NCBI GenBank assembly: GCA_964291265.2 | Contig: OZ219747.1 | Coordinates: 2,080,001 to 2,144,000 of the forward strand | Reading direction: 5' to 3' | DNA from: Alphaproteobacteria bacterium | GTDB taxonomy: Bacteria; Pseudomonadota; Alphaproteobacteria; SP197 | Length of the DNA: 64,000 nucleotides | Shown here: piece after piece, positions 1 to 64,000 of the stretch | Layout of the letters: the number at the start of each line of letters is the position of its first letter | How positions within the stretch are numbered: the first letter of the stretch is position 1 | Notes under the pieces: model-generated | Told to the model about the DNA's origin: nothing | The model's input: the letters and a program-made list of their open reading frames with translations, nothing else | Databases searched by the model: none | Program-made: the position numbers and the translations under genes

Positions 1-594
1 TGGGACGGTCACTACCACGCCGGTTCCGTCGGCGCCGTCAGCTTTGAACAGTTCCGCGCCGGCTTCGTCAACGCGTTCTACGATCGGCTCCTCGGAGAAG
101 AGCACGGCGCCGTCATGGCACGCCGGGGCGTTCTGGTCCGCGACATGGAACGGGCGCCCCGGGACGTGCTTCACGCTGCCCTGGCGGCCGGTCTCGAGGC
201 GGCAGGGGAGGGTCTCGATGCGTTCTCCGACTGGTCGGACATGCACCGCCTGTCGCTCGCCCATCCGCTCTCCATGCTTCCCGTCATCGGCTATCGCTAC
301 CGCTTCGGCGACCACGGTGTCGGCGGCAGTTCCGAAACCATCATGAAGACGGCCCATGACGCCAGCACCACGCGGCACACGGTGCGCTACGGCGCCAATG
401 CCCGGCATGTTTCCGACATGACCGACGTGGATGAGAACTATTTCGTACTGCTGGGCGGACAGGACGGCTGGCTCAACAGCTCGACCATGCTCGACCAGTG
501 GCCCCTCTGGCAGTCGGGCGGGTACGTGCGCATGCCGCTCACTGCTGAAGGTGTACGGGCGTCGTTCCCCCATGTGACGGTCATCGACAAGTGA
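1..594 (+). CDS. Penicillin acylase (Ntn-hydrolase) family protein, C-terminal part; starts before the window
   Basis: Frame 1 is open from base 1 (WDGHYHAGSVGAVSFEQ...). The C-terminal GANARHVSDM...LLGGQDG...DQWPLW pattern is typical of penicillin amidase beta-chain ends. Confidence 0.75.
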   Translation, partial: WDGHYHAGSVGAVSFEQFRAGFVNAFYDRLLGEEHGAVMARRGVLVRDMERAPRDVLHAALAAGLEAAGEGLDAFSDWSDMHRLSLAHPLSMLPVIGYRYRFGDHGVGGSSETIMKTAHDASTTRHTVRYGANARHVSDMTDVDENYFVLLGGQDGWLNSSTMLDQWPLWQSGGYVRMPLTAEGVRASFPHVTVIDK

Positions 595-603
595 ACCTGC
601 GCC

Positions 604-2142
604 GTGGCGCCCATGCATGATGCGACGTGGCTGCTGCGGGCCCATGCGCGCCGGCGGCTGCGCCGCCTCGAAGCAGGGGATGCGCGGCGCCTCCAGGACG
701 GCGTTCTGCATTCCCTCATCAGGCGGGCGGCCAGGACCCGTTTTGCGCAGGACCACGACCTCGCCGGCGTCCGCACACTCGATGACTACCGCGCCCGTGT
801 GCCGGTGCGCAGTCATGACGAATTCTGGGACGACTACTGGAGCCGCGACTTCCCGCGTCTCGTGAACTGTACCTGGCCTGGTCTCGTCCCCTGGTTTGCC
901 GAAACGTCGGGGACGACGCGGGGCATCACCCGGTTCATTCCCCTGACCCGGGAGATGAACCGCTCCAACCGGCGCGCCGCCGGGGATCTCCTCGTCTGGC
1001 ACGTGATCAACAGGCCGCACAGCAGGCTCCTGGCCGGACGCGTCCTCGTTCTCGGGGGATCGAGCGGACTTCAGCGCCGCGCGCCCGGCGTGACGAGTGG
1101 TGATCTGAGCGGGATCACGGCCTCCGTCATGCCGTACTGGGCGCGGCTGCGGAGCTTTCCGCCCCGGCACCTCGAGGCCATCGGCGACTGGAACATCAAG
1201 ATCGACCGTTTCGCCCGGGATTCACTCGGTCAGACGATCCACGCCGCCTGCGGCGTTCCGAGCTGGCTGCTGATCTACTTCGACCACCTTCTGGAGGTCG
1301 CGAGCGCAGGCGACGGACGCATCGCCTCGGTCTATCCGGGGTTCGAACTGCTTGTCCACGGAGGCGTCTCCTGGGCGCCCTACCGGGAGCGGTTTGCCGC
1401 TCTCCTCGAGGGCAGTCACGCAGAGACCCGCGAGGTCTACGCTGCCAGCGAGGGTTTCTTTGCCATGGCGGACAGGAGCACGGATGCCGGCCTGCGCCTG
1501 CAGCTCGACAACGCGATGTTCTTCGAGTTCGCCCCGGTCGACGGCGGGCAGGTCAGGATGGATGCGTGCCGCTGGATCGGGGATGTCGAAGAAGGCGTCA
1601 ACTACGCCCTGGTGGTGAGCACTGCTGCCGGTCTGTGGCGCTATCTCGTCGGTGACACCGTCACCTTCACCACGCTCGATCCACCGCGCATTCTCCTGAC
1701 CGGACGCACGGCCCACATGCTGTCCGCCTTCGGTGAACACGTGATCGTGGCGGAACTCGAACAGGCGGTCTCCGGCGCGGCGCAGGCCATCGGCGCCGCA
1801 GTCAGCGACTTTGCGGTCGGCAGCGTCTTTTCCTCGCGCCCCGGGGAACGGGGTGGCCACCTCCATGTCGTCGAGTTTTCCGCGCCCCTCGCCGACGCAC
1901 GGCTCCTCGAATCATTCGCCGCCTCTCTCGATGGTATCCTGCAGTCCGTCAACGCCGACTATGCGGCCCATCGCGCCGGCGGGTGGGGTCTGGATCCTCC
2001 GCGCATCGAGGTCATGCCGCCCGGCGGATTTGCCGCCTGGATGGCGGCCCAGGGCAGGCTTGGCGGCCAGCACAAGGTGCCGCGGGTGATTGCCGATGAG
2101 AAGAGACTCGATGCCCTGCGCGCCTTTGCCCGGAGAGCGTGA
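604..2142 (+). CDS. GH3 auxin-responsive promoter family acyl-adenylate ligase
   Basis: Motifs AETSGTT, EVYAASEG, GLWRYLVGDTV and C-terminal GGQHKVPRV. Confidence 0.9.
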   Translation: MAPMHDATWLLRAHARRRLRRLEAGDARRLQDGVLHSLIRRAARTRFAQDHDLAGVRTLDDYRARVPVRSHDEFWDDYWSRDFPRLVNCTWPGLVPWFAETSGTTRGITRFIPLTREMNRSNRRAAGDLLVWHVINRPHSRLLAGRVLVLGGSSGLQRRAPGVTSGDLSGITASVMPYWARLRSFPPRHLEAIGDWNIKIDRFARDSLGQTIHAACGVPSWLLIYFDHLLEVASAGDGRIASVYPGFELLVHGGVSWAPYRERFAALLEGSHAETREVYAASEGFFAMADRSTDAGLRLQLDNAMFFEFAPVDGGQVRMDACRWIGDVEEGVNYALVVSTAAGLWRYLVGDTVTFTTLDPPRILLTGRTAHMLSAFGEHVIVAELEQAVSGAAQAIGAAVSDFAVGSVFSSRPGERGGHLHVVEFSAPLADARLLESFAASLDGILQSVNADYAAHRAGGWGLDPPRIEVMPPGGFAAWMAAQGRLGGQHKVPRVIADEKRLDALRAFARRA

Positions 2143-2486
2143 TCCCGGGACCGTTTTCTCGTCGCGGCTGATGGTGGTGCTCCCCCATCAGCCGGTCCCG
2201 GCGCCGGTGCTCCCGCGCGCACAGATCAATGGACGCATCCGCAACCGACAGCGTCGCCATGGCCGGTGTATTGCCACAGCAACAAGCGAAGTGGTCAGAC
2301 CCACGATCACGTCATGCCGATCACCAGGCGGACAAAAAACTTGCCCTGAGCTTGATCCCCTGTTCTACGGGTGGGCACATCAGACTATGATGGGCTGCGT
2401 TCGTCCGGGCCCTGTTGTCGGGAACCGGAGAATGCCTTCGGACCGTCCTTGAGTGAGACCGGAATCAACAACAGGAGACAGACACC

Positions 2487-3455
2487 ATGAACTTCCTCCC
2501 CACGATCGCGTCAGCTGCGGCTGGTGCGTTGCTTGTGGGCGTTGCAGCGACAGCGGGCGCCCAGTCAATTCCCGAAACGGATGAGCCGATCAAGCTCGCC
2601 ATGAACGAGTGGACGGGCCAGCACGTTTCGACGGTCGTTGCCGGCGAAACGCTGAAGCGGATGGGCTACAACGTCGAGTACGTCACCGCCGGATACTATC
2701 CTCAGGTCACGGCTGTCGCCGACGGCGATATTCACGCAACCCTGGAAATCTGGAGTTCCAATATCGGTGACGCCTGGGATGAGCACTTTGACTCCGGCGA
2801 GGCCGTCAAGGTTGCGGTTGCTGGTCTCAAGCCCCAGGAGGCCTGGTATGTGCCGGCCTATGTCGTGGACATGTGCGAGGGCCTGCCGAGCTGGGAGGCG
2901 TTGAACGATTGCACGGCACTCTTCGAGACCGCGGACACCGCGCCTTCGGGACGCTTCCTCGACTATCCGGCCGAGTGGGGTGATTCGAACAGCAAGCGCA
3001 TCGAGGCGCTCGATCTTGATTACGTTTCCATTCCGTCGGGAGGCGAGGGTTCGCTCATCACGGAGATTCGCTCGGCCGTCGAACGCGAGGCGCCGCTGCT
3101 CCTGATGTTCTGGGAGCCGCACTGGATCCATGCGCAGATCGACCTTCAGCGCGTCTTTCTTCCCGAGTACTTCGATGGCTGCCACGACGATGCGTCGCTG
3201 GGTCCCAACCCGGACATGGTCTTTGACTGCGACTGGTCGGGGGGCGAGATCTGGAAGGTTGCCAATCCATCGCTCAGGGAGTCGCACCCAGGCGCCTGGA
3301 GACTGATCGAGGTTTATTCGATCACCAATACCGAGCAGGCCCAGATGATGTCGGAGATCGATGACAAGGGCCGCGATCTGACGGAAGTCGTCCAGGAATG
3401 GCTCGACAACAATTCCGGAACGGTCGAGGGCTGGATCGATCAGGCGTCCATGTAA
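2487..3455 (+). CDS. ABC transporter substrate-binding protein, glycine betaine/ProX-OpuAC type
   Basis: Signal peptide; motifs NEWTGQ, TLEIWSS, WYVPAYV, FWEPHW; RBS AGGAG upstream. Confidence 0.85.
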   Translation: MNFLPTIASAAAGALLVGVAATAGAQSIPETDEPIKLAMNEWTGQHVSTVVAGETLKRMGYNVEYVTAGYYPQVTAVADGDIHATLEIWSSNIGDAWDEHFDSGEAVKVAVAGLKPQEAWYVPAYVVDMCEGLPSWEALNDCTALFETADTAPSGRFLDYPAEWGDSNSKRIEALDLDYVSIPSGGEGSLITEIRSAVEREAPLLLMFWEPHWIHAQIDLQRVFLPEYFDGCHDDASLGPNPDMVFDCDWSGGEIWKVANPSLRESHPGAWRLIEVYSITNTEQAQMMSEIDDKGRDLTEVVQEWLDNNSGTVEGWIDQASM

Positions 3456-3483
3456 CGACTGGCGTCCTTTCCGGGAGAGGACC

Positions 3484-3520
3484 GGGGAGGCTGGTGTTGC
3501 GCCGGTCTCCTCCTTTTCTT
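3484..3520 (+). terminator. Probable rho-independent terminator between convergent genes; second copy near 25781-25817
   Basis: GC-rich stem ggggaggctggtg/cgccggtctcctcc followed by ttttctt, just after the stop codon. Confidence 0.55.
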
Positions 3521-3532
3521 GAGCGCGGTCGC

Positions 3533-4032
3533 GATCACCCTGCCCGGGTGAGCGCCAGGTTGTGATGCCGGTCCCTGGTGGCGGACCAGCCATCGGGCAA
3601 CCGCGATGGTGGCCGTGTCGTCCTCGATCAGGGCCGGCCCTCGCGCGTGCCGCACCGGGCGCCATCGCGGTCCGGTGACCGATGACGCCGTCACGCCATT
3701 CTCTCTGGTCTCAGGTAGCGCGAGGGCTCAGAGGGGGATCCCCTCGTTGTCCGGTTCCTCCTTCAGCGTCGGCACGTCCTCGAGCGGAGCCGACACGCCG
3801 AGACGGAAGGTGACGATCTCGATGGGTCTGGAGGCATCACCGCCATGCATGAAGACCCTGTGATGCTCATCGGCGCAACGTGTCCTCAGACCACCGGTTG
3901 TCAGCCCTGACGGCGGATCCATGGGGACCGCGACCTCGAATGCCTGTCCGACGAATCTCATGTCGGCAATGAACGACATGCGTGGCCGGGATCCAAGGCC
4001 CATCAGGACAAAGCGCTCGATCGCGCGCCTTG
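3533..4032 (-). pseudogene. 3' remnant of hydantoinase/oxoprolinase A
   Basis: Matches the 3' end of 25832..27847 (ADMRFVGQAFEV) but has small indels and no 5' part. Confidence 0.9.
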
Positions 4033-4105
4033 CCAGGGCACGGTTGATTTTCGTCTGGTATCCTCGCCCGGAAGACCTGAAGTGCTCCACCACCGAGCGC
4101 TTGAC
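4033..4105 (-). pseudogene. BrnA-type antitoxin C-terminal fragment at the island junction
   Basis: Translates as VVEHFRSSGRGYQTKINRAL, the BrnA RHH signature; no BrnT partner visible. Confidence 0.6.
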
Positions 4106-4340
4106 TCGACACGGGACACGCCTGCATTCGCTCAGTGCTGTCATCGCCCCTATCACCGCGCGGCCGAACCTTAACCCCGGACCCCATCCGGACGTTGCCT
4201 TTTCATGGGCTGGACGGGGCGCGTTCAAGGAACAGGTTCGGGGGATGTCCGGCGACCATGTGTGCACGAGGACTGTTTCGCCCTTCAGGGCGCCGTCGCC
4301 GCCAGGCCGTCGGTCGCGTCAGCGGTTCGAAGGACGCAGA

Positions 4341-6182
4341 TCAATCGACGATGTGGTAGACCGGCGCCTTCTCCATGGACCAGGTGTCCGTCTCGGCGTC
4401 GTACCGCGACAGCGTGAAACAGTGCCAGTTGTCATCGTCGAGCATCATGTGGTCGCCCCGGTAGTAGTACCCCGGCCAGCGTGTCTCCTTGCGAAAGAGC
4501 GTGTGCCGCATGACACTCTCCGACGCCAGGAGCCGATGCCGGAACTCCCATGTCCGCTGCAGCTGGTGAAGATCCTCGGCGCCGATGTGCCGGGCATCGT
4601 CCTTCAGCATCTCCATCAGTTCCAGACCGCGATCGAGCAACGGCTCGTTGGTCATGTAGTTGACCGTGATGCCGCCGCAGTACTCGTCCATGAGCTTTTC
4701 GAGGCGCTGCAGGGCGTGGAGGGGCAGGATGTAGCTCGGCGAAACCGTTCCGGCGACGATTTCATTGCGGCCGATAGCGTAGTTGTCGAGCGGTTTGAAG
4801 ATCTCCGTCTGGAGGCGACCGATTTCCGTCTCGTCGACCATGGGCTCGTCACTGACATCGTTGATGTAGTTCACCGCGGCCTTGGCGGCGATCCGGCCTT
4901 CCGTGAACGACCCCGACGAGAACTTGTGCGGGGTACCACCGCTGGCGTCGCCGGCGCCGAACAGGCCACGGGTGGTCGTCATGCGGTTGTAGCCCCATCG
5001 GTACTCGGACGGCGCATAGTCTTCCGGACCGCTTGCCCAGGCGCCGGAACAGGTGGCGTGAGAGCCCATGACATAGGGTTCCGACGTTGTCAGCTCCGGG
5101 TTGGTGTGCTTGGGGTCGATGTTCTGTGATGCCCAGACCACGGCCTGGCCGATGGTCATGCCCAGGAAGTTCTCCCATCCCACGGTTTCCTTGTGCGGAT
5201 CCTGAAAGGCCTCCGTGGTCACCATGCGGATCGGTCCTCCGCCATGGGCGAGTTCCTTCAGCAGGGCATGGTTGCGCAGGCACGTCGGAACCGGGTGACG
5301 GTCGACATAGTCACCGACCAGTTTCCTGGTATCTTCGTACCATCTGGATTCATACTCTTCGCCGTAGGCGTTCTGCGTGTAGGTCTTGAGATGCAGGAAA
5401 TAGGCGCCGACGGGGCCGTAGCCGTCCTTGAACCGGGTCAGGACGATCCGGTTCTCCATCTGCGTCATCTTGGTGCCGATCTGAATGGGCAGGCCGTAGG
5501 CCGATGCACTGCTCCAGGGCGCATACCATGTCCTGCCCATACCTTCGCCGACGGCCCGCGGCTTGAAGATGTGCGAGGCACCGCCCGCCGCAACGATCAC
5601 GGCCTTCGCCCTGAAGACGTAGAAGTCACCCGTGCGGACGTTGAAACCCACCGCGCCCGCGGTCCGGTTGGGATCCCGCCTGTCGACGAGAAGGTGGGTC
5701 ACCATGATACGGTTGTAAACCTCGGTCGCGGCCTTTCGGGCAGCCTCGGCGACGATGGGCTTGTAGCTTTCGCCGTGGATCATGATCTGCCACTTGCCCT
5801 CGCGCTGATAGCGGCCGGTCTTCGGATCCCGCATCATGGGAAGGCCCCAGTCCTCGAACATGTGGACAGTTGAATCCACGTGCCGGCCGATATCGTAGGC
5901 CAGATCCTCGCGAACCAGTCCCATCAGGTCATTGCTCGCATAGCGGACAAAGTCCTCAGGCTGATTCTCGCCCCACTGCATACCCATGTAGCAGTTGATG
6001 GCGTACAGACCCTGTGCGACAGCGCCACTGCGCTCGATATTGGCCTTCTCGACGCAGACGACCTTGAGATCACGCCCCCAGTAGCGGGCTTCGTAGACAG
6101 CGCCGCATCCGGCCATGCCGCCGCCGACGACGAGAATGTCGCAAGCGACCTGAATTGTCCTTCTGCGCTTGAAGAGGCCCAT
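4341..6182 (-). CDS. aprA: Adenylylsulfate (APS) reductase alpha subunit
   Basis: FAD motif VVGGGMAGCG; RSGAVAQGL, WQIMIHGESYKPIVAEAA, GRTWYAPWSSASAY, HKFSSGSFTEGR. Confidence 0.97.
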   Translation of the reverse strand: MGLFKRRRTIQVACDILVVGGGMAGCGAVYEARYWGRDLKVVCVEKANIERSGAVAQGLYAINCYMGMQWGENQPEDFVRYASNDLMGLVREDLAYDIGRHVDSTVHMFEDWGLPMMRDPKTGRYQREGKWQIMIHGESYKPIVAEAARKAATEVYNRIMVTHLLVDRRDPNRTAGAVGFNVRTGDFYVFRAKAVIVAAGGASHIFKPRAVGEGMGRTWYAPWSSASAYGLPIQIGTKMTQMENRIVLTRFKDGYGPVGAYFLHLKTYTQNAYGEEYESRWYEDTRKLVGDYVDRHPVPTCLRNHALLKELAHGGGPIRMVTTEAFQDPHKETVGWENFLGMTIGQAVVWASQNIDPKHTNPELTTSEPYVMGSHATCSGAWASGPEDYAPSEYRWGYNRMTTTRGLFGAGDASGGTPHKFSSGSFTEGRIAAKAAVNYINDVSDEPMVDETEIGRLQTEIFKPLDNYAIGRNEIVAGTVSPSYILPLHALQRLEKLMDEYCGGITVNYMTNEPLLDRGLELMEMLKDDARHIGAEDLHQLQRTWEFRHRLLASESVMRHTLFRKETRWPGYYYRGDHMMLDDDNWHCFTLSRYDAETDTWSMEKAPVYHIVD

Positions 6183-6646
6183 CAGACCGCTCCCGGCCTG
6201 AGGCGTTTGGGATCCAGAACCGGCAGCCCGCCGTCAATGTTGAGGAGGTCGGGTTCGTGGGCGAGTTCCTGGGACCTGAAACGGGAGGCCTCCGGCCGGT
6301 CGTACTCGGCGGACGACTTGATCGATCCCCATTTCGTGGTGCGAATGGGCGAGACGAAGCTCTTCTCTTCGCCGTTTCTGAACTTGATCTTCCAGGAAAC
6401 GGTGCCCTTGTCCTCTTCGCGGCGTACCCGTACGCTGTGACCGAGCGGTGCAAAGTCCGCATACCCACGCACGTCGATGGCGTTCTGCGGGCACGCCTTC
6501 ACGCATGAATAGCACTCCCAGCACATGTTCGGCTCGATGTTGAAGGCGCGACGATAGGTCGTGTCGATGTGCATGATGTCGGACGGACAGATATCGACGC
6601 AATGTCCGCAACCGTCGCAATGGCTCATGTAGACAAAGGTTGGCAT
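6182..6646 (-). CDS. aprB: APS reductase beta subunit, 2x[4Fe-4S]
   Basis: MPTFVY...CDGCGHCVDICPSDIM...CWECYSCVKACPQ; stop overlaps the aprA start. Confidence 0.97.
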   Translation of the reverse strand: MPTFVYMSHCDGCGHCVDICPSDIMHIDTTYRRAFNIEPNMCWECYSCVKACPQNAIDVRGYADFAPLGHSVRVRREEDKGTVSWKIKFRNGEEKSFVSPIRTTKWGSIKSSAEYDRPEASRFRSQELAHEPDLLNIDGGLPVLDPKRLRPGAV

Positions 6647-6698
6647 GGCGTTAGGTCAGCTCCCAGATCGAAAACCCGTTCCACACGGGCCGGTGAGG

Positions 6699-7481
6699 TC
6701 AGTAATGGCGTGGCATCTCGGTGACGCGACCGAGAACTTCGGGCTTGTCGGCCGGCGGCGGAAGATTGCCTCGCGATCCGTCCGCTTCCGCCACGCGCTT
6801 CTGGAATGCGATGGCAGGCTTGTAGAACATGTGAGAAAACTTGGACCAGGGCACCGATCCAAAGAGCACCGTGGTGGAGACGGCATACAGGCCGAGGAAG
6901 ACATCGGCCACCGGACTCTCCGCCGTCTGGAGGAGTCCCCAGATGAACGCCATCGTCGTGCTGACCAGGAGCGAGAGGATGAAGAGGTCCGCACGCACGA
7001 TTCGCCAGGGGGGATGGCCTTCAGCGGCCACGTCAACCCGGATGAAGAACCAGAACCAGTATCCGCCGCCGCAGACCATCACGATGCCGAGATACCAGAG
7101 CAGGGGCCAGATGGCGGGAGTCGGCGTGGCCGAAGTCGGGTAGCCGAAGACCATGGCGATGGTGGCGGCAAGATAGGCCACGAATCCGTACATGGTCAGC
7201 AGGTGCGCGATCCTGCGCCGCAGGTTGCAGAATTCACCCGAAGCCAGCACGTCGACCGCGGAAGCCTGGACTGCGAGGGACACCATGTGAGCGCCACTGA
7301 CCGGCCGGTTGCCCCGGTTTCTCGCGTGACGCCAGTTGTCAAAGAAGTACCGGGCGCTCCTCTTATGGAGCACATCGAACAGGGTCCCTCCCACGACCAG
7401 CAGGATCATGGTGACGACAAAGGCCTGCGTGACTGCAGGCGCTACGAGAAGCCCTGCAAAGGGATTGCCGAAGAACATCAT
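6699..7481 (-). CDS. aprM: APS reductase membrane anchor
   Basis: Multi-TM protein directly upstream of aprBA; GTLFDVLHKRSARYFF, RRIAHLLTMYGF, VPWSKFSHMFYKP. Confidence 0.88.
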   Translation of the reverse strand: MMFFGNPFAGLLVAPAVTQAFVVTMILLVVGGTLFDVLHKRSARYFFDNWRHARNRGNRPVSGAHMVSLAVQASAVDVLASGEFCNLRRRIAHLLTMYGFVAYLAATIAMVFGYPTSATPTPAIWPLLWYLGIVMVCGGGYWFWFFIRVDVAAEGHPPWRIVRADLFILSLLVSTTMAFIWGLLQTAESPVADVFLGLYAVSTTVLFGSVPWSKFSHMFYKPAIAFQKRVAEADGSRGNLPPPADKPEVLGRVTEMPRHY

Positions 7482-9558
7482 TCGTCCCTGGTTTGACCGA
7501 AAGCGAAGTTCGGTGGCGGCATCGGCCCTGAACGCCGGTCACGGGACCGCTGCGCTGTCCGTGATCTCATCGGGTGCGTACTGCTGTCGTGGTCGCATGA
7601 CGTCGGATCTGCCGGCATGAAGCCACACCCTCCGTGCTCGTATCGTACTGATGAACCCCGCCGGCCGGGCCGAAGGGAAGCGATGGTGCCACTGTGCCCC
7701 CTTTCTTCCGGCTTATCAACATGGGGCGTGCGCCGGACAAGGCCTTCCCACGCTGGAATTCGCTTGATTTCACTTGACGTCAGGCGTTCGTATGTTGCAC
7801 GCGCGCGGACATTTCCCGCTGGCCATCCCGCTTGGGATGTGCGACGGTCCGGTCATGTCGATTCGCAAGCTCATGGAAGCTGTCCCGATCCATCAGGAAG
7901 CACCTGAGGGTTTTTCCCTGTCTGAGGTCGATGTTCGCCTGGCGAGGCCGGAGGAGCGTCCGCTGTGGGACGCGCTGATGAACAAGCACCACTATCTCGG
8001 CTTCCGTCGCCTGGCGGGTCGCGGTCTGCGCTACCTTGCGACCTTCAGGGGCCATTGGCTGGGGCTGGCGGCGTGGCAGAACGGCGCCTTCAAGTGCGCT
8101 CCCCGCGACCAGTGGACCGGCTGGAAGCCGGAGCAGCAGTTCCAGCGGCTCTCGATGGTAGCCAACAACACGCGGTTCTTGATCCTCTCCAAGCCCGGGG
8201 TGTTTGCGAACCTTGCTTCCTGTTTCCTTGCGTGCATGACGCGCCGGCTCTGTGACGATTGGCTGCAGGTGCACGGCCACGGGGTGCTGCTGGCGGAGAC
8301 GTTCTGCGATCCGGAGATCTTTGCCGGCACGATGTTGAAGGCTGCGGGCTGGACGTGTCTGGGTGAGACCAAGGGGTTTGCCCGCTCCAACGGGCGTTAC
8401 ACCGATCCTCACGGCAAGCCCAAGGATATCTACGTTACGGCACTGAGGCGCGATGCCCGGGCGCTGCTGTCGAGCCCGCTGCCGCTTCCCCCCGACGTGG
8501 CGCCGCCCTCATGCCCCGAACTGGCGCCCCGGGACCCCAAGGTGCTGCGCTCGCTCTACGCCGAGCTCGCGGCCATTCCCGACTTCCGCCGGGCGCAGGG
8601 AAGGAAGCATACCGCGGCATCGGTGCTCACCGTGCACGTGCTCGCCGAGTTCGCCAACATGAAGGGCTGTGTCGCCGCCGCGCAGTTCGCGCGGTCCCTG
8701 TCCCAGGAGGAGTTGGAGGCCATCGGCGCGTGGCTTAACCCGAAGACGGGGCTTCGCGAGCCCGTCTCCAAGTCCACCATCCACCGGGTTATCCAGTCGA
8801 TCGACCCCGAGGCTCTGGAGGATGTGCTCACCCGCTGGTCCCGGCCTCGGCTTCACCTCGCCCGTGCACTCGCCGCCGACGGCAAGCGCATCCGCGGCGC
8901 CAACCGCAACGGCGATGGCCGTCTGAGAGACCGTGGCCCTTGTCGACCATGAGACCGGCGCGCCCTTTTCCCTCCTGAACTTCAACGACGACGGCGGCGA
9001 ACTGGCGGCCATGCACGATCTCCTGGAGCGCAGCGACATCGGCGGCAAGGTGATCACACTCGACGCACTGCACACGACACGCCATACCGCAAAGCTGATC
9101 ACACAACGCGCGGATTACGTCTTCGTCGTCATGTTGATGGCTGCATAGAACGGCGGGATTTCGGCGATTTGCCGCGCTTTGTCAGGGTCGTGTTTCTTCC
9201 CTGTTGTCAGGTCCTATTGTCACGTCCTGTTGTCGTGGTTTGAGTGTTCGGCTGGTTGTCTCCCCGAGCGCCGCCGTCTTTTCCTATTGTCGTTTTGGTC
9301 CGGTTCGGGTTGTTCCGTCGGCCTCTGCTTCGGTCTTGGTGACGGTTGCCGGGAGGGTTCCGGTTCCGAGGCACTCGCGGGATTGTTTGTCTTCCCTGTG
9401 GGCGGGTCGCGTTGTCCGGTCCCGGGGCGGCGTCTTTGCCGCCGCCCCGGGTGGATGCTAGATCGGCATCAAGAGAAAGAGCGATGCGATGCCGGGCGGA
9501 GTTGTGACGCCCCCCGGCGCAGCACCCGGACGAGCCGGTCACGGGGGACCGAACTCCC

Positions 9559-10089
9559 GTGTATTGTCGAGCCATTTTGCGTCCGGGTCCACCCCCGCTC
9601 TCGAGACGGACGGTGTGCACGACAGGACGACTGTTCAACTGCAGGCGGTGTCAGCGGCAGGTTGTTCTCTGCCGGTCGTGTGACCGGGGGCATGTGTATT
9701 GCTCCAAGGAGTGCAGGGAGCGGTCCCGGATCGAGCGGCGCCGCGCGTCGCGTCGTCGCTACCAGAGCACGCTGAAGGGCCGTGAGACGGGCCGTCACCG
9801 CCAGCGGCGTTACCGGCTCCGCAAGGCGGAGGAGGCGCGTGCGTTGAAGGCCAGGGCGGCGATGGTTGCCGAGATCATGGACACGCAGACGTCTGCTGTG
9901 GTGCTGCTTGGCGACGTTCCGGCGGTGTCTGGAGACGCCGGTTCTGAAGAAATCGTTACGGACCACCCTTCCCGACTGCTGCCGACCTCCCTACCTGCGG
10001 TTGTGAAGGCGCAAGAGCGACGCGAATCGCCGCTTCGGTGCGCCAGATGCGGACGGGTCGTGACGCATGTGGTGCTGAGGGACCTGTGA
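9559..10089 (+). CDS. Hypothetical Cys-rich, basic protein (putative Zn finger) upstream of istA; start uncertain
   Basis: CRRC...CRSCDRGHVYCSKEC, an Arg-rich helix and a C-terminal CARC. Confidence 0.6.
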   Translation: MYCRAILRPGPPPLSRRTVCTTGRLFNCRRCQRQVVLCRSCDRGHVYCSKECRERSRIERRRASRRRYQSTLKGRETGRHRQRRYRLRKAEEARALKARAAMVAEIMDTQTSAVVLLGDVPAVSGDAGSEEIVTDHPSRLLPTSLPAVVKAQERRESPLRCARCGRVVTHVVLRDL

Positions 10090-10121
10090 TGCGGCGTTGA
10101 GGAACCAAAGGGAGGGAGTTC

Positions 10122-11615
10122 ATGGCGATCGACGAGGACACGCGGGCGACGATCGTGCGGCTGTCGCGGGCCGAGGGCTGGGCTGTGGGGACGATTGCCC
10201 GGCATCTCGGCGTGCACCACGGCACGGTGACGCGGGCGCTCAAGGCGTCGGGGCAGGAGCGGCGGCCGCGGGCCAAGCTCATCGACCCCTTCGTTGCCTT
10301 CCTCGGGGAGCGTCTTGAGGCGTCGCCGGACCTTCCGGCCAGCACGCTCTGGCGACAGGTCGTGGCTCTGGGCTACCGCGGCGGCGAGGATCACTTCCGT
10401 CACGACCTGCGCCGCCTCGGGCTGAGGCCGGTGAAGAGGCCCGAGCCGTCGCTGCGGCTGAGCTTCCTTCCGGGCGAGCAGGCGCAGGTTGACTGGGCCG
10501 AGTTCGGGAAGGTCCGCATCGGCCGGGCGGAGCGCAGGCTCATGGGGCTTCTCGTCACCCTCAGCTACTCGCGCCAGACTGTCCTGAGCCTGTTCCACGA
10601 CGCGCGGATGGCCAGCTTCCTGCAAGGCCATGTCGAGGCTTTCGCGGCATTCGGGGGTGTGCCGCGGAGGCTTCTGTACGACAACCTGAAGAGTGCCGTG
10701 GTGACGCGCCGCGGCAAGGCGGTCACCTATCATCCGATGCTGCTCGGCCTTGCGGCCCACTATGCCTTCGAACCGAGCGCCGCCTGGCCCAGGAGCCCGC
10801 AGGAGAAGGGCCGCGTGGAACGCCGTGTGCGCTTCGCGCGCACCGGGTTCTTCGCCGGGCGCGACATCACGGTCCCGCTCGGCGAGCTCAACGCCGCAGT
10901 TCGGGAGTGGTGCTTCGGCGCCGCCGCGGAGCGGCCCTGGCCGGACGACGACAGTCTCCTGGTGCGGGACGCCTTCGCCCGGGAGAGGGAGCACCTGATC
11001 GTCCTTCCCGTCGACCCCTTCCCGCATCACGAGGTCCGCCCGGTGCGCATCGACAAGACCTGCCACGCCCGCTTCGACACCAACGACTACAGCGTTCCGG
11101 GTAGCTTCTCCAAGGCCCTGCTGACGCTGGTCGCCGACCGCGACGAGGTCCGCATCCTCGACGGCGCCGACGAGGTCGCGCGCCACCGACGCTCCTACGA
11201 CAGGAAGCAGGCCGTCACCGATCCGGAGCATGCCAGGGCGATCGCCGCGGGCAAGCGGCGGGCCCGCTCCATGAGCGTCCGCGACCGGGTCCTGCGCACC
11301 GTGCCGCGGGCCGAGGAGATGCTGGCGCGCGCCGGGACCAACGGGCGCAACGTGGCCTCCTGCGCCCGGATGCTGGAGACGCTTCTCAACGCGCACGGCG
11401 CCGACGCTCTCGACCGGGCTGTCGCCACGGCGCTGGAGCGCGGCTCGTGCCACCCCGAAACCGTGCGCGTCATCATCGAGGAGCGCCGCCGGGAGCAGGG
11501 CCTGCCGCCCCTCAGCATCGCCGACGACGGCCGCGGCGGCCGTGGCACGACGCCGCGGGGGACCGCTCTCGACGCCTACGACAGGCCCGAAGCCAGCGCC
11601 AGGAACAAGACATGA
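10122..11615 (+). CDS. istA: IS21 transposase
   Basis: N-terminal HTH; PGEQAQVDW, LSYSR, LYDNLKSAV, PQEKGRVER. Confidence 0.95.
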   Translation: MAIDEDTRATIVRLSRAEGWAVGTIARHLGVHHGTVTRALKASGQERRPRAKLIDPFVAFLGERLEASPDLPASTLWRQVVALGYRGGEDHFRHDLRRLGLRPVKRPEPSLRLSFLPGEQAQVDWAEFGKVRIGRAERRLMGLLVTLSYSRQTVLSLFHDARMASFLQGHVEAFAAFGGVPRRLLYDNLKSAVVTRRGKAVTYHPMLLGLAAHYAFEPSAAWPRSPQEKGRVERRVRFARTGFFAGRDITVPLGELNAAVREWCFGAAAERPWPDDDSLLVRDAFAREREHLIVLPVDPFPHHEVRPVRIDKTCHARFDTNDYSVPGSFSKALLTLVADRDEVRILDGADEVARHRRSYDRKQAVTDPEHARAIAAGKRRARSMSVRDRVLRTVPRAEEMLARAGTNGRNVASCARMLETLLNAHGADALDRAVATALERGSCHPETVRVIIEERRREQGLPPLSIADDGRGGRGTTPRGTALDAYDRPEASARNKT

Positions 11616-12313
11616 GCGAGCTCAGGGAGCGTGCCCGGGCGCTCGGCCTCCACGGGCTCGTCGAACGCTGGGACGAGGTCGCCGGGACCGCATGGATCGA
11701 GGAGGTGGTCAGCGGCGAGGAACAGGCCCGCAGGGCCCGCAGCCACGAGCGCCGCCGCGCCGCGGCGCGGCTGCCCGCCTTCAAGCCCCTGGCGGACTTC
11801 GACTGGACATGGCCGCGCGACATCAGCCGGGCTCATGTCGAAGCGCTCCTCGGCCTCGGCTTCGTCGACCGTGCGGACAACGCCGTGCTCGTCGGCGGGC
11901 AGGGCACCGGAAAGACCATGATCGCCGCCAACGTGGCGCACCAGGCCCTGCTGCACGGCCACACCGTCCGCTTCGAGAAGGCGCCGGAACTGCTCGAGGC
12001 ACTCGCCGAGACCGTCTCGCGCAGCGAGCTGCGCCGCCGCCTCGCGATCCTCGCCAGGCCCCGCCTGCTCATCCTCGACGAAATCGGCTACGTGACCCTC
12101 GAAAGCCACCATGCCGACATCCTCTACGCCATCGTCTCGCGGCGCTATCAGCGCCGCTCGACCATGGTCACGACAAGCCTCGCCTTCGCCCAGTGGGACC
12201 GCGTCTTCCCCAGCGCCTCCGGCATCGCCGGCACCGTCGACCGGCTCATGCACGACGCAACCCTCATCTCCATCGACAGCGACTCCTGGCGGCTCAGGCG
12301 TGAAACCGGATAA
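11612..12313 (+). CDS. istB: IS21 helper AAA+ ATPase
   Basis: ATGA overlap with istA; GGQGTGKT, LLILDEIGY, VDRLMH. Confidence 0.93.
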   Translation: MSELRERARALGLHGLVERWDEVAGTAWIEEVVSGEEQARRARSHERRRAAARLPAFKPLADFDWTWPRDISRAHVEALLGLGFVDRADNAVLVGGQGTGKTMIAANVAHQALLHGHTVRFEKAPELLEALAETVSRSELRRRLAILARPRLLILDEIGYVTLESHHADILYAIVSRRYQRRSTMVTTSLAFAQWDRVFPSASGIAGTVDRLMHDATLISIDSDSWRLRRETG

Positions 12314-13193
12314 ACCCCGCCGCGTCGACTTCGACGCCGTCAAGCGCATGCCGTTCGAACGCATCGCCGCCGACTGGGGATACGTCCGCGACGAACAGGC
12401 CTCGACACGCGCCAACCCCGTCCTGTGCGCACCCGGCCTGCCGAAGCTCGTCACGAAGTGCCTCAACAACGGACACTGGGTCTACTTCAACACCCAGAAC
12501 GATGAAGACAACGGAACCGTCATCGACTTCATGCTCAACCGCGGACTGGCCTTCGCCGACATCTGCACCCGCTTCGCAGCACCCGACGCCGCGCCACGCG
12601 ACTTCCGCAGCCTCTGGGCCGCGGCAACGCCCGATGCGGCCCCGGACTGGCTCACCGGGCGCGGCATCCTCCCAGAGACCCTCGACACCTGCCGCCCCCT
12701 GGTCCGCCGCGACCACAACGGACGCGTCCTCTTCGCCCATCGCAACAGGAAGCGAAAGCTCACCGGCTTCGAGATCGGTCCCCCCGACGGACCGAAACGC
12801 TTCGCCACCGGTGGAACCCGAAGCCTGTTCGCCGTCCGCGCCGGAACCGCCGCGGACCTCGAGGCCCTCGTCATCACCGAAAGCGCCGTCGACGCCCTCA
12901 GCCTGGCCCAGATCGACCAATGTCCCCCCAGCCACGCCTTCCTCTCCACCGCCGGGGCACCCTCGCGAAGACAGCACGAACAGATCAGCCTCGCCGCAAG
13001 CAGCCTGCCCAACGTCAGGACCATCGTCCTCGCCCAGGACCACGACGAGGCCGGAGAGCGACAGGCCGAAACCCTGCGCAAAAAGATGAAGCTCCCCTCC
13101 CACGTCTCGTTCCACAGACGCAGACCGCCGGAAAACGCCGACTGGAACGACGTCGTCAACGCCAGGACCAAAGAACCACAAGCGAGATCATGA
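12300..13193 (+). CDS. DUF3991/Toprim (primase-like) protein
   Basis: DNGTVIDF, WLTGRGI, LVITESAVDALS, LSTAG, VLAQDHDEAG, DWND; GTG start overlaps the istB end. Confidence 0.8.
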   Translation: MKPDKPRRVDFDAVKRMPFERIAADWGYVRDEQASTRANPVLCAPGLPKLVTKCLNNGHWVYFNTQNDEDNGTVIDFMLNRGLAFADICTRFAAPDAAPRDFRSLWAAATPDAAPDWLTGRGILPETLDTCRPLVRRDHNGRVLFAHRNRKRKLTGFEIGPPDGPKRFATGGTRSLFAVRAGTAADLEALVITESAVDALSLAQIDQCPPSHAFLSTAGAPSRRQHEQISLAASSLPNVRTIVLAQDHDEAGERQAETLRKKMKLPSHVSFHRRRPPENADWNDVVNARTKEPQARS

Positions 13194-13510
13194 CCACGTC
13201 CGTCACAAGGAGACCACTCATGCCCCTCACGCCCGCCGAAAAGCAGCGGCGATACCGGGAACGGCGCAAGGCCGGCATCCCTCCCGTCCACACCCCAAAG
13301 CACCGTGACCGGCGCTCGCGACCGCAACGCTGGAACGACGCCGTGGCCGAACTGCGCTCCCTGCAGGACGAATGGCGTGACCACCTCGACAGCATCCCCG
13401 AAAGCCTCCGTGACACGCCTTACGGAGAACGCCTGCAGAGCGTCGCCGATGCCGACATCGAGGCCCTCGAGGACATCGAACCGCCACGCGGCTACGGAAG
13501 GGATACGTGA
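13190..13510 (+). CDS. Small hypothetical protein, IS21-associated type
   Basis: ATGA-coupled to the Toprim gene; LTPAEKQRRYRER...RWNDAVAEL...IEPPRGYGRD. Confidence 0.65.
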   Translation: MTTSVTRRPLMPLTPAEKQRRYRERRKAGIPPVHTPKHRDRRSRPQRWNDAVAELRSLQDEWRDHLDSIPESLRDTPYGERLQSVADADIEALEDIEPPRGYGRDT

Positions 13511-14104
13511 TCCCGCAAGACCCTTGAACGCGGTCACGCGTTACCATCCAGGAATGAGAACGTCTCACCCCGACGCGCCGCTCAGCCTCCCCGGGAAACT
13601 CCCGGGCCGTCCAAACGACACCGCATCACGAGACTGCCGCAGCCTCTGAGCCGCAGCGACGCCCGATCCGCCGCCGGGCTGGCTCACAGGTCGCAGCATC
13701 CGCCCGAAAACACTCAACGCCTGCCGCACCCTGCAGGACGAATGGCGTGACCGCCTCGACAGCATCCCCGAAAGCCTCCGTGACACGCCTTACGGAGAAC
13801 GCCTGCAGAGCGTCGCCGATGCCGACATCGAGGCCCTCGAGGACATCGAACCGCCACGCGGCTACGGAAGGGATACGTGATCCCGCAAGACCCTTGAACG
13901 CGGTCACGCGTTACCATCCAGGAATGAGAACGTCTCACCCCGACGCGCCTCTCAGCCTCCCCGGGAAACCCCCGGGCCGTCCAAACGACACCACATCACG
14001 AGACTGCCGCAGCCGCTGAGCCGCAGCAACGCCCGATCCGCCGCCGGACTGACTCACAGGTCGCAGCATCCGCCCGAAAACACTCGACGCCTGCCGCACC
14101 CTGC
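13359..14104. repeat. Tandem duplication, 2 x 370 bp
   Basis: ctgcaggacg at 13361 and 13731; ggatacgtga at 13501 and 13871. Confidence 0.93.
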
Positions 14105-14676
14105 GCCGCCGCAACCGCAACGCACGCAGCCTCTTCGCCCAGCGAACAGAAACCGTAAGCTCTCCAGCCTCGAGATCGTCCCGCCCGACGAACCACGACG
14201 AGGCCGGAGAACGCCAGAACAAGACCCCGCGCAAAAGCCTGAAGCTCCCCTCCCACATCACGTTCCACAAACGCCGACCGAAACGACATCGTCACAACGT
14301 CAACGTCAACGCAAGACCAATGGGATCCAACAATAGGCAGAAAACAAAGACCGGGCGGACCTTCGTCCAATGCCGCACGTTCTCCTGTCGTGGTCACCCA
14401 CTCACACGATCAGCGCCCAAAAGAGCGGTTCTCCGCCAATATCCCGCCGTTCTAAATCGCCGCCGACACGTCAAGGGCAACGCTCCGGAGACCTTCGCTA
14501 TCCTCGACAGCATCAATTGGCAAAAAGACGCCACCGGCCACTTCACGGAGCCGTTCGACAAGGCGCACGGTCGACTGGAGCAGCGTTCGATCAGCGTCCT
14601 CGTCCCGTTGGACGGTCTGATCAACTATCCGGGCGTCCGTCAGGTCGCCCGCATCACCCGCTATCGGGAGCCGTGG

Positions 14677-14847
14677 AAGAAAGGCTCCGGCGATGCCGGG
14701 AAGGAAGGCTCCGGCGATGCCGGGAAGGAAGGCCCCGGCGATGCCGGGAAGGAAGGCTCCGGCGATGCCGGGAAGGAAGGCTCCGGCGATGCCGGGAAGA
14801 AAGGCCCCGGCGATGCCGGGAAGAAAGGCTCCGGCGATGCCGGGAAG
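14677..14847 (+). repeat. In-frame 24-bp tandem repeat x7 (K[EK]G[SP]GDAG) inside the ISAs1 transposase
   Basis: aag(g/a)aaggc(t/c)ccggcgatgccggg repeated seven times without spacers. Confidence 0.95.
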
Positions 14848-16791
14848 CAAGAAGAGAAGGATTACACGGAAACCGATTACATCATCACCTCTCTCGATAC
14901 GGGGGCCACGTCGCCGGAAGAGTTGCTGCGACTGAACCGCCGCCACTGGGCCGTGGAAAATCTGAACCATCGACAAAGGGATTGCGTCTTCGGCGAAGAC
15001 GCCTGCCTGACCCGCACCGACAACGGCCCGGCGAACCGGGCCAGCCTCAACAACATCGCGCTCGCGGTGATCTTCGCCAACCGCCGCGAGGCCGAAAGCC
15101 TCGCCGAAACCCGGCGCCGCCTACAACTGGACCGTCGCGAGGCCATCAACGCCCTGACCCGGCCCTGAGACGCCTTGAGCGTCCGGGGACCCCGGAACGC
15201 TGCTAGACCGAAGTTCCGGACGTTTTCCAGCTGGAAGTCGCGTCAAGTCGTTGATCTTGCGCGGTTTATCGGGTTTGACGGACTTCACAACGTACCCATG
15301 TACGGATGCATTTTGTGCTTGACACACGGCAGTGCCGTGCCTATGTACAGTAGCCATGTACATCGAAGCCGTCCCCAACCGCTCCTCGCCGCCCGCCATC
15401 CTGCTCCGCGAGTCCTATCGCGAAAACGGAAAGGTCAAGAAGCGCACCATCGCCAACCTCTCCAAGTAGTCCCCCACCCTCGTCGAGGGATTGCGCATCC
15501 TCCTCAAGGGAGGAACAGCAGTCCGACATCTCGACGATGCCTTCGACATCGTCCGCTCCCTTCCCCACGGGCATGTCGCCGCAGTGCTGGGAACCCTGAA
15601 GAAGCTGGGACTGGACAGGCTGATCGACCCGAAGCCCTCGGCACGGCGCGATCAGGTCCTGGCCATGATCGTGGCACGCATCCTCGAGCCCGCCTCGAAG
15701 CTGGCCACGGCCAGGGGGCTGGCCGAGGCCACGGCGGTCAGCACCCTGGGCGAGGTCCTCGATGCGGAGATGGACGAGGACGCCCTCTATGGCGCCATGG
15801 ACTGGCTCCTGGAGCGTCAGGAGAGGATCGAGCGGTCCCTGGCGAAGCGGCGCCTCGAAGAGGGCTGCCTGGTGCTCTATGACCTGACCTCGGTATGGAT
15901 GGAGGGGAGAGCGTGTCCCCTGGCAAGGAGGGGTCATTCCCGGGATGGCAAGAAGGGCAAGCTGCAGATCGAGTTCGGCCTTCTGTGCGATCGGGACGGC
16001 TGTCCAGTGTCGGTGGAAGTGTTCCCCGGCAACACGGCGGACCCCGGGACGGTGGCATCACAGATCACCACGCTGCAGGAGCGCTTCTCCCTGGCGAAGG
16101 TGGTGCTGGTGGGAGACCGGGGGATGCTGACCGAGGCGCGCATACGCGAGGAGGTGAAGCCTGCGGGCCTGGACTGGATCAGCGCCTTGAGGGGACCGGC
16201 CATCCGCGCCCTTGTGGAGGCCGGCGACGTCGAGATGTCGCTCTTCGACGAGAGGGACCTGGTGGAGATCACCAGCGATGCGTATCCCGGCGAACGCCTC
16301 ATGGTCTGCCGCAACCCCCTGCTGGCCGAGGACCGGGCCCGCAAGCGCCAGGAGCTGCTCGAGGCCACCGAGGCCCTGCTTGAACCGATCGCCGCAGCGA
16401 CACGGCGCGACAAGCGCCGTCTCAAGGGTGCCGACAAGATCGGGGAGCGGGTCGGCAAGGTCATCGGTAAATACAAGATGGCGAGTAACTACTCACCCCC
16501 TACTGATGACGGATCGTTTTTCCTGACGGGTTCGGATCCGGCATTGTCTCTTGCCGCCTTCACTTGCTCGCTTCCGATGATCGGATGTGCGTGTTCCGAC
16601 TGACAAGAAGCGGATCGATCTTCGTCTTCAGCTCCACGTTCCGGCCTTATATGGCCAGGTTTTGTCCCCGTGATGATGCAATCATCCACAGCGGTTGGCT
16701 GCCTTTCCAATCCTCTGGAGATATGCGCTTGACATTGTAGGAGGGGCACTCTACATGCAGGCCATCGGGGCGGTTTGCGTCGGAGATATTG

Positions 16792-17466
16792 ATGGCGGCA
16801 TGGTATGGATCGAAGGCGACGACGGGTCTGAGCCAGGCGATCGTCGCGGCCATGCCGCCGCATGACGTGTACATCGAGGCGTTCCTTGGGGGCGGCGCGA
16901 TCATGAAGCGCAAGCCACCGGCGCTACGCAGCATCGGCATTGACCTCAACCGCCGGGCGATCGACACCTTCCGCTGTGACTATCCGGTGGAGCTTCACCA
17001 AGGCTGCGCCCTGCGTTTTCTCGAGACCTTCGCCTTCCAGGGCCGCGAGCTGGTCTACTGCGACCCGCCTTACGTGCAGTCGACGCGCCGGTCGCAGCGC
17101 CGCTACCGCTTCGACTGCACGGACGATGACCATGTTGCGCTCCTCGACATCCTGACGTCGCTGCCCTGCCAGGTGATGATCTCCGGCTATCCCTCGCGGC
17201 TCTACGACACGCACCTCGCCGGCTGGCGCTCGGCCGAGGTCCAGGTCAACAACCAGGCCTGCGTTGTCACCGAGAAGCTGTGGTTCAACTTCGCACCGGG
17301 CCGACCGCACTGGCATACGTGTGCGGGCAGGAACTCGATCGACCGCCAGCGCATCAAGCGCCTCGCAGAGAGCTGGGCGCGGCGCTACCGGACGATGCCC
17401 GAAGGCGAGCGGCTCGCCGTGCTGGCGGCAGTCATGGCGGTGGAGGCGTCGTCATGGCGAGCGTGA
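16792..17466 (+). CDS. Compact Dam-like (D12/alpha-class) DNA adenine methyltransferase
   Basis: YGSK, YIEAFLGGGA (SAM binding), VYCDPPY, VMISGY, TEKLWFNF. Confidence 0.85.
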   Translation: MAAWYGSKATTGLSQAIVAAMPPHDVYIEAFLGGGAIMKRKPPALRSIGIDLNRRAIDTFRCDYPVELHQGCALRFLETFAFQGRELVYCDPPYVQSTRRSQRRYRFDCTDDDHVALLDILTSLPCQVMISGYPSRLYDTHLAGWRSAEVQVNNQACVVTEKLWFNFAPGRPHWHTCAGRNSIDRQRIKRLAESWARRYRTMPEGERLAVLAAVMAVEASSWRA

Positions 17467-18147
17467 ACGGCACGTCTGTGCGCCAGGAGGCCGACATCTT
17501 CCAGAAGCAGTTCCAGGATCTCCGCAAGCAGGGCAAGGTCAACCAGGAGTGCGAGGAGCTCTTCCGCGGCATGCTGATGCTGATAAAGCTGTTGCTGACC
17601 GTGCTCATGGAGAAGATCACACGTAAGACAAGCCGGAACTCCGGTCTGCCGCCATCGCAGACTGACAAGGACGAGAGCGCGAGGCGCACCGGGAGCCACG
17701 GCAAGGGCCCGAAGCCGAACCAGCAGACGGGCGACAACCTGCGCACGACCACCGTCGAGGAGACGATCGTCGTTGATGCCTGCGACGCCTGCGGCGCCGA
17801 CCTCCACGACGTTGACCCCGTCGACCGGGAGTGCCGCGTCCTCTACGACATCGTGTTCGAAGTCGTCGAGCGCCGCGTCGAAGCCGAGATCAAGGAATGT
17901 CCGAAGTGCCGGGCCCGGACCAAGGGCCGGTTCCCAGACAACATGCCGGGCCCCCTGCAGTACGGCGTCAGCATCCAGGCCCTCGTCATCAACCTGCTGA
18001 TCGCCCAGATGCTGTCCCTGCGTCGTGCCGTCTCGCTGTAAGCGTTCGGCCGTTCGGTGATGGCTGATTTTGGTTGGTTTGGGTCTTGCTGACTATCGTC
18101 TGAGAAAGTGCTGGTAAACTCGTTTGGTCTCGATTATGGTCGAGGCC

Positions 18148-20580
18148 ATGAAGACTTTTGCCGAGACGCGCGGAGCGACACAGCAGCTGACGGGAGGTGG
18201 TGACGGCCTATGTCGGGCGTCAGTGGCCTTGTCATGCGAGGCGCCTGACTGGCGTGCGCTCTATGAGGCGGAGCGGGTTCGTGCGGATGCGGCGGAAGCG
18301 CGTATGCGGTGTGCCAGGCGAACTGGCGGAAGGTAGGGGGTGAAAGTCCCCTGGAACGAAGGAGTAACCAAACCACGTTTCTCCGCGAGCCGTGCGTCGG
18401 TTCCCGCGAGGGGGCAGGCGAAGCGTCGGTAGCGGTACGGATGGGCAGGGCTAATGAGCACCGAAAAAGCTATCATCCGGGGTGCCGAGGCTTTCGCATT
18501 GGTCGAAGGCAACATCGCAGGCATCGATTTGGTGAGATGTCGGCGAGCCCCGCGGTGTCAGAGAACCCATGCACGTCCGCACGCCTTCTGTTGGGACCCT
18601 GGGAGATCTTCAAACCGTCCCGCCGGTTGTGGCGGGACCGCATGGGGAAGGAGAAAACCGAAGCCTATGATGTACGGTTTGAAGAAGTCGGATGAGGCCG
18701 TAGTACCTGTGAAGGCGGCGAACAAGGAAGCGTTAGCTTCTGCGGAGTCGCTGGAGGAAAGGGCCTCAACCAAGGGGAATCCGGGACGCTAAAGCACGCA
18801 CCGAACGCAGTGTCGGGCAAGCGTGCCACAGGCGGCGGATCGGATACGGGAAGCCGCAGGCTAGTCCAGTGGTTTGCCGTCCAGTACCCGAGGTAGGAGC
18901 CGGATGGATTAACGTCCACGTCCGGATCTGCGCGGGGGGTGCGCAGCAATGCGCATCCCTACCGCGTCTGACCTGCGCCGTGCGAAGAATTCTGCCCGTG
19001 CCCGTGCGGGCACATTCAAGTTTCATCTCGACCGCACTCGTGATCAGCTCAAGGAGGCTCGCCGGGAGGTGAAGCGTGGACAGGCCCGAGCGGAGGCGCT
19101 GGAGCAGGAAAGGGACGCTCTGAAGCTCAAGAACGCTGAACAGGCGAGCGAGCTGAGGAATCTCCGCGGGACGCGTGCCAAGCACGCGACGGCGCGCTTC
19201 GGGTCGAAGAGCGAGAAACGGAAGAAGAAGGAAGGCACCGGGAACAAGCGGGGTCAGCAACCCGGCAAGAGCGGCCACGGGCGCACTCCGCGTCCGAAGC
19301 TCAAGGAGAAGCACGAACGCCATGATCCACCGGCATCGCAGCGCACGTGCCCGTGTTGCGGCGAGCCCTATGTGGCCAACGGCAGCCACGAGACCTCGAT
19401 CATGGAGGTCCATGTCAAGGCTCATATCCGGCGGATTGAACGTGGGCGTTGGCGCCGTGGTTGTCAGTGTTCGTCGGCGCCTGCGGAGATCATCGCGCCG
19501 CCACCTTTGCGCTTGCTTGCGAATACCCCCTTCGGCATCAGTGTCTGGGAATGCGTGCTCTATGAGCGCTTCGCCTGCTTGCGTCCCCTGCGCCGGGTCT
19601 CGCGATGGCTGGAAGACCAGGGACTGCCGATGGCGCCGGGAACGATCGCTGGCGGCATGAAGAAGATGACGCCGATGTTCGCGCCTCTCGCTCAGGCCAT
19701 CCTCGATCATCAGAACCGGCTGACGGTGCGCCACGGCGACGAGACCAGCTGGCGCATCCAGTCCCTCAAGGCCTCGGGGCGCTCGCAGAAGGCCTGGCTG
19801 TGGACCGCGGTCAGCGCCGACTCCGTCTTCTTCCTTATCGACCCGTCACGCAGCACCCGGGTGGCCATGGTGCTGTTCGCCTCCACCGAAGGTGTCGTCT
19901 TCCTTGTTTGCGACCGCTACGTGGTCTACAGGAAACTGGAGCGTGAGCTTGATGGCAAGGTGATCCTCTGCCTTTGCTGGGCGCACTCCAGGCGCGATGT
20001 GATCGAGGCTGCGGCAGGCCAAGAGGGGCTGGAAGAGTGGTGCGACAAGTGGCTCGACAGGATCGCGCTGATCTACACACTGAATGGGCAACGGCTGAAG
20101 CACTACGATCCCGCACGCAAGCGTCAGTCAGCGAGGTTCAATGCCCTGCAGAAGGACCTTCGTGCGGCTGTCGAGGCGCTGTTCAGGCAGGCTCAGGAGG
20201 AACTCGACGCCTTGCCCGAGGGTGCACGCGAAGCGAAGCCCTTGCGTTCCCTGATCCGTCACCGCGAGGGACTGTGCGTCTTTGTCGACCATCCCCAGGT
20301 GCCCATGGACAACAACTTTGCCGAGAGAGCCCTCCGGGGTGCGGTGACCGCGAGAAAGCTGAGCTTCGGCTCCGACAGCGAGGAAGGCGCCGCCTTCACC
20401 GCCATCATGTACTCGGTCATCGGCACCCTTGCCATGAACAACATCAATGTTCGGCGCTGGCTTCATGAGTGGCTTGAGGCCTGCGCGCAGAACGGCGGCA
20501 AGCCGCCGGATGACCTCGACCCGTGGCTGCCATGGTCGATGCCCCCGGAGCGTCGAAGGGACCTCATGGAACCGGGGTGA
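18148..20580 (+). CDS. IS66 transposase B, interrupted by a sense-strand group II intron; start approximate
   Basis: Removing 18309-18968 gives in-frame AEARMR-DLRRAK; FGSKSEK, CPCCG, HGDETSW, VCDRY, CWAHSRR, MDNNFAERALR. Confidence 0.85.
18309..18968 (+). ncRNA. ORF-less (internally deleted) group II intron
   Basis: Starts GTGTG; similar to 49100-49349 and 62627-62940; only the first RT codons remain; domain V/VI-like end ggagccggatggattaacgtccacgtccggatctgcgcggggg...ccctaccgcgtc. Confidence 0.88.
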
Positions 20581-20884
20581 TCGAGTGCCGTTACGACGGC
20601 CGTGACTTCACCGCGCACGAGATGGCGCTGTTGCGCTCCCTGATCACCCAGCACCCCACCCGTGCGGCCATCGCCCGCGCCTTCTGCCGCGAGACCGGCT
20701 GATACAAGCCCGACGGGGCCTCAAGAACATGATGGCGAATGTCGCCTTTCTGGCCATGCACCGCGACGGCCTCATCACCCTGCCGCCACCCCAACGACGA
20801 GCAACCCGACCCGGACCCATCGTCTTCGGACCCAACAGCGAACCGCCACGTGGTGCGCCTCCCAAACGCATCCTCAACCGGTGA
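20577..20884 (+). pseudogene. DUF4338 gene remnant in IS66 B
   Basis: Matches the 5' and extreme 3' ends of 47405..48271, with a stop at ~20700 and a large deletion at ~20864. Confidence 0.85.
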
Positions 20885-22933
20885 ATATCACCAACAATCA
20901 CCGCGTGGCCGAACGCTTACGTCTCGCTCGTGCACGCGATCTCCGGCATCAAGCTCTCCGAGGCGACCTGCCTCGGCTATGTCCGGCGCTTTCACGATGC
21001 CCTCGCATCATGGGAGGAGGCCGCCGTGGCCCATCTCCTGCAACAACCGGCCCTGCATGTCGACGAGACCGGCTTCCGGGTCGCCGGCAAGACCCAATGG
21101 CTCCATGTCGTCACCGACGGCACCCTGACGTGCAAGTTCCCGCACCCCAAGCGCGGCCGGGAGGCGATCGAAGAGATCGGCATCATCCCGCGCTACAAGG
21201 GCGTCCTGATCCACGACTGCTGGGCTGCCTACATGGGCTACGATCAATGCCGCCACCAACTGTGCGGCAGCCATCTCCTGCGCGAACTGACCTTCGTCGT
21301 CGAGTCCAACGGCTACCGCTGGGCGCGACTGATGAAAAGCCTGCTGCGCGAGGTCTCCCGCAGGGTCAACAAGAGCGCATCCAAGACCTTGAACGAGGCC
21401 GACCGCCGGGCCGTGCGCAAGCGCTACCGCACCATCCTCACCCAGGGCGCCAAGGAACTGCCCGACATCCCGCCACGGACGAAAGGAAAACGTGGACGCA
21501 TCGCAAAGTCCGACGCGCACAACCTGCATGAACGTCTCGTGAAACACGAGAAGTCCGTCCTGCGCTTCATGAAGGACCCCAACGTCAGTTTCACCAACAA
21601 TACCGGAGAGCAGAAGATCAGGATGACAAAGGTCAAGATCAAGGTGTCCGGATGTTTCCGCACCATGCCCCACGCCAAAGCATGGTGCCGAGGCTCAAGC
21701 TACCTCACCACCATGGACGCACTCGGCTACAACCCTCACGTCGCCATCCACATCGCCCTCGACGGAAAGGCCGTAGACATCCTCAACCAACACTACGGAC
21801 AACCAGACCCTAACAAGGGGTGAGTAGTTACGATGGCGAAGCACTTCACGTGGTCCATCGACGACGAGGGTGTCTTCACCTATGGGCGCGATGAGGTTGC
21901 CATCGCCGCCGAGGCCAGGCTCGACGGCCTCTACGTGATCCGCACCAGCCTGCCGCAGAGCGAGCTCGACGGTCCCGGCACGGTGCGCGCCTACAAGCGG
22001 CTGAGTTCGGTGGAACGGGCCTTCCGCAGCCTGAAGACCGTGGATCTGAAGGTCCGCCCCGTCTACCACCGCACCGAACCCCGGGTCCGCGCCCATGTCT
22101 TCCTGTGCATGCTCGCCTACTACGTTGAATGGCACATGCGCCAGAGACTGAAGCCCATGCTGTTCGACGACGAGGATGCCGAAGGCGCCGAGGCCCGGCG
22201 GCCGTCCGTCGTGGCGCCGGCAGAAGTCTCGGCGAGCGCCCGGGCCAAGGCGGCAACGAAGAGGACGCCCGGGGGTGATCCGGTGCACAGTTTCCGCACC
22301 CTCCTCGATGATCTCGCGACCATCACCCGCAACACCGTGGCGCCCCGCCTTGCGGGCGCCAAACCCTTCCAGGTCACCACGCGGCCCACGCCGCTCCAGA
22401 GAAGGGCGCTCAAGCTTCTGGGCGTGGAGCCGTAGTGTACTCAGTCAGATGCTTCTGAGATCCATCGAATGTCATTCATATCAGGTACTTGCACTTGATC
22501 GGCGCTGGAACTTCGGGCTAGAACATCAAGAACCAAGCATCCGGGCCGAAAACGCTGCCGGTGTCGCCATGCGGACGGCACTGAAGCCACGGAATCCGTC
22601 CAGGACATCCCGATTCGGCCTCGATTCGTCGGCCTCGCGAAAGATCAGATGGCCGATTCGGGCGCGATTCATCGGCTTCCCGAAAAATCAGCCGTAGCGT
22701 AGGAAAGTCCTGTGCGCCGGATCAGCCTTCCAGCGCTCAGTGGAATGAACCCTTCATGGGGACTTACCCCGGTCCCCTACCGCGACAAGCCCCTGCGAAA
22801 CATGACAGAGACGAGGGAGGTCACATCTGCCCGGCATCCGCTCCCTTCCTTCTCCGGGAGCTGTCGCGGCATTGCGCAAGGGGTCCGGACCGGATATCTG
22901 ATCGCGCAGCCACCCGTATCGGAGCAGCCCACC

Positions 22934-24103
22934 ATGCCGAACCTGGTTCCTCCGCATGGCGGCGGCGCGCTGAAGCCCCTGCTGCTCCCTGCGGCGGAGA
23001 TCGCGGACGAGATCGAACGTGCCCGTCGGCTGGTCAGGGTTCCATTGATCAGCCGGGAGATATCGGACCTCTTCATGCTGGCAATGGGCGCCTACACTCC
23101 TCTGGCGGGTTTCATGGGGAGAGCGGACTGGTACGGCTGTTGCGTCGACATGATGACATCCGATGGTATTTTCTGGCCGGTTCCCATCACCGTTTCCTGC
23201 GACGAGGATCACGCCGAGGGCATCCGTACTGGCGACGAGGTCGCACTGGTGGATGGCATGACCGGGGAGATCCTGGCGATCCAGACGGTCAACGAAAAAT
23301 ACCCCATCGACCGGGAGCTGGAGTGCCGCGAGGTCTTTCGCACGACGAACGACGTCCACCCCGGCGTCAGGAAAGTCCTGGAACAACCGGCGATCAACCT
23401 GGGCGGTCCGATCGCGGCGCTCTCCGAGGGTCATTTCCCCCGCACCTACGCGGAGCTTTACTTGCGGCCCGTGCAAACGAGGGCCATGTTCAGGGCCAAT
23501 GGATGGTCAACCATCGCGGCCTTCCAGACCCGCAATCCGATGCATCGCAGCCATGAACACCTGGCCAAGATCGCCGTCGAGATGTGTGACGGACTTCTCA
23601 TTCATCAGGTACTCGGCGCTCTCAAGCCCGGTGACATTCCGGCAGGCGTGCGGGCCAAGGCGATCAACGCGCTGGTGGAGAACTATTTCGTGCCCGGAAC
23701 AGTCATCCAGGCGGGCTATCCCATCGAGATGCGCTATGGCGGCCCGCGCGAGGCTCTGTTGCACGCGGTCTTTCGCCAGAATTTCGGATGTACCCATCTC
23801 GTGGTCGGCCGCGATCACGCCGGTGTGGGAGACTTCTACGGTCCGTTCGATGCTCACCACATCTTCGATGCCCTGCCGGCCGGCAGCATGGAAATCCGGC
23901 CGCTCAAGATCGACGTCACGTTCTTCTGCTACAAGTGCGGCATGGCGACCGGCAAGACCTGCCCGCACGGGGAAGAAGACCGTCTGGCCATATCCGGCAC
24001 CCGGTTGCGCGCGATGTTCGCCAATCACGAGCCCATTCCCGAAGAGTTCAGCCGGCGCGAGGTGATCGATGTGCTGCAGGCCCATTACGACAGTCTTGCC
24101 TGA
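22934..24103 (+). CDS. sat: Sulfate adenylyltransferase (ATP sulfurylase)
   Basis: [51 protein letters not shown]. Confidence 0.96.
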
Positions 24104-24164
24104 CACGGCGTTCTCGGCGGCGCGGTCTCGGCAAGGGTCGGCTCAGGCTCATGGTGACACCTGA

Positions 24165-24917
24165 ATGATCATCGCCCAGATCAGCGATACCCACGTCGAA
24201 GCGAAGTCGTCAGCAGGGCCAGCCGGAGCCGATCGGGCGCTCAACCTGAGGCAGTGCGTCGCCGACATCAATCTGCAGGATGTCGATGTAGTCGTCCACA
24301 CGGGCGATTGTGTCCATCGGGGAGATCCGGGGGCCTATGCTCACTTGCGCGAAATCCTGGACGATCTGTGCGCGCCCCTGTTCATTGTTCCCGGCAACCG
24401 TGATCGGCGGGGTGAACTGTGCATCGCTTTCGAACAGCTCGCCTCGCTGCCCCCGCCTGGCGACTTTCTTCATTACGCGATCAACGCGTTTCCCATGCGC
24501 CTGATTGCCCTCGACTCGGTGGTCGACGGCGAACGAAAAGGGGTCTTCTGTGAACGCCGGCGCCGGTGGCTGGACGAAACACTGGGCGATGAACCTGACA
24601 GGCCCACGATCCTGTTCATTCATCATCCACCATTCGACATCTCACCGCATTATGTCGGAGGTTACAGGGATTCGAACGAGGCAGCAGAATTCGAAGCGCT
24701 GGTCGCGCGTCATCCGCAAGTCGTCAGGCTGCTGTGCGGTCATGTCCATTGCTTTCACCGGGAAACCTGGGGCGGCACCCTTGCCACAGCCATGCCGAGC
24801 GTGGCGGTCGATCTGCGAAAGGGGGTCCATCCAACCATCGGGACGCGGCCGCTCTACTGCCTGCATGCCACCACCGCCGACATGAATCTCGTCACGCAGG
24901 CCAGGATTGTCCCGTAA
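24165..24917 (+). CDS. Calcineurin-like metallophosphoesterase (CpdA/GpdQ-like)
   Basis: ISDTH, HTGD, PGNRD, HHPP, LCGHVH. Confidence 0.88.
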   Translation: MIIAQISDTHVEAKSSAGPAGADRALNLRQCVADINLQDVDVVVHTGDCVHRGDPGAYAHLREILDDLCAPLFIVPGNRDRRGELCIAFEQLASLPPPGDFLHYAINAFPMRLIALDSVVDGERKGVFCERRRRWLDETLGDEPDRPTILFIHHPPFDISPHYVGGYRDSNEAAEFEALVARHPQVVRLLCGHVHCFHRETWGGTLATAMPSVAVDLRKGVHPTIGTRPLYCLHATTADMNLVTQARIVP

Positions 24918-25215
24918 CGGCAGGCAGACTGAGAATCGCCATGCGATCACGCGGCAGAAGGCTGTCGGAAACTCAGATGCTGCCGCAGCATGGAGGCCCC
25001 TGCCTCCGGGTCTCGACCGCTCCGCGTCGCACTTCGCGTACGACGCGGAGAGCCTCATCGGGCACTCTGCCGGACTTGCTCGCGAGCCGCAATCGTGCCT
25101 GTGCGTCCGAATCAACCGAGGCAGTGCAGGAGGGTCCGCTTTCCGGCGCGCAGATGGCGGCGCGGAACGGGTCCCGGTTCGGTCCGCTGCCTTTCCGGCG
25201 AGGCCGTCAGCAGGC

Positions 25216-25752
25216 GCCCCAGGAGGCCTGGTATGTGCCGGCCTGTCGTGGACATGTGCGAGGGCCTGCCGGGCTGGGAGGCGTTGAACGATTGCACGGC
25301 ACTCTTCGAGACCGCGGACACCGCGCCTTCGGGACGCTTCCTCGACTATCCGGCCGAGTGGGGTGATTCGAACAGCAAGCGCATCGAGGCGCTCGATCTT
25401 GATGACGTTTCCATTCCGTCGGGAGGCGAGGGTTCGCTCATCACGGAGATCCGCTCGGCCGTCGAACGCGAGGCGCCGCTGCTCCTGATGTTCCGGGAGC
25501 CGCACTGGATCCATGCGCAGATCGACCTTCAGCGCGTCTTTCTTCCCGAGTACTTCGATGGCTGCCGCTCAAGGAGTCGCACCCGGGCGCTTGGAGACTG
25601 CTCGAGGTCTATTGTCGATCACCAATGCCGAGCAGGCCCAGATGATGTCGGAGATTGACGACAAGGGCTGCGATCTGACGGAAGTCGTCCGGGAATGGCT
25701 CGACAACAATTCCGGAACGGTCGAGGGCTGGATCGATCAGGCGTCCATGTAA
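25216..25752 (+). pseudogene. 5'-truncated, frameshifted copy of the ABC substrate-binding gene; start of repeat copy 2 (25216-26325)
   Basis: Matches 2831-3455 with a 2-bp deletion near 25234 and an ~90-bp deletion near 25566. Confidence 0.92.
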
Positions 25753-25831
25753 CGACTGGCGTCCTTTCCGGGAGAGGATCGGGGAGGCTGGTGTTGCGCC
25801 GGTCTCCTCCTTTTCTTGAGCACAGTCGCGA

Positions 25832-27847
25832 TCACCCTGCCCGGGTGAGCACCAGGTTGTGATGCCGGTCCCTGGTGGCGGACCAGCCATCGGGCACCGC
25901 GATGGTGGCCGTGTCGTCCTCGATCAGGGCCGGCCCTGCGAGTGCCGCACCGGGCACCATCGCGGTCCGGTGACCGATGACGCCGTCACGCCATTCTCCC
26001 TGGTCGTGGTAGCGCGAGGGCTGGAAGGGGATCCCCTCGTTGCCCGGTTCCTCCTTCAGCGCCGGCACGTCCTCGAGCGGAGCCGACACGCCGAGACGGA
26101 AGGCGACGATCTCGATGGGTCTGGAGGCATCCCCGCCATGCATGAAGACCCTGTGATGCTCATCGGCAAAACGTGTCCTGAGACCACTGGTTGTCAGCCC
26201 TGACGGCGGATCCATGGGGACCGCGACCTCGAATGCCTGTCCGACGAACCTCATGTCGGCAACGAACGACATGCGTGGCCGAGACCCAAGGCCCATCAGG
26301 ACAAAGCGCTCGACCGCGCGCCTTGTCATGTCGCGATAGACATCGGCGATGGCGGCGGGCGCCGCCTCGTCGAGAAGCATCTTGCTCGTGACGGTGGAGA
26401 ATTGCCGATAGTCGGAGGCGATGAGACCGTAGGCCGACAGGACGCCGGCGTGGGGTGGCACGATCACGGTGGTCATGCCGAGGTCCGCGGCGACATGTGC
26501 CGCGTGAAGAGGGCCGGCGCCCCCGAAGGCGACAAGGGCGTGGTCTCTCGGATCCTTGCCACGCTCGGTGGATACGATCTGCATGGCGCGCACGATGGAA
26601 GCGTCGGCGACACGGATGGCGGCATCGCAGATGTCCTCGAGGCCCATGGCGAGGGAGTCTGCCAGGGGCCGGAAGGCCTCGCGCGAGGCCTGCTCGTCGA
26701 TCGCCATGCGTCCGCCCAGAAAGGACTCGGGTTTCAGGGTTCCGCGAATGACATGGGCATCGGTGACCGTTGGCCGTGTTCCGCCACGGCCATAGCAGGC
26801 CGGGCCGGGATCCGCCCCGGCGCTGACCGGACCGGCGCGCAGCATGCCGCCGCCGTCGATCCAGATGATCGATCCGCCGCCCGCGCCAATCGTGTTGATG
26901 TCGATGATCGGGGTGCGCACCGGAAGGCCGCCAAGGGCGAACTCTGCGGTGAGCTCGGGTTCCCCTTCGGTCACGAGACAGACGTCGGTGGAGGTTCCTC
27001 CCATGTCCAGGGTGACGAGATTCCGGTAGCCGGACCTGCCGGCCTGGCGGATGGCGCCTGTGACGCCGGCGGCCGGCCCCGAGAGCAGGGAGGTGATCGC
27101 GTTGCGTCTCATGCCTTCCGCCGGCAGGCGGCCACCGTTCGACTGCATGACCGAAAAGTGTCCGGCGAACCCGTCTTGCGACAGGCGCTTCTCGAAGCGT
27201 TCGAGGTAGCGGTTGATGATCGGCTGGACATAGGCCGACAATGTCGTCGTCGATGCCCGCTCGTACTCCCGGAACTCCCGGGTGACGGCAGATGAGCAGG
27301 CGATCTCGAGGCCCTGGCAGTTGCGGGCGATGATCGACTGCAGTTCCTCCTCGTGGGCGGGATTGGCGTAGCCGTTCAGGAGGCAGATGGCGACGGCCTC
27401 GTAGCCGCCTTCGCGAAGATGGGGGACGAGGTCCCGTTCGACGGCCGCGGCGTCGAGCGGCACCAGCACGCTGCCGTCGGCAAGAATGCGTTCCGTCACC
27501 TCGAATGAGTCCCGTCGCCGGACCACCGGTTGAGGCTTGCGGTAGGTGAGATCGTAGACGCGCGAGCGGTTGTGCCGCTGCATGATGAGGATGTCGCGAA
27601 AACCGCTGGTCGTGACAAAGGCGATGCGCGCCCCCTTGCGCTCGAGCACCGCGTTGGTGGCAATCGTCGAGCCGTGCACCAGATCGTCGATCCCCGATAC
27701 CGGCACCTGCGATTCGACGATGGCGTCGAAGGCGCCCTCGTCCGGGCTTTGGGGCACCGACGGCACCTTGGCAATGGTGATGGCGCCGTCGGCGTCAATG
27801 GCCACGAGGTCCGTGAAGGTTCCCCCGACCTCGACTCCCACACGCAT
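25832..27847 (-). CDS. Hydantoinase/oxoprolinase family, A subunit
   Basis: VEVGGTFTD, HGSTIATNA, DMGGTSTDV, GAGGGSI, SAGADPGPACYG. Confidence 0.93.
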   Translation of the reverse strand: MRVGVEVGGTFTDLVAIDADGAITIAKVPSVPQSPDEGAFDAIVESQVPVSGIDDLVHGSTIATNAVLERKGARIAFVTTSGFRDILIMQRHNRSRVYDLTYRKPQPVVRRRDSFEVTERILADGSVLVPLDAAAVERDLVPHLREGGYEAVAICLLNGYANPAHEEELQSIIARNCQGLEIACSSAVTREFREYERASTTTLSAYVQPIINRYLERFEKRLSQDGFAGHFSVMQSNGGRLPAEGMRRNAITSLLSGPAAGVTGAIRQAGRSGYRNLVTLDMGGTSTDVCLVTEGEPELTAEFALGGLPVRTPIIDINTIGAGGGSIIWIDGGGMLRAGPVSAGADPGPACYGRGGTRPTVTDAHVIRGTLKPESFLGGRMAIDEQASREAFRPLADSLAMGLEDICDAAIRVADASIVRAMQIVSTERGKDPRDHALVAFGGAGPLHAAHVAADLGMTTVIVPPHAGVLSAYGLIASDYRQFSTVTSKMLLDEAAPAAIADVYRDMTRRAVERFVLMGLGSRPRMSFVADMRFVGQAFEVAVPMDPPSGLTTSGLRTRFADEHHRVFMHGGDASRPIEIVAFRLGVSAPLEDVPALKEEPGNEGIPFQPSRYHDQGEWRDGVIGHRTAMVPGAALAGPALIEDDTATIAVPDGWSATRDRHHNLVLTRAG

Positions 27848-28255
27848 GGCTCATTCCCCGGCTGCCGGCGGCAGCAGTGTAGTCAATGAAGGCCGATCGC
27901 AGCCAGGCGAACCGGCAGGCATGCGACACCGTCGCGCCACTCTCGGCACTCGTGACTGTCCACACCCTCGTCGCTTTCTCGAATGAACCCGGGAGATCCA
28001 CGTCAGCTTGATGATGGAGACAAGGTTCAGACGTCCTGACCTCGTGAGTTGACTTGATCCGTCCGGACCTTCTTTTTTTCCAACACAATGAACGGGTTTC
28101 CCAGTTTTTTGCTTGACACCATAGCCGCACCTTCGGTGCTGAACGGAACTGTAACCCACTGAAACAAAAAGCGTTCTCTCTCACGACATTCCGCCGGGGA
28201 AGCGGATTCATGCCGTTTCCGTACCCCCGGTGCAACAGGAATCGGGGAGAATGCC

Positions 28256-29392
28256 ATGCTGAAGACTCGCCTCACGCAACGACGGGTCGATGCCCTCAAA
28301 CCAACCGGAAAGACCCGTGACATTCGCGACTCCGACATCCGGGGCTTTGGTGTGCGTGTCCTGCCGTCAGGTCGCAAGAGCTACTTCCTCCACAGCCAGG
28401 TCGACGGCAAGAGGGTCTGGCAATCCATAGGAGACGCCGGGACCATGACCCTGGAGTGCGCCCGGGAGCGGGTGACCTCTCTCCTGGCGTCACGGTCCCA
28501 CGGTGACGAAGCTTCGCCTTCCGTCGCCGCATCCCTCCTGTTCGAGGATATCGCGGACGAAGTCTTCCGGCGCTACCAGCGGCACTGGAAGCCGAGCACG
28601 CTGGAGGTCAACCGCTGCTACTACAGGAACCATATCCTGCCGCGGTTCAAGGGCCGCGCCATAGACGAGATCACGCGACACGACGTTCAGCGCTGGTTCG
28701 CGTCGCTCCACGCGACGCCTGTGGCTGCGGACCGCTCGGCGCCGGTTCTGTCGGTGATCCTGCGTCAGGCGGAGGTCTACGGCTATCGCCCGGAGGGATC
28801 CAACCCATATACCGGCATCAAGCGTTACCGTCGGCGCAATCGCGAGAGATTCCTTGACGACGACGAGGTCCGACGGTTGAGCCGCGCTCTCGACAAGAGG
28901 CCTGCGAAGCAATCTCTCCTGGTCGCGATCGTGCGGTTGCTGCTTCTCACCGGTGCCCGGAAGTCCGAGATTCTGACACTCAAATGGTTGGACTATCGCG
29001 AGGGCAAGCTCTATCTGCGCGACAGCAAGACAGGGCCTCGCACGGTCTGGCTGTCATCGCATGCGCGCCGGATCCTGGACGGGCTGCCCCGAAGCAGCGC
29101 CTGGATCTTCCCCTCCCGTCGCGGGGACCGTTGTCTGTCGAAGAGCGCACTCGGCCGCTTTTGGTGTGACGTGCGTACAGAAGCGGACATCACGGATGTT
29201 CGCCTTCACGATCTGCGACATACATATGCCTCCGTGGCCATTGCCCATGGCGAGACGGTCCTCACCATCGGCCGGCTTCTGGGCCACAACAATCCCGCCA
29301 CCACTCTGAAGTACATGCATCTTGCCGACGCCTCGGTCCACGAGGCGGCAGAGGCTCTCGGTTCGATCCTGGGCGGGAGGGATCAGGCATGA
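28256..29392 (+). CDS. Tyrosine integrase with N-terminal arm-binding domain (pair member A)
   Basis: GFGVRVLPSGRKSY, TGARKSEI, DSKTG, LHDLRH, LLGH...TTLKY. Confidence 0.93.
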   Translation: MLKTRLTQRRVDALKPTGKTRDIRDSDIRGFGVRVLPSGRKSYFLHSQVDGKRVWQSIGDAGTMTLECARERVTSLLASRSHGDEASPSVAASLLFEDIADEVFRRYQRHWKPSTLEVNRCYYRNHILPRFKGRAIDEITRHDVQRWFASLHATPVAADRSAPVLSVILRQAEVYGYRPEGSNPYTGIKRYRRRNRERFLDDDEVRRLSRALDKRPAKQSLLVAIVRLLLLTGARKSEILTLKWLDYREGKLYLRDSKTGPRTVWLSSHARRILDGLPRSSAWIFPSRRGDRCLSKSALGRFWCDVRTEADITDVRLHDLRHTYASVAIAHGETVLTIGRLLGHNNPATTLKYMHLADASVHEAAEALGSILGGRDQA

Positions 29393-30552
29393 CACGCAAG
29401 ATGCGTCTGAGTGATCGTGTCGTTTCCCGGCTGGTGGCCGCACCGGGCGAATTCACTGTCTGGGACACGCGGATCACGGGCCTTGGTGTCAGGGTGCGGC
29501 CTTCCGGTCACAAGTCCTTCGTTCTCCTGGACAACGGCAATGGCTCCTCGAAACGCAGAACTCTGGGTTCCGCGACTCATATGACTGTCGACAAGGCCCG
29601 CTCCCGGTGTCTCGCCATCCAGTCCGGCGCCCTTAAATCCGTGACGGACACGCCACCGTCTCCTCTCTTCGGCGACTTTGTCGAAGATGTCTGGTGCTCG
29701 GAGTGTTTCGATCGATTCAAGCCGTCCACCCAGCGGACCACCGTGACCGCACTCAAGGCTCAACTCCTGCCAGCCTTTGGCGCCATGCCGCTTGACCGGA
29801 TCACACGCAAGGAGGTGATGGCGTGGTTCGACCACTACAGCGGGGCGGCGCCAAGCGGCGCCAACCGCGCTCTCGACACGTTGGGCCAGATCCTCAATCA
29901 CGCCAAGGTCCACGGCCATCTTGAGACCAACCCTGCACGAGGCATTCGCCGCAACCCGCAACGCCGGTTCAACCGGTTCCTGTCCCGGGACGAAACCCGT
30001 CGCCTACATGCCGAACTGGACCGACTGGTCGCAGAACGCCCCGAGCGGACAGCGCAGGCGGACATCATTCGTCTTTTGTTCTATACGGGATGTCGTCTGA
30101 GTGAGATTCGAAGGCTCAAGTGGTGCGAGGTCTGCGCCGATACTCTCGATCTTGAGGACAGCAAGACCGGACCACGAAAAGTCTACCTCAACAGCAAGGC
30201 CCGCCGGATCATCGCTCGTCAGCCCCGGACAGGCAGCGATCATGTCTTTCCATCGCCCCTTGATCCGACCGTACCCATATCGAGCGTCCAGCAGCTGTGG
30301 ATCACCCTCCGCGAACGGGTCGGAATCGAGGATGTGCGTCTGCATGACCTGCGACACAATTTCGCCAGCCAGGCTGTCCTCAACGGTGTGCCGCTTCCGA
30401 CCGTGTCGAGACTCCTTGGTCACCGGCAGGTTTCGATGACCCTGCGATACGCACACGTGGCGGACAGCGAAGTCGAAGCCGCTGCCGAACGGATCGGCGA
30501 AGGAATCGACGCCATATGTCGTTCGAGGACGCACAATCCACCACGACCATGA
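29389..30552 (+). CDS. Tyrosine integrase (pair member B)
   Basis: ATGA-coupled to A; GLGVRVRPSGHKSF, TGCRLSEI, LHDLRH, LLGHRQVSMTLRY. Confidence 0.93.
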   Translation: MTRKMRLSDRVVSRLVAAPGEFTVWDTRITGLGVRVRPSGHKSFVLLDNGNGSSKRRTLGSATHMTVDKARSRCLAIQSGALKSVTDTPPSPLFGDFVEDVWCSECFDRFKPSTQRTTVTALKAQLLPAFGAMPLDRITRKEVMAWFDHYSGAAPSGANRALDTLGQILNHAKVHGHLETNPARGIRRNPQRRFNRFLSRDETRRLHAELDRLVAERPERTAQADIIRLLFYTGCRLSEIRRLKWCEVCADTLDLEDSKTGPRKVYLNSKARRIIARQPRTGSDHVFPSPLDPTVPISSVQQLWITLRERVGIEDVRLHDLRHNFASQAVLNGVPLPTVSRLLGHRQVSMTLRYAHVADSEVEAAAERIGEGIDAICRSRTHNPPRP

Positions 30553-30706
30553 GATCAGCATCACCTCCTCACTGCGCGAGATGGATGACCCGATCCACGT
30601 GCCGCACGGTGTCTTGCACGGGTCGATTCCTTGACGACCTCCCCGGCCTCGGTGCATTCAGTTGGCATCGTACGAGTGCCGGTGTGAAGGACGATCGACT
30701 GACCGC

Positions 30707-33700
30707 ATGAACGCTGTGTTGCCCGAACCCGGCCGGATCGCTCTCGTGCGCCAACGCCGGTACCTTGTCGAGCACGTGACGCAATCTCCCGGTGGCAGTG
30801 ACGCGACGCTGGTTGATCTCAACTGCCTCGATGACGATGCCCAGGGTGAACCGCTTTCGGTACTGTGGGAACACGAGGTCGAGGCCCGCGTCCTCGAAGA
30901 CGACGGCTGGTCCTCGGTCGCCCGGAACGGCTTCGACGAACCGGCCCTCTTTGCCGCCTGGCTGCGTGCGCTTTCCTGGAACTGTGTGACGGCAACGGAC
31001 CCCGATCTCTTCCAGGCGCCGTTCCGGGCAGGGGTGAGGATCGACGCCTACCAGTTGGCGCCGTTGAGGAAGGCGTTGCGGCTGCCACGGGTGAACCTCT
31101 TCATCGCGGACGATGTCGGACTCGGCAAGACCATCGAGGCCGGGCTGATCGCCCGTGAGTTGCTGCTGCGGCGCCGGATTGACCGGATCGTGGTGTGCTG
31201 CCCTCCATCGATGCTCGATCAATGGCATGACGAGATGGAAGCCCGGTTCGGCCTCTCCTTTGTCATTCTCGACCGCCTCTACGTTACACGCATGCGCCGG
31301 GAACGGGGTTTCTCGGTCAATCCCTGGACCACCCATTCGCGGTTCCTGATTTCCCACCGCCTCCTGGTTGACCCAACCTACGCCTCGGGATTGCAGGACT
31401 GGCTCGGCGAACTCGCACCGCAGTCCCTGCTCATCCTCGATGAAGCTCACAACGTTGCCCCGTCGAGCGGTGCGCGCTACGCCATCGACTCCCAGATCAC
31501 ACGAGCCATCCGGGATATCGCGCCGCGGTTCGAGCACCGACTGTTTCTCTCGGCAACACCTCACAACGGGCACTCGAACAGCTTCTCCGCCCTGCTGGAG
31601 ATTCTCGATCCCCAGAGGTTCTGTCGCGGTGTTCCCGTCCTCAAGAGCCATCTGGATGACGTGTTGATCAGGCGCCTCAAGTCGGACATCCGCGAACTTC
31701 AGGGCGGATTTCCGAAGCGCACGGTCCGACCCGTCACCATCGATCACCTGCCCGACGATGCACCCGAACTGCGGCTGGCGGAGATGCTCGAGGAGTATCG
31801 GTCCTTGCGAGAGAAGAGACTTTCGCAGGAGTCCCGGTCCCGCCAGGCCGCCGGCGCTCTTGTCATCGGCGGACTGCAGAAGCGCCTTCTCTCATCCATC
31901 GACGCCTTCGCGCGCACGCTCGCGGTGCACCGCAGAAGTGTGGTGCGGGCCCTCGAGAAGGAGGAACCCGCGTCGACCCTCTCGGACGGAACCCATGCCG
32001 AACTCGAACGCCTGACTGTGGGTGTTGATGGCGACGAAGACCTTGCCGATACGGTCCCCGAAGAGGAGGACGGAGACGATCCTGGCGATGCACGGGAAGC
32101 GGACCAGTCGGAACGCGACCTTGCCGAATTGATGGAGACTGCCACCGCGGCGACGAGCGATGGCCGCGACGAGAACTTGAGAGCGGCCCTGACGGCGGAA
32201 CTCCGGAGTGTCGACGCGATGGCAAGCATTGCCGAGACGGCCCGCTACGATCCCGATCCACGCGCCGAAGCCATCATCAGGTGGATCGACGAGAACATGT
32301 GTCCGGTCCTGTCGTTCGAGCGCTCGACACCCGCTCGATGGAACGAGCGACGCCTGCTTGTCTTCACGGAGTACGAAGATACGAGGCGCTGGCTGCAACG
32401 CTGCCTGGAAGAAGCGATCGAGCATTCCGATCAGGCTTCCGAGCGGATAGCGGCCTTCACCGGAAGAACGTCCCGCCAGAGACGCGAAGACATCAAGCAT
32501 GCCTTCAACACCGAACCCGACAGTTATCCGCTTCGCATCCTGATCGCCACCGACGCGGCACGGGAGGGACTCAACCTGCAGCGTCACTGTCACGACCTCT
32601 TCCACTTCGACCTCCCCTGGAATCCCAGCCGTCTGGATCAGCGCAACGGCCGCATCGATCGCAAGCTCCAGCCCGCAGACGAGGTGGTCTGCCGCTACTT
32701 TGTCTTCCGCCAGCGCCCGGAGGACCGGGTGCTTCAGGTCCTGGTCGAGAAGGTCGAGCGCATTCGCGAGGAACTCGGGAGTGTCGCAAGGGTGGTGGAG
32801 AACCGCATCGCTAGCTCGATTGGTCGAGAGGGCATGCGGCGTGACGCCCTCGATGCCCTCACCATCTCCATCAGATCGGCCAGGGCCGACAAGCACCGCA
32901 GGACTGTTGAAGAGGAACTCGAATCGTCCCGTCGACGTCAGGATGTCTTGCGCGAGGAGATCGACAGACTGCGAAACGGTCTGGATCGATCACGCAGGCA
33001 CATCGGCATCACCGCAGAGCAGTTCCGTAACACCCTTTCCATGGGCCTGCGGCTCGCACGTGCGCCTGGTATCAGGGAACTGGACGCAGAAACGTCGGAG
33101 GATGCGCCGCAGCAGTTCACGTTTCCCGCCGAAGACGATGCCCTTGTCAGGGATGCGGGGTGGGCTGCGGCCCTTGATTCCCTGCGGGCGCGAAGACAGA
33201 AAGGAGAGACCCTGGGCGAATGGCGCCACCGTGCCGCCATCAGGCCCGTCGTCTTCGAGGACGTCGGTGGTCTGGGTGACGATGCCGTTCACCTGCACCT
33301 CGAGCACCGTGTGGCGAAGCGTCTTCTCGGGCTCTTCACGTCACAGGGCCTGATCCATCACGATCTCTCCAAGGCGTGTCTCACCTCGACCTCCGATTCG
33401 ATCCCGCGCGTGCTGTTGCTTGGCCGCCTCGCTGTCTACGGGCCAAGGGCCGCGCGTCTGCATGAAGAGATCATCGCGGTCGCGGCACGCTGGATCGAGC
33501 CCGATCGGCGTCGCGGCGCTCTCGAGGTCTATGGCCGGACAGGCGAACGGACAACACTTGCCTCCTTGCAATCGGCGCTCGATGAGGTCGGACGATCGCG
33601 GGTACCGGAGAAGGTGAGCGAACGCTTGAAGGAAGCGGCGGCCCGCGACATCAAGGACCTTCTGCCGCACCTTGAACGCCGGGCACGTGAACACGAGGAC

Positions 33701-34006
33701 ACGGCCCGGGAACGCCTTGGCAAGCGTTCCGAGGTCGAGCAGAAGGCCATGGTCGAGTTGCTCGAGCGTCAACGTGAACGGATTGCCAGGGCTGCCAAGG
33801 CTGCACACGAGGATGAGCCCCAGTTCGATTTCAATGACGCCGAGCAACGCCAACGTCAGGCGGACCTGCGCGCCTGGCAGCGGCGTCTCGAGGAGATCGA
33901 AAGGGAACGCGTGTCGGAGCCGGGACGGATTGCAGAGTCATTCGGGGTCCAGGCATCCAGATTGGATCCGATCGGCCTCGTCTACCTGTGGCCCAGGTCG
34001 GGATGA
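30707..34006 (+). CDS. drmD: DISARM SNF2-like helicase
   Basis: RLPRVNLFIADDVGLGKT, ILDEAH, LSATPHNG, ATDAAREGLNLQ, QRNGRIDR; first gene of the five-gene operon. Confidence 0.92.
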   Translation: MNAVLPEPGRIALVRQRRYLVEHVTQSPGGSDATLVDLNCLDDDAQGEPLSVLWEHEVEARVLEDDGWSSVARNGFDEPALFAAWLRALSWNCVTATDPDLFQAPFRAGVRIDAYQLAPLRKALRLPRVNLFIADDVGLGKTIEAGLIARELLLRRRIDRIVVCCPPSMLDQWHDEMEARFGLSFVILDRLYVTRMRRERGFSVNPWTTHSRFLISHRLLVDPTYASGLQDWLGELAPQSLLILDEAHNVAPSSGARYAIDSQITRAIRDIAPRFEHRLFLSATPHNGHSNSFSALLEILDPQRFCRGVPVLKSHLDDVLIRRLKSDIRELQGGFPKRTVRPVTIDHLPDDAPELRLAEMLEEYRSLREKRLSQESRSRQAAGALVIGGLQKRLLSSIDAFARTLAVHRRSVVRALEKEEPASTLSDGTHAELERLTVGVDGDEDLADTVPEEEDGDDPGDAREADQSERDLAELMETATAATSDGRDENLRAALTAELRSVDAMASIAETARYDPDPRAEAIIRWIDENMCPVLSFERSTPARWNERRLLVFTEYEDTRRWLQRCLEEAIEHSDQASERIAAFTGRTSRQRREDIKHAFNTEPDSYPLRILIATDAAREGLNLQRHCHDLFHFDLPWNPSRLDQRNGRIDRKLQPADEVVCRYFVFRQRPEDRVLQVLVEKVERIREELGSVARVVENRIASSIGREGMRRDALDALTISIRSARADKHRRTVEEELESSRRRQDVLREEIDRLRNGLDRSRRHIGITAEQFRNTLSMGLRLARAPGIRELDAETSEDAPQQFTFPAEDDALVRDAGWAAALDSLRARRQKGETLGEWRHRAAIRPVVFEDVGGLGDDAVHLHLEHRVAKRLLGLFTSQGLIHHDLSKACLTSTSDSIPRVLLLGRLAVYGPRAARLHEEIIAVAARWIEPDRRRGALEVYGRTGERTTLASLQSALDEVGRSRVPEKVSERLKEAAARDIKDLLPHLERRAREHEDTARERLGKRSEVEQKAMVELLERQRERIARAAKAAHEDEPQFDFNDAEQRQRQADLRAWQRRLEEIERERVSEPGRIAESFGVQASRLDPIGLVYLWPRSG

Positions 34007-37000
34007 GCATGGACCGACAGCATCGGGCCCTTGTCTTCGCCCACCAGGAGTGGCTCGGGTTCGTTCAGCCCACGGGACTCGTCGTCGCTCCGTTCGTGAT
34101 GGTGGACGCTCTGGTGGTCCCCGATCGAAACATGATGGGGCGCCAGCGGGAGTTTCGCGACCTTCTTGAAGAGACCGGAGAAGGCGCCTCGGCCGGATTT
34201 CGGGCTCCCGATCTGCGTCGGCTCTTCCTGGAGTATCTCCGGTGGGAAGAGAGCGATCTCATTGACGCAACCCAGCACCGCGACACCCTCGAGATTGCCT
34301 TGCCGGATTTGCAGGCCGTGCTCTCCCCGACATGGGCCGTCCCCGGGGGTGCGGCCGACGATGCCAACCAGATCATGCTGATCGGCGTCGAGGACGCCGG
34401 CGCGGATCTCGACAGGCCTGCGGACGACAGCGACGGATGGAACGCGTCACGGCACGCCCGGTTCGAACGCCTGCTGCGAGAGACAGGGATTCCAATCGGG
34501 CTGCTCGCAACGGATGAACGGGTCCGCCTCGTCTACGCTCCGAAGGGTGAAACGTCGGGACATCTCGATTTCGACTTGTCAGCCATGGCGCAACCGGCGG
34601 GACGGCCGATCCTTGCGGCCTTCGACATGCTGCTGTGTGCCGACTCTCTCTTCAGTGGTCCCGAGATATCACGATTGCCGGCACTTCTTGCAGCAAGCCG
34701 GGATGCCCAGGCCGGAGTTTCCACCAAGCTCGCCCGCCAGGTGCTGGCGGCGCTCTACGAGCTGCTTCGCGGGTTTGTTGCGGCGGACGCGCGACGCGAC
34801 TCGCCAAGCCGGCCCTCCCCCGACGAACTCTACGGTGGTCTTGTCACAACGCTCATGCGTCTGGTCTTCATTCTCTATGCCGAAGACCGCGGGCTCATGC
34901 CCGATCATCGTGTCTACCAGCAGCACTACTCCCTGGGCGGCCTCTTCTCCCGGTTGCGCGCCGATGCCGCGGCCTGGCCCGATACGATGGATCAGCGGTT
35001 TGGCGCCTGGGCGCAGTTGCTGTCCCTCTTCCGGCTGATCCACGGCGGCGGCGGACACGGCGATCTTTCCTTCGTCGCGCGCCGCGGCGCCCTCTTCGAC
35101 CCCCACCGCTTCGGGTTTCTCGAGGGACGCCATGGAGACGATGAACCCTCGATTCCGTTGGTGCCGGACGGATGTGTCTGGAAGGTCCTTCGATCGCTGA
35201 TGATGCTGGACGGGGAGCGCCTCTCCTATCGCACTCTTGATGTCGAGCAGATCGGTTCGGTCTACGAGGCGATCATGGGTTTCCGTGTCGAGACCACCAC
35301 GGGTCGCTCGATCGCCGTCGCCTCCCCAAAGGCGACGGGCGCCGCCGTCGTCGTCGACCTCGATCATCTGATCGGACTCGATGGAGCAAAGCGAGCGACG
35401 GCTCTTCGGGACGCAACGGCCCGAAAACTGCCGGACAAGGCGACAAGGACCCTGCGTCAGGCATCGACGATTCCTGACCTGGTCGCAGCCCTTGATCGCA
35501 TCATCGATCGGGACGCGACCCCCGATGTCGTGCCCATCGGCACTCCCGTGTTGCAGCCCTCCGATGAGCGTCGGCGTTCAGGGAGTCACTACACGCCCCG
35601 TTCCCTCACCGAACCGATCGTGAAGGAGGCCCTGCGTCCGGTTCTCGCCCGCCTGGGTCCTGAGGCGCGGCCAGAGGAAATCCTCGACCTCAAGGTCCTC
35701 GATCCCGCAACGGGGTCCGCGGCCTTTCTTGTCGAGACCTGCCGCCAGTTGTCGGTGCGCCTGGTCGAAGCCTGGGGCCGTCATGGCGCTCCGCAGGATC
35801 TCGGCGCGGATGAGGATCAGTTGCTGCACGCGAGGCGTCTCGTCGCTCAACGCTGCCTCTATGGTGTTGACCGCAACGCCATGGCCATCGACCTCGGTCG
35901 ACTTGCCCTGTGGCTCGTCACGTTGTCAAGGGACCACGAGTTCATCTTTGTCGACCACGCACTGCGTCACGGCGACTCGCTGGTCGGCCTCAGTCGGCAA
36001 CAGATCGAAGGATTCAGCTGGGACGCCGATGCGAAGCATTTCCAGTTCGGGACGGATCCGTTGCAGATCGAGAAGCGTCTGGAGCGGGTCGCGGAGACAC
36101 GCAATCTCATCCGCGACATCGGAGATCAGGCGGGTGAAGAGGAATTGCGGGACCTTCTCGACGAGGTCGAAGAGGAACTCTCGGACATCAACCTGACGGC
36201 AGCCCTGGTCCTGGCGGCCTTCTTCGCAGCACACAAGCCAAGGGAACGCGAGGAACTCCGCCTGGCGTTCGGCGACATGCGTTTCGCCGACCACTGGCGC
36301 GAGCAGATATCGCAAGTGGTCAGTGAGCGCCTGGCACTGACGCCGCACTTGTCACTGACGCCGTTTCACTGGGAACTCGAGTTCCCCGAGGTCTTCGACC
36401 GCGACAATCCGGGTTTCGACGTCATCGTCGGCAACCCACCCTTTGCCGGCAAGAACACGCTGATCGCCGGCAATCCCGATGCCTACCTCGACTGGCTCAA
36501 GCACAAGCACCGAGGAAGCCACGGGAACGCGGATCTCGCCGCTCATTTCTTCCGCCACGCCTTCGGTCTTCTGCGCCAAGGCGGCGCCCTCGGGCTCATC
36601 GCCACCAACACCATCGGTCAGGGCGACACGCGTTCAACAGGTCTGCGCTGGATCTGCAAGAATGGCGGGGAGATCTACCGCGTCCAGAAGCGGCTCAAGT
36701 GGCCGGGCGAGGCCGCCGTCGTGGTCAGCGTGGTCCACATCATCAAGGAAGGGAACGTGAGTTCCCGATCCATCGACGAACGGGAGGTCGAGTCCGTTTC
36801 GGCGTTCCTTGCACCGGGGAGTTGGCATGACGATCCGGTACGGCTGGAAGCTAATGCCGACAAGAGCTTCGTCGGAAGTTATGTTCTCGGCATGGGCTTC
36901 ACGTTTGACGACACGGACACGAAGGGAATGGCGTCATCACTGTCGGACATGGAGCGGTTGATCGAAGACGATCCGAGCAACGCCGATGTCATCTTCCCCT

Positions 37001-37977
37001 ATATCGGCGGCGAGGAGGTCAATACCAGCCCGACCCACGCCTACCATCGCCATGTCATCAACTTCCGCAACTGGCCGCTGCGGCGCATGAATCTCGGGAG
37101 AACATGGCGGTGGGCAGACGCGGATGCCAAGCGGGATTGGCTCCGCTCGGGAACCGTGCCGCTGGACTATCCTGAGCCAGTGGCAGCGGATTGGCCCGAG
37201 TTGCTGGCGATTGTCCAGGAGAGGGTGAAGCCGGCCCGCGCACATCTCACGACGAACGCCATCGGGCGAAAACGAGCCGACTTCTGGTGGCGGTACGGTT
37301 CTTCTGCTGGCGAACTGTACGCCGCCATCAAAGACATGAACCGTGTGCTGGCGATCTCCAGAGTAGGACAGCATGCGGCCTTCACCTTCTTGCCTGGAAG
37401 GTTGGTCTATGCCGAGTCCATGATCGTCTTCCCCTTCGACACCGTCGCCGCCTTCTGCGCCCTGCAATCCCGGCTCCACGAAACCTGGGCCCGCTTCTTC
37501 GGTTCGTCCATGAAGGACGATCTCCGCTACACCCCCTCCGACTGCTTCGAGACCTTTCCCTTCCCCGAAGGCAGGGAAACTCACCCCGCCCTTGAGGAGG
37601 CAGGAGAAGCCTACTACGAGTTTCGGGCCGCGCTGATGGTCGAGAACAACGAAGGTCTCACCAGGACCTACAACCGTTTCCACGACCCGGACGAACGCGA
37701 CCCTCGGATCGAAGAACTGCGTCGGCTTCATGCAGTGATGGACCGTGCCGTGCTGGACGCCTACGGTTGGCGCAACATCCCGACGGAGTGCGAGTTTCTG
37801 CTGGATTACGAGATCGACGAAGAGACCTGGGGCAGGAAGAAGAAGCCCTGGCGGTATCGCTGGCCCGACGAGGTCCGGGACGAGGTCCTGGGTCGGCTGC
37901 TGGCGCTCAACGCCGAGCGGGCCGACGAAGAACAGGCGGATTCGGAATCAGCAACCGACCCCCGGAGGAAATCGTGA
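34003..37977 (+). CDS. drmMI: DISARM class I N6-adenine methyltransferase
   Basis: LDVEQIGSVYE, SGSHYTP, VLDPATGSAAFL, VGNPPF, YTPSDCFETFPFP. Confidence 0.9.
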   Translation: MSMDRQHRALVFAHQEWLGFVQPTGLVVAPFVMVDALVVPDRNMMGRQREFRDLLEETGEGASAGFRAPDLRRLFLEYLRWEESDLIDATQHRDTLEIALPDLQAVLSPTWAVPGGAADDANQIMLIGVEDAGADLDRPADDSDGWNASRHARFERLLRETGIPIGLLATDERVRLVYAPKGETSGHLDFDLSAMAQPAGRPILAAFDMLLCADSLFSGPEISRLPALLAASRDAQAGVSTKLARQVLAALYELLRGFVAADARRDSPSRPSPDELYGGLVTTLMRLVFILYAEDRGLMPDHRVYQQHYSLGGLFSRLRADAAAWPDTMDQRFGAWAQLLSLFRLIHGGGGHGDLSFVARRGALFDPHRFGFLEGRHGDDEPSIPLVPDGCVWKVLRSLMMLDGERLSYRTLDVEQIGSVYEAIMGFRVETTTGRSIAVASPKATGAAVVVDLDHLIGLDGAKRATALRDATARKLPDKATRTLRQASTIPDLVAALDRIIDRDATPDVVPIGTPVLQPSDERRRSGSHYTPRSLTEPIVKEALRPVLARLGPEARPEEILDLKVLDPATGSAAFLVETCRQLSVRLVEAWGRHGAPQDLGADEDQLLHARRLVAQRCLYGVDRNAMAIDLGRLALWLVTLSRDHEFIFVDHALRHGDSLVGLSRQQIEGFSWDADAKHFQFGTDPLQIEKRLERVAETRNLIRDIGDQAGEEELRDLLDEVEEELSDINLTAALVLAAFFAAHKPREREELRLAFGDMRFADHWREQISQVVSERLALTPHLSLTPFHWELEFPEVFDRDNPGFDVIVGNPPFAGKNTLIAGNPDAYLDWLKHKHRGSHGNADLAAHFFRHAFGLLRQGGALGLIATNTIGQGDTRSTGLRWICKNGGEIYRVQKRLKWPGEAAVVVSVVHIIKEGNVSSRSIDEREVESVSAFLAPGSWHDDPVRLEANADKSFVGSYVLGMGFTFDDTDTKGMASSLSDMERLIEDDPSNADVIFPYIGGEEVNTSPTHAYHRHVINFRNWPLRRMNLGRTWRWADADAKRDWLRSGTVPLDYPEPVAADWPELLAIVQERVKPARAHLTTNAIGRKRADFWWRYGSSAGELYAAIKDMNRVLAISRVGQHAAFTFLPGRLVYAESMIVFPFDTVAAFCALQSRLHETWARFFGSSMKDDLRYTPSDCFETFPFPEGRETHPALEEAGEAYYEFRAALMVENNEGLTRTYNRFHDPDERDPRIEELRRLHAVMDRAVLDAYGWRNIPTECEFLLDYEIDEETWGRKKKPWRYRWPDEVRDEVLGRLLALNAERADEEQADSESATDPRRKS

Positions 37978-40900
37978 TCCAGTCTCCCGCGCCTTCCGTG
38001 ACCGACAGCGCAGCGGTCCGCGATTACATCATCGATGCCCTGTGCCTCGATCTTGTCGGTCCCGGACCGGACGATGCCCGGTATCACCAGGAACGTCTCT
38101 CCCGTGCGCCGTCATTGTGGTACCTGACAGGGTTTCTTGTGCCGACCGACGCACCGGAGTCCCAGCGCGCCCAGGACGCCGAAGAGGAGCTCGACGAGCC
38201 AACCGATCCGGTGGAGGGAAGCGATGATGCGACCACGCCGGAACGCGGCACGACCAAGCGGGTCCATTTTCCCTCGTCAATGGGCCTGAGCGTCCTGGTC
38301 GAGGAAGATTGTCAAAGCCTCGACGTGACGGTGTCCTGGGGCGACTATCATCCGGACAAGACCGATGCGGTCGGCGCCGAGGGAGATGGCGATGACGCGG
38401 CAGGGCGGCGCTATCGCTACGCCGGGTGGACGCGTGTGCCGCGCGAGGAAAGCCTTCGTGTCGATCTCGCTTCCCTTCGGAACGGTGAGCAGGCCTCCCA
38501 TGACATTCCAGGGAGCGGCGGCCTCCAGGTGGTCTGCCTGGCGCGGACCACTCAGGTTCGAGACGCCAGTGGTCAACGGGCCGCTCGTGCGCTGTCGGTT
38601 TTTGTCGTCAACCGCCGACATCCGGCGGGCGACGATGATCTTCAGGACACGGCTTACGCCTTTCAGGTTGCCCTGTGTGTCGAAGCTGACCAACCCTTCA
38701 TCCCGCGGTTCGACCCGCGTGGTCTGGAGAGCCGGGACTGGGATGAACGCCTCGCCGATCTGCACTTCCACGACACGGCTGAGTTTGCTGTCGGTCACAA
38801 CGTCTCCGTCCGGGCCGAGGTGACGGGCGATGTGTGCCGTCAAGTCCACAGCGAATGGATGCCCCGTGCTGCCGTGGAGCGGGTCGAACCCCGCGACATC
38901 ACCGATGTCGAACTCTCCATGGAATCACTCGACTCCCTGCAGGATGTGAAGTCCGCAAGGAAGTCGCTCATGCCCCTGATCACGGCCTATCGGGACTGGA
39001 TCGATGAGCAGAACCAGGCTACCCAGGCCTTCACCGGGCGACGGCGCGAGGTCGCCGACGAGCTGGTCAGTCGCGCGAAGGGTGTGGCGCACCGATTGGA
39101 AGGCGGTGTCGACTGTCTGAATGATCCGGACGTGCTGGAGGCATTCCGCATGGCCAACAGGGCCATGGCCCGTGCGGCACGCAGACGGGAAGCCCAGAAG
39201 CCCGGCGTTTCCTCGCCGTCGGCAGCGCCCCCACCGCAGTGGCGCCCTTTCCAGCTCGCCTACATCCTGATGAACCTTCGAGGGATCGCTGAACCCACAC
39301 ACCTCGAAAGGGAATTCGTCGACCTTCTCTTCTTCCCCACAGGCGGCGGCAAGACCGAAGCCTATCTTGGCCTCGCCGCCTTCACCCTTGTCCTGCGCAG
39401 ACTGCGGGACCCGGACCCTGTGCATCGCGGGCTGTCGGTTCTCATGCGCTACACGCTTCGTCTGCTGACTCTCGATCAGCTTGGCCGTGCCGCTGCACTC
39501 ATCTGTGCCCTTGAACTGGAAAGGGAGAGCAACCCGGGGCGTCTTGGCTCCTGGCCCTTCGAGATCGCGCTCTGGGTGGGCCGCGCGGCAACCCCCAACC
39601 ACATGGGCAAGAAGGGTGATCCGTCCAAAAGGACGGCGATATGGAAGATACGGGACTATAAGAAAGACTCTGCACGCGAACCACCGCTGCCCCTTGAACA
39701 GTGTCCTTGGTGCGCCACCAGATTTGACAAGAGTTCCTACCACCTCCATCCCGACACCAATCGGCCGACCAACCTTCATGTCTATTGTGCCAGCAGGAGT
39801 TGCGACTTCTCGAGCAGACCCCTTCCCATTGTCGCCGTCGACGAACCGATCTATGAACGTCTGCCGGCGTTCATGATCGCTACGGCCGACAAGTTTGCCG
39901 CCATGCCGTGGACCGGCGAGACGGCACGCTTCTTCCGTGGCGGTGATGCCGACAATCCCCGCCCGCCCGATCTCATCATCCAGGATGAACTTCACCTGAT
40001 TTCGGGACCCCTCGGCACCATGGCGGGTCTCTACGAAACAGCGATCGATCATCTCTGCCAGCGTCGGATCGGTGACAAGGTCGTGCGCCCGAAGATCATC
40101 GCCTCCACGGCCACGGTGCGCCTCGCCGAAAAACAGATCCGCGCACTCTTCGGTCGTTCCACGGTATCGGTCTTCCCGGCGCCGGGCCTTGACCGCAGGG
40201 ATTCCTTCTTCGCGAAACAGGCATCCCGCGAGGAAGTCAACCCGCGGCTCTATCTTGGCATCGCCGCTCCAGGAAGGGGATCCAAGGTGATCTTCCTGCG
40301 ATGCGCCATCACGGTCATGGCGGCAGCCCAGGCCGCATGGGATGCGGCATCGACCAGCGGTCGCGCCAACCCGGCCGATCCCTACATGACGGTCGTGGCC
40401 TACTTCAACGCCCTCAGGGAACTCGGCAGTGCGCGGCGCATTGTCGAGGATGAGATCAATTCCCGACTGCGGACCTATGGCAAACTCCGCATGCGTCCTG
40501 ATGAAACACCCGGACTCTTTGCCAACCGCACAGCTGCCCTGGAACCCGTCGAGTTGACATCGCGGGTGACGACCAGCGAAGTCGCGGATGCCAAGAGGCG
40601 CCTGGCCCTGGACTTCAGCAACAATGAGCGGGTCGATGTGGCCCTCGCCACCAACATGATCTCGGTTGGTCTCGACATCACGCGTCTTGGACTGATGCTT
40701 GTCTCGGGCCAACCGAAGACGACGGCCGAGTACATCCAGGCGACAAGCCGGGTTGGGCGTGATGCAGATAGTCCGGGACTGGTGATCACCTTGCTGAATG
40801 TGCACAAGCCCCGCGACAGATCGCATTACGAGCATTTTTCTGCCTGGCACGAGAGCTTCTACCGCAGTGTTGAGGCAACCAGTGTCACGCCCTTTTCGCC

Positions 40901-41348
40901 CAGGGCCATGGACAGAGGCCTGCCCGCAGTCGCGGTTGCCCTGGCACGACTTGGCATTCCAGGCCTGAACTCGAATAGAGACGCGGGATTGGTCGAGCGG
41001 TATGCGACGGAAACCACCGCCCTGGCCGACGCAGTGGGCGAACGCGCCAGGGTTCATGCCGATGGCCTTCCAGGTGACTTCGGTCCGCACGTCCGGGATC
41101 GTGTGCAGAGCCTGTTCGACGATTGGGCGAAGCTTGCCGACACGGTTCAACAGGGCGGTGTGTCCCTGCACTACACAGCGGAACGCGGCAAGGGAGATGC
41201 GACACGCCTCTTGCGTGAGATGATCGATCCCGACCGCGGCGTGATCAGCGAAGACCGTTTCCGGTTCCGTTCACCACGCTCCCTGCGCGACGTGGAGCCA
41301 GGAGTGCTTCTCGGGGTCAAGTCACCGGACGGCAAAGACATCAAGTAG
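37974..41348 (+). CDS. drmA: DISARM SF2 helicase
   Basis: FFPTGGGKTEAY, MRYTLRLLT, IQDELHLISGPLG, ATNMISVGLDI, YIQATSRVGR. Confidence 0.93.
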   Translation: MIQSPAPSVTDSAAVRDYIIDALCLDLVGPGPDDARYHQERLSRAPSLWYLTGFLVPTDAPESQRAQDAEEELDEPTDPVEGSDDATTPERGTTKRVHFPSSMGLSVLVEEDCQSLDVTVSWGDYHPDKTDAVGAEGDGDDAAGRRYRYAGWTRVPREESLRVDLASLRNGEQASHDIPGSGGLQVVCLARTTQVRDASGQRAARALSVFVVNRRHPAGDDDLQDTAYAFQVALCVEADQPFIPRFDPRGLESRDWDERLADLHFHDTAEFAVGHNVSVRAEVTGDVCRQVHSEWMPRAAVERVEPRDITDVELSMESLDSLQDVKSARKSLMPLITAYRDWIDEQNQATQAFTGRRREVADELVSRAKGVAHRLEGGVDCLNDPDVLEAFRMANRAMARAARRREAQKPGVSSPSAAPPPQWRPFQLAYILMNLRGIAEPTHLEREFVDLLFFPTGGGKTEAYLGLAAFTLVLRRLRDPDPVHRGLSVLMRYTLRLLTLDQLGRAAALICALELERESNPGRLGSWPFEIALWVGRAATPNHMGKKGDPSKRTAIWKIRDYKKDSAREPPLPLEQCPWCATRFDKSSYHLHPDTNRPTNLHVYCASRSCDFSSRPLPIVAVDEPIYERLPAFMIATADKFAAMPWTGETARFFRGGDADNPRPPDLIIQDELHLISGPLGTMAGLYETAIDHLCQRRIGDKVVRPKIIASTATVRLAEKQIRALFGRSTVSVFPAPGLDRRDSFFAKQASREEVNPRLYLGIAAPGRGSKVIFLRCAITVMAAAQAAWDAASTSGRANPADPYMTVVAYFNALRELGSARRIVEDEINSRLRTYGKLRMRPDETPGLFANRTAALEPVELTSRVTTSEVADAKRRLALDFSNNERVDVALATNMISVGLDITRLGLMLVSGQPKTTAEYIQATSRVGRDADSPGLVITLLNVHKPRDRSHYEHFSAWHESFYRSVEATSVTPFSPRAMDRGLPAVAVALARLGIPGLNSNRDAGLVERYATETTALADAVGERARVHADGLPGDFGPHVRDRVQSLFDDWAKLADTVQQGGVSLHYTAERGKGDATRLLREMIDPDRGVISEDRFRFRSPRSLRDVEPGVLLGVKSPDGKDIK

Positions 41349-41353
41349 ACATC

Positions 41354-43156
41354 ATGACCGACAACATCCTTCGCCAAAGCCAGCTCGTCACAACCTATGG
41401 TCCGGGCGCCATGGTCGATCTGCCAGAGTATTCGGTGGTCGTGTCCAGCCTCGAACAATGGTCCGCGCTCAGACGGGAAAAAATCGATGAACCTCGCCTC
41501 GTTGCCAAGCTGAAACGCTTGTTGAACGTACCAGCGCTGGTCCTTCAGTCACCTCCTCGCCATGAAGATGTCGTAAGGGACAAGAAGAGCCCGGTAGGCG
41601 CCCGCATCTTTCCGACATGGTTCATCGTGAAGGATGTCGTGACCTCGACAACCAATCCGCAGTGGCGCCGACGTCGGCTGGTGAGGTGGAACGATCTGGA
41701 GAGGGGACAATACCGCAACGAGGAGGGCAAGCGCAGGCCGGTTGTTCCGGTGCGGTTCGTCTGTGGATGCCGCAAGGGCCATATCGACGATCTGGACTGG
41801 CGGCGGTTTGTCCACCGTGATGGAAAGTGCGCACGGCCCATGTGGCTTGAAGAACGCGGAACCGGAGCTGATATCGGAGATGCGTTCGCCGTCTGCGAGT
41901 GTGGCAAAGAGCGCTCACTCTATGAAGCTTCCATGCCGGGTACCGAAGCTCTCGGCCCCTGCGAGGGCAAGAGACCATGGATTGGTCAGTATGCCAGGGA
42001 AGCCTGCGGTGAACCCTATCGCCTCCTGGTACGCACGGCGAGCAACGCCTACTTCCCGCAGACGATGCGTGTCATCTCACTTCCCGAACACGATGTTGGC
42101 CTCGCCTCGATGGTGTCCCCTTATCTTGATCACCTGAAAACGGCTGACGACCTCAACATGCTTACAGATTTCCGGAAGATACGGGACCTCGATGCGGCGT
42201 TCGCCAACATCGATGATGATGTCGTGATCGCCGAGTACCGGCGTCAGCTTCGCAGTGGCGATGAAGACGACATTCCGGTCAAGGCCGCCGAGTTCGACGT
42301 GCTGAACAACGGGTCCACAACCATCGGACACGATGACCCGCATTCAACGTTCCACGCCGAGACGCTCCCCCGAGGAGACTGGGACCCGGGCGGTATCCCA
42401 ACCCTCGCAGATATCGACAAGCTCGTCCTGGTTCACCGACTGCGAGAGGTCGTGGCTCTGATCGGGTTCACACGTTTCGAGGCCGTCAATCCGGACAAGG
42501 ACGGTGAACTCGACATCGGTGTGGCAAGAGCGGCGTTGGCAGAGACAATCGAGTGGCTCCCTGCCATCGAAAATCGCGGTGAAGGTGTTTTCATCTCCTT
42601 TTGTCAGGCCGCTATCGAGAAATGGCTGGCGCTACCCGGTGTCCAGAAGCGAGGACAGGAGATTGAAAGTGGGTGGAGAGCATGGGCCAGGGAACATCAC
42701 CGTTCCGTCGAGGACTTTCCCGGTCTTGCCTATGTGATGCTGCATTCGCTTTCCCACATGCTGTTGACGTCCATCGCCCTCGATTGCGGGTACCCCGCGA
42801 GCTCCTTGCGTGAACGTGTCTATGCCGGCGAAAATGGATACGGCATCCTGATCTATACAGGCTCGTCAGATGCCGAAGGCACGCTCGGTGGTCTGGTCGA
42901 GGCAGGTCGACGCATCGACATCCATATGCACGCTGCACTCGAGAAGGGCCGTCTGTGCTCGAATGATCCAGTGTGTGCTGAACATCGCCCCGACTCCCGA
43001 CTCGAAGGGCGCATGCTGCAGGGAGCCGCCTGCCACGGCTGTCTTCTCATAGCCGAAACAAGCTGCGAGCAACGCAATGACTTTCTGGACCGGGCCCTCG
43101 TGGTGCCGACAGTCAGTGTCCAGGACGCCGCCTTCTTTGATCGCAACAATCCGTGA
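41354..43156 (+). CDS. drmB: DISARM DUF1998 protein
   Basis: RQSQLVTTYGPGAMVD, LHSLSHML, EGTLGGL, CSNDPVC...AACHGC...ETSCE. Confidence 0.93.
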   Translation: MTDNILRQSQLVTTYGPGAMVDLPEYSVVVSSLEQWSALRREKIDEPRLVAKLKRLLNVPALVLQSPPRHEDVVRDKKSPVGARIFPTWFIVKDVVTSTTNPQWRRRRLVRWNDLERGQYRNEEGKRRPVVPVRFVCGCRKGHIDDLDWRRFVHRDGKCARPMWLEERGTGADIGDAFAVCECGKERSLYEASMPGTEALGPCEGKRPWIGQYAREACGEPYRLLVRTASNAYFPQTMRVISLPEHDVGLASMVSPYLDHLKTADDLNMLTDFRKIRDLDAAFANIDDDVVIAEYRRQLRSGDEDDIPVKAAEFDVLNNGSTTIGHDDPHSTFHAETLPRGDWDPGGIPTLADIDKLVLVHRLREVVALIGFTRFEAVNPDKDGELDIGVARAALAETIEWLPAIENRGEGVFISFCQAAIEKWLALPGVQKRGQEIESGWRAWAREHHRSVEDFPGLAYVMLHSLSHMLLTSIALDCGYPASSLRERVYAGENGYGILIYTGSSDAEGTLGGLVEAGRRIDIHMHAALEKGRLCSNDPVCAEHRPDSRLEGRMLQGAACHGCLLIAETSCEQRNDFLDRALVVPTVSVQDAAFFDRNNP

Positions 43157-43953
43157 ACACCGGGGATTTCAAGGGCCTCTCCCCCCTTGCAAAGGACGAC
43201 CTCCAGAGGCTCGCTGAACTCCTCGATGCCGGCCTTCTCGTTCCACCAATCAGTGCTCTTGCACTTCATGCCCACGTTCCCATGTCCGCCGCCGAGCCTG
43301 TGGCGCTGTTTCTGTCGCACTACCTTGATGAGGGTATGGCCCCGGGCGACGTCGCGCGACTCCTCCGGGCCTTCATGGCGGGGCTACAGGCAGGAAATTC
43401 CACATCACGGTCCGTCGACGTGGTGGTCAGTGGCCCGGGCGACACCGAAGGAGCACGCGACACCGGTGTTGTTGTCAGGCAGCTGTTCGCAAGGGCCACA
43501 CAACGCATCCTCGTAGCCGGCTTTGCGGTCCACCAGGGCAAGACACTGTTTAGAGTCCTTGCCGACCGTCTCGACGCGGACCCGTCACTCGACGCAATTC
43601 TCTGCCTTGACATCAGTCGGGGCCCCGGTGATACGTCACTCGCAAGGGACATTGTCCGCCGGTTTGCAATCCGTTTCCGAGATCATGAGTGGCCCGGCCA
43701 GCGCCTTCCCGACATCTGCTACGATCCTCGCTCTCTTGAAAGGGCCGGGAGGTCCGCAAGCTCCATGCACGCAAAATGTGTGGTCATCGACGGTCGTGAA
43801 GCCCTGGTCACGTCAGCAAACTTCACCGAGGCTGCACAGCAACGAAACATCGAGCTTGGCCTGCTCGTTAACTCAGAACTTGTCGCGCAGCGCATCGAGG
43901 ACTATTTTCGCAAGTTGATCAAGAGCCGTACTCTGATACGACTGCCTGTATAG
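43153..43953 (+). CDS. drmC: DISARM phospholipase-D-family nuclease
   Basis: HKD motif MHAKCVVID, TSANFT, RNIELG. Confidence 0.92.
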   Translation: MNTGDFKGLSPLAKDDLQRLAELLDAGLLVPPISALALHAHVPMSAAEPVALFLSHYLDEGMAPGDVARLLRAFMAGLQAGNSTSRSVDVVVSGPGDTEGARDTGVVVRQLFARATQRILVAGFAVHQGKTLFRVLADRLDADPSLDAILCLDISRGPGDTSLARDIVRRFAIRFRDHEWPGQRLPDICYDPRSLERAGRSASSMHAKCVVIDGREALVTSANFTEAAQQRNIELGLLVNSELVAQRIEDYFRKLIKSRTLIRLPV

Positions 43954-44028
43954 AATACTCCTTCGCCTTTCACACTCGGTCAAACCAACAACCCCAAAAG
44001 CGGTCTACGACGGAGGTTTGCGGCATTT

Positions 44029-45372
44029 CTACAGCTTAGTAAACCGAGGTGCCAACTTAGCAACAAGCTCTGCCGAGCAAAAGTCCAAATCGAATAAATT
44101 CAAGATCGGGCATCCTAGCTCTGCAACGACTTTATGCCAGTCCGTATTGAGCTTCACAACAGGCCATTCACCGCTCGTTATGCGCCTGTCCGCGGTGGCA
44201 ACCCTACCTGGCGGCCAGTATATTGATGGATCAAAATCCCCAATCCTTCGTCCCTTCAGTCCGGTCCATTCACACTTAAAATGGACCGCTGAAACAGATG
44301 GTAAATGACGAGCAAATGCTCGCGCATGACGGACGAGTTCGGCAGTCTCTCTCAGCACGGTCATCGGAGAAAGCCATGCTCCGATGTCTTCGAGTCTTTT
44401 GTCCTCCCGATAGCCCCGAATCAAACTGGTGCGTCCATCAGGTGCAACGCGCCAGAATTCCGGTATGCAAGTACTGAACCGACTGTTGTCAATGAGGTTT
44501 GCCTCCAGCAAGTCACCCCCAGTCCCGTCAGAGTGTTCCGGATGCACTGTTGCAGCGATCTCCGGTTTGGTAAACGGGTAGAACATGCTCCACCTGGTGT
44601 ACACAGTATCGCGAACCTCGTGGTTAATTTTTTCAAGAAGAAGCCGCAGTTCGTTGATTGGGATGTTCGGGCACTCATGCTGGATGAGGTAGCTGAGACG
44701 GTAATGATTGGCGGCTAGGGACACTGGCCAGCTACAGCCCTGCGCTGTTTTCAGTAACACATCGAACCGCTGTTCATTCGCCTGGTCCCATGCGGACAGA
44801 CGTTCCTCGATGCGTGAAACACGTGATTGTCTGCCTTGAAGCACATGCGAAATCTGGCTCAACAGGGTTTCCCGGTCGTTCAGTGTGCAGCGGCGAATGA
44901 GCGGTGCCCACTGCTGCTGCGACGTGATCGGCACGCTTTCAGGTCCAGGCGCACGAATATAATATGTCTCGGAGCGGAGTCCTTGAGGCTTGCCCTTTGC
45001 ATCCTGCGGGCCATTTCGTACAGCGCAAACAGGCGTGGCTTCATGACCGGGGACGTGTACAACGGGATATCTCTGCGCAACACTACTTGTCACCTCGCAC
45101 ACGCGCACTTCAAACACGGGATGCAGGTAGCGTTTGACAATCGCATTAAGTGTATCGTGATTATACGCATCTAGAGATGCGGGACGATCAGGATCGACCG
45201 TTAGATCGTCCCGAAAGCCGAAAACCAGATATCCTCCACCATGGTTGCACAAAGCGGCAATGTGGCGAGCGACATTGGCTTTATTCACGTTGTCGTTTAA
45301 GTCCAGCCAACTTTTCAACTCAATGTCGAGCGTTTCACGGGGATTGTCTACAAGATCGGCAAGGTCTATCAC
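44029..45372 (-). CDS. Schlafen/AlbA_2 domain protein with an unrecognised C-terminal domain
   Basis: RETLDIELKSW, AALCNHGGGYLVFG, YYIRAPGPES; lower GC; GTG start with GGAGA RBS. Confidence 0.8.
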   Translation of the reverse strand: MIDLADLVDNPRETLDIELKSWLDLNDNVNKANVARHIAALCNHGGGYLVFGFRDDLTVDPDRPASLDAYNHDTLNAIVKRYLHPVFEVRVCEVTSSVAQRYPVVHVPGHEATPVCAVRNGPQDAKGKPQGLRSETYYIRAPGPESVPITSQQQWAPLIRRCTLNDRETLLSQISHVLQGRQSRVSRIEERLSAWDQANEQRFDVLLKTAQGCSWPVSLAANHYRLSYLIQHECPNIPINELRLLLEKINHEVRDTVYTRWSMFYPFTKPEIAATVHPEHSDGTGGDLLEANLIDNSRFSTCIPEFWRVAPDGRTSLIRGYREDKRLEDIGAWLSPMTVLRETAELVRHARAFARHLPSVSAVHFKCEWTGLKGRRIGDFDPSIYWPPGRVATADRRITSGEWPVVKLNTDWHKVVAELGCPILNLFDLDFCSAELVAKLAPRFTKL

Positions 45373-45523
45373 TATTGTTCTCCATGTTGTACGCGTCGAT
45401 TCGCAGCAGCGAAAAACGGGCACAATGATCCCTGGGCCGAAGCTAACCGATTTCCGGTGTTGATTTCAAGGGGAGCTGTGCCATGGCAATTCAAAAAGCC
45501 AGGCGCACCTCGCTCAGCTGCAT

Positions 45524-46027
45524 GTGCGAATCGCCAGGGCCACCGCCAGGGGCAAGACAACAGACGCTCTCGCTGCCGAGGTCGGCGCCATCGAGGAGGA
45601 CCTCGCCGAACTCAAGGAGCGCCGCTCAACCCTGGCCAGCCATGTCCGTGTCGGCGAACTTGCCGACAGCGACAAGCCCGACACCCTGCCACGAACGCGA
45701 CGCCTCCTCATCGATCTCGTCCGCATGATCTGCTATCGCGCCGAAACCCGCATGATGGCCCCCGTGATCCGGGGAAAGGCGCGACCCAACACAGTCCGCA
45801 CCCTCATCGCCGCCCTGATGACCGCCGATGCCAGCATCGAGCCGGACCACGAAAGCGGCATCCTCAGGGTCAACATCCTCGGCCTGGCCAACAACGCAAC
45901 CGAAAAAGCGCTGCTGGCGCTGATCGAAGAACTCAACCAGACCAGGACCGTCTATCCGGGAACAAACCTCCGCCGTCTACAACATCGACGGCGCAACACC
46001 CCAGAATCGTCTCACCCGTGCCTATAA
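45524..46027 (+). pseudogene. Transposase C-terminal fragment
   Basis: RMICYRAET...LNQTRTVYPGTNLR resembles the tail of a large putative transposase family; no catalytic core present. Confidence 0.6.
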
Positions 46028-46263
46028 AGTCAAGCTTCGAAGGATCAACAACCCGACGATATCAAAAAACATCCACCGCGACCAACGTCGCCACATGCTC
46101 AGGCCTGCCGAGATGCCTAGGCTGTTACGATTTTGGAAGTGTTGAACCTGATAACAGTCCCTATGCCTGTTGTTGACCGACAGGGTGCCTTGACACTGCC
46201 GCACCTTGACACCAATTTAGCTCTCCTAATCATCAAACCAACTTACCGACAGGAGATGAAATC

Positions 46264-46524
46264 ATGACAGATCAGAAAAAACCATTTCTCTACACGTTTC
46301 ATTGGTGTGGAGATCGCAAACAGGACATGCTCTTTAAACGCATTTGGGGATCAGCAAAGAACTACCAAGGCAGTCGCGTGTGGGGAATACACATAGACAT
46401 TGAAGATCCTACACCAGAATCCGTAATTATATTCGTGAGGGCGGACATAAGAGAAGAAGAGATCATGGACAAAATCAATAAGGCTCAGACATATTTCCGC
46501 GAACAGGTCGAAAAAAAACCTTAA
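46264..46524 (+). CDS. Small AT-rich hypothetical protein
   Basis: AGGAG RBS, 86 codons, low GC; no family recognised. Confidence 0.55.
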   Translation: MTDQKKPFLYTFHWCGDRKQDMLFKRIWGSAKNYQGSRVWGIHIDIEDPTPESVIIFVRADIREEEIMDKINKAQTYFREQVEKKP

Positions 46525-46760
46525 ACCATCGATGTTACAGTCGCATCTTCACGAAGTGCATCTCGCACCAGTGCAATCGATGTTACGTCAACATCCTGAC
46601 GCCAAGATCTATCGACTACGCCTGCATTCTCCGTAGTCTTCCCGATTGTCGGCGCATCGGTTCCAGTGGGTACAGATCTCGCAACGCCCGGTCGAGGTGC
46701 CATGGGCCTTTCAAGCGGACACGGTTAACTCTGTGTTCATGAGGCCGCATATTGTGTCCC

Positions 46761-47166
46761 ATGAGGATTGGCTTTCGACATCTGTCTGCGACGACGGTTG
46801 ATTGGCTGAAGGCGGCGTCGGTTGCCGAGGGCAGCACGCGCTCGTCCCTGGGGCGGGGATTGTGCGAGCGCGAGAATTGGCGCAACGCGAAGGGCGCCTT
46901 GTGCCTTGCCTCGGCGCGTGCGGCCCTGCCTGGTCTTGCCTCGTCGCTCGACATCGTCCTTCCTGCACCAAGGCCTCATGCCCTCGACACCGGCATCCTC
47001 GAGCGGGACTATCCCGACACGTCACTGGCCTGTGCTCTGGGGGACCTTGGTGAGGTCACCCTTGGAGCCGGTCGGCGACGGCGAGGACAAGCGCCTGGCC
47101 CGTTCGATGATGGCGACCTGGCATCCCGAGGGCGAGGCGCGCGCACCCGGCGCCCGGGTGAGTTAG
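46761..47166 (+). pseudogene. N-terminal fragment of a probable DUF4338-containing (IS4-like) transposase, frameshifted and interrupted
   Basis: TRSSLGRGLCERENWRNAKG...ASAR and MMATWHPEG parallel TRAAIARAFCRETGW and FVARYHYLG in 47405..48271. Confidence 0.55.
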
Positions 47167-47352
47167 TGCCCGCCCGAGAAAGTGCAACCATCTGACTCCA
47201 ATACCTGAATCGTGTATAGGGGAGACGAAGAATCCCGCTTTGGGGCGGGAATCGTCCGGTTTGGTTTCGAATCAGCCGGATTTTCGGGAAACTTCGCGAG
47301 AATAGCCATGCGAGACGTCGTCCGCCCTCAGCTGGAATTGGGACAGGTTGTG
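47167..47352 (+). mobile_element. Left end and first 15 codons of a probable ISNCY/IS5-like element
   Basis: Abrupt break in the previous ORF; ATG at 47308 gives MRDVVRPQLELGQVV, resembling ISNCY transposase N-termini. Confidence 0.4.
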
Positions 47353-47368
47353 GTGCGCCAGGCGAACT
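47353..47368 (+). ncRNA. First 16 nt of a group II intron, cut by IS66
   Basis: gtgcgccaggcgaact matches the intron starts at 18309 and 49100 at 15 of 16 positions. Confidence 0.7.
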
Positions 47369-49099
47369 GTAAGCGTTCGGTCGCGCGGTGATTGTTGGTG
47401 ATATTCACCGGTTGAGGATGCGTTTCCAGTCCTTGCGGAGAGGCCTCAGCCAGATGTCCTTTTTTGGTTTGTCGAGTTTCCTGTGCGTATCGTAGCGTCC
47501 GCGTCCTTTGGTGGTGCCGACATGGATCCATCCTGACGCCTTGTAGACGGTGCCTGTGTAGCGCGGTGTCTGGACGAAGGTTTCGATGAGGACCGGTGTG
47601 GTGTTGTAGCGTCTGGTCCAGTCATCGGACAGTCGGCGTCGCATGATGGCGAGGATGTGGGACCCAAGGTTGGCGATGGAAATCCAGGACATGATCAAGA
47701 AGCGTGGATTATCGACCACCAGCGGCAGGTTCTTCTGCCGCTGCTCGGGTGTCCATCCGATGAAGGTGTCGCGCGGGGCGATTTTCCAGGCGGCGGTGGA
47801 GAAGCCGAGCATGGCGACGGGCGCTCCGTTGCGATCATGGAAGGCGTAGCGCATCTGGGCTCCGACCAGTCTCGTGTAGCCGAGATAATGGTAGCGGGCG
47901 ACGAACTCGTTCCACAGCTTTCCTTCCCGGGTGCCGCATGTGACGATGGAGACGGCAAGGGGGCGGACCTCGTCGAGGGTTGTGGGAGGCGCGCCGCGTG
48001 GCGGTTCGCTGTCGGGTCCGAAGACGATGGGCTTGGGCCGGACCGGCGGGTGTTTGGGTGGCGGCAGGGTGATGAGGCCGTCGCGGTGCATGGCCAGGAA
48101 GGTGACACTCGCCATCATGTTCTTGAGGCCGCCGTCGGGCTTGTACCAGCCGGTCTCGCGGCAGAAGGCACGGGCGATGGCCGCACGGGTGGGGTGCTGG
48201 GTGATCAGGGAGCGCAACAGCGCCATCTCGTGCGCGGTGAAGTCACGGCCGTAGTAACGGCACTCGATCACCCCGGTTCCGTGAGGTCCCGTCGGCGCTC
48301 CGGGCTCATCGACCATGGCAGCCACGGGTCGAGGTCGTCCGGCGGCTTGCCGCCGTTCTGCGCACAGGCATCAAGCCACTCATGAAGCCAGCGCCGAACA
48401 TTGATGTTGTTCATGGCAAGGGTGCCGATGACCGAGTACATGATGGCGGTGAAGGCGGCGCCCTCCTCGCTGTCGGAGCCGAAGTTCAGCTTTCTCGCGG
48501 TCACCGCACCCCGGAGGGTTCTCTCGGCCAGGTTGTTGTCCATGGGCACCTGGGGATGATCGACGAAGACACACAGTCCCTCGCGGTGACGGATCAGGGA
48601 GCGCAAGGGCTTCGCTTCGCGTGCACCCTCGGGCAAGGCGTCGAGTTCCTCCTGTGCCTGCCTGAACAGCGCCTCGACAGCGACACGAAGGGCATCCTGC
48701 AGGGCATCGAACATCGCTGACTGATGCTCCCGTGCGTGCGGGATCGTAGTGCTTCAGCCGTTGCCCATTCAGTGTGTAGATCAGCGCGATCCTGTCGAGC
48801 CACCTGTCGCACCACTCTTCCAGCCCCTCCTGGCCTGCCGCAGCCTCGATCACATCGCGCCTGGAGTGCGTCCAGCAAAAGCAGAGGATCACCTTGCCAT
48901 CGAGCTCGCGCTCAAGTTTCTTGTAGACCGCGTAGCGGTCGCAGACAAGGAAGACGGTGCCTTCGGTGGAGGCGAACAGCACCATGGCCACCCGGGCGTT
49001 GCGTGACGGGTCGATGAGGAAGAAGACGGAGTCGGCGCTGACCGAGTTCCACAGCCAGGCCTTCTGCGAGCGCCCCGAGGCCTTGAGGGACTGGATGCG
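47369..49099 (-). mobile_element. IS66 B, second copy (right end and 3' part); interrupted by a group II intron at 49100
   Basis: IR gtaagcgttcgg at 47369; 48268-49099 closely matches the reverse complement of 19753-20580, with a frameshift near 48730. Confidence 0.92.
47405..48271 (-). CDS. DUF4338 protein (intact), passenger of IS66 B
   Basis: GTGA-coupled to the transposase stop; YHYLGY, RDTFIGW, NPRFLI, NLGSHIL, IETFVQ, GTVYKASGWIHVGTTKGRGR. Confidence 0.88.
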   Translation of the reverse strand: MIECRYYGRDFTAHEMALLRSLITQHPTRAAIARAFCRETGWYKPDGGLKNMMASVTFLAMHRDGLITLPPPKHPPVRPKPIVFGPDSEPPRGAPPTTLDEVRPLAVSIVTCGTREGKLWNEFVARYHYLGYTRLVGAQMRYAFHDRNGAPVAMLGFSTAAWKIAPRDTFIGWTPEQRQKNLPLVVDNPRFLIMSWISIANLGSHILAIMRRRLSDDWTRRYNTTPVLIETFVQTPRYTGTVYKASGWIHVGTTKGRGRYDTHRKLDKPKKDIWLRPLRKDWKRILNR

Positions 49100-49864
49100 G
49101 TGTGCCAGGCGAACTGGCGGAAGGTAGGGGGGGAAAGTCCCCTGAAACGAAGGAGTAACCAAACCACGTTTCTCCGCGAGCCGTGCGTCGGTTCCCGCGA
49201 GGGGGCAGGCGAAGCGTCGGTAGCGGTACGGATGGGCAGGGCTAATGAGCACCGAAAAGTCCGTTGTTCGGGGTGCCGAGGCTTTCGCATCGGTCGAAGG
49301 CAACATCGCAGGCATCGATTTGGTGAGATGTCGGCGAGCCCCGCGGTGTGGCCCACAAGGTCACACCTGAGAGCGATGATCTGACTGACAGACGCCCCAC
49401 CTTCTCCCTCACGAATACCGCACGTTATCAGTGACATGGATGGTCTGTCAATGCCCTCGTGGCGTGGCGCCGCCAACCACATCCAGGCCCGTTTCCAGTG
49501 CATGAAAGTTGCATTTGCGGAAACGACGGCCGAGATACACACACCGTCCAGGCCCCTGCCTGATCGTCGGAACTGCGCGCTTCCAGGCACCACAAGAAAG
49601 CCACATGGAAGCAGCGCCAGACCGGACCTGCCACTTTACACAGGGTAGACCCGTGGTATTCTGGCATCGAAGTGAGCGAGATGACCACGAGAGACTATCC
49701 CATGTGGTGCAGGAGACACAGCCACATCAACGGTCAGTCACAGGCACCACAAGAGCGTCACATGGCATGCCTTGAACCGGGCGCTTCACAACACCATAAG
49801 AACGACATAGCAAGGGCCGCGCCGTGGACCACAGAGACACCATAGGGCCGCCACCGGTCGACAC

Positions 49865-50167
49865 ATGAAGAAGACCACAAAGAAGCAACACACGGTGATG
49901 ATGACCGACAGCGAGTGGCAGGATCTCAGGGAGACCTCTGCCGCTGCCGGCATGACGGTCTCGGCTTTCATCGTCCATCGCCTGGCAGGGTCGGCAGAGG
50001 CTTCCGGAAGCGATCCGCGGATCGATGCGAGGCTCGAGAGGATCGAGCGCTCGGTGCGGATCCTCGAGGAGATCGAACGCCTGCGCCTGAGTGCGGACGG
50101 CGAGACCTGGGACAAGATCAGGGACATCGTGGAGGCACGCATGAAGATCGACCGCAGGCTGGACTGA
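49865..50167 (+). CDS. Ribbon-helix-helix (MobC/NikA-like) protein 1
   Basis: TVMMTDSEWQDLRETSAAAGMTVSAFIV. Confidence 0.7.
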   Translation: MKKTTKKQHTVMMTDSEWQDLRETSAAAGMTVSAFIVHRLAGSAEASGSDPRIDARLERIERSVRILEEIERLRLSADGETWDKIRDIVEARMKIDRRLD

Positions 50168-50178
50168 AGGAGGTGTCC

Positions 50179-50496
50179 ATGGCAGACGAGGCGCGTCCTC
50201 GGCAACGCAACTACTACTGCACGCCGAGCCAGAACCGGATGATCGAGAAGCGTGCCAAGGAAGCCGGGATGAACCGTTCGAGGTTTCTCGTGGCCTGTGC
50301 GCTCCACGAGGACGCCGGCGGTGGCGAGAAGCTGGTTCTCAACGAAGAAGAACAGCACAGTCTCCTGGATCGGGTGACGTCCTTCCATACGTTCGCGGTG
50401 GCGCTCGGCAGGGAGCTGCCGGATATCGGCATGACGCCGTTGGAGGCGCTGTCGTTCCTCGTCCGTGCGGCGAAGCGGGAAGGGGCGGAACCATGA
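50179..50496 (+). CDS. Ribbon-helix-helix protein 2
   Basis: AAGGAGG RBS; YYCTPSQNRMIEKRAKEAGMNRSRFLV. Confidence 0.7.
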   Translation: MADEARPRQRNYYCTPSQNRMIEKRAKEAGMNRSRFLVACALHEDAGGGEKLVLNEEEQHSLLDRVTSFHTFAVALGRELPDIGMTPLEALSFLVRAAKREGAEP

Positions 50497-50894
50497 GGCG
50501 CCGCGAGCGGGTGACGAAGTACTCGCTGTCGGCGACGGACGAGGAATGGGAACGCATCAAGGCCCGGGCCAGCCGCGCCGGCATGACGGTCTCGGCCTTC
50601 CTTGTGGAGAGTGCCCTTGCCGTCGATCCGGGGCGTCCTGCCATCACCCTTGCGCTGACACACGCTGACCAGCGGGTGTTGCTGATGCTGGTCGAGGACA
50701 TTCATGCCGTGCTTTCCGAGAGTCGATGGGACGACCCGTCGATCCGCGACAAGATCCGCAACAGCACCTCCTTCCTCGCCCGCCAGAAGATGCAGGACAT
50801 GATCCGGGATGGCCGCCGCGAGGACCTGTACGCCATCCTGGCGGCGATGCTCGGTGAGGAGGAGGCAGCGAGGGTCATCAAGGCGCTGACCTGA
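50493..50894 (+). CDS. Ribbon-helix-helix protein 3
   Basis: ATGA-coupled; SLSATDEEWERIKARASRAGMTVSAFLV. Confidence 0.7.
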   Translation: MRRRERVTKYSLSATDEEWERIKARASRAGMTVSAFLVESALAVDPGRPAITLALTHADQRVLLMLVEDIHAVLSESRWDDPSIRDKIRNSTSFLARQKMQDMIRDGRREDLYAILAAMLGEEEAARVIKALT

Positions 50895-51183
50895 CGGGCC
50901 GCAAGCCCGGTGGGGTCAGGGGCGTGTCCTGGCGGCGGAGGGCGCTCTGGAGTGGTTCCAGACCAGGTCTCCCGGCTTTCGCGTCGATGACGAGGCGGCG
51001 GATGGCCACGTCTCGCTCGTGGACGCCATCAGGAGTGAGTGGGAATTCGTGGTGGCTGCGGATGGTCCAACACGGGGCGGGGACTACAGGAACAATCCCG
51101 TTCTCATCCGGGAAGATTCTGCACCTCCTCGCCGCCGACACGATGTCGAAGACGGGCGGCGTATCTCGCCGACTGGCTCCTTG

Positions 51184-54100
51184 TCACATGGAGAACCCGC
51201 GGCTCCGGGATCGCGACTGCTCCTGCCTTTGCTCCTCGCGCCGCCGTTCCATCCGCACGCTGTCATCGGGTGGACCATAAGCCTTCCTGATCTCCTCGAA
51301 GGCGGCCATGGCCTCGGCCATGTCACGAGCCGTCGCGCTGCCGTCGGCAAGCACCTCGCCGTAGGCTCCTTCACGCCCGAGAACCCGGCGAGCGTTCCAG
51401 GTCCAGCTCTGGGTCGCATCGTGCCAGTACTTGTATGCTGCGCTCTGGTGGAGAGCGAGACCCTCCTTCCCGGCTTCCGTGGCAAGCGACCGAGCGCGCC
51501 GATGAAAGTGATCGATCTTGCCTGCAAGGCGCCTGACCTCGGCTTTCACCTCATTGCGCCTGTCCTCGTCGTAAGTCTCCTGCCACAGCATCCGGCAGCG
51601 GGGATCGTCCGCCTCGAGTCTGCGGTAGAGCGCCGTCATTTCGGGGATGATGTCCTTCCAGGCCGGCGTCTGTGTGGGATGGACGCCCCGGCGGTCAGCC
51701 TCCTCGGCGTTGTCGTGGAGACGCAACAGCAGCCAGCCCGGAAGGGTGTCGCGTTTGTTTCTCTTCGCGATCATGCGCTCGACGCGGGAGACGAGAGCCC
51801 GGGCGCCCTCGGTCCCGTCGAGGTGGTGTGCGAGGGCGGGACTCTTCAACTCCCCGATCACCGGCGCCAGCGTCTCCGCCTCCTTCCGCCAGCGTTTCCA
51901 TCTCCTGTTCCAGCGTCGATTGAGCGGCCTGTCGCGTGATCCCTCCCGCTCCAGCAGTACCCTGCGGTCGCGGTCGAGGGCGCTCACGGACGCCAGGAGC
52001 GTTTCCACCCGTTCCCGCTCCCGGGCATGGGTGTCGGCCTCCTTGAGAGCCCGGGCGAGCGCCTGGGGAAGCACGGCGTCCTGGGGAGCCTGATCCTTCA
52101 GGCGTCGGATGGCTGCCAGGATCCGGCCGGCATCAGGGTGACCGAAGGCATCGCCGCCGGTCCGCCCCGCGTCATCGGCATGGTGGCGCCAGGTCTCGAC
52201 GAGGGCGTTGGCCTCGGTGTCGAAGGCGACGAGAGCCTCGAGGCGTTCTGCATCCCGCCATGTCGTCGCGCCCGTCGCGCCCGCCGCACCGGCTTTCCAG
52301 TCCGCGATCGCCGATCGGGTCTCCCGGCGCCATGTCTTCCATGCCGCCAGCGACGCGAGCGCCTGGCCCTCGGATGCGTACTGCAGTCGCTGACGCTCCT
52401 GCAGCGCCCGGGCAATTGCCTGTGCCGCCAGGACAGGATCGGGCGCCGGGGGTGGTGGAGTCGCGATCGATGGTGAGGATACCTCAGCGGGTGGCGGCGC
52501 CGGTCTGACGGGCCGCGGCGCCGGCGTTGCCGGCTGACGCGTTGGCGGAGTTGCCGGTGGACCGGGAGCCGGTGCCGGTTCTCGCGTCATCGTCGGCGTC
52601 CGCTCTGGCGCAGGCTTCCGTGCGGAAGGCGGGGAGGCCGCCGGTGCCGGACGCGGAGCGGGCGCCGTCGTCGCCGGCTGGCGCGTTGGCGGATCTACCG
52701 TTGGACCGGGCGCCGGTGCCGGTCCTCGCGTCATCGTCGGCGCCCGTTCCGGTGCAGGCTTCCGTGCGGGAGGCGGGGAGGCCGCCGGTGCCGGACGCGG
52801 AGCGGGCGCCGGCGTTGCCGGCTTGCGCGTTGGCGGAGTTGCCGGTGGAGCGGGCGCCGGCGCCGGTCCTCGCGTCATCTTCGGCGCCCGTTCTGGCGCA
52901 GGCTTCCGTGCGGCAGGCGGGGAGGCCGCCGGTGCCGGACGCGGAGCGGGCGCCGGCGTTGTCGGCTGGCGCGTTGGCGGAGTTGCCGATGGACCGGGCG
53001 CCGGCGCCGGTCCTCGCGTCATCGTCGGCGCCCGTTCTGGCGCAGACTTCCGTGCGGAAGGCGGGGAGGCCGCCGGTGCCGGACGCGGAGCGGGCGCCGT
53101 CGTCGCCGGCTGCGCCTTCTTCACACCCGTCACCGGCCCAGGTTGCGCCTCCTGCTTCTTCCGTTCCGCGCGCCATGCGTCACGGCGTTCCATGAAGTCA
53201 GCAAGGACCCGGGGTAGGGGTTCTCCATCGAGGATTCTCAAAGTCATGTTGTTGATGCAGTCCATCGCCAGAAGAGAGACATCAAGTCCGGCCTGGGGAT
53301 CGCGCGCGGCTGCCCTGGCCTCGGCCTCGTGCGCTTCCAGGCGGGCGACGAGGTCAACTGCACCATCATCCAGGTCGAAGGCCCGGCCAAGCCGAGCTGC
53401 GTCACGATCAGCCACGTCGCTCAGCGCACCATCGCGCCGCTGCCAGGCATCGACTGCGGCTTCGGCTCGCTTCCGCCAGCTGGCATAGGCGGCAAGCGAG
53501 GAAATCAGACGGCCCTCGGCCTCGGCAACCAGCGCCCGGCGTTCCTCGATCGCGGCAGCAAGACCTTCGACGACATCGTCACCTGATATGTGGTCGCCTG
53601 CAGGGGTCTCTGCCGGCGCCTCGGCGGCATCGTGATCCGTGGCGGGCATCTGCGGGGCCTCTCCGGATTGCGGCCTCTCCGCATGCGCCACGGCAAGCAA
53701 CTCCTCCTCGCTGAACAGAAGATCCAAGGCATCGGTGCCCGTTGTCGTCTCGTAACGGCGGACAAGGTCGTCCAGATCCCAGGGCAGTCTGGCGTAAGGC
53801 GGCGCTTCGCTGCCAACCAGGACCACATGCTGCACCAGTTCTCTGGCATCCGGGCTCAGGAGAGAATCCTCGTCGGGTTCTCCTTCCTTCGCGACATGAC
53901 GCCGGAGCTTCTCCACGAGTTCCAGAACATCGTTGTCGAAGGCAAGCAGGCCTTGCAGGGTCTCTGCTGTCTCCGTCCAGTCGATACGGCCTGCCACCTC
54001 GCCACCGATGTCGAGAGCGGCCGTCGTTCTCTCCTTCCATGCCGCATACCCGTCCATGCCGGAAAGGGGTGCGCCGTCAGCCGCGTCCTCGAGGCGAAGG

Positions 54101-56982
54101 CGTTCCTCGAGACACCGGTCGAGGTGGGGTTCAAGGGCGCGAAGCTCCTCCAGTCCCTTGGTCCGTCCGCGGACATCCTGCAGAGCGTCGTCGGAGAGAA
54201 CGGGCTTGGGGAGAACGTCGACCCGTGTTTCCCCTTCTTCCCGGAATTGTCCGCCGATCGCCTCGAGAGCGGAGAGTTCATCTCCCGTCGCCGTCTCGAG
54301 AGCCTCCACCAGAGCATCCCGGTCGTCGGTCAGCAGCACCGCGTTGTCGCGGGCCCGCGTCAGTTCGACGTAGAACGCCGCCTGGCCCGTGATGGCGCCC
54401 TGGTTCGCATCGAGGACAGCGATCACCTGATCGCAGGTCATCCCCTGGGCCGCATGAACCGTCGAGGTCCATGCATGATCGATGAAGTGCAGATGGGGGT
54501 CATCATGAGCCAGGGTCAGTGTGCGGCCGTCGGCGGCCTGAAGCCACAGGCTGCTCTTGCCGATCGAGAGGACCCGCGCCTCCTCGCCGTTGAGAAGACC
54601 GCGTTCCTTGTCGTTGCGGGTCCAGCGGATCCTCTCCCCGGCCTGGAGTTCGATTGGTTCCGTCTCGAAGAGATCGACCCGGTAGCGCAGGTACTTCGAC
54701 GGATCGGCCCGGCGGGTCTTCCCGTCCGGATGCCTGAGCAGGACCTTCTCTCCTTGCGATCCGATGACGCCGAAGATGTCGCCCGACTTCGCCTGGACAC
54801 CGTAGACATCCGCATGGAAGACGGCGATGTCGCCCTCGCGCCAGTTGTCGAGATCCCCTTTCTGGGCCCGGGTGAGGTGGAGATTGACGTAGCGCTCGAT
54901 CTCGAGTGTGCGCCCGTGGAGGTTCCCCTCGGCCTTGAGGCCATCGCGGATGCCCTGCGTGATCTCCCGGCGCCGGGCATGGGTCGGGGCCAGGACCTTC
55001 GTGGCCTTACGCGATTCCCGGTCGAGATCAAGCCACAGGGCCGCGGCCCGTGGTCCGAGTTCGTCCGCGTCCATCTCCAGGACGCCGGGGCCGAGTTCCT
55101 CGATGGCGAGATCCGGCTTGCCCTCGATCATGTGGAGCACCGCGGCCTTCAGGCTCTCGTTGCGCTGCCGCAGGACCTCGTCCATCACCGCCGTCTCCAT
55201 GCCGGCCTTCTGCAGCACCCGGAACGGCTGACCGGCCTCGACCGAGCGCAGCTGCGCCCGATCGCCCACCAGGGCAACCCGGGCGATGCCCGTCGCCTCG
55301 GCGATGCGGCTGAGACCGTGCATCTGCGCCATGCTGATGAGCGACGCCTCGTCCACCACGAGAAGGGTTCCTTCCAGGGCCTCGCGAGCTCGTGCCAGGG
55401 ATTGGATGTCGGCGCAGCCGTCGCCGACATCCCGGTAGCGGGTGAGGAACCACTGCAGCGTCTTCGTGCCGATCCCGGTCTCCCGCTGCAGCGTGCGGGC
55501 CGCACTGCTCGAGGGCGCCAGGGCGACGATCCTGTCGGCCCCGGCCAGTTCGACGACCTGCTTCAACATGGTCGTTTTCCCGGTGCCCGCATGCCCCTGA
55601 ACACCGCAGACATGACGGGAGGACAGCAGCAGGGTGTTGACGGCGGCCTTCTGGCCGTCGTTGAGCGCACCGGCCGCAAGGTGGCGCTCGATGTGGTCGG
55701 CATCGATGGCGAACCGCTCGGGGGCATCACTCTCCTGCTTCATCCAGCGAAGCACCGCGCGTTCGGCCTTCACGGCCCGGTCCGTGACGAAGGCGCAGTC
55801 GGAACGTGCCGCCGTCGCCTCGATGAGGTGACCTTCCCGTCGCAGCCGGCCGATCGCCGCATCGACCTCCTTGAGGGTCCAACGGCCCGGCGCCAGGACG
55901 AGGGCCCGCAGCATGTCGGCCGTGAAGACCGTGCGCCGCTCCTCGATGTGCTCGACCGCCCGGCGGACGGCGTGGAGCGCCGAGGGAGACTGCCGGTTGG
56001 CAACTCCCCGGCGCGCAAGGTGCCAGCGCTCGCGGTCGAGGCGTGTGTGGGATGCCGGGCGGTTGCGGGAGATGTGGCGGTTGCGGGGAGCGCACTCCGC
56101 CATGCGGGCCTTCCAGATGTTGGCGAGTTCCTCGCGCGACGGCTCGTCCTTGCGCTTGCGGGTATAGAGAACCGCCTGTTGCATCACGGCGGCCGACTGC
56201 TCGTCCAGGTTACGCTCCCGGGCCCACGCCACGGCCTGCGCCCGGCGGGTCGAGAAGGCCTCCAGCGTCGCCTTGTCGTAGCCGGCAATCTCGAAACCGG
56301 GCACGCTACCCACCATGGTCTGTTCGGTGGCGTAGCCCAGGGCCTCGATGCGCCGCCTCAACTCCGCCCGGTAGTGAGCGCCGATCAGCAGCTTCGCGCG
56401 CTCGATCCTGATGAAGTCGGCGCTGCGCCACTCGCCATCCGGGTTCCGGGTCATGTTGGCGACAACGCTATGGGTATGAAGCTGCGGGTCGAGGTTGCGG
56501 CTGGCGTAATGGCGGAAGGTCGCCGCCACAAGGCCGTCGGCCTTGATGCGCGGGCGCTTGCGGGTGGCGGGGTCCCATCCCCGGGTCTCCAGCAGCTCCC
56601 TCTCGATGAAGTCAAGTGTCGCGGTCACTGCCTCGTCATGCGCTCGGATGATCCGGGCTGCCGCCTTCGGCGCCGCGTGCACCAGGGCCTCCAGAGAGAC
56701 CGACTTCGGAGCCGAGAAGGTGATGTCGAGGCCCGGACGGTGCTCGTGCCGACCCTTGCGCAGGCGGCCCAGCCGGGTCTTCGTGCCAGGAATGCGCCCG
56801 GAGAGGACTTCCTCGAAGCGCTTCGGCTTGACGGGACCGTGAAGGCCCAGGGCCTCCACGCCCCTGCCATGCCAACGGCTCGCCTTGCGGTGCTCGAGGT
56901 CGTTCTTCGCGTAATATCCATCCACCTCGAAGTAATGGACCGTCGAGGCAGCTTCAGTGAGGCGGGTAACCGTGGCAACCAT
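51184..56982 (-). CDS. MOBF (TrwC/TraI-type) relaxase-helicase with a long C-terminal extension
   Basis: YF...GYY, DITFSAPKSVS, HYASRNLDPQLHTH (HUH); GHAGTGKTT, VDEAS, TVHAAQGMT; tail RSRSRGFSM. Confidence 0.95.
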   Translation of the reverse strand: MVATVTRLTEAASTVHYFEVDGYYAKNDLEHRKASRWHGRGVEALGLHGPVKPKRFEEVLSGRIPGTKTRLGRLRKGRHEHRPGLDITFSAPKSVSLEALVHAAPKAAARIIRAHDEAVTATLDFIERELLETRGWDPATRKRPRIKADGLVAATFRHYASRNLDPQLHTHSVVANMTRNPDGEWRSADFIRIERAKLLIGAHYRAELRRRIEALGYATEQTMVGSVPGFEIAGYDKATLEAFSTRRAQAVAWARERNLDEQSAAVMQQAVLYTRKRKDEPSREELANIWKARMAECAPRNRHISRNRPASHTRLDRERWHLARRGVANRQSPSALHAVRRAVEHIEERRTVFTADMLRALVLAPGRWTLKEVDAAIGRLRREGHLIEATAARSDCAFVTDRAVKAERAVLRWMKQESDAPERFAIDADHIERHLAAGALNDGQKAAVNTLLLSSRHVCGVQGHAGTGKTTMLKQVVELAGADRIVALAPSSSAARTLQRETGIGTKTLQWFLTRYRDVGDGCADIQSLARAREALEGTLLVVDEASLISMAQMHGLSRIAEATGIARVALVGDRAQLRSVEAGQPFRVLQKAGMETAVMDEVLRQRNESLKAAVLHMIEGKPDLAIEELGPGVLEMDADELGPRAAALWLDLDRESRKATKVLAPTHARRREITQGIRDGLKAEGNLHGRTLEIERYVNLHLTRAQKGDLDNWREGDIAVFHADVYGVQAKSGDIFGVIGSQGEKVLLRHPDGKTRRADPSKYLRYRVDLFETEPIELQAGERIRWTRNDKERGLLNGEEARVLSIGKSSLWLQAADGRTLTLAHDDPHLHFIDHAWTSTVHAAQGMTCDQVIAVLDANQGAITGQAAFYVELTRARDNAVLLTDDRDALVEALETATGDELSALEAIGGQFREEGETRVDVLPKPVLSDDALQDVRGRTKGLEELRALEPHLDRCLEERLRLEDAADGAPLSGMDGYAAWKERTTAALDIGGEVAGRIDWTETAETLQGLLAFDNDVLELVEKLRRHVAKEGEPDEDSLLSPDARELVQHVVLVGSEAPPYARLPWDLDDLVRRYETTTGTDALDLLFSEEELLAVAHAERPQSGEAPQMPATDHDAAEAPAETPAGDHISGDDVVEGLAAAIEERRALVAEAEGRLISSLAAYASWRKRAEAAVDAWQRRDGALSDVADRDAARLGRAFDLDDGAVDLVARLEAHEAEARAAARDPQAGLDVSLLAMDCINNMTLRILDGEPLPRVLADFMERRDAWRAERKKQEAQPGPVTGVKKAQPATTAPAPRPAPAASPPSARKSAPERAPTMTRGPAPAPGPSATPPTRQPTTPAPAPRPAPAASPPAARKPAPERAPKMTRGPAPAPAPPATPPTRKPATPAPAPRPAPAASPPPARKPAPERAPTMTRGPAPAPGPTVDPPTRQPATTAPAPRPAPAASPPSARKPAPERTPTMTREPAPAPGPPATPPTRQPATPAPRPVRPAPPPAEVSSPSIATPPPPAPDPVLAAQAIARALQERQRLQYASEGQALASLAAWKTWRRETRSAIADWKAGAAGATGATTWRDAERLEALVAFDTEANALVETWRHHADDAGRTGGDAFGHPDAGRILAAIRRLKDQAPQDAVLPQALARALKEADTHARERERVETLLASVSALDRDRRVLLEREGSRDRPLNRRWNRRWKRWRKEAETLAPVIGELKSPALAHHLDGTEGARALVSRVERMIAKRNKRDTLPGWLLLRLHDNAEEADRRGVHPTQTPAWKDIIPEMTALYRRLEADDPRCRMLWQETYDEDRRNEVKAEVRRLAGKIDHFHRRARSLATEAGKEGLALHQSAAYKYWHDATQSWTWNARRVLGREGAYGEVLADGSATARDMAEAMAAFEEIRKAYGPPDDSVRMERRREEQRQEQSRSRSRGFSM
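52510..53112 (-). repeat. 144-bp tandem repeat, about 4.2 copies, encoding a 48-aa Pro/Ala-rich unit in the relaxase
   Basis: gcgcgttggcgga recurs at 52681, 52825 and 52969. Confidence 0.92.
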
Positions 56983-57181
56983 GCAAGCTTATCCCCGAGC
57001 GATCGCAATAGAATTGCACAAGGCGTTCACCACACCGCTAGTTGCGACACTGACACCATATGAGTAGACTAATCTAACGAACTGAGCAAGTGGACTAAGC
57101 TTCCTGGCACTCCACGAAATGCAACGTTTTGCAACGCAGAAGTATAGACAAAGACACATTCCACAGTGGGGCGAGATCGCA

Positions 57182-58105
57182 ATGTCAGTGGAAATTCATT
57201 TTGGTGACTGTCTGGCTGTAACACCTGACTTCGAAACGGGATCGTTCAGCCTTGTATACATAGACCCTCCCTTCAACACGGGCCGAAAGCAAAAACGCAG
57301 ACAACTGAAGACGGTGCGAGACAACAACGGTGATAGAACGGGATTTCAAGGAAAGCGATACACAACACGCTGTCTTGGTGAATCATCATTTCACGACTCA
57401 TTCGATGACTACATGGGATTTCTGAAACCGCGCTTGATAGAGGCGAAACGCCTCTTGTCATCGACAGGCTCATTCTTCTTGCACATTGATTACCGGGAGT
57501 CTCATTATTGCAAGGTGTTCTTGGACACCGTTTTCGGACGCGAGTCGTTCATCAACGAGATCGTGTGGGCTTATGATTACGGTGCCAGATCGAAACGCCG
57601 ATGGTCTGCAAAACATGATACGATTTTGTGGTATGCTGTGAACCCGAAGGAGTACACCTATAGATATGAGGACATTGACCGCATCCCATATATGGCCCCA
57701 AATTTGGTAACGCCGGAGAAGGCCGCTCGCGGCAAGACGCCCACGGATGTTTGGTGGCAAACCATAGTCAGTCCAAATGGCAAAGAGAAAACGGGGTATT
57801 CAACACAAAAGCCCATTGCCATTCTGAATCGAATTATAAAGGTGCATAGTAACCCAGGAGACCGTGTTCTTGATTTCTTCGCGGGAAGTGGAACGACCGG
57901 TGAGGCGGCAGTTCGTAATGGTAGAAACGTGGTGTTGGTTGACAACAGTACAGAGGCGATTCGTGTTATGCGCCGGCGACTTGCGTTTGCAGAGCCGATC
58001 ATTCAGGGAGAAATGAAGGATGACGACAATTCAAGACCCGGAGGTCGGAATTCTAGCGACCTACTCGAAAGTACTGCAGTCGGACTACAAGGCCCCGGAC
58101 GATGA
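57182..58105 (+). CDS. N4/N6 DNA methyltransferase (beta class)
   Basis: GDCL, VYIDPPF, STQKP, VLDFFAGSGTT. Confidence 0.92.
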   Translation: MSVEIHFGDCLAVTPDFETGSFSLVYIDPPFNTGRKQKRRQLKTVRDNNGDRTGFQGKRYTTRCLGESSFHDSFDDYMGFLKPRLIEAKRLLSSTGSFFLHIDYRESHYCKVFLDTVFGRESFINEIVWAYDYGARSKRRWSAKHDTILWYAVNPKEYTYRYEDIDRIPYMAPNLVTPEKAARGKTPTDVWWQTIVSPNGKEKTGYSTQKPIAILNRIIKVHSNPGDRVLDFFAGSGTTGEAAVRNGRNVVLVDNSTEAIRVMRRRLAFAEPIIQGEMKDDDNSRPGGRNSSDLLESTAVGLQGPGR

Positions 58106-58586
58106 CCTATGGAACGGAAGCCCCTTCAACTGGATTCGATCCAGACCATCGAGACAGAAAGGTGCAATTGGTGAGAAGTTGATTGCTGGCTATCTAGCTT
58201 GTAAGGGGCTCGATGTCACTCGTTCGCCTGATGCTGAGGCAGATCGAATCATTGGCGGGAAACGAGCTGAAATAAAGATGAGCACTCTTTGGAAAAACGG
58301 TTCATACAAGTTTCAACAACTGCGCGATCAGAATTATGAGTTCGCGATTTGCCTGGGTATCAGTCCTTATGACGCTCATTGTTGGGTCATACCAAAGACA
58401 GAAATTACTAGCAAGCGGCATTCTATGGCGATCCCGTCTCAGCACGGCGGAAGAGTGGGAAGCGATACGGCATGGCTAACTGTCGATCCCCACGCAGTGC
58501 CCGACTGGTTGACAAAATGGGGCGGACGACTGTCAGATGCCGTGAGATTGATTACCAAGATTACCGAGCAAGAGCCGCTGAAGTGA
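58020..58586 (+). CDS. Putative type II restriction endonuclease, PD-(D/E)xK
   Basis: KGAIGEK...ADRII...AEIK; overlaps the MTase by 86 bp; same lower GC. Confidence 0.7.
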   Translation: MTTIQDPEVGILATYSKVLQSDYKAPDDDLWNGSPFNWIRSRPSRQKGAIGEKLIAGYLACKGLDVTRSPDAEADRIIGGKRAEIKMSTLWKNGSYKFQQLRDQNYEFAICLGISPYDAHCWVIPKTEITSKRHSMAIPSQHGGRVGSDTAWLTVDPHAVPDWLTKWGGRLSDAVRLITKITEQEPLK

Positions 58587-58662
58587 ACAAGCGGGTGCGC
58601 CAGGCTAAGGAGTCACGCCAAAATAGGTGATTTTTTTGTGTGGATCGGTTGTCCATGGTGTC

Positions 58663-59308
58663 ATGGCAGCGACGGTTGATACGCTGCGATCCAGATTTGT
58701 GGTGTTGCGTCCGTTTCTGAACGAACGTGCGCGGCGCCTGTGGGCGGCGACGGAGGCCCGTGCCATCGGGCGCTCAAGGTATTGAGCGAGTGGCCGAGGC
58801 GACGGGGATGTCGCGTAGCACCGTTCGCGCCGGGCTGAAGGAGCTCGGATCGGACGCGGTCTCGGGGTCTTCGAGTGAGATTCCTTCAGGGCGTTTGCGT
58901 CGCCCCGGCGGCGGGCGCAAGCGGGTGACGGATGTGGATCCGGGTTTGGTGGCGGCGCTGGAGCGCGAGCTTGAACCGATGACGCGCGGCGATTCGGAGA
59001 GTCCGCTGCGCTGGACGTGTCACAGTGCCGCACGGCTGGCGGCCCGCCTTGCGGTCGAGGGTCACCGCGTCAGCGAGCGCACGGTGAACCGGCTACTCCA
59101 CGATCTGGGGTACAGCCTTCAGGCCAATCGCAAGACGCTGGAAGGCCGCCAGCATCCGGATCGGGATGCGCAGTTCCGACGCATTGACCGCCGGGTGCGC
59201 GCGTTCCAGAGGCTGGGCCAGCCTGTGGTGTCGGTCGACACCAAGAAGAAGGAAATCGTTGGCCAGTACCGCAATGGCGGCCGGGAATGGCGCCTCAAGG
59301 GCAACCCT
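58663..59308 (+). pseudogene. ISAzo13-family transposase, frameshifted and 3'-truncated
   Basis: LNERARRLWAA, RRPGGGRK, SPLRWT, YSLQANRK, HPDRDAQF, SVDTKKKE. Confidence 0.88.
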
Positions 59309-59673
59309 GGTGTGGCATGGGCGGGCTGGAGCGGTAGGGAGGGTGTCATAACGAGCCAAAAATGGAACATGCGATATTAGATGCATTTATCGCCACATGT
59401 CAAGTGGAATCCGCGCTGAAACAGGCAGAAACACAGGAAAACCATGGATTTCCTGATCGGTGCGATATGCCCCTCAAAAGAGCAGGTCAGGATGTCTGAA
59501 GCTTGCTCCTCCGATGGCAGGTGGGATTACTCTACTTGGCCATGAGGCCTATTGTCTACATGTGGTGATTTCCCGGGGGTTTCCCAGGCAGATTCCAGGA
59601 AAATCGTGCCGTTGACACCGTTTCGTCAAGTCCTTACCATATTGGCCCGGAACGGAACATCAGAGGACGAGAG

Positions 59674-60165
59674 ATGAGATGTCTTGCACTCGCGGTCGTG
59701 GCGATGGTCGCGGCTCCGGCGGTTGCCGAAGAGGTGAGCGATCGAGCTCGTTTCAACCTATGGAACGATTGCGGAGTTGTAGATCTGGTAGTCGAGACAC
59801 CGTATGGTGACGCTGAAGCGATTGGTCTTCGCAAAGCGGACATTGAAACAACAGTGCGGAGCCGTCTGCGCGGCGCTCGCATTTATAATAGTGGAACCGA
59901 AGACACAGACATGTATCTTTATGTGCACATCAGCGTGGTCAGTTCCGCCTTTAGCCTCACTGTAGAACTTAAGAGGTTGGTTGCCCTGCCCCATTGGTCG
60001 ATCCCGGAAGGGGTGGCCCCGCTCATAGGTTACGCCTCAACGTGGATTGCAGGCAGCACCGGAATGCATGGCGGTGATCCGAATTTCCTCCTATCGGGTG
60101 CGGCTCAATACACAGACAAGTTCATCGATGAATATCTGCGCGTGAATGCCGCTGCGTGCCAGTAG
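59674..60165 (+). CDS. Hypothetical exported protein
   Basis: Signal peptide (MRCLALAVVAMVAAPAVA); no family recognised. Confidence 0.65.
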   Translation: MRCLALAVVAMVAAPAVAEEVSDRARFNLWNDCGVVDLVVETPYGDAEAIGLRKADIETTVRSRLRGARIYNSGTEDTDMYLYVHISVVSSAFSLTVELKRLVALPHWSIPEGVAPLIGYASTWIAGSTGMHGGDPNFLLSGAAQYTDKFIDEYLRVNAAACQ

Positions 60166-60242
60166 TCATGTCGTTTTGCTCGAAAGTCGAAGTGGAACAC
60201 TATCCCCGGTCCATGTGTCTTGACGGGCCCGAAGTTATCCCG

Positions 60243-61382
60243 TCAAGCGGTGGATGACATCCCGAGCAACCCTGAAATCAGCCCGCCAACCCGCTCGGCG
60301 GCGGCTTCGGTTTCACGATCGCCCGTGTGGGCGTAGCGCAGGGTCATGGTCGTCTGCGCGTGACCGAGGAGCCTTGCGACGACGGGAAGCGGCGCTCCCT
60401 GCATGACGGCATGGCTGGCGAATGTATGGCGCAGATCATGGAGCCTGACATCCTCGATGCCGGCCTCCCTGCGGACGACGTACCACAGTGGGAGGTCGTC
60501 GTTGAGCGGCCGTCCGGGATCGCGGGGGGACGGGAAGACGAATGCGCTGTCGCTGGGAAGACGGCGCTCGATGATGGCCCGGGCCGGAGCATTCAGGACG
60601 ACCGTGCGCGGGCCGACCTTACTGTTCTGGAGTCGGAGATTGTTGCCGAGCACCTCCCGCTTCTGCAGGCGGACGATCTCGTTCTTGCGGCACCCGGTGA
60701 GCATGAGAAGCCGGATGATGTCGATCTGCATTCGCCGTGATCGACTGATCCCCTGGAGATTGTCGTGGCGGTCCAGCACGCCATGCAGCCGATGAAGTTC
60801 CTCGCGCGAGAGGAAGCGGGTGAGTTTCCTGCGCGGGTTGGGTTTCACCGACCTTGCCGGGTTCGCTGTGATGTGGCCGCAGGCCATGGCGTGATTGAGG
60901 ATGTGTCGAAGGACCTTCAGGCAGGAATTGGCGCCGCCGGGCGCCGTTCTGCTGTAGTCGTCGAACCAGCGGTGCACCATGGCGGGCGTGATCCGGTCCA
61001 GGCATCGGGAACCGAATGTCGGCAGCAGGCGGGCTTGAAGGCACCTGTCGCGCCACTGGATCGTCCCGGGCTTGCACCGATGGATCCAGGAGTCGCGCCA
61101 TGCGCCGACAGCAAAGTCCCTGAACAACGGGGCCGAAGCCCTGTCGTCGTGACCGGCTGCCAGTCTTTCGAGGCTCTCCTTGCGGGCCACTTTGACCGTC
61201 TTGAAGGCGACCGGACCAAGCGATGTCCTTCTTCCGCCGTCGATGTGAACGAAGCCGCGGCCTCCCGACGGGTGGACCCGAACCCCGAGAGAGGGAACGA
61301 AGGTATCGCGAAGCGTGTACTCCCGGGATCGCGGCTTGAGGTTGTGCACGAGGGTATCCGTCAGCTTCTTCCTGCGGTTCAT
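60243..61382 (-). CDS. Tyrosine integrase (pair member B)
   Basis: TGCRKNEI, LHDLRH, LLGHAQTTMTLRY. Confidence 0.93.
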   Translation of the reverse strand: MNRRKKLTDTLVHNLKPRSREYTLRDTFVPSLGVRVHPSGGRGFVHIDGGRRTSLGPVAFKTVKVARKESLERLAAGHDDRASAPLFRDFAVGAWRDSWIHRCKPGTIQWRDRCLQARLLPTFGSRCLDRITPAMVHRWFDDYSRTAPGGANSCLKVLRHILNHAMACGHITANPARSVKPNPRRKLTRFLSREELHRLHGVLDRHDNLQGISRSRRMQIDIIRLLMLTGCRKNEIVRLQKREVLGNNLRLQNSKVGPRTVVLNAPARAIIERRLPSDSAFVFPSPRDPGRPLNDDLPLWYVVRREAGIEDVRLHDLRHTFASHAVMQGAPLPVVARLLGHAQTTMTLRYAHTGDRETEAAAERVGGLISGLLGMSSTA

Positions 61383-62506
61383 GCGTCAGTCCTTCCGAGA
61401 ACGGAGCCCACGGCCTCTGCCGCTTCAGCCATCATGCCGTCGGCGAGATGCGTGTACTTGAGAGTGGTCGCGGGATCGTTGTGACCGAGCAGTCGACCGA
61501 CGGTGAGAATGTTCTCTCCGTGCATGACGGCAAGGGAGGCGTAGGTGTGACGCAGGTCGTGAAGGCGCACATCCTCCAGGCGCGCTTCGGAGCGCACACG
61601 CATCCAGAAGTATCCGATGGCGCCTTGCGAGATGGACCTGGCGGTGGTCCTTGGCGATGGAAACATCCAAGGCGAACGACGAGGCAACGTCTTCAGGACC
61701 TTACGGGCGGGAGCCGACAGCCAGACCATGCGTGGCCCCGTCTTGGAATCTGCGAGATGGAGATGACCCTCGCGGTAATCCGCCCAGCGCAGCGACAGGA
61801 TCTCCTGGCTTCGGCACCCGGTGAGGAGCAGGAGGCGGATGATCGCCACCTGTGCCGGGAAGTGCGCTTCATGGTCCTGCAGCACGCGCCCGAGCCGGCG
61901 GACCTCCTCCACGCAGCAGAAGCGCTCCCGTCCCTGCCGTCGATAGCGCCTGATGCCCCGGCACGGATTGCTGCCTTCAGGCCGGTATCCGTAGTCCTCG
62001 GCACGGGCCATGATGACCGAGAGAACCGGAGCCGACCGGTCGGCTGCGACCGGCGTCGCGTGCAGGGAGGCGAACCACTCCTGAACATCGCCGCGCACGA
62101 TCTCCGCGATCTGGCGTCCACGGAACCACGGCAGGATATGGTTGCGGTAGTAGCCCCGGTTGACCGTGAGCGTACTGGGCTTCCATGTGCGCCCGTACCG
62201 GCGAAAGACCTCCTCGGCAACCGTCTCGAACAGGGTCTCGTGCGATGAAGCGGGAGCGCCGCTTCTGATGGCGGCGAGCATGGCCTGTGCGCGTTGTCTG
62301 GCCTCGGCGAGACCGATCCCGGCAGCGTCACCGACGATCTTCCAGATCCTCTGCCCATCATGCTGGGTATGGATGAAGTAGCGCTTGCGCCCCGATGGGT
62401 AGACACGGATGCCGAATCCCCTGAGATGGGCGTCACGGATGTCCCGGGCAGTTCTGCGAGGACGCAGGGCCTTGATGCGGCTCTCGGTGAGATGTGTTGC
62501 GGCCAT
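61379..62506 (-). CDS. Tyrosine integrase (pair member A)
   Basis: GFGIRVYPSGRK, TGCRSQEI, DSKTG, LHDLRH, LLGHNDPATTLKY; ATGA-coupled to B. Confidence 0.93.
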   Translation of the reverse strand: MAATHLTESRIKALRPRRTARDIRDAHLRGFGIRVYPSGRKRYFIHTQHDGQRIWKIVGDAAGIGLAEARQRAQAMLAAIRSGAPASSHETLFETVAEEVFRRYGRTWKPSTLTVNRGYYRNHILPWFRGRQIAEIVRGDVQEWFASLHATPVAADRSAPVLSVIMARAEDYGYRPEGSNPCRGIRRYRRQGRERFCCVEEVRRLGRVLQDHEAHFPAQVAIIRLLLLTGCRSQEILSLRWADYREGHLHLADSKTGPRMVWLSAPARKVLKTLPRRSPWMFPSPRTTARSISQGAIGYFWMRVRSEARLEDVRLHDLRHTYASLAVMHGENILTVGRLLGHNDPATTLKYTHLADGMMAEAAEAVGSVLGRTDA

Positions 62507-62901
62507 GGAGTCTCCCTCGAATGCGAGTTGCAGGAGCGGGAGATTCCGCTCGCGAAATCGCCTGCAGTTGCAGAAACGAGAGAGAAAATACGGCGTTAGT
62601 TCAGTTGTTTAGCACCACAGGTGCGTCCCGCGGTGTCGGAGAACCCATGCACGTCCGCACGCCTTCTGTTGGGACCCTGGGAGGTCTTCGAACTATCCCG
62701 CCTGTCGTGGCGGGACCGTGTAGGGAAAGGAGAAAGCCGAAGCCTATGAGGAACGGTTTGAAGAAGTCGGATGGGGCCGTAAGACCGGTGAAGGCGGCGA
62801 ACAAGGGAGCGTCAGCTTCTGCGGAGTCGCTGGAGGAAAGGGCCTCAACCAAGGGGAATCCGGGACGCCAAAGCACGCACCGAACGCAGTGTCGGGCAAG
62901 T

Positions 62902-64000
62902 GTGCCACAGGCGGCGGACCGGATACGGGAAGCTGCAGAGAGGAACCCGAAGGAGCGTCTCACTGCACTCTTCCATCACATTACGCCGGACGCGCTCCGG
63001 GCGGCCTACTTCGGTTTGAAGAAGGAAGCCTCGGCAGGTGTCGACGGCGTGACGTGGGCGGCGTATGGCGAGGGTCTGGACGAGCGCTTGCTTGATCTGC
63101 ACTCGCGCCTGCATCGTGGGGGAGCGTACCGGGCGCCGCCGGTTCGGCGGGTTGAGATACCCAAGCCGGACGGCGGGACACGACCGCTCGGGATTGCCGC
63201 ACTGGAGGACAAGATCGTCCAGAAGGCGGTTGTGGATGTGATCCTGACACCGATTTATGAGGTGGAGTTCCTTGGCTTCAGCTACGGGTTCCGACCGGGC
63301 CGAGGGGCGCATGACGCTCTCGACGCCCTGGCGTTCGGGATCGAGCGGCGCAAGGTCAACTGGATAGTCGACGCGGACATTCAGGGGTACTTCGACACAA
63401 TCCCGAGGGATTGGTTGATCAAGTTCCTGGAGCATCGCATTGGCGACAGGCGGGTGATCCGTCTGATCCGCAAGTGGCTGAACGCTGGCGTCATGACCGA
63501 CGGATCATGGAGCGACACCGGTGCGGGCACGCCTCAGGGCGCCATTGTCAGCCCCTGCCTGGCGAACGTGTTTCTGCACTACGTGCTCGATCTGTGGTTT
63601 CACAAGGCATGGCGTCCGAAGGTTCCGAACGGTAAAGCGATCATTGTCCGCTACGCGGACGATATTGTGGTCGGGTTCCAGCATAAGCGGGATGCGGAGA
63701 CATACCTTCGCGACGTTCGGGAGAGGCTGGACCGCTTTGGTCTCACCCTTCACCCGGACAAGACCCGTCTCGTTGAGTTTGGACGGTTTGCCAAGGCGAA
63801 CCGGCGATCTCGCGGGGCGGGCAGGCCGGAGACGTTCGACTTCCTGGGCTTCACGCACTTCTGCACGGAGACCCGGAGAGGACGCTTCAGGCTTGGTCGC
63901 AAGCCGGTCGCAAAACGGGTCGCAAGGACCCTGGCGCGCATCGAGGAGGTGCTTCGCAATCGACGGCATCACGACATATGGGAGGTCGGCATGTGGCTTG
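62902..64000 (+). CDS. ltrA: Group II intron reverse transcriptase/maturase; runs off the window, absent from the ORF track
   Basis: Manual translation: LTALFHHI, AGVDG, IPKPDGGTRPLGI, SYGFRPGRGAH, DADIQGYFD, GTPQG, RYADD, FDFLGF. Confidence 0.95.
   Translation, partial: MPQAADRIREAAERNPKERLTALFHHITPDALRAAYFGLKKEASAGVDGVTWAAYGEGLDERLLDLHSRLHRGGAYRAPPVRRVEIPKPDGGTRPLGIAALEDKIVQKAVVDVILTPIYEVEFLGFSYGFRPGRGAHDALDALAFGIERRKVNWIVDADIQGYFDTIPRDWLIKFLEHRIGDRRVIRLIRKWLNAGVMTDGSWSDTGAGTPQGAIVSPCLANVFLHYVLDLWFHKAWRPKVPNGKAIIVRYADDIVVGFQHKRDAETYLRDVRERLDRFGLTLHPDKTRLVEFGRFAKANRRSRGAGRPETFDFLGFTHFCTETRRGRFRLGRKPVAKRVARTLARIEEVLRNRRHHDIWEVGMWL

Follow-up and report, generated by a model that had tools for sequence, protein, structure and literature searches.

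Why would insertion sequences (IS) of unrelated families carry one and the same DUF4338 domain (Pfam DruA), and what could this domain do for them? The question is raised by a stretch of 64,000 nucleotides (hereafter the window) from an Alphaproteobacteria bacterium (SP197), corresponding to positions 2,080,001-2,144,000, forward, of contig OZ219747.1 in assembly GCA_964291265.2.

Insertion sequences that carry the domain

A first-pass annotation counted four DUF4338-type sequences in the window, always in an IS context. With a few corrections, all four sit within insertion sequences (Table 1), which belong to three unrelated families (IS66, ISAs1 and IS50-type), and the PF14236 gathering cut-off of 27 bits is exceeded in the window with 128.8 and 72.3 bits.

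Table 1. Coordinates of the IS elements and of the Mom-like sequences that they carry in the window.
Feature	Position	Strand	Details
Whole ISAs1 element	7738..22712	+	pieces 7738-9131, 14469-15207, 22517-22712; 9-bp target duplication TGCGCCGGA
Mom-like core fused to N-terminal part of ISAs1 transposase	7774..8952	+	DruA E 5e-20; DDE_Tnp_1_assoc / ISAs1
Complete IS66 copy	18038..20920	+	29-bp inverted repeats 18038-18066, 20892-20920; 8-bp target duplication GTCTCGCT
IS66 tnpC	18136..20580	+	interrupted at 18309-18968 by 660-bp group II intron remnant
Mom-like gene remnant	20577..20885	+	stop at codon 42, 1-bp deletion, ~555-bp deletion
IS50-type (IS4 family) 5' end	46707..47162	+	left end, N-terminal module, first part of Mom-like core
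Right inverted repeat of the IS66 copy at 47 kb	47369..47397	-	ends 35 nt beyond the stop of the 47405-48271 gene
Intact Mom-like GNAT gene (DUF4338/PF14236), 288 aa	47405..48271	-	PF14236 E 3e-37
IS66 tnpC 3' part, frameshifted, truncated at 49099	48268..49099	-	PF03050 DDE match
Group II intron remnant truncating the 47-kb tnpC	49100..49355	+	RF02005 at 49134-49355

The gene at 47 kb encodes an N-terminal helical module (residues 1-65, approximately) followed by a GNAT core (about 98-284). As had been proposed, it is intact and coupled to the IS66 transposase gene ahead of it, its GTG start overlapping the TGA stop (GTGA), but the upstream gene is tnpC, with a DDE domain, and not the "B" transposase. 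Since this tnpC is frameshifted and cut, the Mom-like gene is intact, whereas its IS66 element is not. The copy at 18-21 kb has the TnpC DDE transposase, the GTAA-type inverted repeats and the 8-bp target duplication of the IS66 family, and an uninterrupted copy of its tnpC elsewhere in the genome encodes 594 aa. The sequence at 20577, described earlier as decayed, is a remnant in this complete element, from which the ~555-bp deletion takes out the catalytic core. The canonical IS66 is a three-gene form that includes tnpA and tnpB. Neither is present here, where tnpC begins 98 bp inside the left end of the element, and this arrangement presumably corresponds to the single-transposase form of the family.

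In ISAs1, the first-pass annotation recognized a fusion to the transposase, and both domains are indeed found in one frame, the Mom-like part without the N-terminal helical module. A +1 frameshift near 8920, shared by 8 of the 12 copies spanning the site, throws the DDE core out of frame, and the element is broken up by nested insertions. An in-frame copy scores 145 bits with NF033564 (cut-off 70), the window copy being the frameshifted one. Also, the N-terminal fragment noticed at 46761 is IS-borne: the 46707-47162 segment shows 87% identity to bases 1-458 of an IS50-type element with a transposase-Mom-like fusion, which makes it the third family with the domain in the window. The IS50-type assignment comes from NF033590 and the Tn5 DNA-binding/dimer domains in full-length genome copies, only the 5' end being contained in the window.

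Genome-wide, the domain is found across nine IS types, and 79 of its 104 DUF4338 loci have a same-strand transposase at 400 bp or less. In 200 random placements, 4.0 loci on average and at most 9 lie this close, so the proximity is not a matter of chance; the enrichment within IS ends, whose absence the first-pass annotation had named as a refutation, is present. The family comprises 7,547 representatives (E≤0.001). A transposition Pfam is present in 83 of 93 longer relatives, including 25 IS66 TnpC fusions of 802-812 aa; besides this other IS66 clade, fusions to IS4, IS50, ISAs1, IS630 and DDE_5 transposases are observed. The domain thus lies within IS ends, either fused to the transposase or overlapping its gene by 4 nt. 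A search for longer homologues within the range of 1363-3890 aa returned no matches and is uninformative; a phage search with the IS66 Mom-like protein gave no phage match. In a quick domain tree, with 26 of 63 branches open and giving neither the donor nor the order of events, the sequences cluster by IS family and true DruA forms a separate long branch.

Predicted fold and active-site residues

A likeness to the Mom protein of phage Mu, suggested earlier from a sequence motif, is supported by structure prediction. The AF2 model of the 288-aa protein, obtained with a 106-row alignment, has a pLDDT of 95.6 and a pTM of 0.87 (the single-sequence fold, with pLDDT 34.7, was unusable). Its best structural match in Foldseek is Mu Mom (8BV8, E 6e-6), which is also the top match in VIA (Z 14.3, rmsd 3.8 over 170 residues), followed by a protein N-acetyltransferase of the GNAT fold at Z 13.2, a margin of 1.1. 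At the sequence level, comparison with six phage Mom proteins gives a probability of 97% and an E of 1.6e-10, a significance that comes from profile-profile alignment only, single-sequence hhalign being weak (E 0.006 and 0.049). The PHROG Mom-like match has an E of 2e-4, PDB sequence searches gave no significant match, and the Pfam Mom family (PF25680) is not reached (13.3 bits against a cut-off of 27.1), with no PF25680 match in the genome.

In the profile alignment, H128, Y129, R190, S204, Q234 and Y243 pair with H58, Y59, R111, S124, D149 and Y159 of Mom, so that all of these residues except D149 are present in the IS66 protein. In Mom, R111 and S124 are essential, and changes at Y59, D149 and Y159 strongly lower activity (PMC13219725). 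All 106 aligned relatives keep R190, and 105 each keep H128 and S204; the conservation of H, R and S in sequence holds also for the 56 cores of the genome (55-56 of them). An acidic residue replaces Q234 in 84 of the 106 relatives, and in the clade of the window protein this position is Q in 8 of 43 sequences and E in 35. The counterpart of R151, R237, is offset by one, R151 itself being variable among the six phage Moms. Altogether, the domain is predicted to have a Mom-type GNAT fold with residues equivalent to those of Mom.

Nonetheless, there are differences with Mom. The IS66 protein is only 14-15% identical to it, is encoded by an IS rather than a phage, and has a short loop in place of the HTH-like insert (175-209) that Mom requires for activity (PMC13219725), which is why we call it Mom-like and not a member of Mom proper. 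An extra N-terminal helical module, common to the IS66, IS4 and IS50 forms, belongs to no named family in Atlas (best match 0.91, "mobile element protein"). Moreover, Y59 is absent in 5 of 5 IS50-type families of the genome, D149 in three and Y159 in three, and the window ISAs1 domain also has no Y159. The replaced residues and the added module would fit descent from a Mom-like enzyme to an accessory module that binds nucleic acids and that, in the IS50-type fusions at the least, has hardly any or no catalytic activity. We consider this decidedly unlikely; the near-invariant H, R and S form a typical active-site pattern. A complex prediction for TnpC(95-543) and the 288-aa protein, with a score of 0.00, is evidence for neither side.

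According to its authors, Mom's substrate was not predictable from its structure (PMC13219725), and an active GNAT with a non-DNA substrate has to be weighed: it might acylate aminoacyl-tRNA, a protein of the host or the transposase itself, and could serve as a mild toxin, for instance, or as a transposition cofactor. Protein acetyltransferases come close behind Mom in the fold ranking, the DNA-binding insert of Mom is missing, the repeated deletion described below fits toxicity, and a DndF-fused DUF4338 has been treated as a GNAT possibly targeting proteins (PMC10853773). However, the retained H-Y, R and S are features of Mom, R111 being conserved among Mom homologs and not across GNATs (PMC7261163), and no antitoxin gene was found within the elements examined, so we regard a non-DNA substrate as unlikely.

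The Pfam name of the family points to another reading, namely that druA defence genes of Druantia were mobilised, or else that the domain is chance cargo. True DruA and the IS-borne family are homologues (probability 96%, E 4e-9) that share the core and an RD-x-IGW segment. Nevertheless, DruA of Druantia type I has about 410 aa and heads a druA-E operon whose last gene encodes a 1,850-aa helicase, whereas the neighbours here are transposases and the PADLOC DruA match reaches an E of only 3e-5. The H, Y, R and S of Mom are absent from the three true DruA proteins examined, and a DruA profile of 4 rows gave no match to the Mom profile of 6 rows (E 0.12), both profiles being thin. Likewise, the PADLOC DruB1 and DruC1 models have no match in the genome, in a search where the DruB control also matched nowhere and that did not extend to DruD and DruE. 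Together with the separate branch of DruA and the IS66 linkage given below, this largely refutes a Druantia or cargo origin, which is highly improbable, and upholds the earlier view that no Druantia system is involved.

As for other defence genes, the genome had been said to carry DISARM and restriction-modification (R-M). A DISARM class I operon is present at 30662-43953; on the R-M side there is an orphan methyltransferase at 57119-58105, no restriction enzyme having been identified. A tie between the Mom-like genes and this DISARM operon was rejected, proximity being its only basis and the domain occurring at about 100 loci genome-wide.

Conservation between genomes and loss within one

In related loci, TnpC lies directly upstream of the IS66 Mom-like gene in 77 of 77 cases, in 72 of 76 the two genes overlap through ATGA or GTGA, and in 12 of 77 paired repeats and an exact duplication of 8 bp enclose both. 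The Mom-like core is under purifying selection across genomes, with a median dN/dS of 0.17 (896 of 903 pairs, 43 distinct genes). The value for TnpC, 0.44, is probably inflated by frameshifted copies and gives no ground for calling the domain the better conserved of the two.

Within the genome, the catalytic core is deleted in 26 of 32 IS66 copies, against 2 with an intact one. Only two copies have a tnpC frame of 600 codons without interruption, and both are core-deleted, as is each of the 10 copies whose target duplications match; transposition therefore does not require the gene in cis. Most IS66 copies in this genome have thus lost the Mom-like gene without loss of mobility, and other copies could still provide the enzyme in trans.

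Dam methylation regulates IS10 and IS50, and in a comparable fashion the domain might modify DNA at the ends, the promoter or the target to limit re-insertion or to time activity. Such regulation agrees with how closely the domain is joined to transposases of several families, by fusion or by overlap, and the ratio of 26 to 2 is that expected of a brake. However, a brake should vanish fast, yet purifying selection holds across genomes. Also, SAS sites are not enriched in 18 IS ends (3.8 vs 4.2 per 28 positions), although the motif may differ, and the free insertion of these elements into one another gives no sign of target immunity. We consider regulation of transposition fairly unlikely.

The explanation that we favor, as a possibility still short of probable, is a transposon-borne Mom-type DNA adenine acylase that would shield the DNA of the element from restriction on entry to a new host. 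Mom itself, which modifies adenine of dsDNA at N6 in a Gly-tRNA-dependent reaction, shields DNA against restriction; PMC13219725 gives 308 u for the nucleoside 6-NcmdA. The domain, made fused to or overlapped with the transposase, would take an amino acid off a charged tRNA and attach it to adenine in DNA, presumably near the element while transposase is being produced, and the mark would guard against restriction enzymes. Its benefit would arise at horizontal transfer and not during hops inside one genome, which could account for conservation between genomes alongside decay within one. Against an essential role speak the 26 losses among the 32 IS66 copies, the missing HTH insert and the several IS50-type fusions without D149 or Y159. 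Moreover, an IS is short and has few restriction sites, so protection would matter only if it reached the carrier DNA. With a little more reserve, we propose that the smallest mobile elements of bacteria, here IS66, IS4, IS50, ISAs1 and IS630, may have repeatedly captured or swapped a tRNA-dependent DNA hypermodifying enzyme, coupled to the making of transposase, that may mark the surrounding DNA as an anti-restriction passport.

Earlier proposals and significance

The association of Mom-like proteins with transposases is probably not new and has probably been published before as a prediction. Iyer, Tahiliani, Rao and Aravind (Cell Cycle 8:1698, 2009) reportedly linked Mom-like proteins to diverse bacterial transposase families and are said to have proposed DNA modification by transposons, the idea that the first-pass annotation also put forward. 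To the same association, the present analysis adds the residue match to the active site of Mom as described in 2026, the occurrence of the domain in nine IS types of a single genome and its repeated loss from IS66. Literature text searches, with subscription papers mostly outside their scope, found no study of IS-borne DUF4338 or Mom-like genes. In the IS66 family, the transporter IS (tIS; TnCentral preprint) also have a passenger gene inside the inverted repeats; here, in contrast, the passenger is a single conserved gene that overlaps tnpC and is elsewhere fused to several transposase types.

The "DruA" labels that Pfam and RefSeq give to IS-borne genes are misleading and can inflate counts of defence systems. 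To our knowledge, chemical marking of DNA has so far been shown for phages and host R-M systems. If the domain is active, insertion sequences would also be a source of chemical marks on bacterial DNA, and if the passport proposal is true, genomes like this one, with more than 30 full-length fusions, would hold an unrecognised modified base. The Mom assays of 2026 put the function within reach of direct testing, and this large family could yield new tRNA-dependent DNA-labelling enzymes.

Mom-like domains in the window

The four DUF4338 sequences that the first-pass annotation had assigned to insertion sequences (IS) each lie inside an IS (see table). The passenger gene of the 47-kb IS66 copy is whole, as had been described, although the element itself is broken, and its partner is the DDE transposase TnpC rather than the "B" transposase named initially. 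The ISAs1 fusion also stands, but the window copy carries a frameshift near 8920, which is found in 8 of the 12 ISAs1 copies covering that site. The sequence noted at 46761 is a DUF4338 fragment in an IS, this element being of the IS50 type.

Coordinates of the features discussed (window positions, except for the Druantia loci, which lie outside the window)
Feature	Position	Strand	Evidence
Separate Mom-like ORF, 288 aa	47405-48271	-	PF14236 DruA/DUF4338, E 3e-37
DUF4338-ISAs1 fusion ORF	7774-8952		PF14236 DruA/DUF4338, E 5e-20
DUF4338 remnant	20577		Found by tblastn
DUF4338 fragment (46.8-kb fragment), IS50-type element 5' end	46707-47162		Found with genome-built HMM
Nested stack, 15 kb, inside one ISAs1 target site	7738-22712
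DISARM island parts	30662-43953, 28256-30552, 51184-56982, 60243-62506
Druantia type I loci bearing on CAGCTGNC	L126:13866-15095; L127:13767-15008; L128:12031-13263

The nested stack holds an IS21 (with a Toprim gene), an IS1634-type element, a second IS66, the Mom-linked IS66 and a group II intron remnant, and lies between sat (22.9 kb, ATP sulfurylase) and divergent genes at 4341-7481, which by eye we take to resemble aprMBA. Group II introns strike IS66 tnpC at recurring sites (window 18309-18968 and 49100, and genome-wide); the 5' intron junction is spanned by 13 genome matches, and the site matching window 19753 is a breakpoint in many other IS66 copies. Several copies with the 660-bp intron remnant show perfect target duplications; either the remnant is removed by splicing or these copies are moved in trans. 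At 47353-47369 the 47-kb IS66 is bordered by the initial 16 bases of a group II intron (5' end), suggesting that this IS inserted into an intron copy. Also, the ISAs1 transposase coding region contains a 24-bp tandem repeat (14651-14875) that varies in copy number, and ISAs1 copies are of unequal length at this place. The DISARM region, a complete class I system flanked by tandem integrase pairs, with TrwC relaxase and NikA-like genes, is an integrative mobilisable island; its relaxase gene has an internal 144-bp repeat of about five copies at 52373-53236.

Fold, active site and relation to DruA

The suggested Mom/GNAT fold was supported by a confident structure model of the IS66-linked protein built from 106 sequences (pLDDT 95.6), for which Mu Mom (PDB code: 8BV8) ranked first among GNATs by both Foldseek and VIA-align, with a modest lead over the next GNAT (Z 14.3 versus 13.2). 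When profiles were compared, the match to Mu Mom together with five of its phage homologs reached 97%, with H128, Y129, R190, S204, Q234 and Y243 aligned to H58, Y59, R111, S124, D149 and Y159 of Mom. R190 does not vary, and H128 and S204 hardly do; R111 is described as specific to Mom among GNATs (PMC7261163), and R111, S124 and R151 as essential in Mom, which takes glycine from Gly-tRNA and attaches it to N6 of adenine in an SAS context (PMC13219725). Judging from the model and these residues, the IS-borne domain probably works like Mom. Acylation of a protein or tRNA substrate is an unlikely alternative. The equivalents of Y59, D149 and Y159 are variable among IS50-type fusions, and a binding module without catalysis is quite unlikely given the conserved R190, H128 and S204. 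However, the HTH insert, also required in Mom according to PMC13219725, is missing from the IS-borne domain, which does not reach the Pfam PF25680 cut-off either and so falls short of Mom-family membership on two of the features compared. The IS66, IS4 and IS50 forms carry an N-terminal helical module (E 3e-19 to 1e-8), which both ISAs1 forms lack.

Three DruA proteins, encoded in plasmid operons whose last gene specifies a large helicase, are homologous to the IS-borne domain (E 4e-9), but have S-W, Y and G at the positions of Mom H-Y, R and S; at the active site, therefore, the IS-borne branch resembles Mom more closely than DruA does. In a quick tree of 66 cores, grouping follows IS family (11 label changes versus 44 when shuffled) and DruA forms a separate long branch, which together with its different active-site residues makes it very unlikely that the IS-borne domain is DruA. 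DUF4338 is already classed as a GNAT in PMC10853773. Ojima et al. 2024 (bioRxiv 10.1101/2024.04.14.589459) attribute a PacBio "m6A" signal at CAGCTGNC to Druantia type I, a system that lacks a methylase, and assign it to no single gene. This motif is compatible with the SAS/SASNY context of Mom, so the GNAT-like DruA is a candidate writer of the mark, which may be other than methyl; the absence of Mom's H, Y, R and S from DruA counts against it as writer. At locus L118 (G319:C1:2600223-2604245), a 397-aa DruA-like gene lies, by eye, directly 3' of a TniQ-like ORF, possibly on a Tn7-like element and not in a Druantia operon.

Association with transposases

In this 4.83-Mb genome (2 contigs, completeness 100, contamination 2.62) the DUF4338 HMM has 126 matches, of which 56 are near-full cores; these form 10 clusters that are 28-53% identical to each other, except for one decayed offshoot of an IS50 type. 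The family scan took one representative from each of the other nine clusters: DUF4338 is fused N-terminally to IS50-type transposases in five, to another IS4-type transposase in one and to ISAs1 in two, and is a separate gene behind IS66 tnpC in one. The eight fusion types are each multicopy, with ends in common and often target duplications, and full-length fusions, judged by ORF length, hold 32 of the 52 fused cores. The proposed enrichment beside transposases held: 79 of 104 merged loci have a same-strand transposase match within 400 bp, versus 4.0 (maximum 9) in 200 random placements, and a mobilised DruA or chance cargo is very improbable. Also, 98 of the 104 overlap one of nine element references, a count that is partly circular because the references themselves contain the domain.

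Of 595 matches in other genomes, the best 77 distinct loci were examined; they show 74-83% identity, belong to one clade, come from 23 genomes counted by record title, and all have TnpC directly upstream of the Mom-like gene. With one locus left out for an internal stop, a start-stop overlap (ATGA or GTGA) is present in 72 of 76 of these loci and absent in 4, and in 12 of the 77 a simple search found both genes enclosed by paired 25-bp repeats and an exact 8-bp duplication. Among 43 distinct genes the core has a median pairwise dN/dS of 0.17 and the N-terminal part one of 0.27 (about 895 of 903 gene pairs, which are not independent). Among 93 longer relatives, PF03050 occurs in 55, IS4/Tn5 domains in 21, DDE_5 in 3, other transposition families in 4 and none of the listed transposition domains in 10; IS66 fusions of 802-812 aa, which are a naturally fused form, account for 25 of these relatives, and irregular singletons may in some cases be assembly joins. 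There is also an IS630 fusion. PF14236 matches occur in 11 of 151 genomes sampled from the phylum.

Iyer et al. reportedly linked Mom-like proteins to diverse bacterial transposase families in 2009 (Cell Cycle 8:1698). PMC7824862 cites Iyer et al. 2009 as a source on momylation systems in the genomes of phages and bacteria. IS-borne Mom is not discussed in the searched passages of PMC4738411, PMC12730594, the 2023 Mom preprint, the Phold preprint, the 2026 Druantia preprint or the YprA preprint, and the literature searched, covering few subscription papers, yielded no experimental study of IS-borne DUF4338/Mom-like genes. The IS-borne Mom-like domain is real and well supported, its function is predicted, and this kind of association had already been predicted.

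Loss of the gene and possible role

Among 32 tnpC 3' ends in the genome, the Mom-like gene is intact in 2, its catalytic core is deleted in 26 (two independent deletion classes, one ending near nt 847 in 19 cases and one at nt 190-704 in 7), and 4 are interrupted or diverged, breakpoints being checked by alignment in 15 of the 32 and assigned from end length in the others. Each of the 10 copies that have matching 8-bp duplications is a deleted form, and the only two copies whose 600-codon tnpC frame is uninterrupted are deleted forms too. A single base is the only difference among fifteen right ends, so the IS66 spread is recent. The Mom-like gene is dispensable in cis for IS66 transposition, supply in trans being possible.

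Tentatively, we propose that the domain might act as a tRNA-dependent adenine acylase, which would be made in step with the transposase and would shield the element's DNA from restriction during transfer. Regulation of transposition by the DNA marking is somewhat unlikely. The conservation of the gene between genomes and its loss within one fit a benefit at host entry, but are also compatible with a brake, or with a cost borne by the host.

Follow-up and report, generated by a model that had tools for sequence, protein, structure and literature searches.

The window, a 64,000-nucleotide stretch of contig OZ219747.1, contains two elements that each begin with two tyrosine integrase genes, which raises the question of what one mobile element does with a pair of such enzymes. 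The first-pass annotation had proposed a family of defence-carrying elements that share a terminal palindrome and use an obligate two-subunit integrase. Having followed this proposal through the source genome (GCA_964291265.2), related elements and the literature, we read these elements, with a probability of roughly 0.55, as integrative mobilisable defence islands flanked by two copies of a 10-base core, whose IntA and IntB likely form a XerC/D-like complex and whose end junction is likely also the nick site of the relaxase.

Layout of the two nested elements

Each element runs in the order core, hairpin, leader, intA-intB, cargo, MOBF relaxase, right end and core. Both elements of the first-pass annotation are real, and integrases and defence cargo had been recognised in them; overlooked were the nesting of element 2 (13.3 kb) in element 1 (52 kb) and a MOBF relaxase gene in both, interrupted in element 1. 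The left att core of element 1 (28116..28125, + strand; ACAC and the spacer CATAGC) belongs to the host target, a multicopy IS-like repeat of ~1.9 kb. Its 10 bases are repeated at C2:2160230-2160239 (window-equivalent 80230-80239), at the right end, which lies outside the window (genome C2:2160233, window-equivalent 80233). The element itself opens with a C and the hairpin GCACC-TTC-GGTGC (28126..28139, + strand; hairpin at 28127-28139). In its leader (28140..28255, + strand) we predict a putative IHF-like box, and a TTCTCTCTC box at 28174, mirrored by GAGAG ~60 bp inside the right ends, is a predicted arm-type site.

Two ATGA-coupled integrase genes head each element, as had been claimed. In element 1 they are intA1 (28256..29392, + strand; 378 aa, with Arm-DNA-bind_3, core-binding and catalytic domains) and intB1 (29389..30552, + strand; 387 aa). 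They are followed by a class I DISARM system (30662..43953, + strand; drmD, drmMI, drmA, drmB and drmC) and a Schlafen/AlbA_2-domain protein with a putative defence role (44029..45423, − strand). The anti-phage reading of the cargo held for DISARM and for the type II methyltransferase and restriction enzyme of element 2 (57119..58586, + strand), but the Schlafen call came down to an AlbA_2 domain, with no match in PADLOC.

Element 2 splits a group II intron that lies within an IS66 copy, itself within element 1. The 5' part of the intron (49134..49345, + strand) is cut at the right att core (49340..49349, − strand; ACAC at 49349-49346, spacer CGCGGG). The intron resumes at the left att core (62627..62636, − strand; ACAC at 62636-62633, spacer CGCGGG), and its reverse transcriptase extends past the window edge. 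The terminal motif was said to adjoin this core; the location of the core inside an intron had been missed. Reading inward from the left core, the element consists of A, C and the hairpin GCACC-TGT-GGTGC (62612..62626, − strand; hairpin at 62624-62612), intA2 (61379..62506, − strand; 375 aa), intB2 (60243..61382, − strand; 379 aa), the cargo given above and a TrwC/TraI-type MOBF relaxase-helicase with catalytic Tyr and HUH motif (51184..56982, − strand; 1932 aa). Two NikA/MobA-like ribbon-helix-helix ORFs (49915..50894, + strand) are candidate genes only, because a 200-aa ORF overlaps them on the opposite strand. The right end (49350..49451, − strand) contains a TTGACA box (49451-49446) and a GAG box; we predict an outward promoter here, which would read over the circle junction into intA-intB once a circle forms. 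No tRNA or tmRNA was found as a target in the window.

The leader motif described earlier is not a chance occurrence, since the exact pattern ACAC-N6/7-CGCACC-NNN-GGTGCT was found at 8 sites in the source genome, all of them beside an A-B pair, whereas 400 further genomes from the phylum contained none. Its GACACC-N5 portion, however, is att core and host target; CGCACC marks where the element begins.

Relaxase and hairpin at the junction

A MOBF relaxase lies near the right end in all seven both-ended elements of the source genome (two are interrupted); its best PDB match is R388 TrwC, and most relaxase rows keep the catalytic motifs. Outside the source genome this association is biased, because the right ends of relatives were mostly sought beside the relaxase gene, and three both-ended 10-kb family elements gave no relaxase match, which counts against our reading. 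Coupling protein, VirB4 and VirB10 had no match in the source genome, and of five genomes only one gave strong matches to a coupling protein and VirB10, which counts against our reading; mating-pore families were found neither among the scanned ORFs nor in the source genome. With att-bounded ends, a relaxase of their own and no mating pore, the window elements are, judged by sequence, integrative mobilisable elements, and their transfer would go through the mating pore of a helper.

The expectation of a conserved palindrome was borne out: the hairpin is perfect at 79 of 87 left ends, with a loop of 3 or 4 nt and two compensatory double changes. It does form the first bases of the element, but it is also shaped like the hairpin of a MOBF oriT. 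Its bottom-strand arms are those of the R388 oriT hairpin IR2, and the site takes the MOBF nic form, with a free-loop hairpin 5' of GT(G/C)T and a purine. In the published descriptions (PMC4814116, PMC4176350, PMC3074121), the R388 (TrwC) and F (TraI) nic sites likewise combine a 5-bp free-loop hairpin with a G, a linker, GT(G/C)T and a purine, with R388 arms identical to those of the family, whereas the family linker is 2-3 nt longer and variable and the att core completes the site. A pyrimidine precedes ACAC at 36/36 right ends, which would place a purine after the nick, as R388 is described to need (PMC4176350). The purine after GTGT holds for the predicted circle junction, and in host flanks for just 49/77. 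Against this likeness, the putative nick lies 11-12 nt from the hairpin across a variable linker, compared with 9 nt in F and R388, and TrwC reportedly requires nt 17-25 to be nearly invariant (PMC4176350). A 9-nt linker is present in the sphingomonad and L014/L140 sister groups, and an ACAC-N5-GCATC-NNN-GATGC site lies close to each of two canonical-type relaxase loci from the same genus. These features suggest that the att junction probably doubles as the relaxase nick site, or oriT: the bottom strand of the circle would read hairpin-G-spacer-GTGT-purine, a lengthened MOBF nic, and would be cut by the element's own relaxase. A general hairpin at the right ends was rejected as a further feature (ACAC paired 0.54 compared with 0.44 in shuffled sequences; above control in 24/37, and clear only in one subclade).

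It is possible, although we doubt it, that the hairpin is instead a remnant of an ancestral oriT that now serves as an integrase or IHF-adjacent binding site, with oriT elsewhere or with non-conjugative transfer; this is compatible with the rest of our reading. The longer, variable linker and the absence of any match to helper machinery in the source genome fit such a relic. A stem that is kept through compensatory changes while loop length varies, and catalytic motifs retained in most relaxase rows, argue against it, as does the absence of any other canonical nic in seven elements, apart from one chance-type match.

The integrase pair

The four integrases of the window all retain R235, K258, H318, R321, H344 and Y353, and the A-specific and B-specific motifs quoted in the first-pass annotation are present in their alignment. 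Similarity follows position, as had been noted (A1/A2 63%, B1/B2 48% and A-B 37-38% identity). The source genome contains nine intact pairs, all ordered A then B with the ATGA overlap and no gene between. In five near-complete genomes of the same genus, each of the 30 A matches listed (at least 370 residues) has B directly downstream, although four of these B genes are interrupted. None of 234 recombinase rows has a neighbour on both sides. The predicted family with separate clades and fixed order was recovered across relatives: the A clade (97 rows) contains no second gene and the B clade (89 rows) no first gene, and the two trees mirror each other in topology, cultured relatives included. 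The support at the base of the A clade was only SH-aLRT 88 in the tree with cultured relatives, which counts against this separation. Over 87 pairs, A-A and B-B identities correlate (r = 0.86), and each IntA is a paralogue of its own IntB (32-45% identical). The six catalytic residues are invariant (A 97/97, B 89/89), the arm domain is missing from A and B jointly in one subclade, and the fold is closest to lambda Int. Both proteins are catalytically intact, share their history and lost the arm domain together, which supports an obligate two-subunit integrase indirectly; IntA and IntB likely act as one complex. With strict cut-offs, just five real clade-diagnostic residues distinguish A from B; specialisation of the subunits is therefore not visible in the sequence, which counts against this explanation.

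The same co-inheritance and intact catalytic residues would be expected equally if the two integrases worked as separate homo-oligomers with integration assigned to one and excision to the other (or with one as the regulator of its partner), so that both were needed with no joint complex. Each protein has its own arm-binding domain, and no excisionase-like family was found among the element ORFs scanned (outside the window, ORFs of at least 130 aa). We nevertheless consider such a division of tasks unlikely: the core arms, ACAC and CGCACC, are unrelated in sequence, and, by analogy with XerC/D, such arms are more readily explained by two different subunits than by a single protein acting on an inverted repeat. 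Under the two-subunit reading, the ACAC arm, which element and target share, would be bound by one subunit, and the CGCACC arm, fixed in the element only, by its partner. The host need then supply just ACAC and a matching spacer, and the complex would recombine unlike arms with the help of spacer homology.

Two tandem tyrosine integrases on a mobilisable element are already in print for MTnPi1-3 (the 'Tyr duo' of Prevotella intermedia), which, as described, also have a relaxase, no mating pore and several copies in a genome; their att site is short with a free middle (TTAC-N5-AA / TT(A/G)C-N5-AA), and a need for both integrases is suggested there (PMC4755523, PMC5704250). According to the same description (PMC4755523), the MTnPi integrases have no significant mutual homology, whereas IntA and IntB are paralogues with Arm-DNA-bind_3; the ACAC-N6 core, MOBF relaxase, nic-type hairpin and other phyla further set the window family apart. 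SE/GInt and Tn554 are reported to share with it two catalytically intact tyrosine recombinases, a left-end operon and a 6-bp spacer, and both recombinases were shown to be necessary in SE and Tn554 (PMC10214605, PMC3414803). SEs, however, are described (PMC10214605) with tfp between intA and intB and with srap, whereas our intA and intB overlap directly, and as non-mobilisable with 13-19-bp terminal inverted repeats, whereas the family ends are unlike each other; their donor footprint makes SE ends differ, whereas our spacers match at both ends. Tn554 has one >600-aa recombinase, TnpC and no target duplication in its published account (PMC3414803), compared with integrases of 375-387 aa and a repeated 10-bp core here. 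RIT elements resemble the family in that their non-identical recombinases are encoded by overlapping genes and fall into families according to position, but are described with three genes, 28-34-bp terminal inverted repeats and no relaxase (PMC3414803). The IntSXT subgroup shares the genomic-island-type N-terminal arm domain and the core-binding and catalytic domains, but its members are presented as single integrases at fixed sites beside conserved genes, and the word 'tandem' is absent from the main text of that paper (PMC8138268). A literature search, with most subscription papers outside its reach, found no paper describing the twin-integrase island family. Among the genomic evidence gathered here, the family makes the clearest case for an arm-binding integrase of two subunits. 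It also offers a handle, testable in a laboratory strain, on why elements such as MTnPi, RIT or Tn554 need several recombinases. In its hosts it is a heavy carrier of anti-phage systems (DISARM, restriction-modification and Hma), with 9 pairs in the source genome and 16 in G013, and large rearrangements are marked by its copies.

Core spacers and the choice of target

Elements sit in many unrelated targets and are bounded by ACAC and a 6-bp spacer that varies among sites and is matched at both ends. Two right ends picked by spacer only had proved wrong or unconfirmed, and we therefore sought right ends with a profile that ignores the spacer. Both ends were mapped for 44 of the 55 left ends followed; no right end was found for the other 11, including 917811 of the source genome. 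The 7.9-kb spacer-only pick for L033/L126 was replaced, and L106, L074 and a matching but displaced right end (G004_346) were left out of the count. Four counted right ends (L113, L115, L121 and L031) had first been spotted by spacer search, and the register was shifted by eye for G013_299 and G019_C90. Among the 44, spacers at the two ends matched exactly in 36, differed by one mismatch in five, were reciprocally swapped in two and had three mismatches in one. Positions 2-3 held seven of the eight mismatched bases (p of about 0.009 under a uniform distribution across positions 2-6).

These results suggest that excision would yield a circle retaining its spacer, and that integration would need a target whose spacer is identical or almost so, mismatches being tolerated at positions 2-3, so that the spacer would change gradually with successive insertions. 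Spacers of nearest relatives at different sites diverge at 2.95/5 positions, compared with 3.68 by chance, in a comparison whose rows are kin and in which one counted pair probably occupies the same site. Such memory is weak: four pairs that are 91-97% identical differ at 3-4/5 positions, which counts against it. The fixed spacer of a sphingomonad group was dropped as evidence on this point, as a number of the flanks in that group resemble tandem neighbours. A circle junction for element 2 or the element 1 left end was not found in the contigs of three public runs from one study; because contigs drop rare variants, this absence carries no weight.

The matched ends could also arise without homology, if a staggered 6-bp cut were made at any ACAC(C), the donor spacer lost and both ends copied from the target. 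The 75 distinct spacers at 77 site clusters, the 10,319 occurrences of ACACC in the source genome and two 97% identical copies in one genome that differ at 3/5 spacer positions would fit this. We regard it as improbable, however, since end mismatches concentrate at positions 2-3, spacers of nearest relatives agree above chance, and distinct elements reuse sites (the intron site twice in the source genome, and two further sites common to G013 and G005). Moreover, an empty site is known for one mismatch case, and there the right end is identical to the target whereas the left end departs from it. No empty copy was found for four of five mismatch cases examined (a set without G005_516), and empty sites were available for 5/7 both-ended elements of the source genome. 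Least credible is integration by the HUH relaxase-helicase itself, nicking after GTGT in donor and target with rolling-circle transfer and leaving the tyrosine recombinases only resolution or excision: the nic form of the ends and reports of DNA integration into nic sites by R388 TrwC (PMC4176350) and of variant linkers being joined by F TraI given the hairpin (PMC3074121) favour it, but relaxase specificity cannot account for the match when two elements with 99% identical relaxase regions carry different spacers, each matched at both ends, and neither the three 10-kb members nor the Shewanella and Photobacterium units have an internal relaxase.

If the spacer does set the target under the two-subunit reading, the pair would amount to a compact integrase that could be redirected to any of roughly 10^3 sites of ten bases. 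The Shewanella and Photobacterium relatives, a sister clade on plasmids for which empty plasmid sites were found, sit exactly in F-type nic sequence, flanked by ACACCCCACG, which is complementary to the published F nic (PMC3074121). IME_oriT of streptococci likewise integrate in the oriT of a conjugative element (PMC7563843, PMC5704250), but they are described from Firmicutes, with MobT hosts, a MobT-like relaxase and a tyrosine integrase, no pair being mentioned in the accessible parts of the source (PMC7563843); the window elements, unlike them, occupy scattered sites in an IS-like repeat and an intron, not oriT. The family would descend from MOBF oriT-targeting elements that later relaxed their specificity. 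In its fullest form, which we offer only tentatively, the fused att and oriT would have been captured from MOBF plasmids, and a heteromeric arm-binding integrase that reads only ACAC in the host would move defence islands of 6-130 kb by DNA-guided self-retargeting, aimed by the 6-base spacer brought along from the previous site, each excision building promoter and oriT. Integration and conjugation would then be linked by one short site, and an oriT parasite could in this way have become a transposon that spreads genome-wide. One element of the sister clade is located on the Shewanella oneidensis MR-1 megaplasmid.

Pairing and co-inheritance of the two integrases

ORF calling and alignment bore out the first-pass annotation of the window's four integrase ORFs, including the ATGA overlaps, the catalytic residues and the motifs specific to each position. 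A domain scan found core-binding and catalytic domains in all four and scored Arm-DNA-bind_3 in three, with the fourth aligning across the same region; the predicted structure of IntA1 (pLDDT 75) was nearest to lambda integrase. The host genome (4.8 Mb, 2 contigs), in which the window spans G000:C2:2080001-2144000, contains nine intact pairs, always in the order A then B with an ATGA overlap, together with fragments and one more distant pair. CGCACC-NNN-GGTGCT starts eight of the nine, and the other DNA in the ninth leader is apparently an insertion. A scan of 400 further genomes from the phylum gave no instance of the exact leader pattern, whereas integrase matches at E ≤ 1e-40 were present in 14 of 22 same-genus genomes, and the family is therefore patchy. 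Among named records, the nearest loci are labelled Alphaproteobacteria, and further close loci lie in records labelled Gammaproteobacteria, Acidobacteriota and Bacteroidota.

A tree built with 234 recombinases of the fetched loci recovered the separate A and B clades proposed earlier: none of the 97 rows in the A clade is a second gene, and none of the 89 rows in the B clade is a first gene. Because similarity to A1 determined the ranking of these loci, lone B genes are under-sampled in this tree. Whole-genome searches of five near-complete genomes, which are less biased than the locus tree, bore out the expected A–B adjacency, as all 30 full-length A matches listed have B behind them (four B interrupted); the sole B among the listed matches that has no full A before it is a broken gene located behind an A fragment. 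The six catalytic residues are invariant in each clade. Identities between A proteins track those between B proteins (r = 0.86, 87 pairs), and the nearest neighbour is the same in 49 of 87. Moreover, one subclade lacks the arm domain in A and B alike, and the two core arms are unlike each other. Clade separation, pairing, invariant residues, co-inheritance, joint arm-domain loss and unlike arms favour an A+B complex in which each subunit would act on its own arm. Alternatively, the task may be split by direction between A and B.

The arm-less pairs are L053, L054, L056, L061, L066, L069, L073, L075, L078 and L013; the hairpin leader was not found in them, and five appear to begin just 5΄ of a small gene that is antitoxin-like and lies on the opposite strand. 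A second twin-integrase group (L017, L070, L096, L100, L102 and L104) arose independently among single integrases.

Element ends, targets and spacers

The first-pass annotation had aligned the leaders of both elements from GACACC. This alignment stands from CGCACC onward; 5΄ of it, the DNA varies between copies except for ACAC and the spacer, and uninterrupted copies of the targets identify the ACAC-spacer side as host DNA. The target of element 1 is an IS-like repeat of ~1.9 kb and that of element 2 a group II intron, and other copies in the genome occupy further repeats or, in one case, a DEAD-box helicase gene. Right ends, traced via the empty-site sequence, finish in ACAC followed by the same spacer as at the left end. 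Element 1 extends from window position 28126 to genome position C2:2160233 (52,108 bp), and element 2 (13.3 kb; minus strand, window 49340–62636 with cores) is nested in it, within the intron within an IS66 copy.

Right ends share a TTGAC/TTGC box ~100 bp in (36/37) and a GAG box ~60 bp in (37/37), which made possible a search that ignores the spacer. In all, the right end was located for 44 of 55 left ends with fetched downstream DNA from 11 genomes. The spacers at the two ends were identical over 6 bp in 36 elements, differed by one mismatch in five and by three in one; seven of the eight mismatched bases fell at positions 2–3. In the remaining two elements, both in genome G013, the spacers are exchanged between the pair, which marks a reciprocal rearrangement. 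Element sizes ranged from ~6 to 130 kb.

Between sites, 75 different spacers were counted at 94 left ends (77 site clusters); in these spacers, position 1 is C, G or A according to subfamily and positions 2–6 are free. Nearest relatives at different sites differed at 2.95 of 5 positions, compared with 3.68 by chance (P = 0.0004; 21 disjoint pairs of at least 80% identity, whose rows are kin and one of which is probably at the same site); four close pairs differed at 3–4 positions. ACAC-spacer 10-mers of the target kind occur 9–43 times each in the host genome.

Spacers also pair across distant elements at G013:C1 near 4800/4672000 and 2136500/2164200 and at G004:C2 near 346850 and 827900, marking large rearrangements between copies. 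One locus (L134, G000:C2:936301-953024) is a mosaic, with integrases 96% identical to those of element 2 at the same intron site and a right end and relaxase from another subfamily. The group II intron itself (window 18343 onward and 49134 onward) is present in dozens of genome copies, inserted in IS66 copies. Three elements in three genomes (L116/L153, L181/L172 and L037/L167) are sited in a coding motif reading DTNV, which would be typical of PIN-domain genes.

The hairpin and its likeness to oriT

The conservation claimed for the terminal palindrome was confirmed: 79 of 87 left ends have a perfect stem, two copies show compensatory changes, and the loop is free, with 3 or 4 bases. An IHF-like box 3΄ of the hairpin occurred with at most one mismatch in 28 of 87 left ends, compared with 1.3 expected.

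The bottom strand at the left end of the window's elements reads GCACC-loop-GGTGCG-spacer-GTGT, and its R388 counterpart GCACC-GAAA-GGTGCG-TATT-GTCT (excerpt of PMC4814116). R388 TrwC was also the best PDB match for the element 2 relaxase. In the predicted circle, the purine after the putative nick is supplied by 36 of 36 right ends, a placement as in the available part of PMC4176350, and no other canonical nic was found in the seven own-genome elements, apart from a single hit of the chance type. A hairpin of this kind, there with a linker of 9 bases, is also present at canonical-type relaxase loci in the host's genus. Speaking against the oriT reading, the family's linker from hairpin to nick is variable at 11–12 bases, whereas TrwC is strict about its linker (PMC4176350).

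Among cultured bacteria, a plasmid search found integrase pairs in sphingomonads and in Shewanella, Vibrio and Photobacterium. In a maximum-likelihood tree of 115 rows including these relatives (a quick search in which the Photobacterium rows are long), the A and B clades mirror each other, and the Shewanella/Vibrio/Photobacterium pairs form the sister group of the window's family, with SH-aLRT 96 and 99. One unit, of 11 kb, lies on the megaplasmid of S. oneidensis MR-1 (NC_004349.1; SO_RS22330 and SO_RS22335). The Shewanella and Photobacterium units (8–11 kb) are bounded by ACACCCCACG, the complement of F nic (PMC3074121, in part), and an empty ACACCCCACG site lies near traI in related plasmids. 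Targeting of oriT is known from IME_oriT (PMC7563843, in part). The distant pair L140, L229 (G000:C2:3749385-3778770) has on either side a canonical MOBF nic-like site (ACAC CCGAC + hairpin), the two being separated by 29 kb, and is an oriT-targeting sister element in the host genome itself. Sister elements or their neighbours (L222, on a Novosphingobium sp. P6W plasmid, L192 and L223) carry DRT3, a retron, genes for type I restriction and a cluster for darobactin.

Gene content, class and proposed working

A MOBF relaxase-helicase lies near the right end of all seven own-genome elements with both ends, two of these genes being interrupted; in element 2 the relaxase domain occupies window 56982-55993. 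A relaxase match was absent from three 10-kb family members in relatives. Searches of the host genome for a coupling protein, VirB4 and VirB10 gave no match; of four relatives, one showed strong matches to a coupling protein and VirB10 next to a relaxase. The cargo comprises DISARM class I (twice), Hma genes, HNH proteins and type II methyltransferases, not all of which are accompanied by a recognised nuclease. This layout is that of an integrative mobilisable element (IME), a class that fits on every testable feature.

MTnPi1-3 likewise have tandem tyrosine integrases, mobilisation and degenerate att sites, but their two integrases lack significant mutual homology and their core is different (accessible portions of PMC4755523 and PMC5704250). 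SE, GInt, Tn554 and RIT differ both in the genes they contain and in how their ends are built (parts of PMC10214605 and PMC3414803). The portions available of PMC8138268 and bioRxiv 10.64898/2026.01.13.699239 make no mention of such integrase pairs, and no paper listed by literature searches described this family.

The twin-integrase islands are a real feature: their anatomy, ends, targets, pairing and ancestry beside oriT-targeting elements are shown. For their working, we propose that excision by A and B yields a circle still containing the spacer, and that the circle junction would both place the predicted right-end promoter ahead of intA-intB and complete a nic for the element's own relaxase. 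A helper pore would then carry out transfer, and A and B would integrate the circle where a matching spacer follows ACAC, with tolerated mismatches leading to spacer drift. To this whole course, from excision to drift, we assign a probability of roughly 0.55. Two traits are surprising: the spacer varies freely from site to site but agrees between the two ends of an element, and the attachment site is probably built around a nick site.

Several minor features were also observed. In two elements the relaxase gene is interrupted, at a different codon in each, by the same IS21-type unit, which carries a Toprim gene (G000:C2 ~2146100-2151400 and ~1702000-1707400; L130 and L136), and loci L230, L233, L234, L235 and L239 hold relaxases of the family clade that have lost the second tyrosine pair. 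Tandem repeats of 144 bp, within the relaxase-helicase gene, and of 24 bp lie at window 52373-53236 and 14651-14875, respectively. Transposase-associated proteins at window 47405-48325 and L133:6435-8771 match Pfam DruA (Druantia), one of the two being fused to Tn5-type transposase domains. Finally, near-identical hydantoinase-region duplicates lie 22.3 kb apart at window 2861-4030 and 25244-26323.

Follow-up and report, generated by a model that had tools for sequence, protein, structure and literature searches.

A mobilisable island of 13,287 bp interrupts a group II intron within domain I in the 64,000-nt window (the whole stretch of DNA that was analysed), where it lies between two 10-bp direct repeats. 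We consider it likely (probability about 0.7) that this island integrates where its own 5-bp overlap is followed by GGTGT, and that the match between its overlap, CCCGC, and a helix strand of 29 intron copies of the source genome (G000) explains its presence in an intron. In the family to which it belongs, the target consists of five variable bases followed by GGTGT, the overlaps at the two ends of an element are mostly identical, and in 5 of 11 clades close siblings share most of the overlap.

Host intron and insertion site

The intron breaks off after the attL core and continues from the identical attR core (Table 1), and its end is located at G000:C2:2144305, 305 nt past the window edge. 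When the two halves were joined, no difference from the uninterrupted copy at C2:1144144 was found over 1,919 nt. The break and resumption reported in the first-pass annotation are therefore real, and its proposal that excision would restore the intron is sound as far as the sequence goes, since precise excision would yield a sequence identical to that of an intact copy. The attL core corresponds to the 3' strand of a domain I helix, according to the Rfam alignment of a sister copy and the fold. The annotation had also placed the insertion in the 5' ribozyme region, upstream of a reverse transcriptase (RT), which is consistent with its position at nt 250 in domain I and with the match of the intron RT to TIGR04416 (327 bits, cut-off 300). 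RF02005 matched positions 49134-49355 with 150.5 bits, above the gathering threshold, and RF00029 matched the ORF-less sister copy with 33.6 bits, which is below its gathering threshold of 40. The features of a group II intron (ribozyme domains, an RT/maturase ORF and EBS-IBS pairing) were all present; the ORF of an intact copy has 539 codons from stop to stop, and EBS1 pairs with the last six exon bases and changes along with the exon among the intron copies. We suspect that the intron belongs to class E/F.

The IS66 transposase gene hosts the intron in antisense, so that no host gene relies on its splicing. The uninterrupted site that was first noticed in the window has an empty core, but its host is a different, ORF-less copy of 660 nt, and the true empty counterparts are to be found among the full-length copies in other parts of the source genome, 13 of which are uninterrupted. 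It is plausible that the insertion would block splicing in cis; the Ll.LtrB intron split in domain I can trans-splice, according to the accessible part of PMC1874635.

Table 1. Features of the island, its host intron and related elements in the window.
Position	Strand	Feature	Evidence and remarks
18309..18968	+	ORF-less 660-nt sister intron, empty core 18549-18558	In another IS66; one of 15 copies; 94% identical
28116..30552	+	Integrase pair and right end of a further family member (52 kb)	Surrounds the island with its host intron; other end C2:2160230
30662-43953		DISARM-like cargo of the 52-kb element	
48380..49099	-	IS66 transposase, part	Pfam DDE_Tnp_IS66; carries the intron in antisense
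49088-49092; 49094-49099	+	IBS2; IBS1	In IS66 flank; EBS pairing read from the sequence
49100..49349	+	Intron 5' piece, nt 1-250 of domain I	Rfam RF02005; same as intact copy
49258-49262; 49286-49291	+	EBS2; EBS1	Within intron 5' piece; EBS1 complementary to IBS1
49340..49349	+	attL core	5-bp overlap CCCGC and fixed GGTGT
49350..49864	+	Left end, non-coding	CTCTC-type motif common to family left ends; four short direct repeats
49865..50167	+	NikA-like ribbon-helix-helix gene 1	Pfam PF21983, 25.5 bits, slightly below cut-off of 27
50179..50496	+	NikA-like gene 2	Pfam PF21983; NCBIfam MobA weak
50493..50894	+	NikA-like gene 3	Pfam PF21983, 33 bits
51184..56982	-	MOBF (TrwC-type) relaxase-helicase, 1,932 aa	Pfam TrwC, AAA_30; NCBIfam MobF above cut-off; open; Pro/Ala-rich repeats
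57119..58586	+	Type II restriction-modification pair	Methyltransferase 57119-58105, nuclease 58020-58586; PADLOC
58727..59380	+	ISAZ013-family transposase fragment	Pfam PF07592, partial
59674..60165	+	163-aa ORF without known family	Pfam and NCBIfam: no match
60243..61382	-	Tyrosine integrase 2, 379 aa	Full catalytic set; 4-bp overlap with integrase 1
61379..62506	-	Tyrosine integrase 1, 375 aa	Arm-binding domain; catalytic R232 K255 H316 R319 H342 Y351
62611..62625	+	Conserved palindrome AGCACC-NNN-GGTGCG, right end of element	Family-wide
62627..62636	+	attR core	Same sequence as attL
62627..64000	+	Intron 3' piece, rest of domain I onward, with RT/maturase ORF	TIGR04416; 100% to intact copies

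The junctions were traced in short-read unitigs and contigs, and no contig among those listed spans the whole stretch. A unitig from run X1, possibly the source sample, covers 49320-52644 without differences and crosses the left junction, reaching only 30 nt into the intron (one below the bridging threshold). In run X3, from another sample of the same study, a 96.6%-identical variant of the element has both ends in the intron, and its contigs extend into intron sequence by 46 nt on the left and, with the repeat included, by 30 nt on the right. The circular junction was not listed in any of the three contig sets, from which rare forms are dropped.

Gene content of the island

The island contains two integrases, a MOBF relaxase and three NikA-like genes, in agreement with the earlier description of it as mobilisable. 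The motif and direct repeats of the left end are candidate arm sites and oriT, as judged from their sequence. Integrase 1 matched PF13356, which we take to be the DUF4102 arm-binding domain, with 39 bits, and no such match was obtained for integrase 2 in Pfam. The restriction-modification cargo has a G+C content of 50% and was recognised by PADLOC (MTase_II, E = 9e-134; REase_II, E = 2e-53). A Pfam scan of the element ORFs revealed no mating-pore genes, and a search with three families revealed no VirB4 or TrwB-type gene in the source genome, only a coupling-protein fragment; transfer of the element would require a helper conjugation system. Scanning for promoters and terminators gave six promoter sites (2.2 expected) and seven terminators (8.0 expected), with nothing useful at the junctions.

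A second occupied intron

Another intron copy of the source genome is interrupted at the same base by a different element, the integrases of which are 96% identical to those of the first. The integrase modules differ at 82 of 2,336 nt, spread evenly, the relaxases are only 53% identical, and nothing else in the genome matches the left end of the second element. Between the two host introns there are 2 differences in 1,919 nt, and the IS66 sequences that flank them diverge by 4.6%. These comparisons suggest that the two insertions are likely to be independent. Two further ends of the CCCGC lineage lie outside introns with the overlaps CCCGT and CCCGG; one is the end of an integrase module with 96% identity, the other a left end that matches and lies within a helicase gene. 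The third module (C2:917800), at a non-intron site, is 97.6% identical to one intron-borne module, closer than the two intron-borne modules are to each other, and no left end was found within 60 kb of it.

The exact sequence CCCGC-GGTGT occurs 41 times in the source genome, 29 of these being intron copies and 12 being non-intron sites, so that, on the favoured reading, the intron would serve as a self-multiplying landing pad through its copy number rather than through dedicated recognition. With 29 of 41 sites available, the chance that both insertions would fall in introns is about 0.5. Two fragments that break near the core, at C2:1339208 and 3954004, were rejected as integrase junctions because their partner repeats lack GGTGT, and the copy at C2:1469806 is near an integrase remnant and not within it.

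The target across the family

We collected 123 right ends, which fall at about 107 sites in their hosts and carry 99 distinct overlaps. Every end has a variable 5-bp segment followed by GGTGT; the sample was partly collected with patterns that demand GGTGT, and an integrase-first sample gave the same core. Among the 12 host bases to the right of GGTGT no position exceeded 0.13 bits, and on the host side to the left of the core only a borderline G/C preference at -9 was seen. An intron flank was found for only two of the ends, both in the source genome. When left ends were located through the NikA genes, the two ends of 18 of 22 elements carried the same overlap, with one mismatch in three and three mismatches in one, some of these elements sharing orthologous hosts and thus not being independent. 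Left ends were not located in the DNA retrieved for 16 of the 31 elements of relatives.

Among siblings (ends at least 94% identical, unrelated hosts), at least four of the five overlap bases are common in 5 of 11 clades, a degree of sharing that was reached in none of 20,000 shuffles and compares with 2% of background pairs. Different overlaps were seen in the other six clades, which include two elements of the source genome with 95%-identical ends (GCTAT vs GAAGA); given these, either homology of the overlap is not strictly required or overlaps drift quickly.

Occupied introns in relatives were sought among 20 genus loci and 21 Rfam matches, and no element end was found in the 14 locus matches that could be inspected. 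Five intron homologues in three related genomes (89-90% identical) keep the 10-mer and are all empty; more distant introns lack it. A pattern search for right ends of the same lineage, run on 400 genomes sampled from the class, gave 22 matches outside the source genome, none beside an integrase. The plasmid collection held distant relatives only (at most 42%), such as a tandem pair on the Shewanella oneidensis megaplasmid.

The first-pass annotation had suggested that the multicopy intron could act as a self-spreading, neutral attachment site and had proposed a search for other occupied copies. Recurrent use of the site is upheld by the two elements at one base and by the X3 variant, the examined relatives adding no further case, but special targeting of introns is not supported, given the unrelated host sites of homologues and the same-lineage ends outside introns. 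The annotation had also held that unrelated sites would make the insertion a chance hit; the sites are indeed unrelated, but chance is not the explanation, because under overlap matching introns make up most of the exact targets.

Alternative explanations

Insertion beside any GGTGT, with five host bases duplicated by repair or replication and the intron cases surviving in harmless multicopy DNA, would dispense with overlap matching. The diversity of overlaps, the host bases usually borne by both ends, the clades that differ and the multicopy DNA in which five of the seven both-end elements of the source genome sit would all agree with this. However, overlap sharing by siblings at unrelated sites and the four CCCGN ends of one lineage are left unexplained, as are two insertions at one base when the intron cores are 29 of about 10,300 GGTGT sites, and we find this explanation unlikely. 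A lineage that recognises a longer intron-specific sequence or structure, having been selected to ride a retroelement, is quite improbable in our opinion. Both complete elements of the lineage in the source genome are intron-borne, the diverged X3 variant has both ends in the intron and the 10-mer is conserved in the five homologues, but against this stand the non-intron integrase module, the left end in the helicase gene, the 121 ends without an intron flank, the emptiness of those homologues, the lack of the 10-mer in more distant introns and the negative result in the class.

The shared base, orientation and IS66 target site of the two elements, together with their similar integrase modules, might also be explained by one old insertion that was duplicated with its intron and IS66, the copies later swapping cargo, relaxase and left end. 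This is very improbable, because the host introns are only 0.1% apart whereas the integrase modules have diverged by 3.6%, the third, non-intron module lies nearer to one of the two, and later homogenisation of both intron halves would be required. With about 30 intron copies, no listed contig over the whole stretch and short-read data at the junctions, mis-assembly at a repeat could be suspected of having joined the island to the intron halves; we find this hardly credible in view of the family end motifs and exact repeats at both junctions, the second element with the same geometry, and the short-read unitigs from two samples that cross the junctions.

Comparison with known systems

The island resembles the IMEs with IntSXT/P4-type integrases, as far as the accessible part of Smyshlyaev et al. 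2021 (PMC8138268) describes them, in its N-terminal arm-binding domain, recombinase with intact catalytic residues, relaxase and accessory proteins, defence cargo, lack of mating-pore genes, and direct repeats at its ends that match the empty site. It differs from them in having two overlapping, catalytically intact integrases instead of one, and no fixed target gene: IntSXT clusters insert beside tRNA, prfC and similar genes (same source), whereas the family occupies about 107 unrelated hosts at a target of five fixed and five lineage-specific bases. The specificity of the mv4 integrase, in the portion of bioRxiv 10.1101/2023.11.06.565760 available to us, depends on attP/attB overlap identity, as is proposed for the island and as in lambda-type overlap homology, and can be retargeted by changing the overlap. 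That system uses a single integrase and a tRNA target, its 7-bp overlap being flanked on either side by degenerate core sites (21 bp), whereas the island has a 10-bp repeat with essentially one-sided conservation, and its retargeting has apparently occurred naturally about a hundred times.

Strand-biased circularizing elements (SEs) and GInts share with the island more than one tyrosine recombinase and a short variable end spacer (PMC10214605, accessible part). They are described there as putatively non-mobilisable with four core genes, those of SEs being intA, tfp, intB and srap, and a donor footprint makes the attL and attR spacers of SEs differ. The island instead has two overlapping integrases with nothing between them, a relaxase, and mostly matching ends. 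It also lacks the row of three recombinase-type genes of RIT/GInt elements, and differs from Tn554 (simple non-arm-binding TnpA, TnpB and TnpC) in the arm-binding domain of integrase 1 and the lack of a third gene. The intron resembles RmInt1 and TeI3, as partially consulted sources describe them, in being multicopy within insertion sequences, in EBS1/EBS2 pairing, in having no apparent endonuclease domain and in its ORF-less copies; here, in contrast, a DNA integrative element targets the intron itself. Literature searches turned up no account of the target rule or of an island lodged within an intron ribozyme.

Proposed mechanism and implications

If the island integrates by matching its overlap next to GGTGT, it would likely do so as a circle, with the integrase pair recognising the ends of the element and, in the host, hardly more than GGTGT, and with strand exchange favouring overlap identity. 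From the data, mismatches would be expected to be tolerated at overlap positions 4-5. Occasional mismatched integrations may alter the overlap, so that lineages would drift to new addresses, and a lineage addressed to a multicopy element would be drawn there repeatedly, at little cost to the host. Intron retrohoming would multiply the empty sites, and an occupied copy is probably unable to retrohome. We would give even odds to the wider proposal that this is an undescribed, widespread family of two-integrase islands with a DNA-programmed 10-bp target, five bases being fixed and five forming an address in the circle that random-walks through up to 1,024 values, and that lineages become trapped on multicopy mobile elements, here the group II intron and insertion sequences, which then act for them as landing pads that are portable and multiply themselves.

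If this is true, the integrase pair would provide a tool that is retargetable by nature and whose attB site ranks among the shortest known; should the rule hold in an assay, the pair could be aimed by editing five donor bases, with a cargo of 10-50 kb. The rule would account for site-specific chemistry at a hundred different sites, the specificity residing in five changeable DNA bases. One parasite would thus make landing sites for another, each new intron copy being an extra target in DNA that is dispensable to the host.

Interruption of the intron and content of the island

The first-pass annotation had described a group II intron interrupted by a mobilisable element with the same 10-mer (CCCGC-GGTGT) at both break points. 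This was borne out by the coordinates (see the table) and by the sequence: the insert comprises 13,287 bp plus one repeat, and the intron with the insert taken out shows 0 differences over 1,919 nt from an intact copy in the source genome. In domain I the 10-mer provides the 3' strand of a helix, so the insertion parts nt 1-250 from the closing strands of that domain and from every domain that follows; EBS1 and EBS2, paired with the exon, both lie within the 5' piece. The host of the intron is an IS66 transposase gene, in antisense orientation. The genome holds 13 full-length uninterrupted copies, 2 occupied copies and 15 ORF-less copies of 660 nt. The empty site reported for the same window does exist, but its carrier is one of the ORF-less copies and not a full-length intron. 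The ORF-less copies (that in the window and 14 more) are near-identical, have altered EBS1 and EBS2, are unlike the full-length intron at the 3' end near the branch region, and lie nearly all at a single IS66 transposase site, with one exception at another target; they may move by mobilisation in trans or be carried along with the IS.

Coordinates of the intron, the island and related loci (plain numbers, window, which spans C2:2080001-2144000; C2, contig of the source genome)
Feature	Position	Remark
Group II intron, start	49100	
10-mer core, both ends of the island	49340-49349 and 62627-62636	3' strand of domain I helix
Relaxase repeats	52498-53118	
ORF-less intron with empty core	18309-18968	
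ORF-less intron, other target	C2:2219838	
52-kb element	28116-43953, on to C2:2160230	
16.7-kb element in intron	C2:936295-953035	
Intact intron copy	C2:1144144	
Family member in dam-like gene	C2:1751340-1765290	core CGTGT instead of GGTGT
Intron copies, five bases missing	C2:1375030; C2:2663383	at attachment core
Intron copy, two bases missing	C2:3954247	at attachment core
Intron copies without first 7 nt	C2:2596600; 2670778; 3034819; 3954254	
Intron copies breaking at nt 395	C2:1339360; 1375420 onward	
1.2-kb gap	C2:1455173-1456212	
Intron end at integrase 2 homologue	C2:3300886-3300923	final 38 nt of intron

The island codes for three NikA-like proteins, a MOBF relaxase-helicase of 1,932 aa, two tyrosine integrases (4-bp overlap, 36% mutual identity, catalytic residues kept in both) and a cargo of a type II methyltransferase and nuclease, a transposase fragment and one orphan ORF. 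The relaxase gene contains tandem repeats of about 141 bp coding for Pro/Ala-rich linkers. No mating-pore genes were found in the island, and a search of the genome with three conjugation-related families yielded nothing but a coupling-protein fragment. A member of the island's own family, 52 kb in length, encloses the whole nest. There are four nesting levels (52-kb element, IS66, intron and 13-kb island), and the 52-kb element has a DISARM-like system of five genes (DrmD, DrmMI, DrmA, DrmB and DrmC).

The nest of insertions in the intron is real and recurrent. A search of the genome for other intron copies occupied at the core found one more, carrying a 16.7-kb element at the same base as the window island. 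The two elements have the integrase module alone in common (82 substitutions in 2,336 nt); the 16.7-kb element has a relaxase 53% identical to that of the island, a unique left end (NikA side) and a different restriction-modification pair. Between the two host introns 2 positions differ, and the flanking IS66 sequences are 4.6% apart; two separate, recent integrations fit the sequences best. Three related genomes contain five close homologues of the intron that have the 10-mer, all empty, and more distant homologues are without it.

Island DNA is present in three contig sets (X1, X2 and X3) of one study. A unitig of X1, possibly the source sample, crosses the left junction with 0 differences, reaching only 30 nt into the intron. 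In X3 there is a variant with 96.6% identity over 1,697 nt. It is without most of the relaxase and the cargo, and both of its ends continue into the intron; it may go back to a third insertion or have been inherited. The circle junction was not among the contigs listed in the three sets. Two X1 contigs depart from the intron at window position 49349 (agreement 0.83): one matches the left end of the second element, and the other may represent a further element absent from the assembly.

Target sites of the family

Homologues of integrase 1 are numerous in the genus. Right ends (integrase side) were collected from 40 regions around the best matches, a metagenome pattern scan (66 loci) and a genome pattern scan (at least 119 loci; the named records among the matches listed are mostly Alphaproteobacteria MAGs). 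With an adjacent integrase and at least 250 nt of element end required and duplicates removed, the matches listed gave 123 right ends, laid out as AGCACC-NNN-GGTGCG, 0-1 base, five variable bases, GGTGT and then host. Grouped automatically, they occupy about 107 host sites, and 99 different 5-mers occur among them. Five integrase-first loci are off this pattern, the GGTGT junction still being visible in four. Host bases to the right of GGTGT gave no signal, and those to the left of the core only a borderline G/C at -9, in 19 sites.

Recognisable hosts in relatives are ordinary genes by appearance. When the 123 ends among the matches listed were searched with an intron domain I profile and for RT, only the two elements of the source genome had an intron flank, in a search where 16 of the flanks measured less than 500 nt and an insertion lying antisense in an intron of another class could escape detection. 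The mapping thus speaks against dedicated targeting of the intron. One CCACT-GGTGT site is a hotspot across several genomes (family loci L039, L040, L041, L058, L060, L062, L065, L067 and L104); by eye it lies in the start of a gene resembling a secreted or outer-membrane protein, and the integrases there are 63-78% identical to those of the window. The host flank of L178 resembles, by eye, the 5' end of a tRNA gene, which would make the classical tRNA-type target just one address among many. Another member interrupts a dam-like methyltransferase gene that belongs to a repeat, about 28 copies of which are empty.

The proposal that the multicopy intron serves as an attachment site holds in that the intron is a frequent target. 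The 43 matches to the 10-mer in the source genome are 27 empty intron cores, 4 junctions and 12 other sites; 29 of the 41 pre-insertion targets are intron copies, two of them now occupied, so that at today's copy numbers the chance of two insertions both falling there is near one half. It does not hold as a dedicated site: a third integrase module (96-98% identical) has its end at a CCCGT-GGTGT outside the introns, and in a helicase gene an orphan left end resembling that of the island lies at CCCGG-GGTGT. On sequence comparison, the intron is frequently hit through copy number, without dedicated targeting. Of the seven both-end elements of the genome, five have a multicopy host: two are in introns, and the other three in IS-type repeats of which 28, 11 and 8 empty copies exist. 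Among GGTGT sites, 9-18% are in multicopy DNA (binomial P 0.001-0.011, intron counted once). The bias is expected alike from survival where the DNA is harmless and from trapping through copy number.

Matching ends and memory of the 5-mer

Left ends were located via NikA genes in 15 of 31 elements of relatives and in 7 of the source genome, giving 22 both-end elements, five of which have two orthologous host genes in common. In 18 the two ends carry the same 5-mer; in three they are one base apart (positions 4 or 5) and in one, three bases. For nine of the 18 the repeat search came first and the NikA position served as confirmation, and L043 was counted by an exact repeat at the usual distance, though the motif filter favoured another candidate. 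Identical ends speak against a donor-footprint scheme, under which the ends would usually differ. Free duplication of the target would produce identical ends without any memory among siblings, and here the sharing of 5-mers speaks against it: among the right ends listed, at least four of five bases are equal in 2% of the pairs at different hosts when the ends are less than 90% identical, in 26% at 90-95% and in 56% above 95%. When each clade with at least 94% identity contributes a single pair, 5 of 11 clades match (0 of 20,000 shuffles reach five); six do not, and the address therefore shifts within a few percent divergence. The sibling pattern fits overlap matching with a mismatch tolerated now and then. 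Overlap identity can set specificity in the mv4 integrase (bioRxiv 10.1101/2023.11.06.565760).

Consequences for the intron

Excision had been suggested to restore the intron, and its predicted product would equal the intact copy exactly. Cis-splicing of the occupied copy would require a 15-kb transcript across convergent genes, and its retrohoming seems unlikely. By analogy the occupied copy might still splice: Ll.LtrB split in domain I trans-splices, although its split site is upstream of its EBS sequences (PMC1874635). Class E/F intron structure is treated in PMC3753933.

Exactly five bases are missing at the attachment core of two intron copies that are otherwise distinct; the losses could be excision scars (the target also being lost) or slippage between 2-bp repeats. 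A third copy lacks two. In four copies the first 7 nt are lost to an element whose end falls at one and the same position, which marks another hotspot of insertion in the intron. Others break at nt 395 into sequence resembling the start of another group II intron, a possible twintron, and a 1.2-kb gap is seen as well. The end of one copy adjoins a broken integrase 2 homologue, which suggests that the intron also inserts into the island family.

Relation to known systems

By anatomy the island matches an integrative mobilisable element (IME). It falls outside the definitions of SE, GInt, RIT and Tn554 as summarised in PMC10214605, and differs from IntSXT elements, as described in PMC8138268, by its two integrases and the lack of a fixed target gene. 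We found no account of the two-integrase family, its target rule or an integrative element lodged in a group II ribozyme in a literature thinly covered for subscription journals, where supplementary genome-wide integrase-target tables could already list such sites. The more interesting outcome would be the minimal, drifting target address of the family, to which evidence of a comparative kind points.
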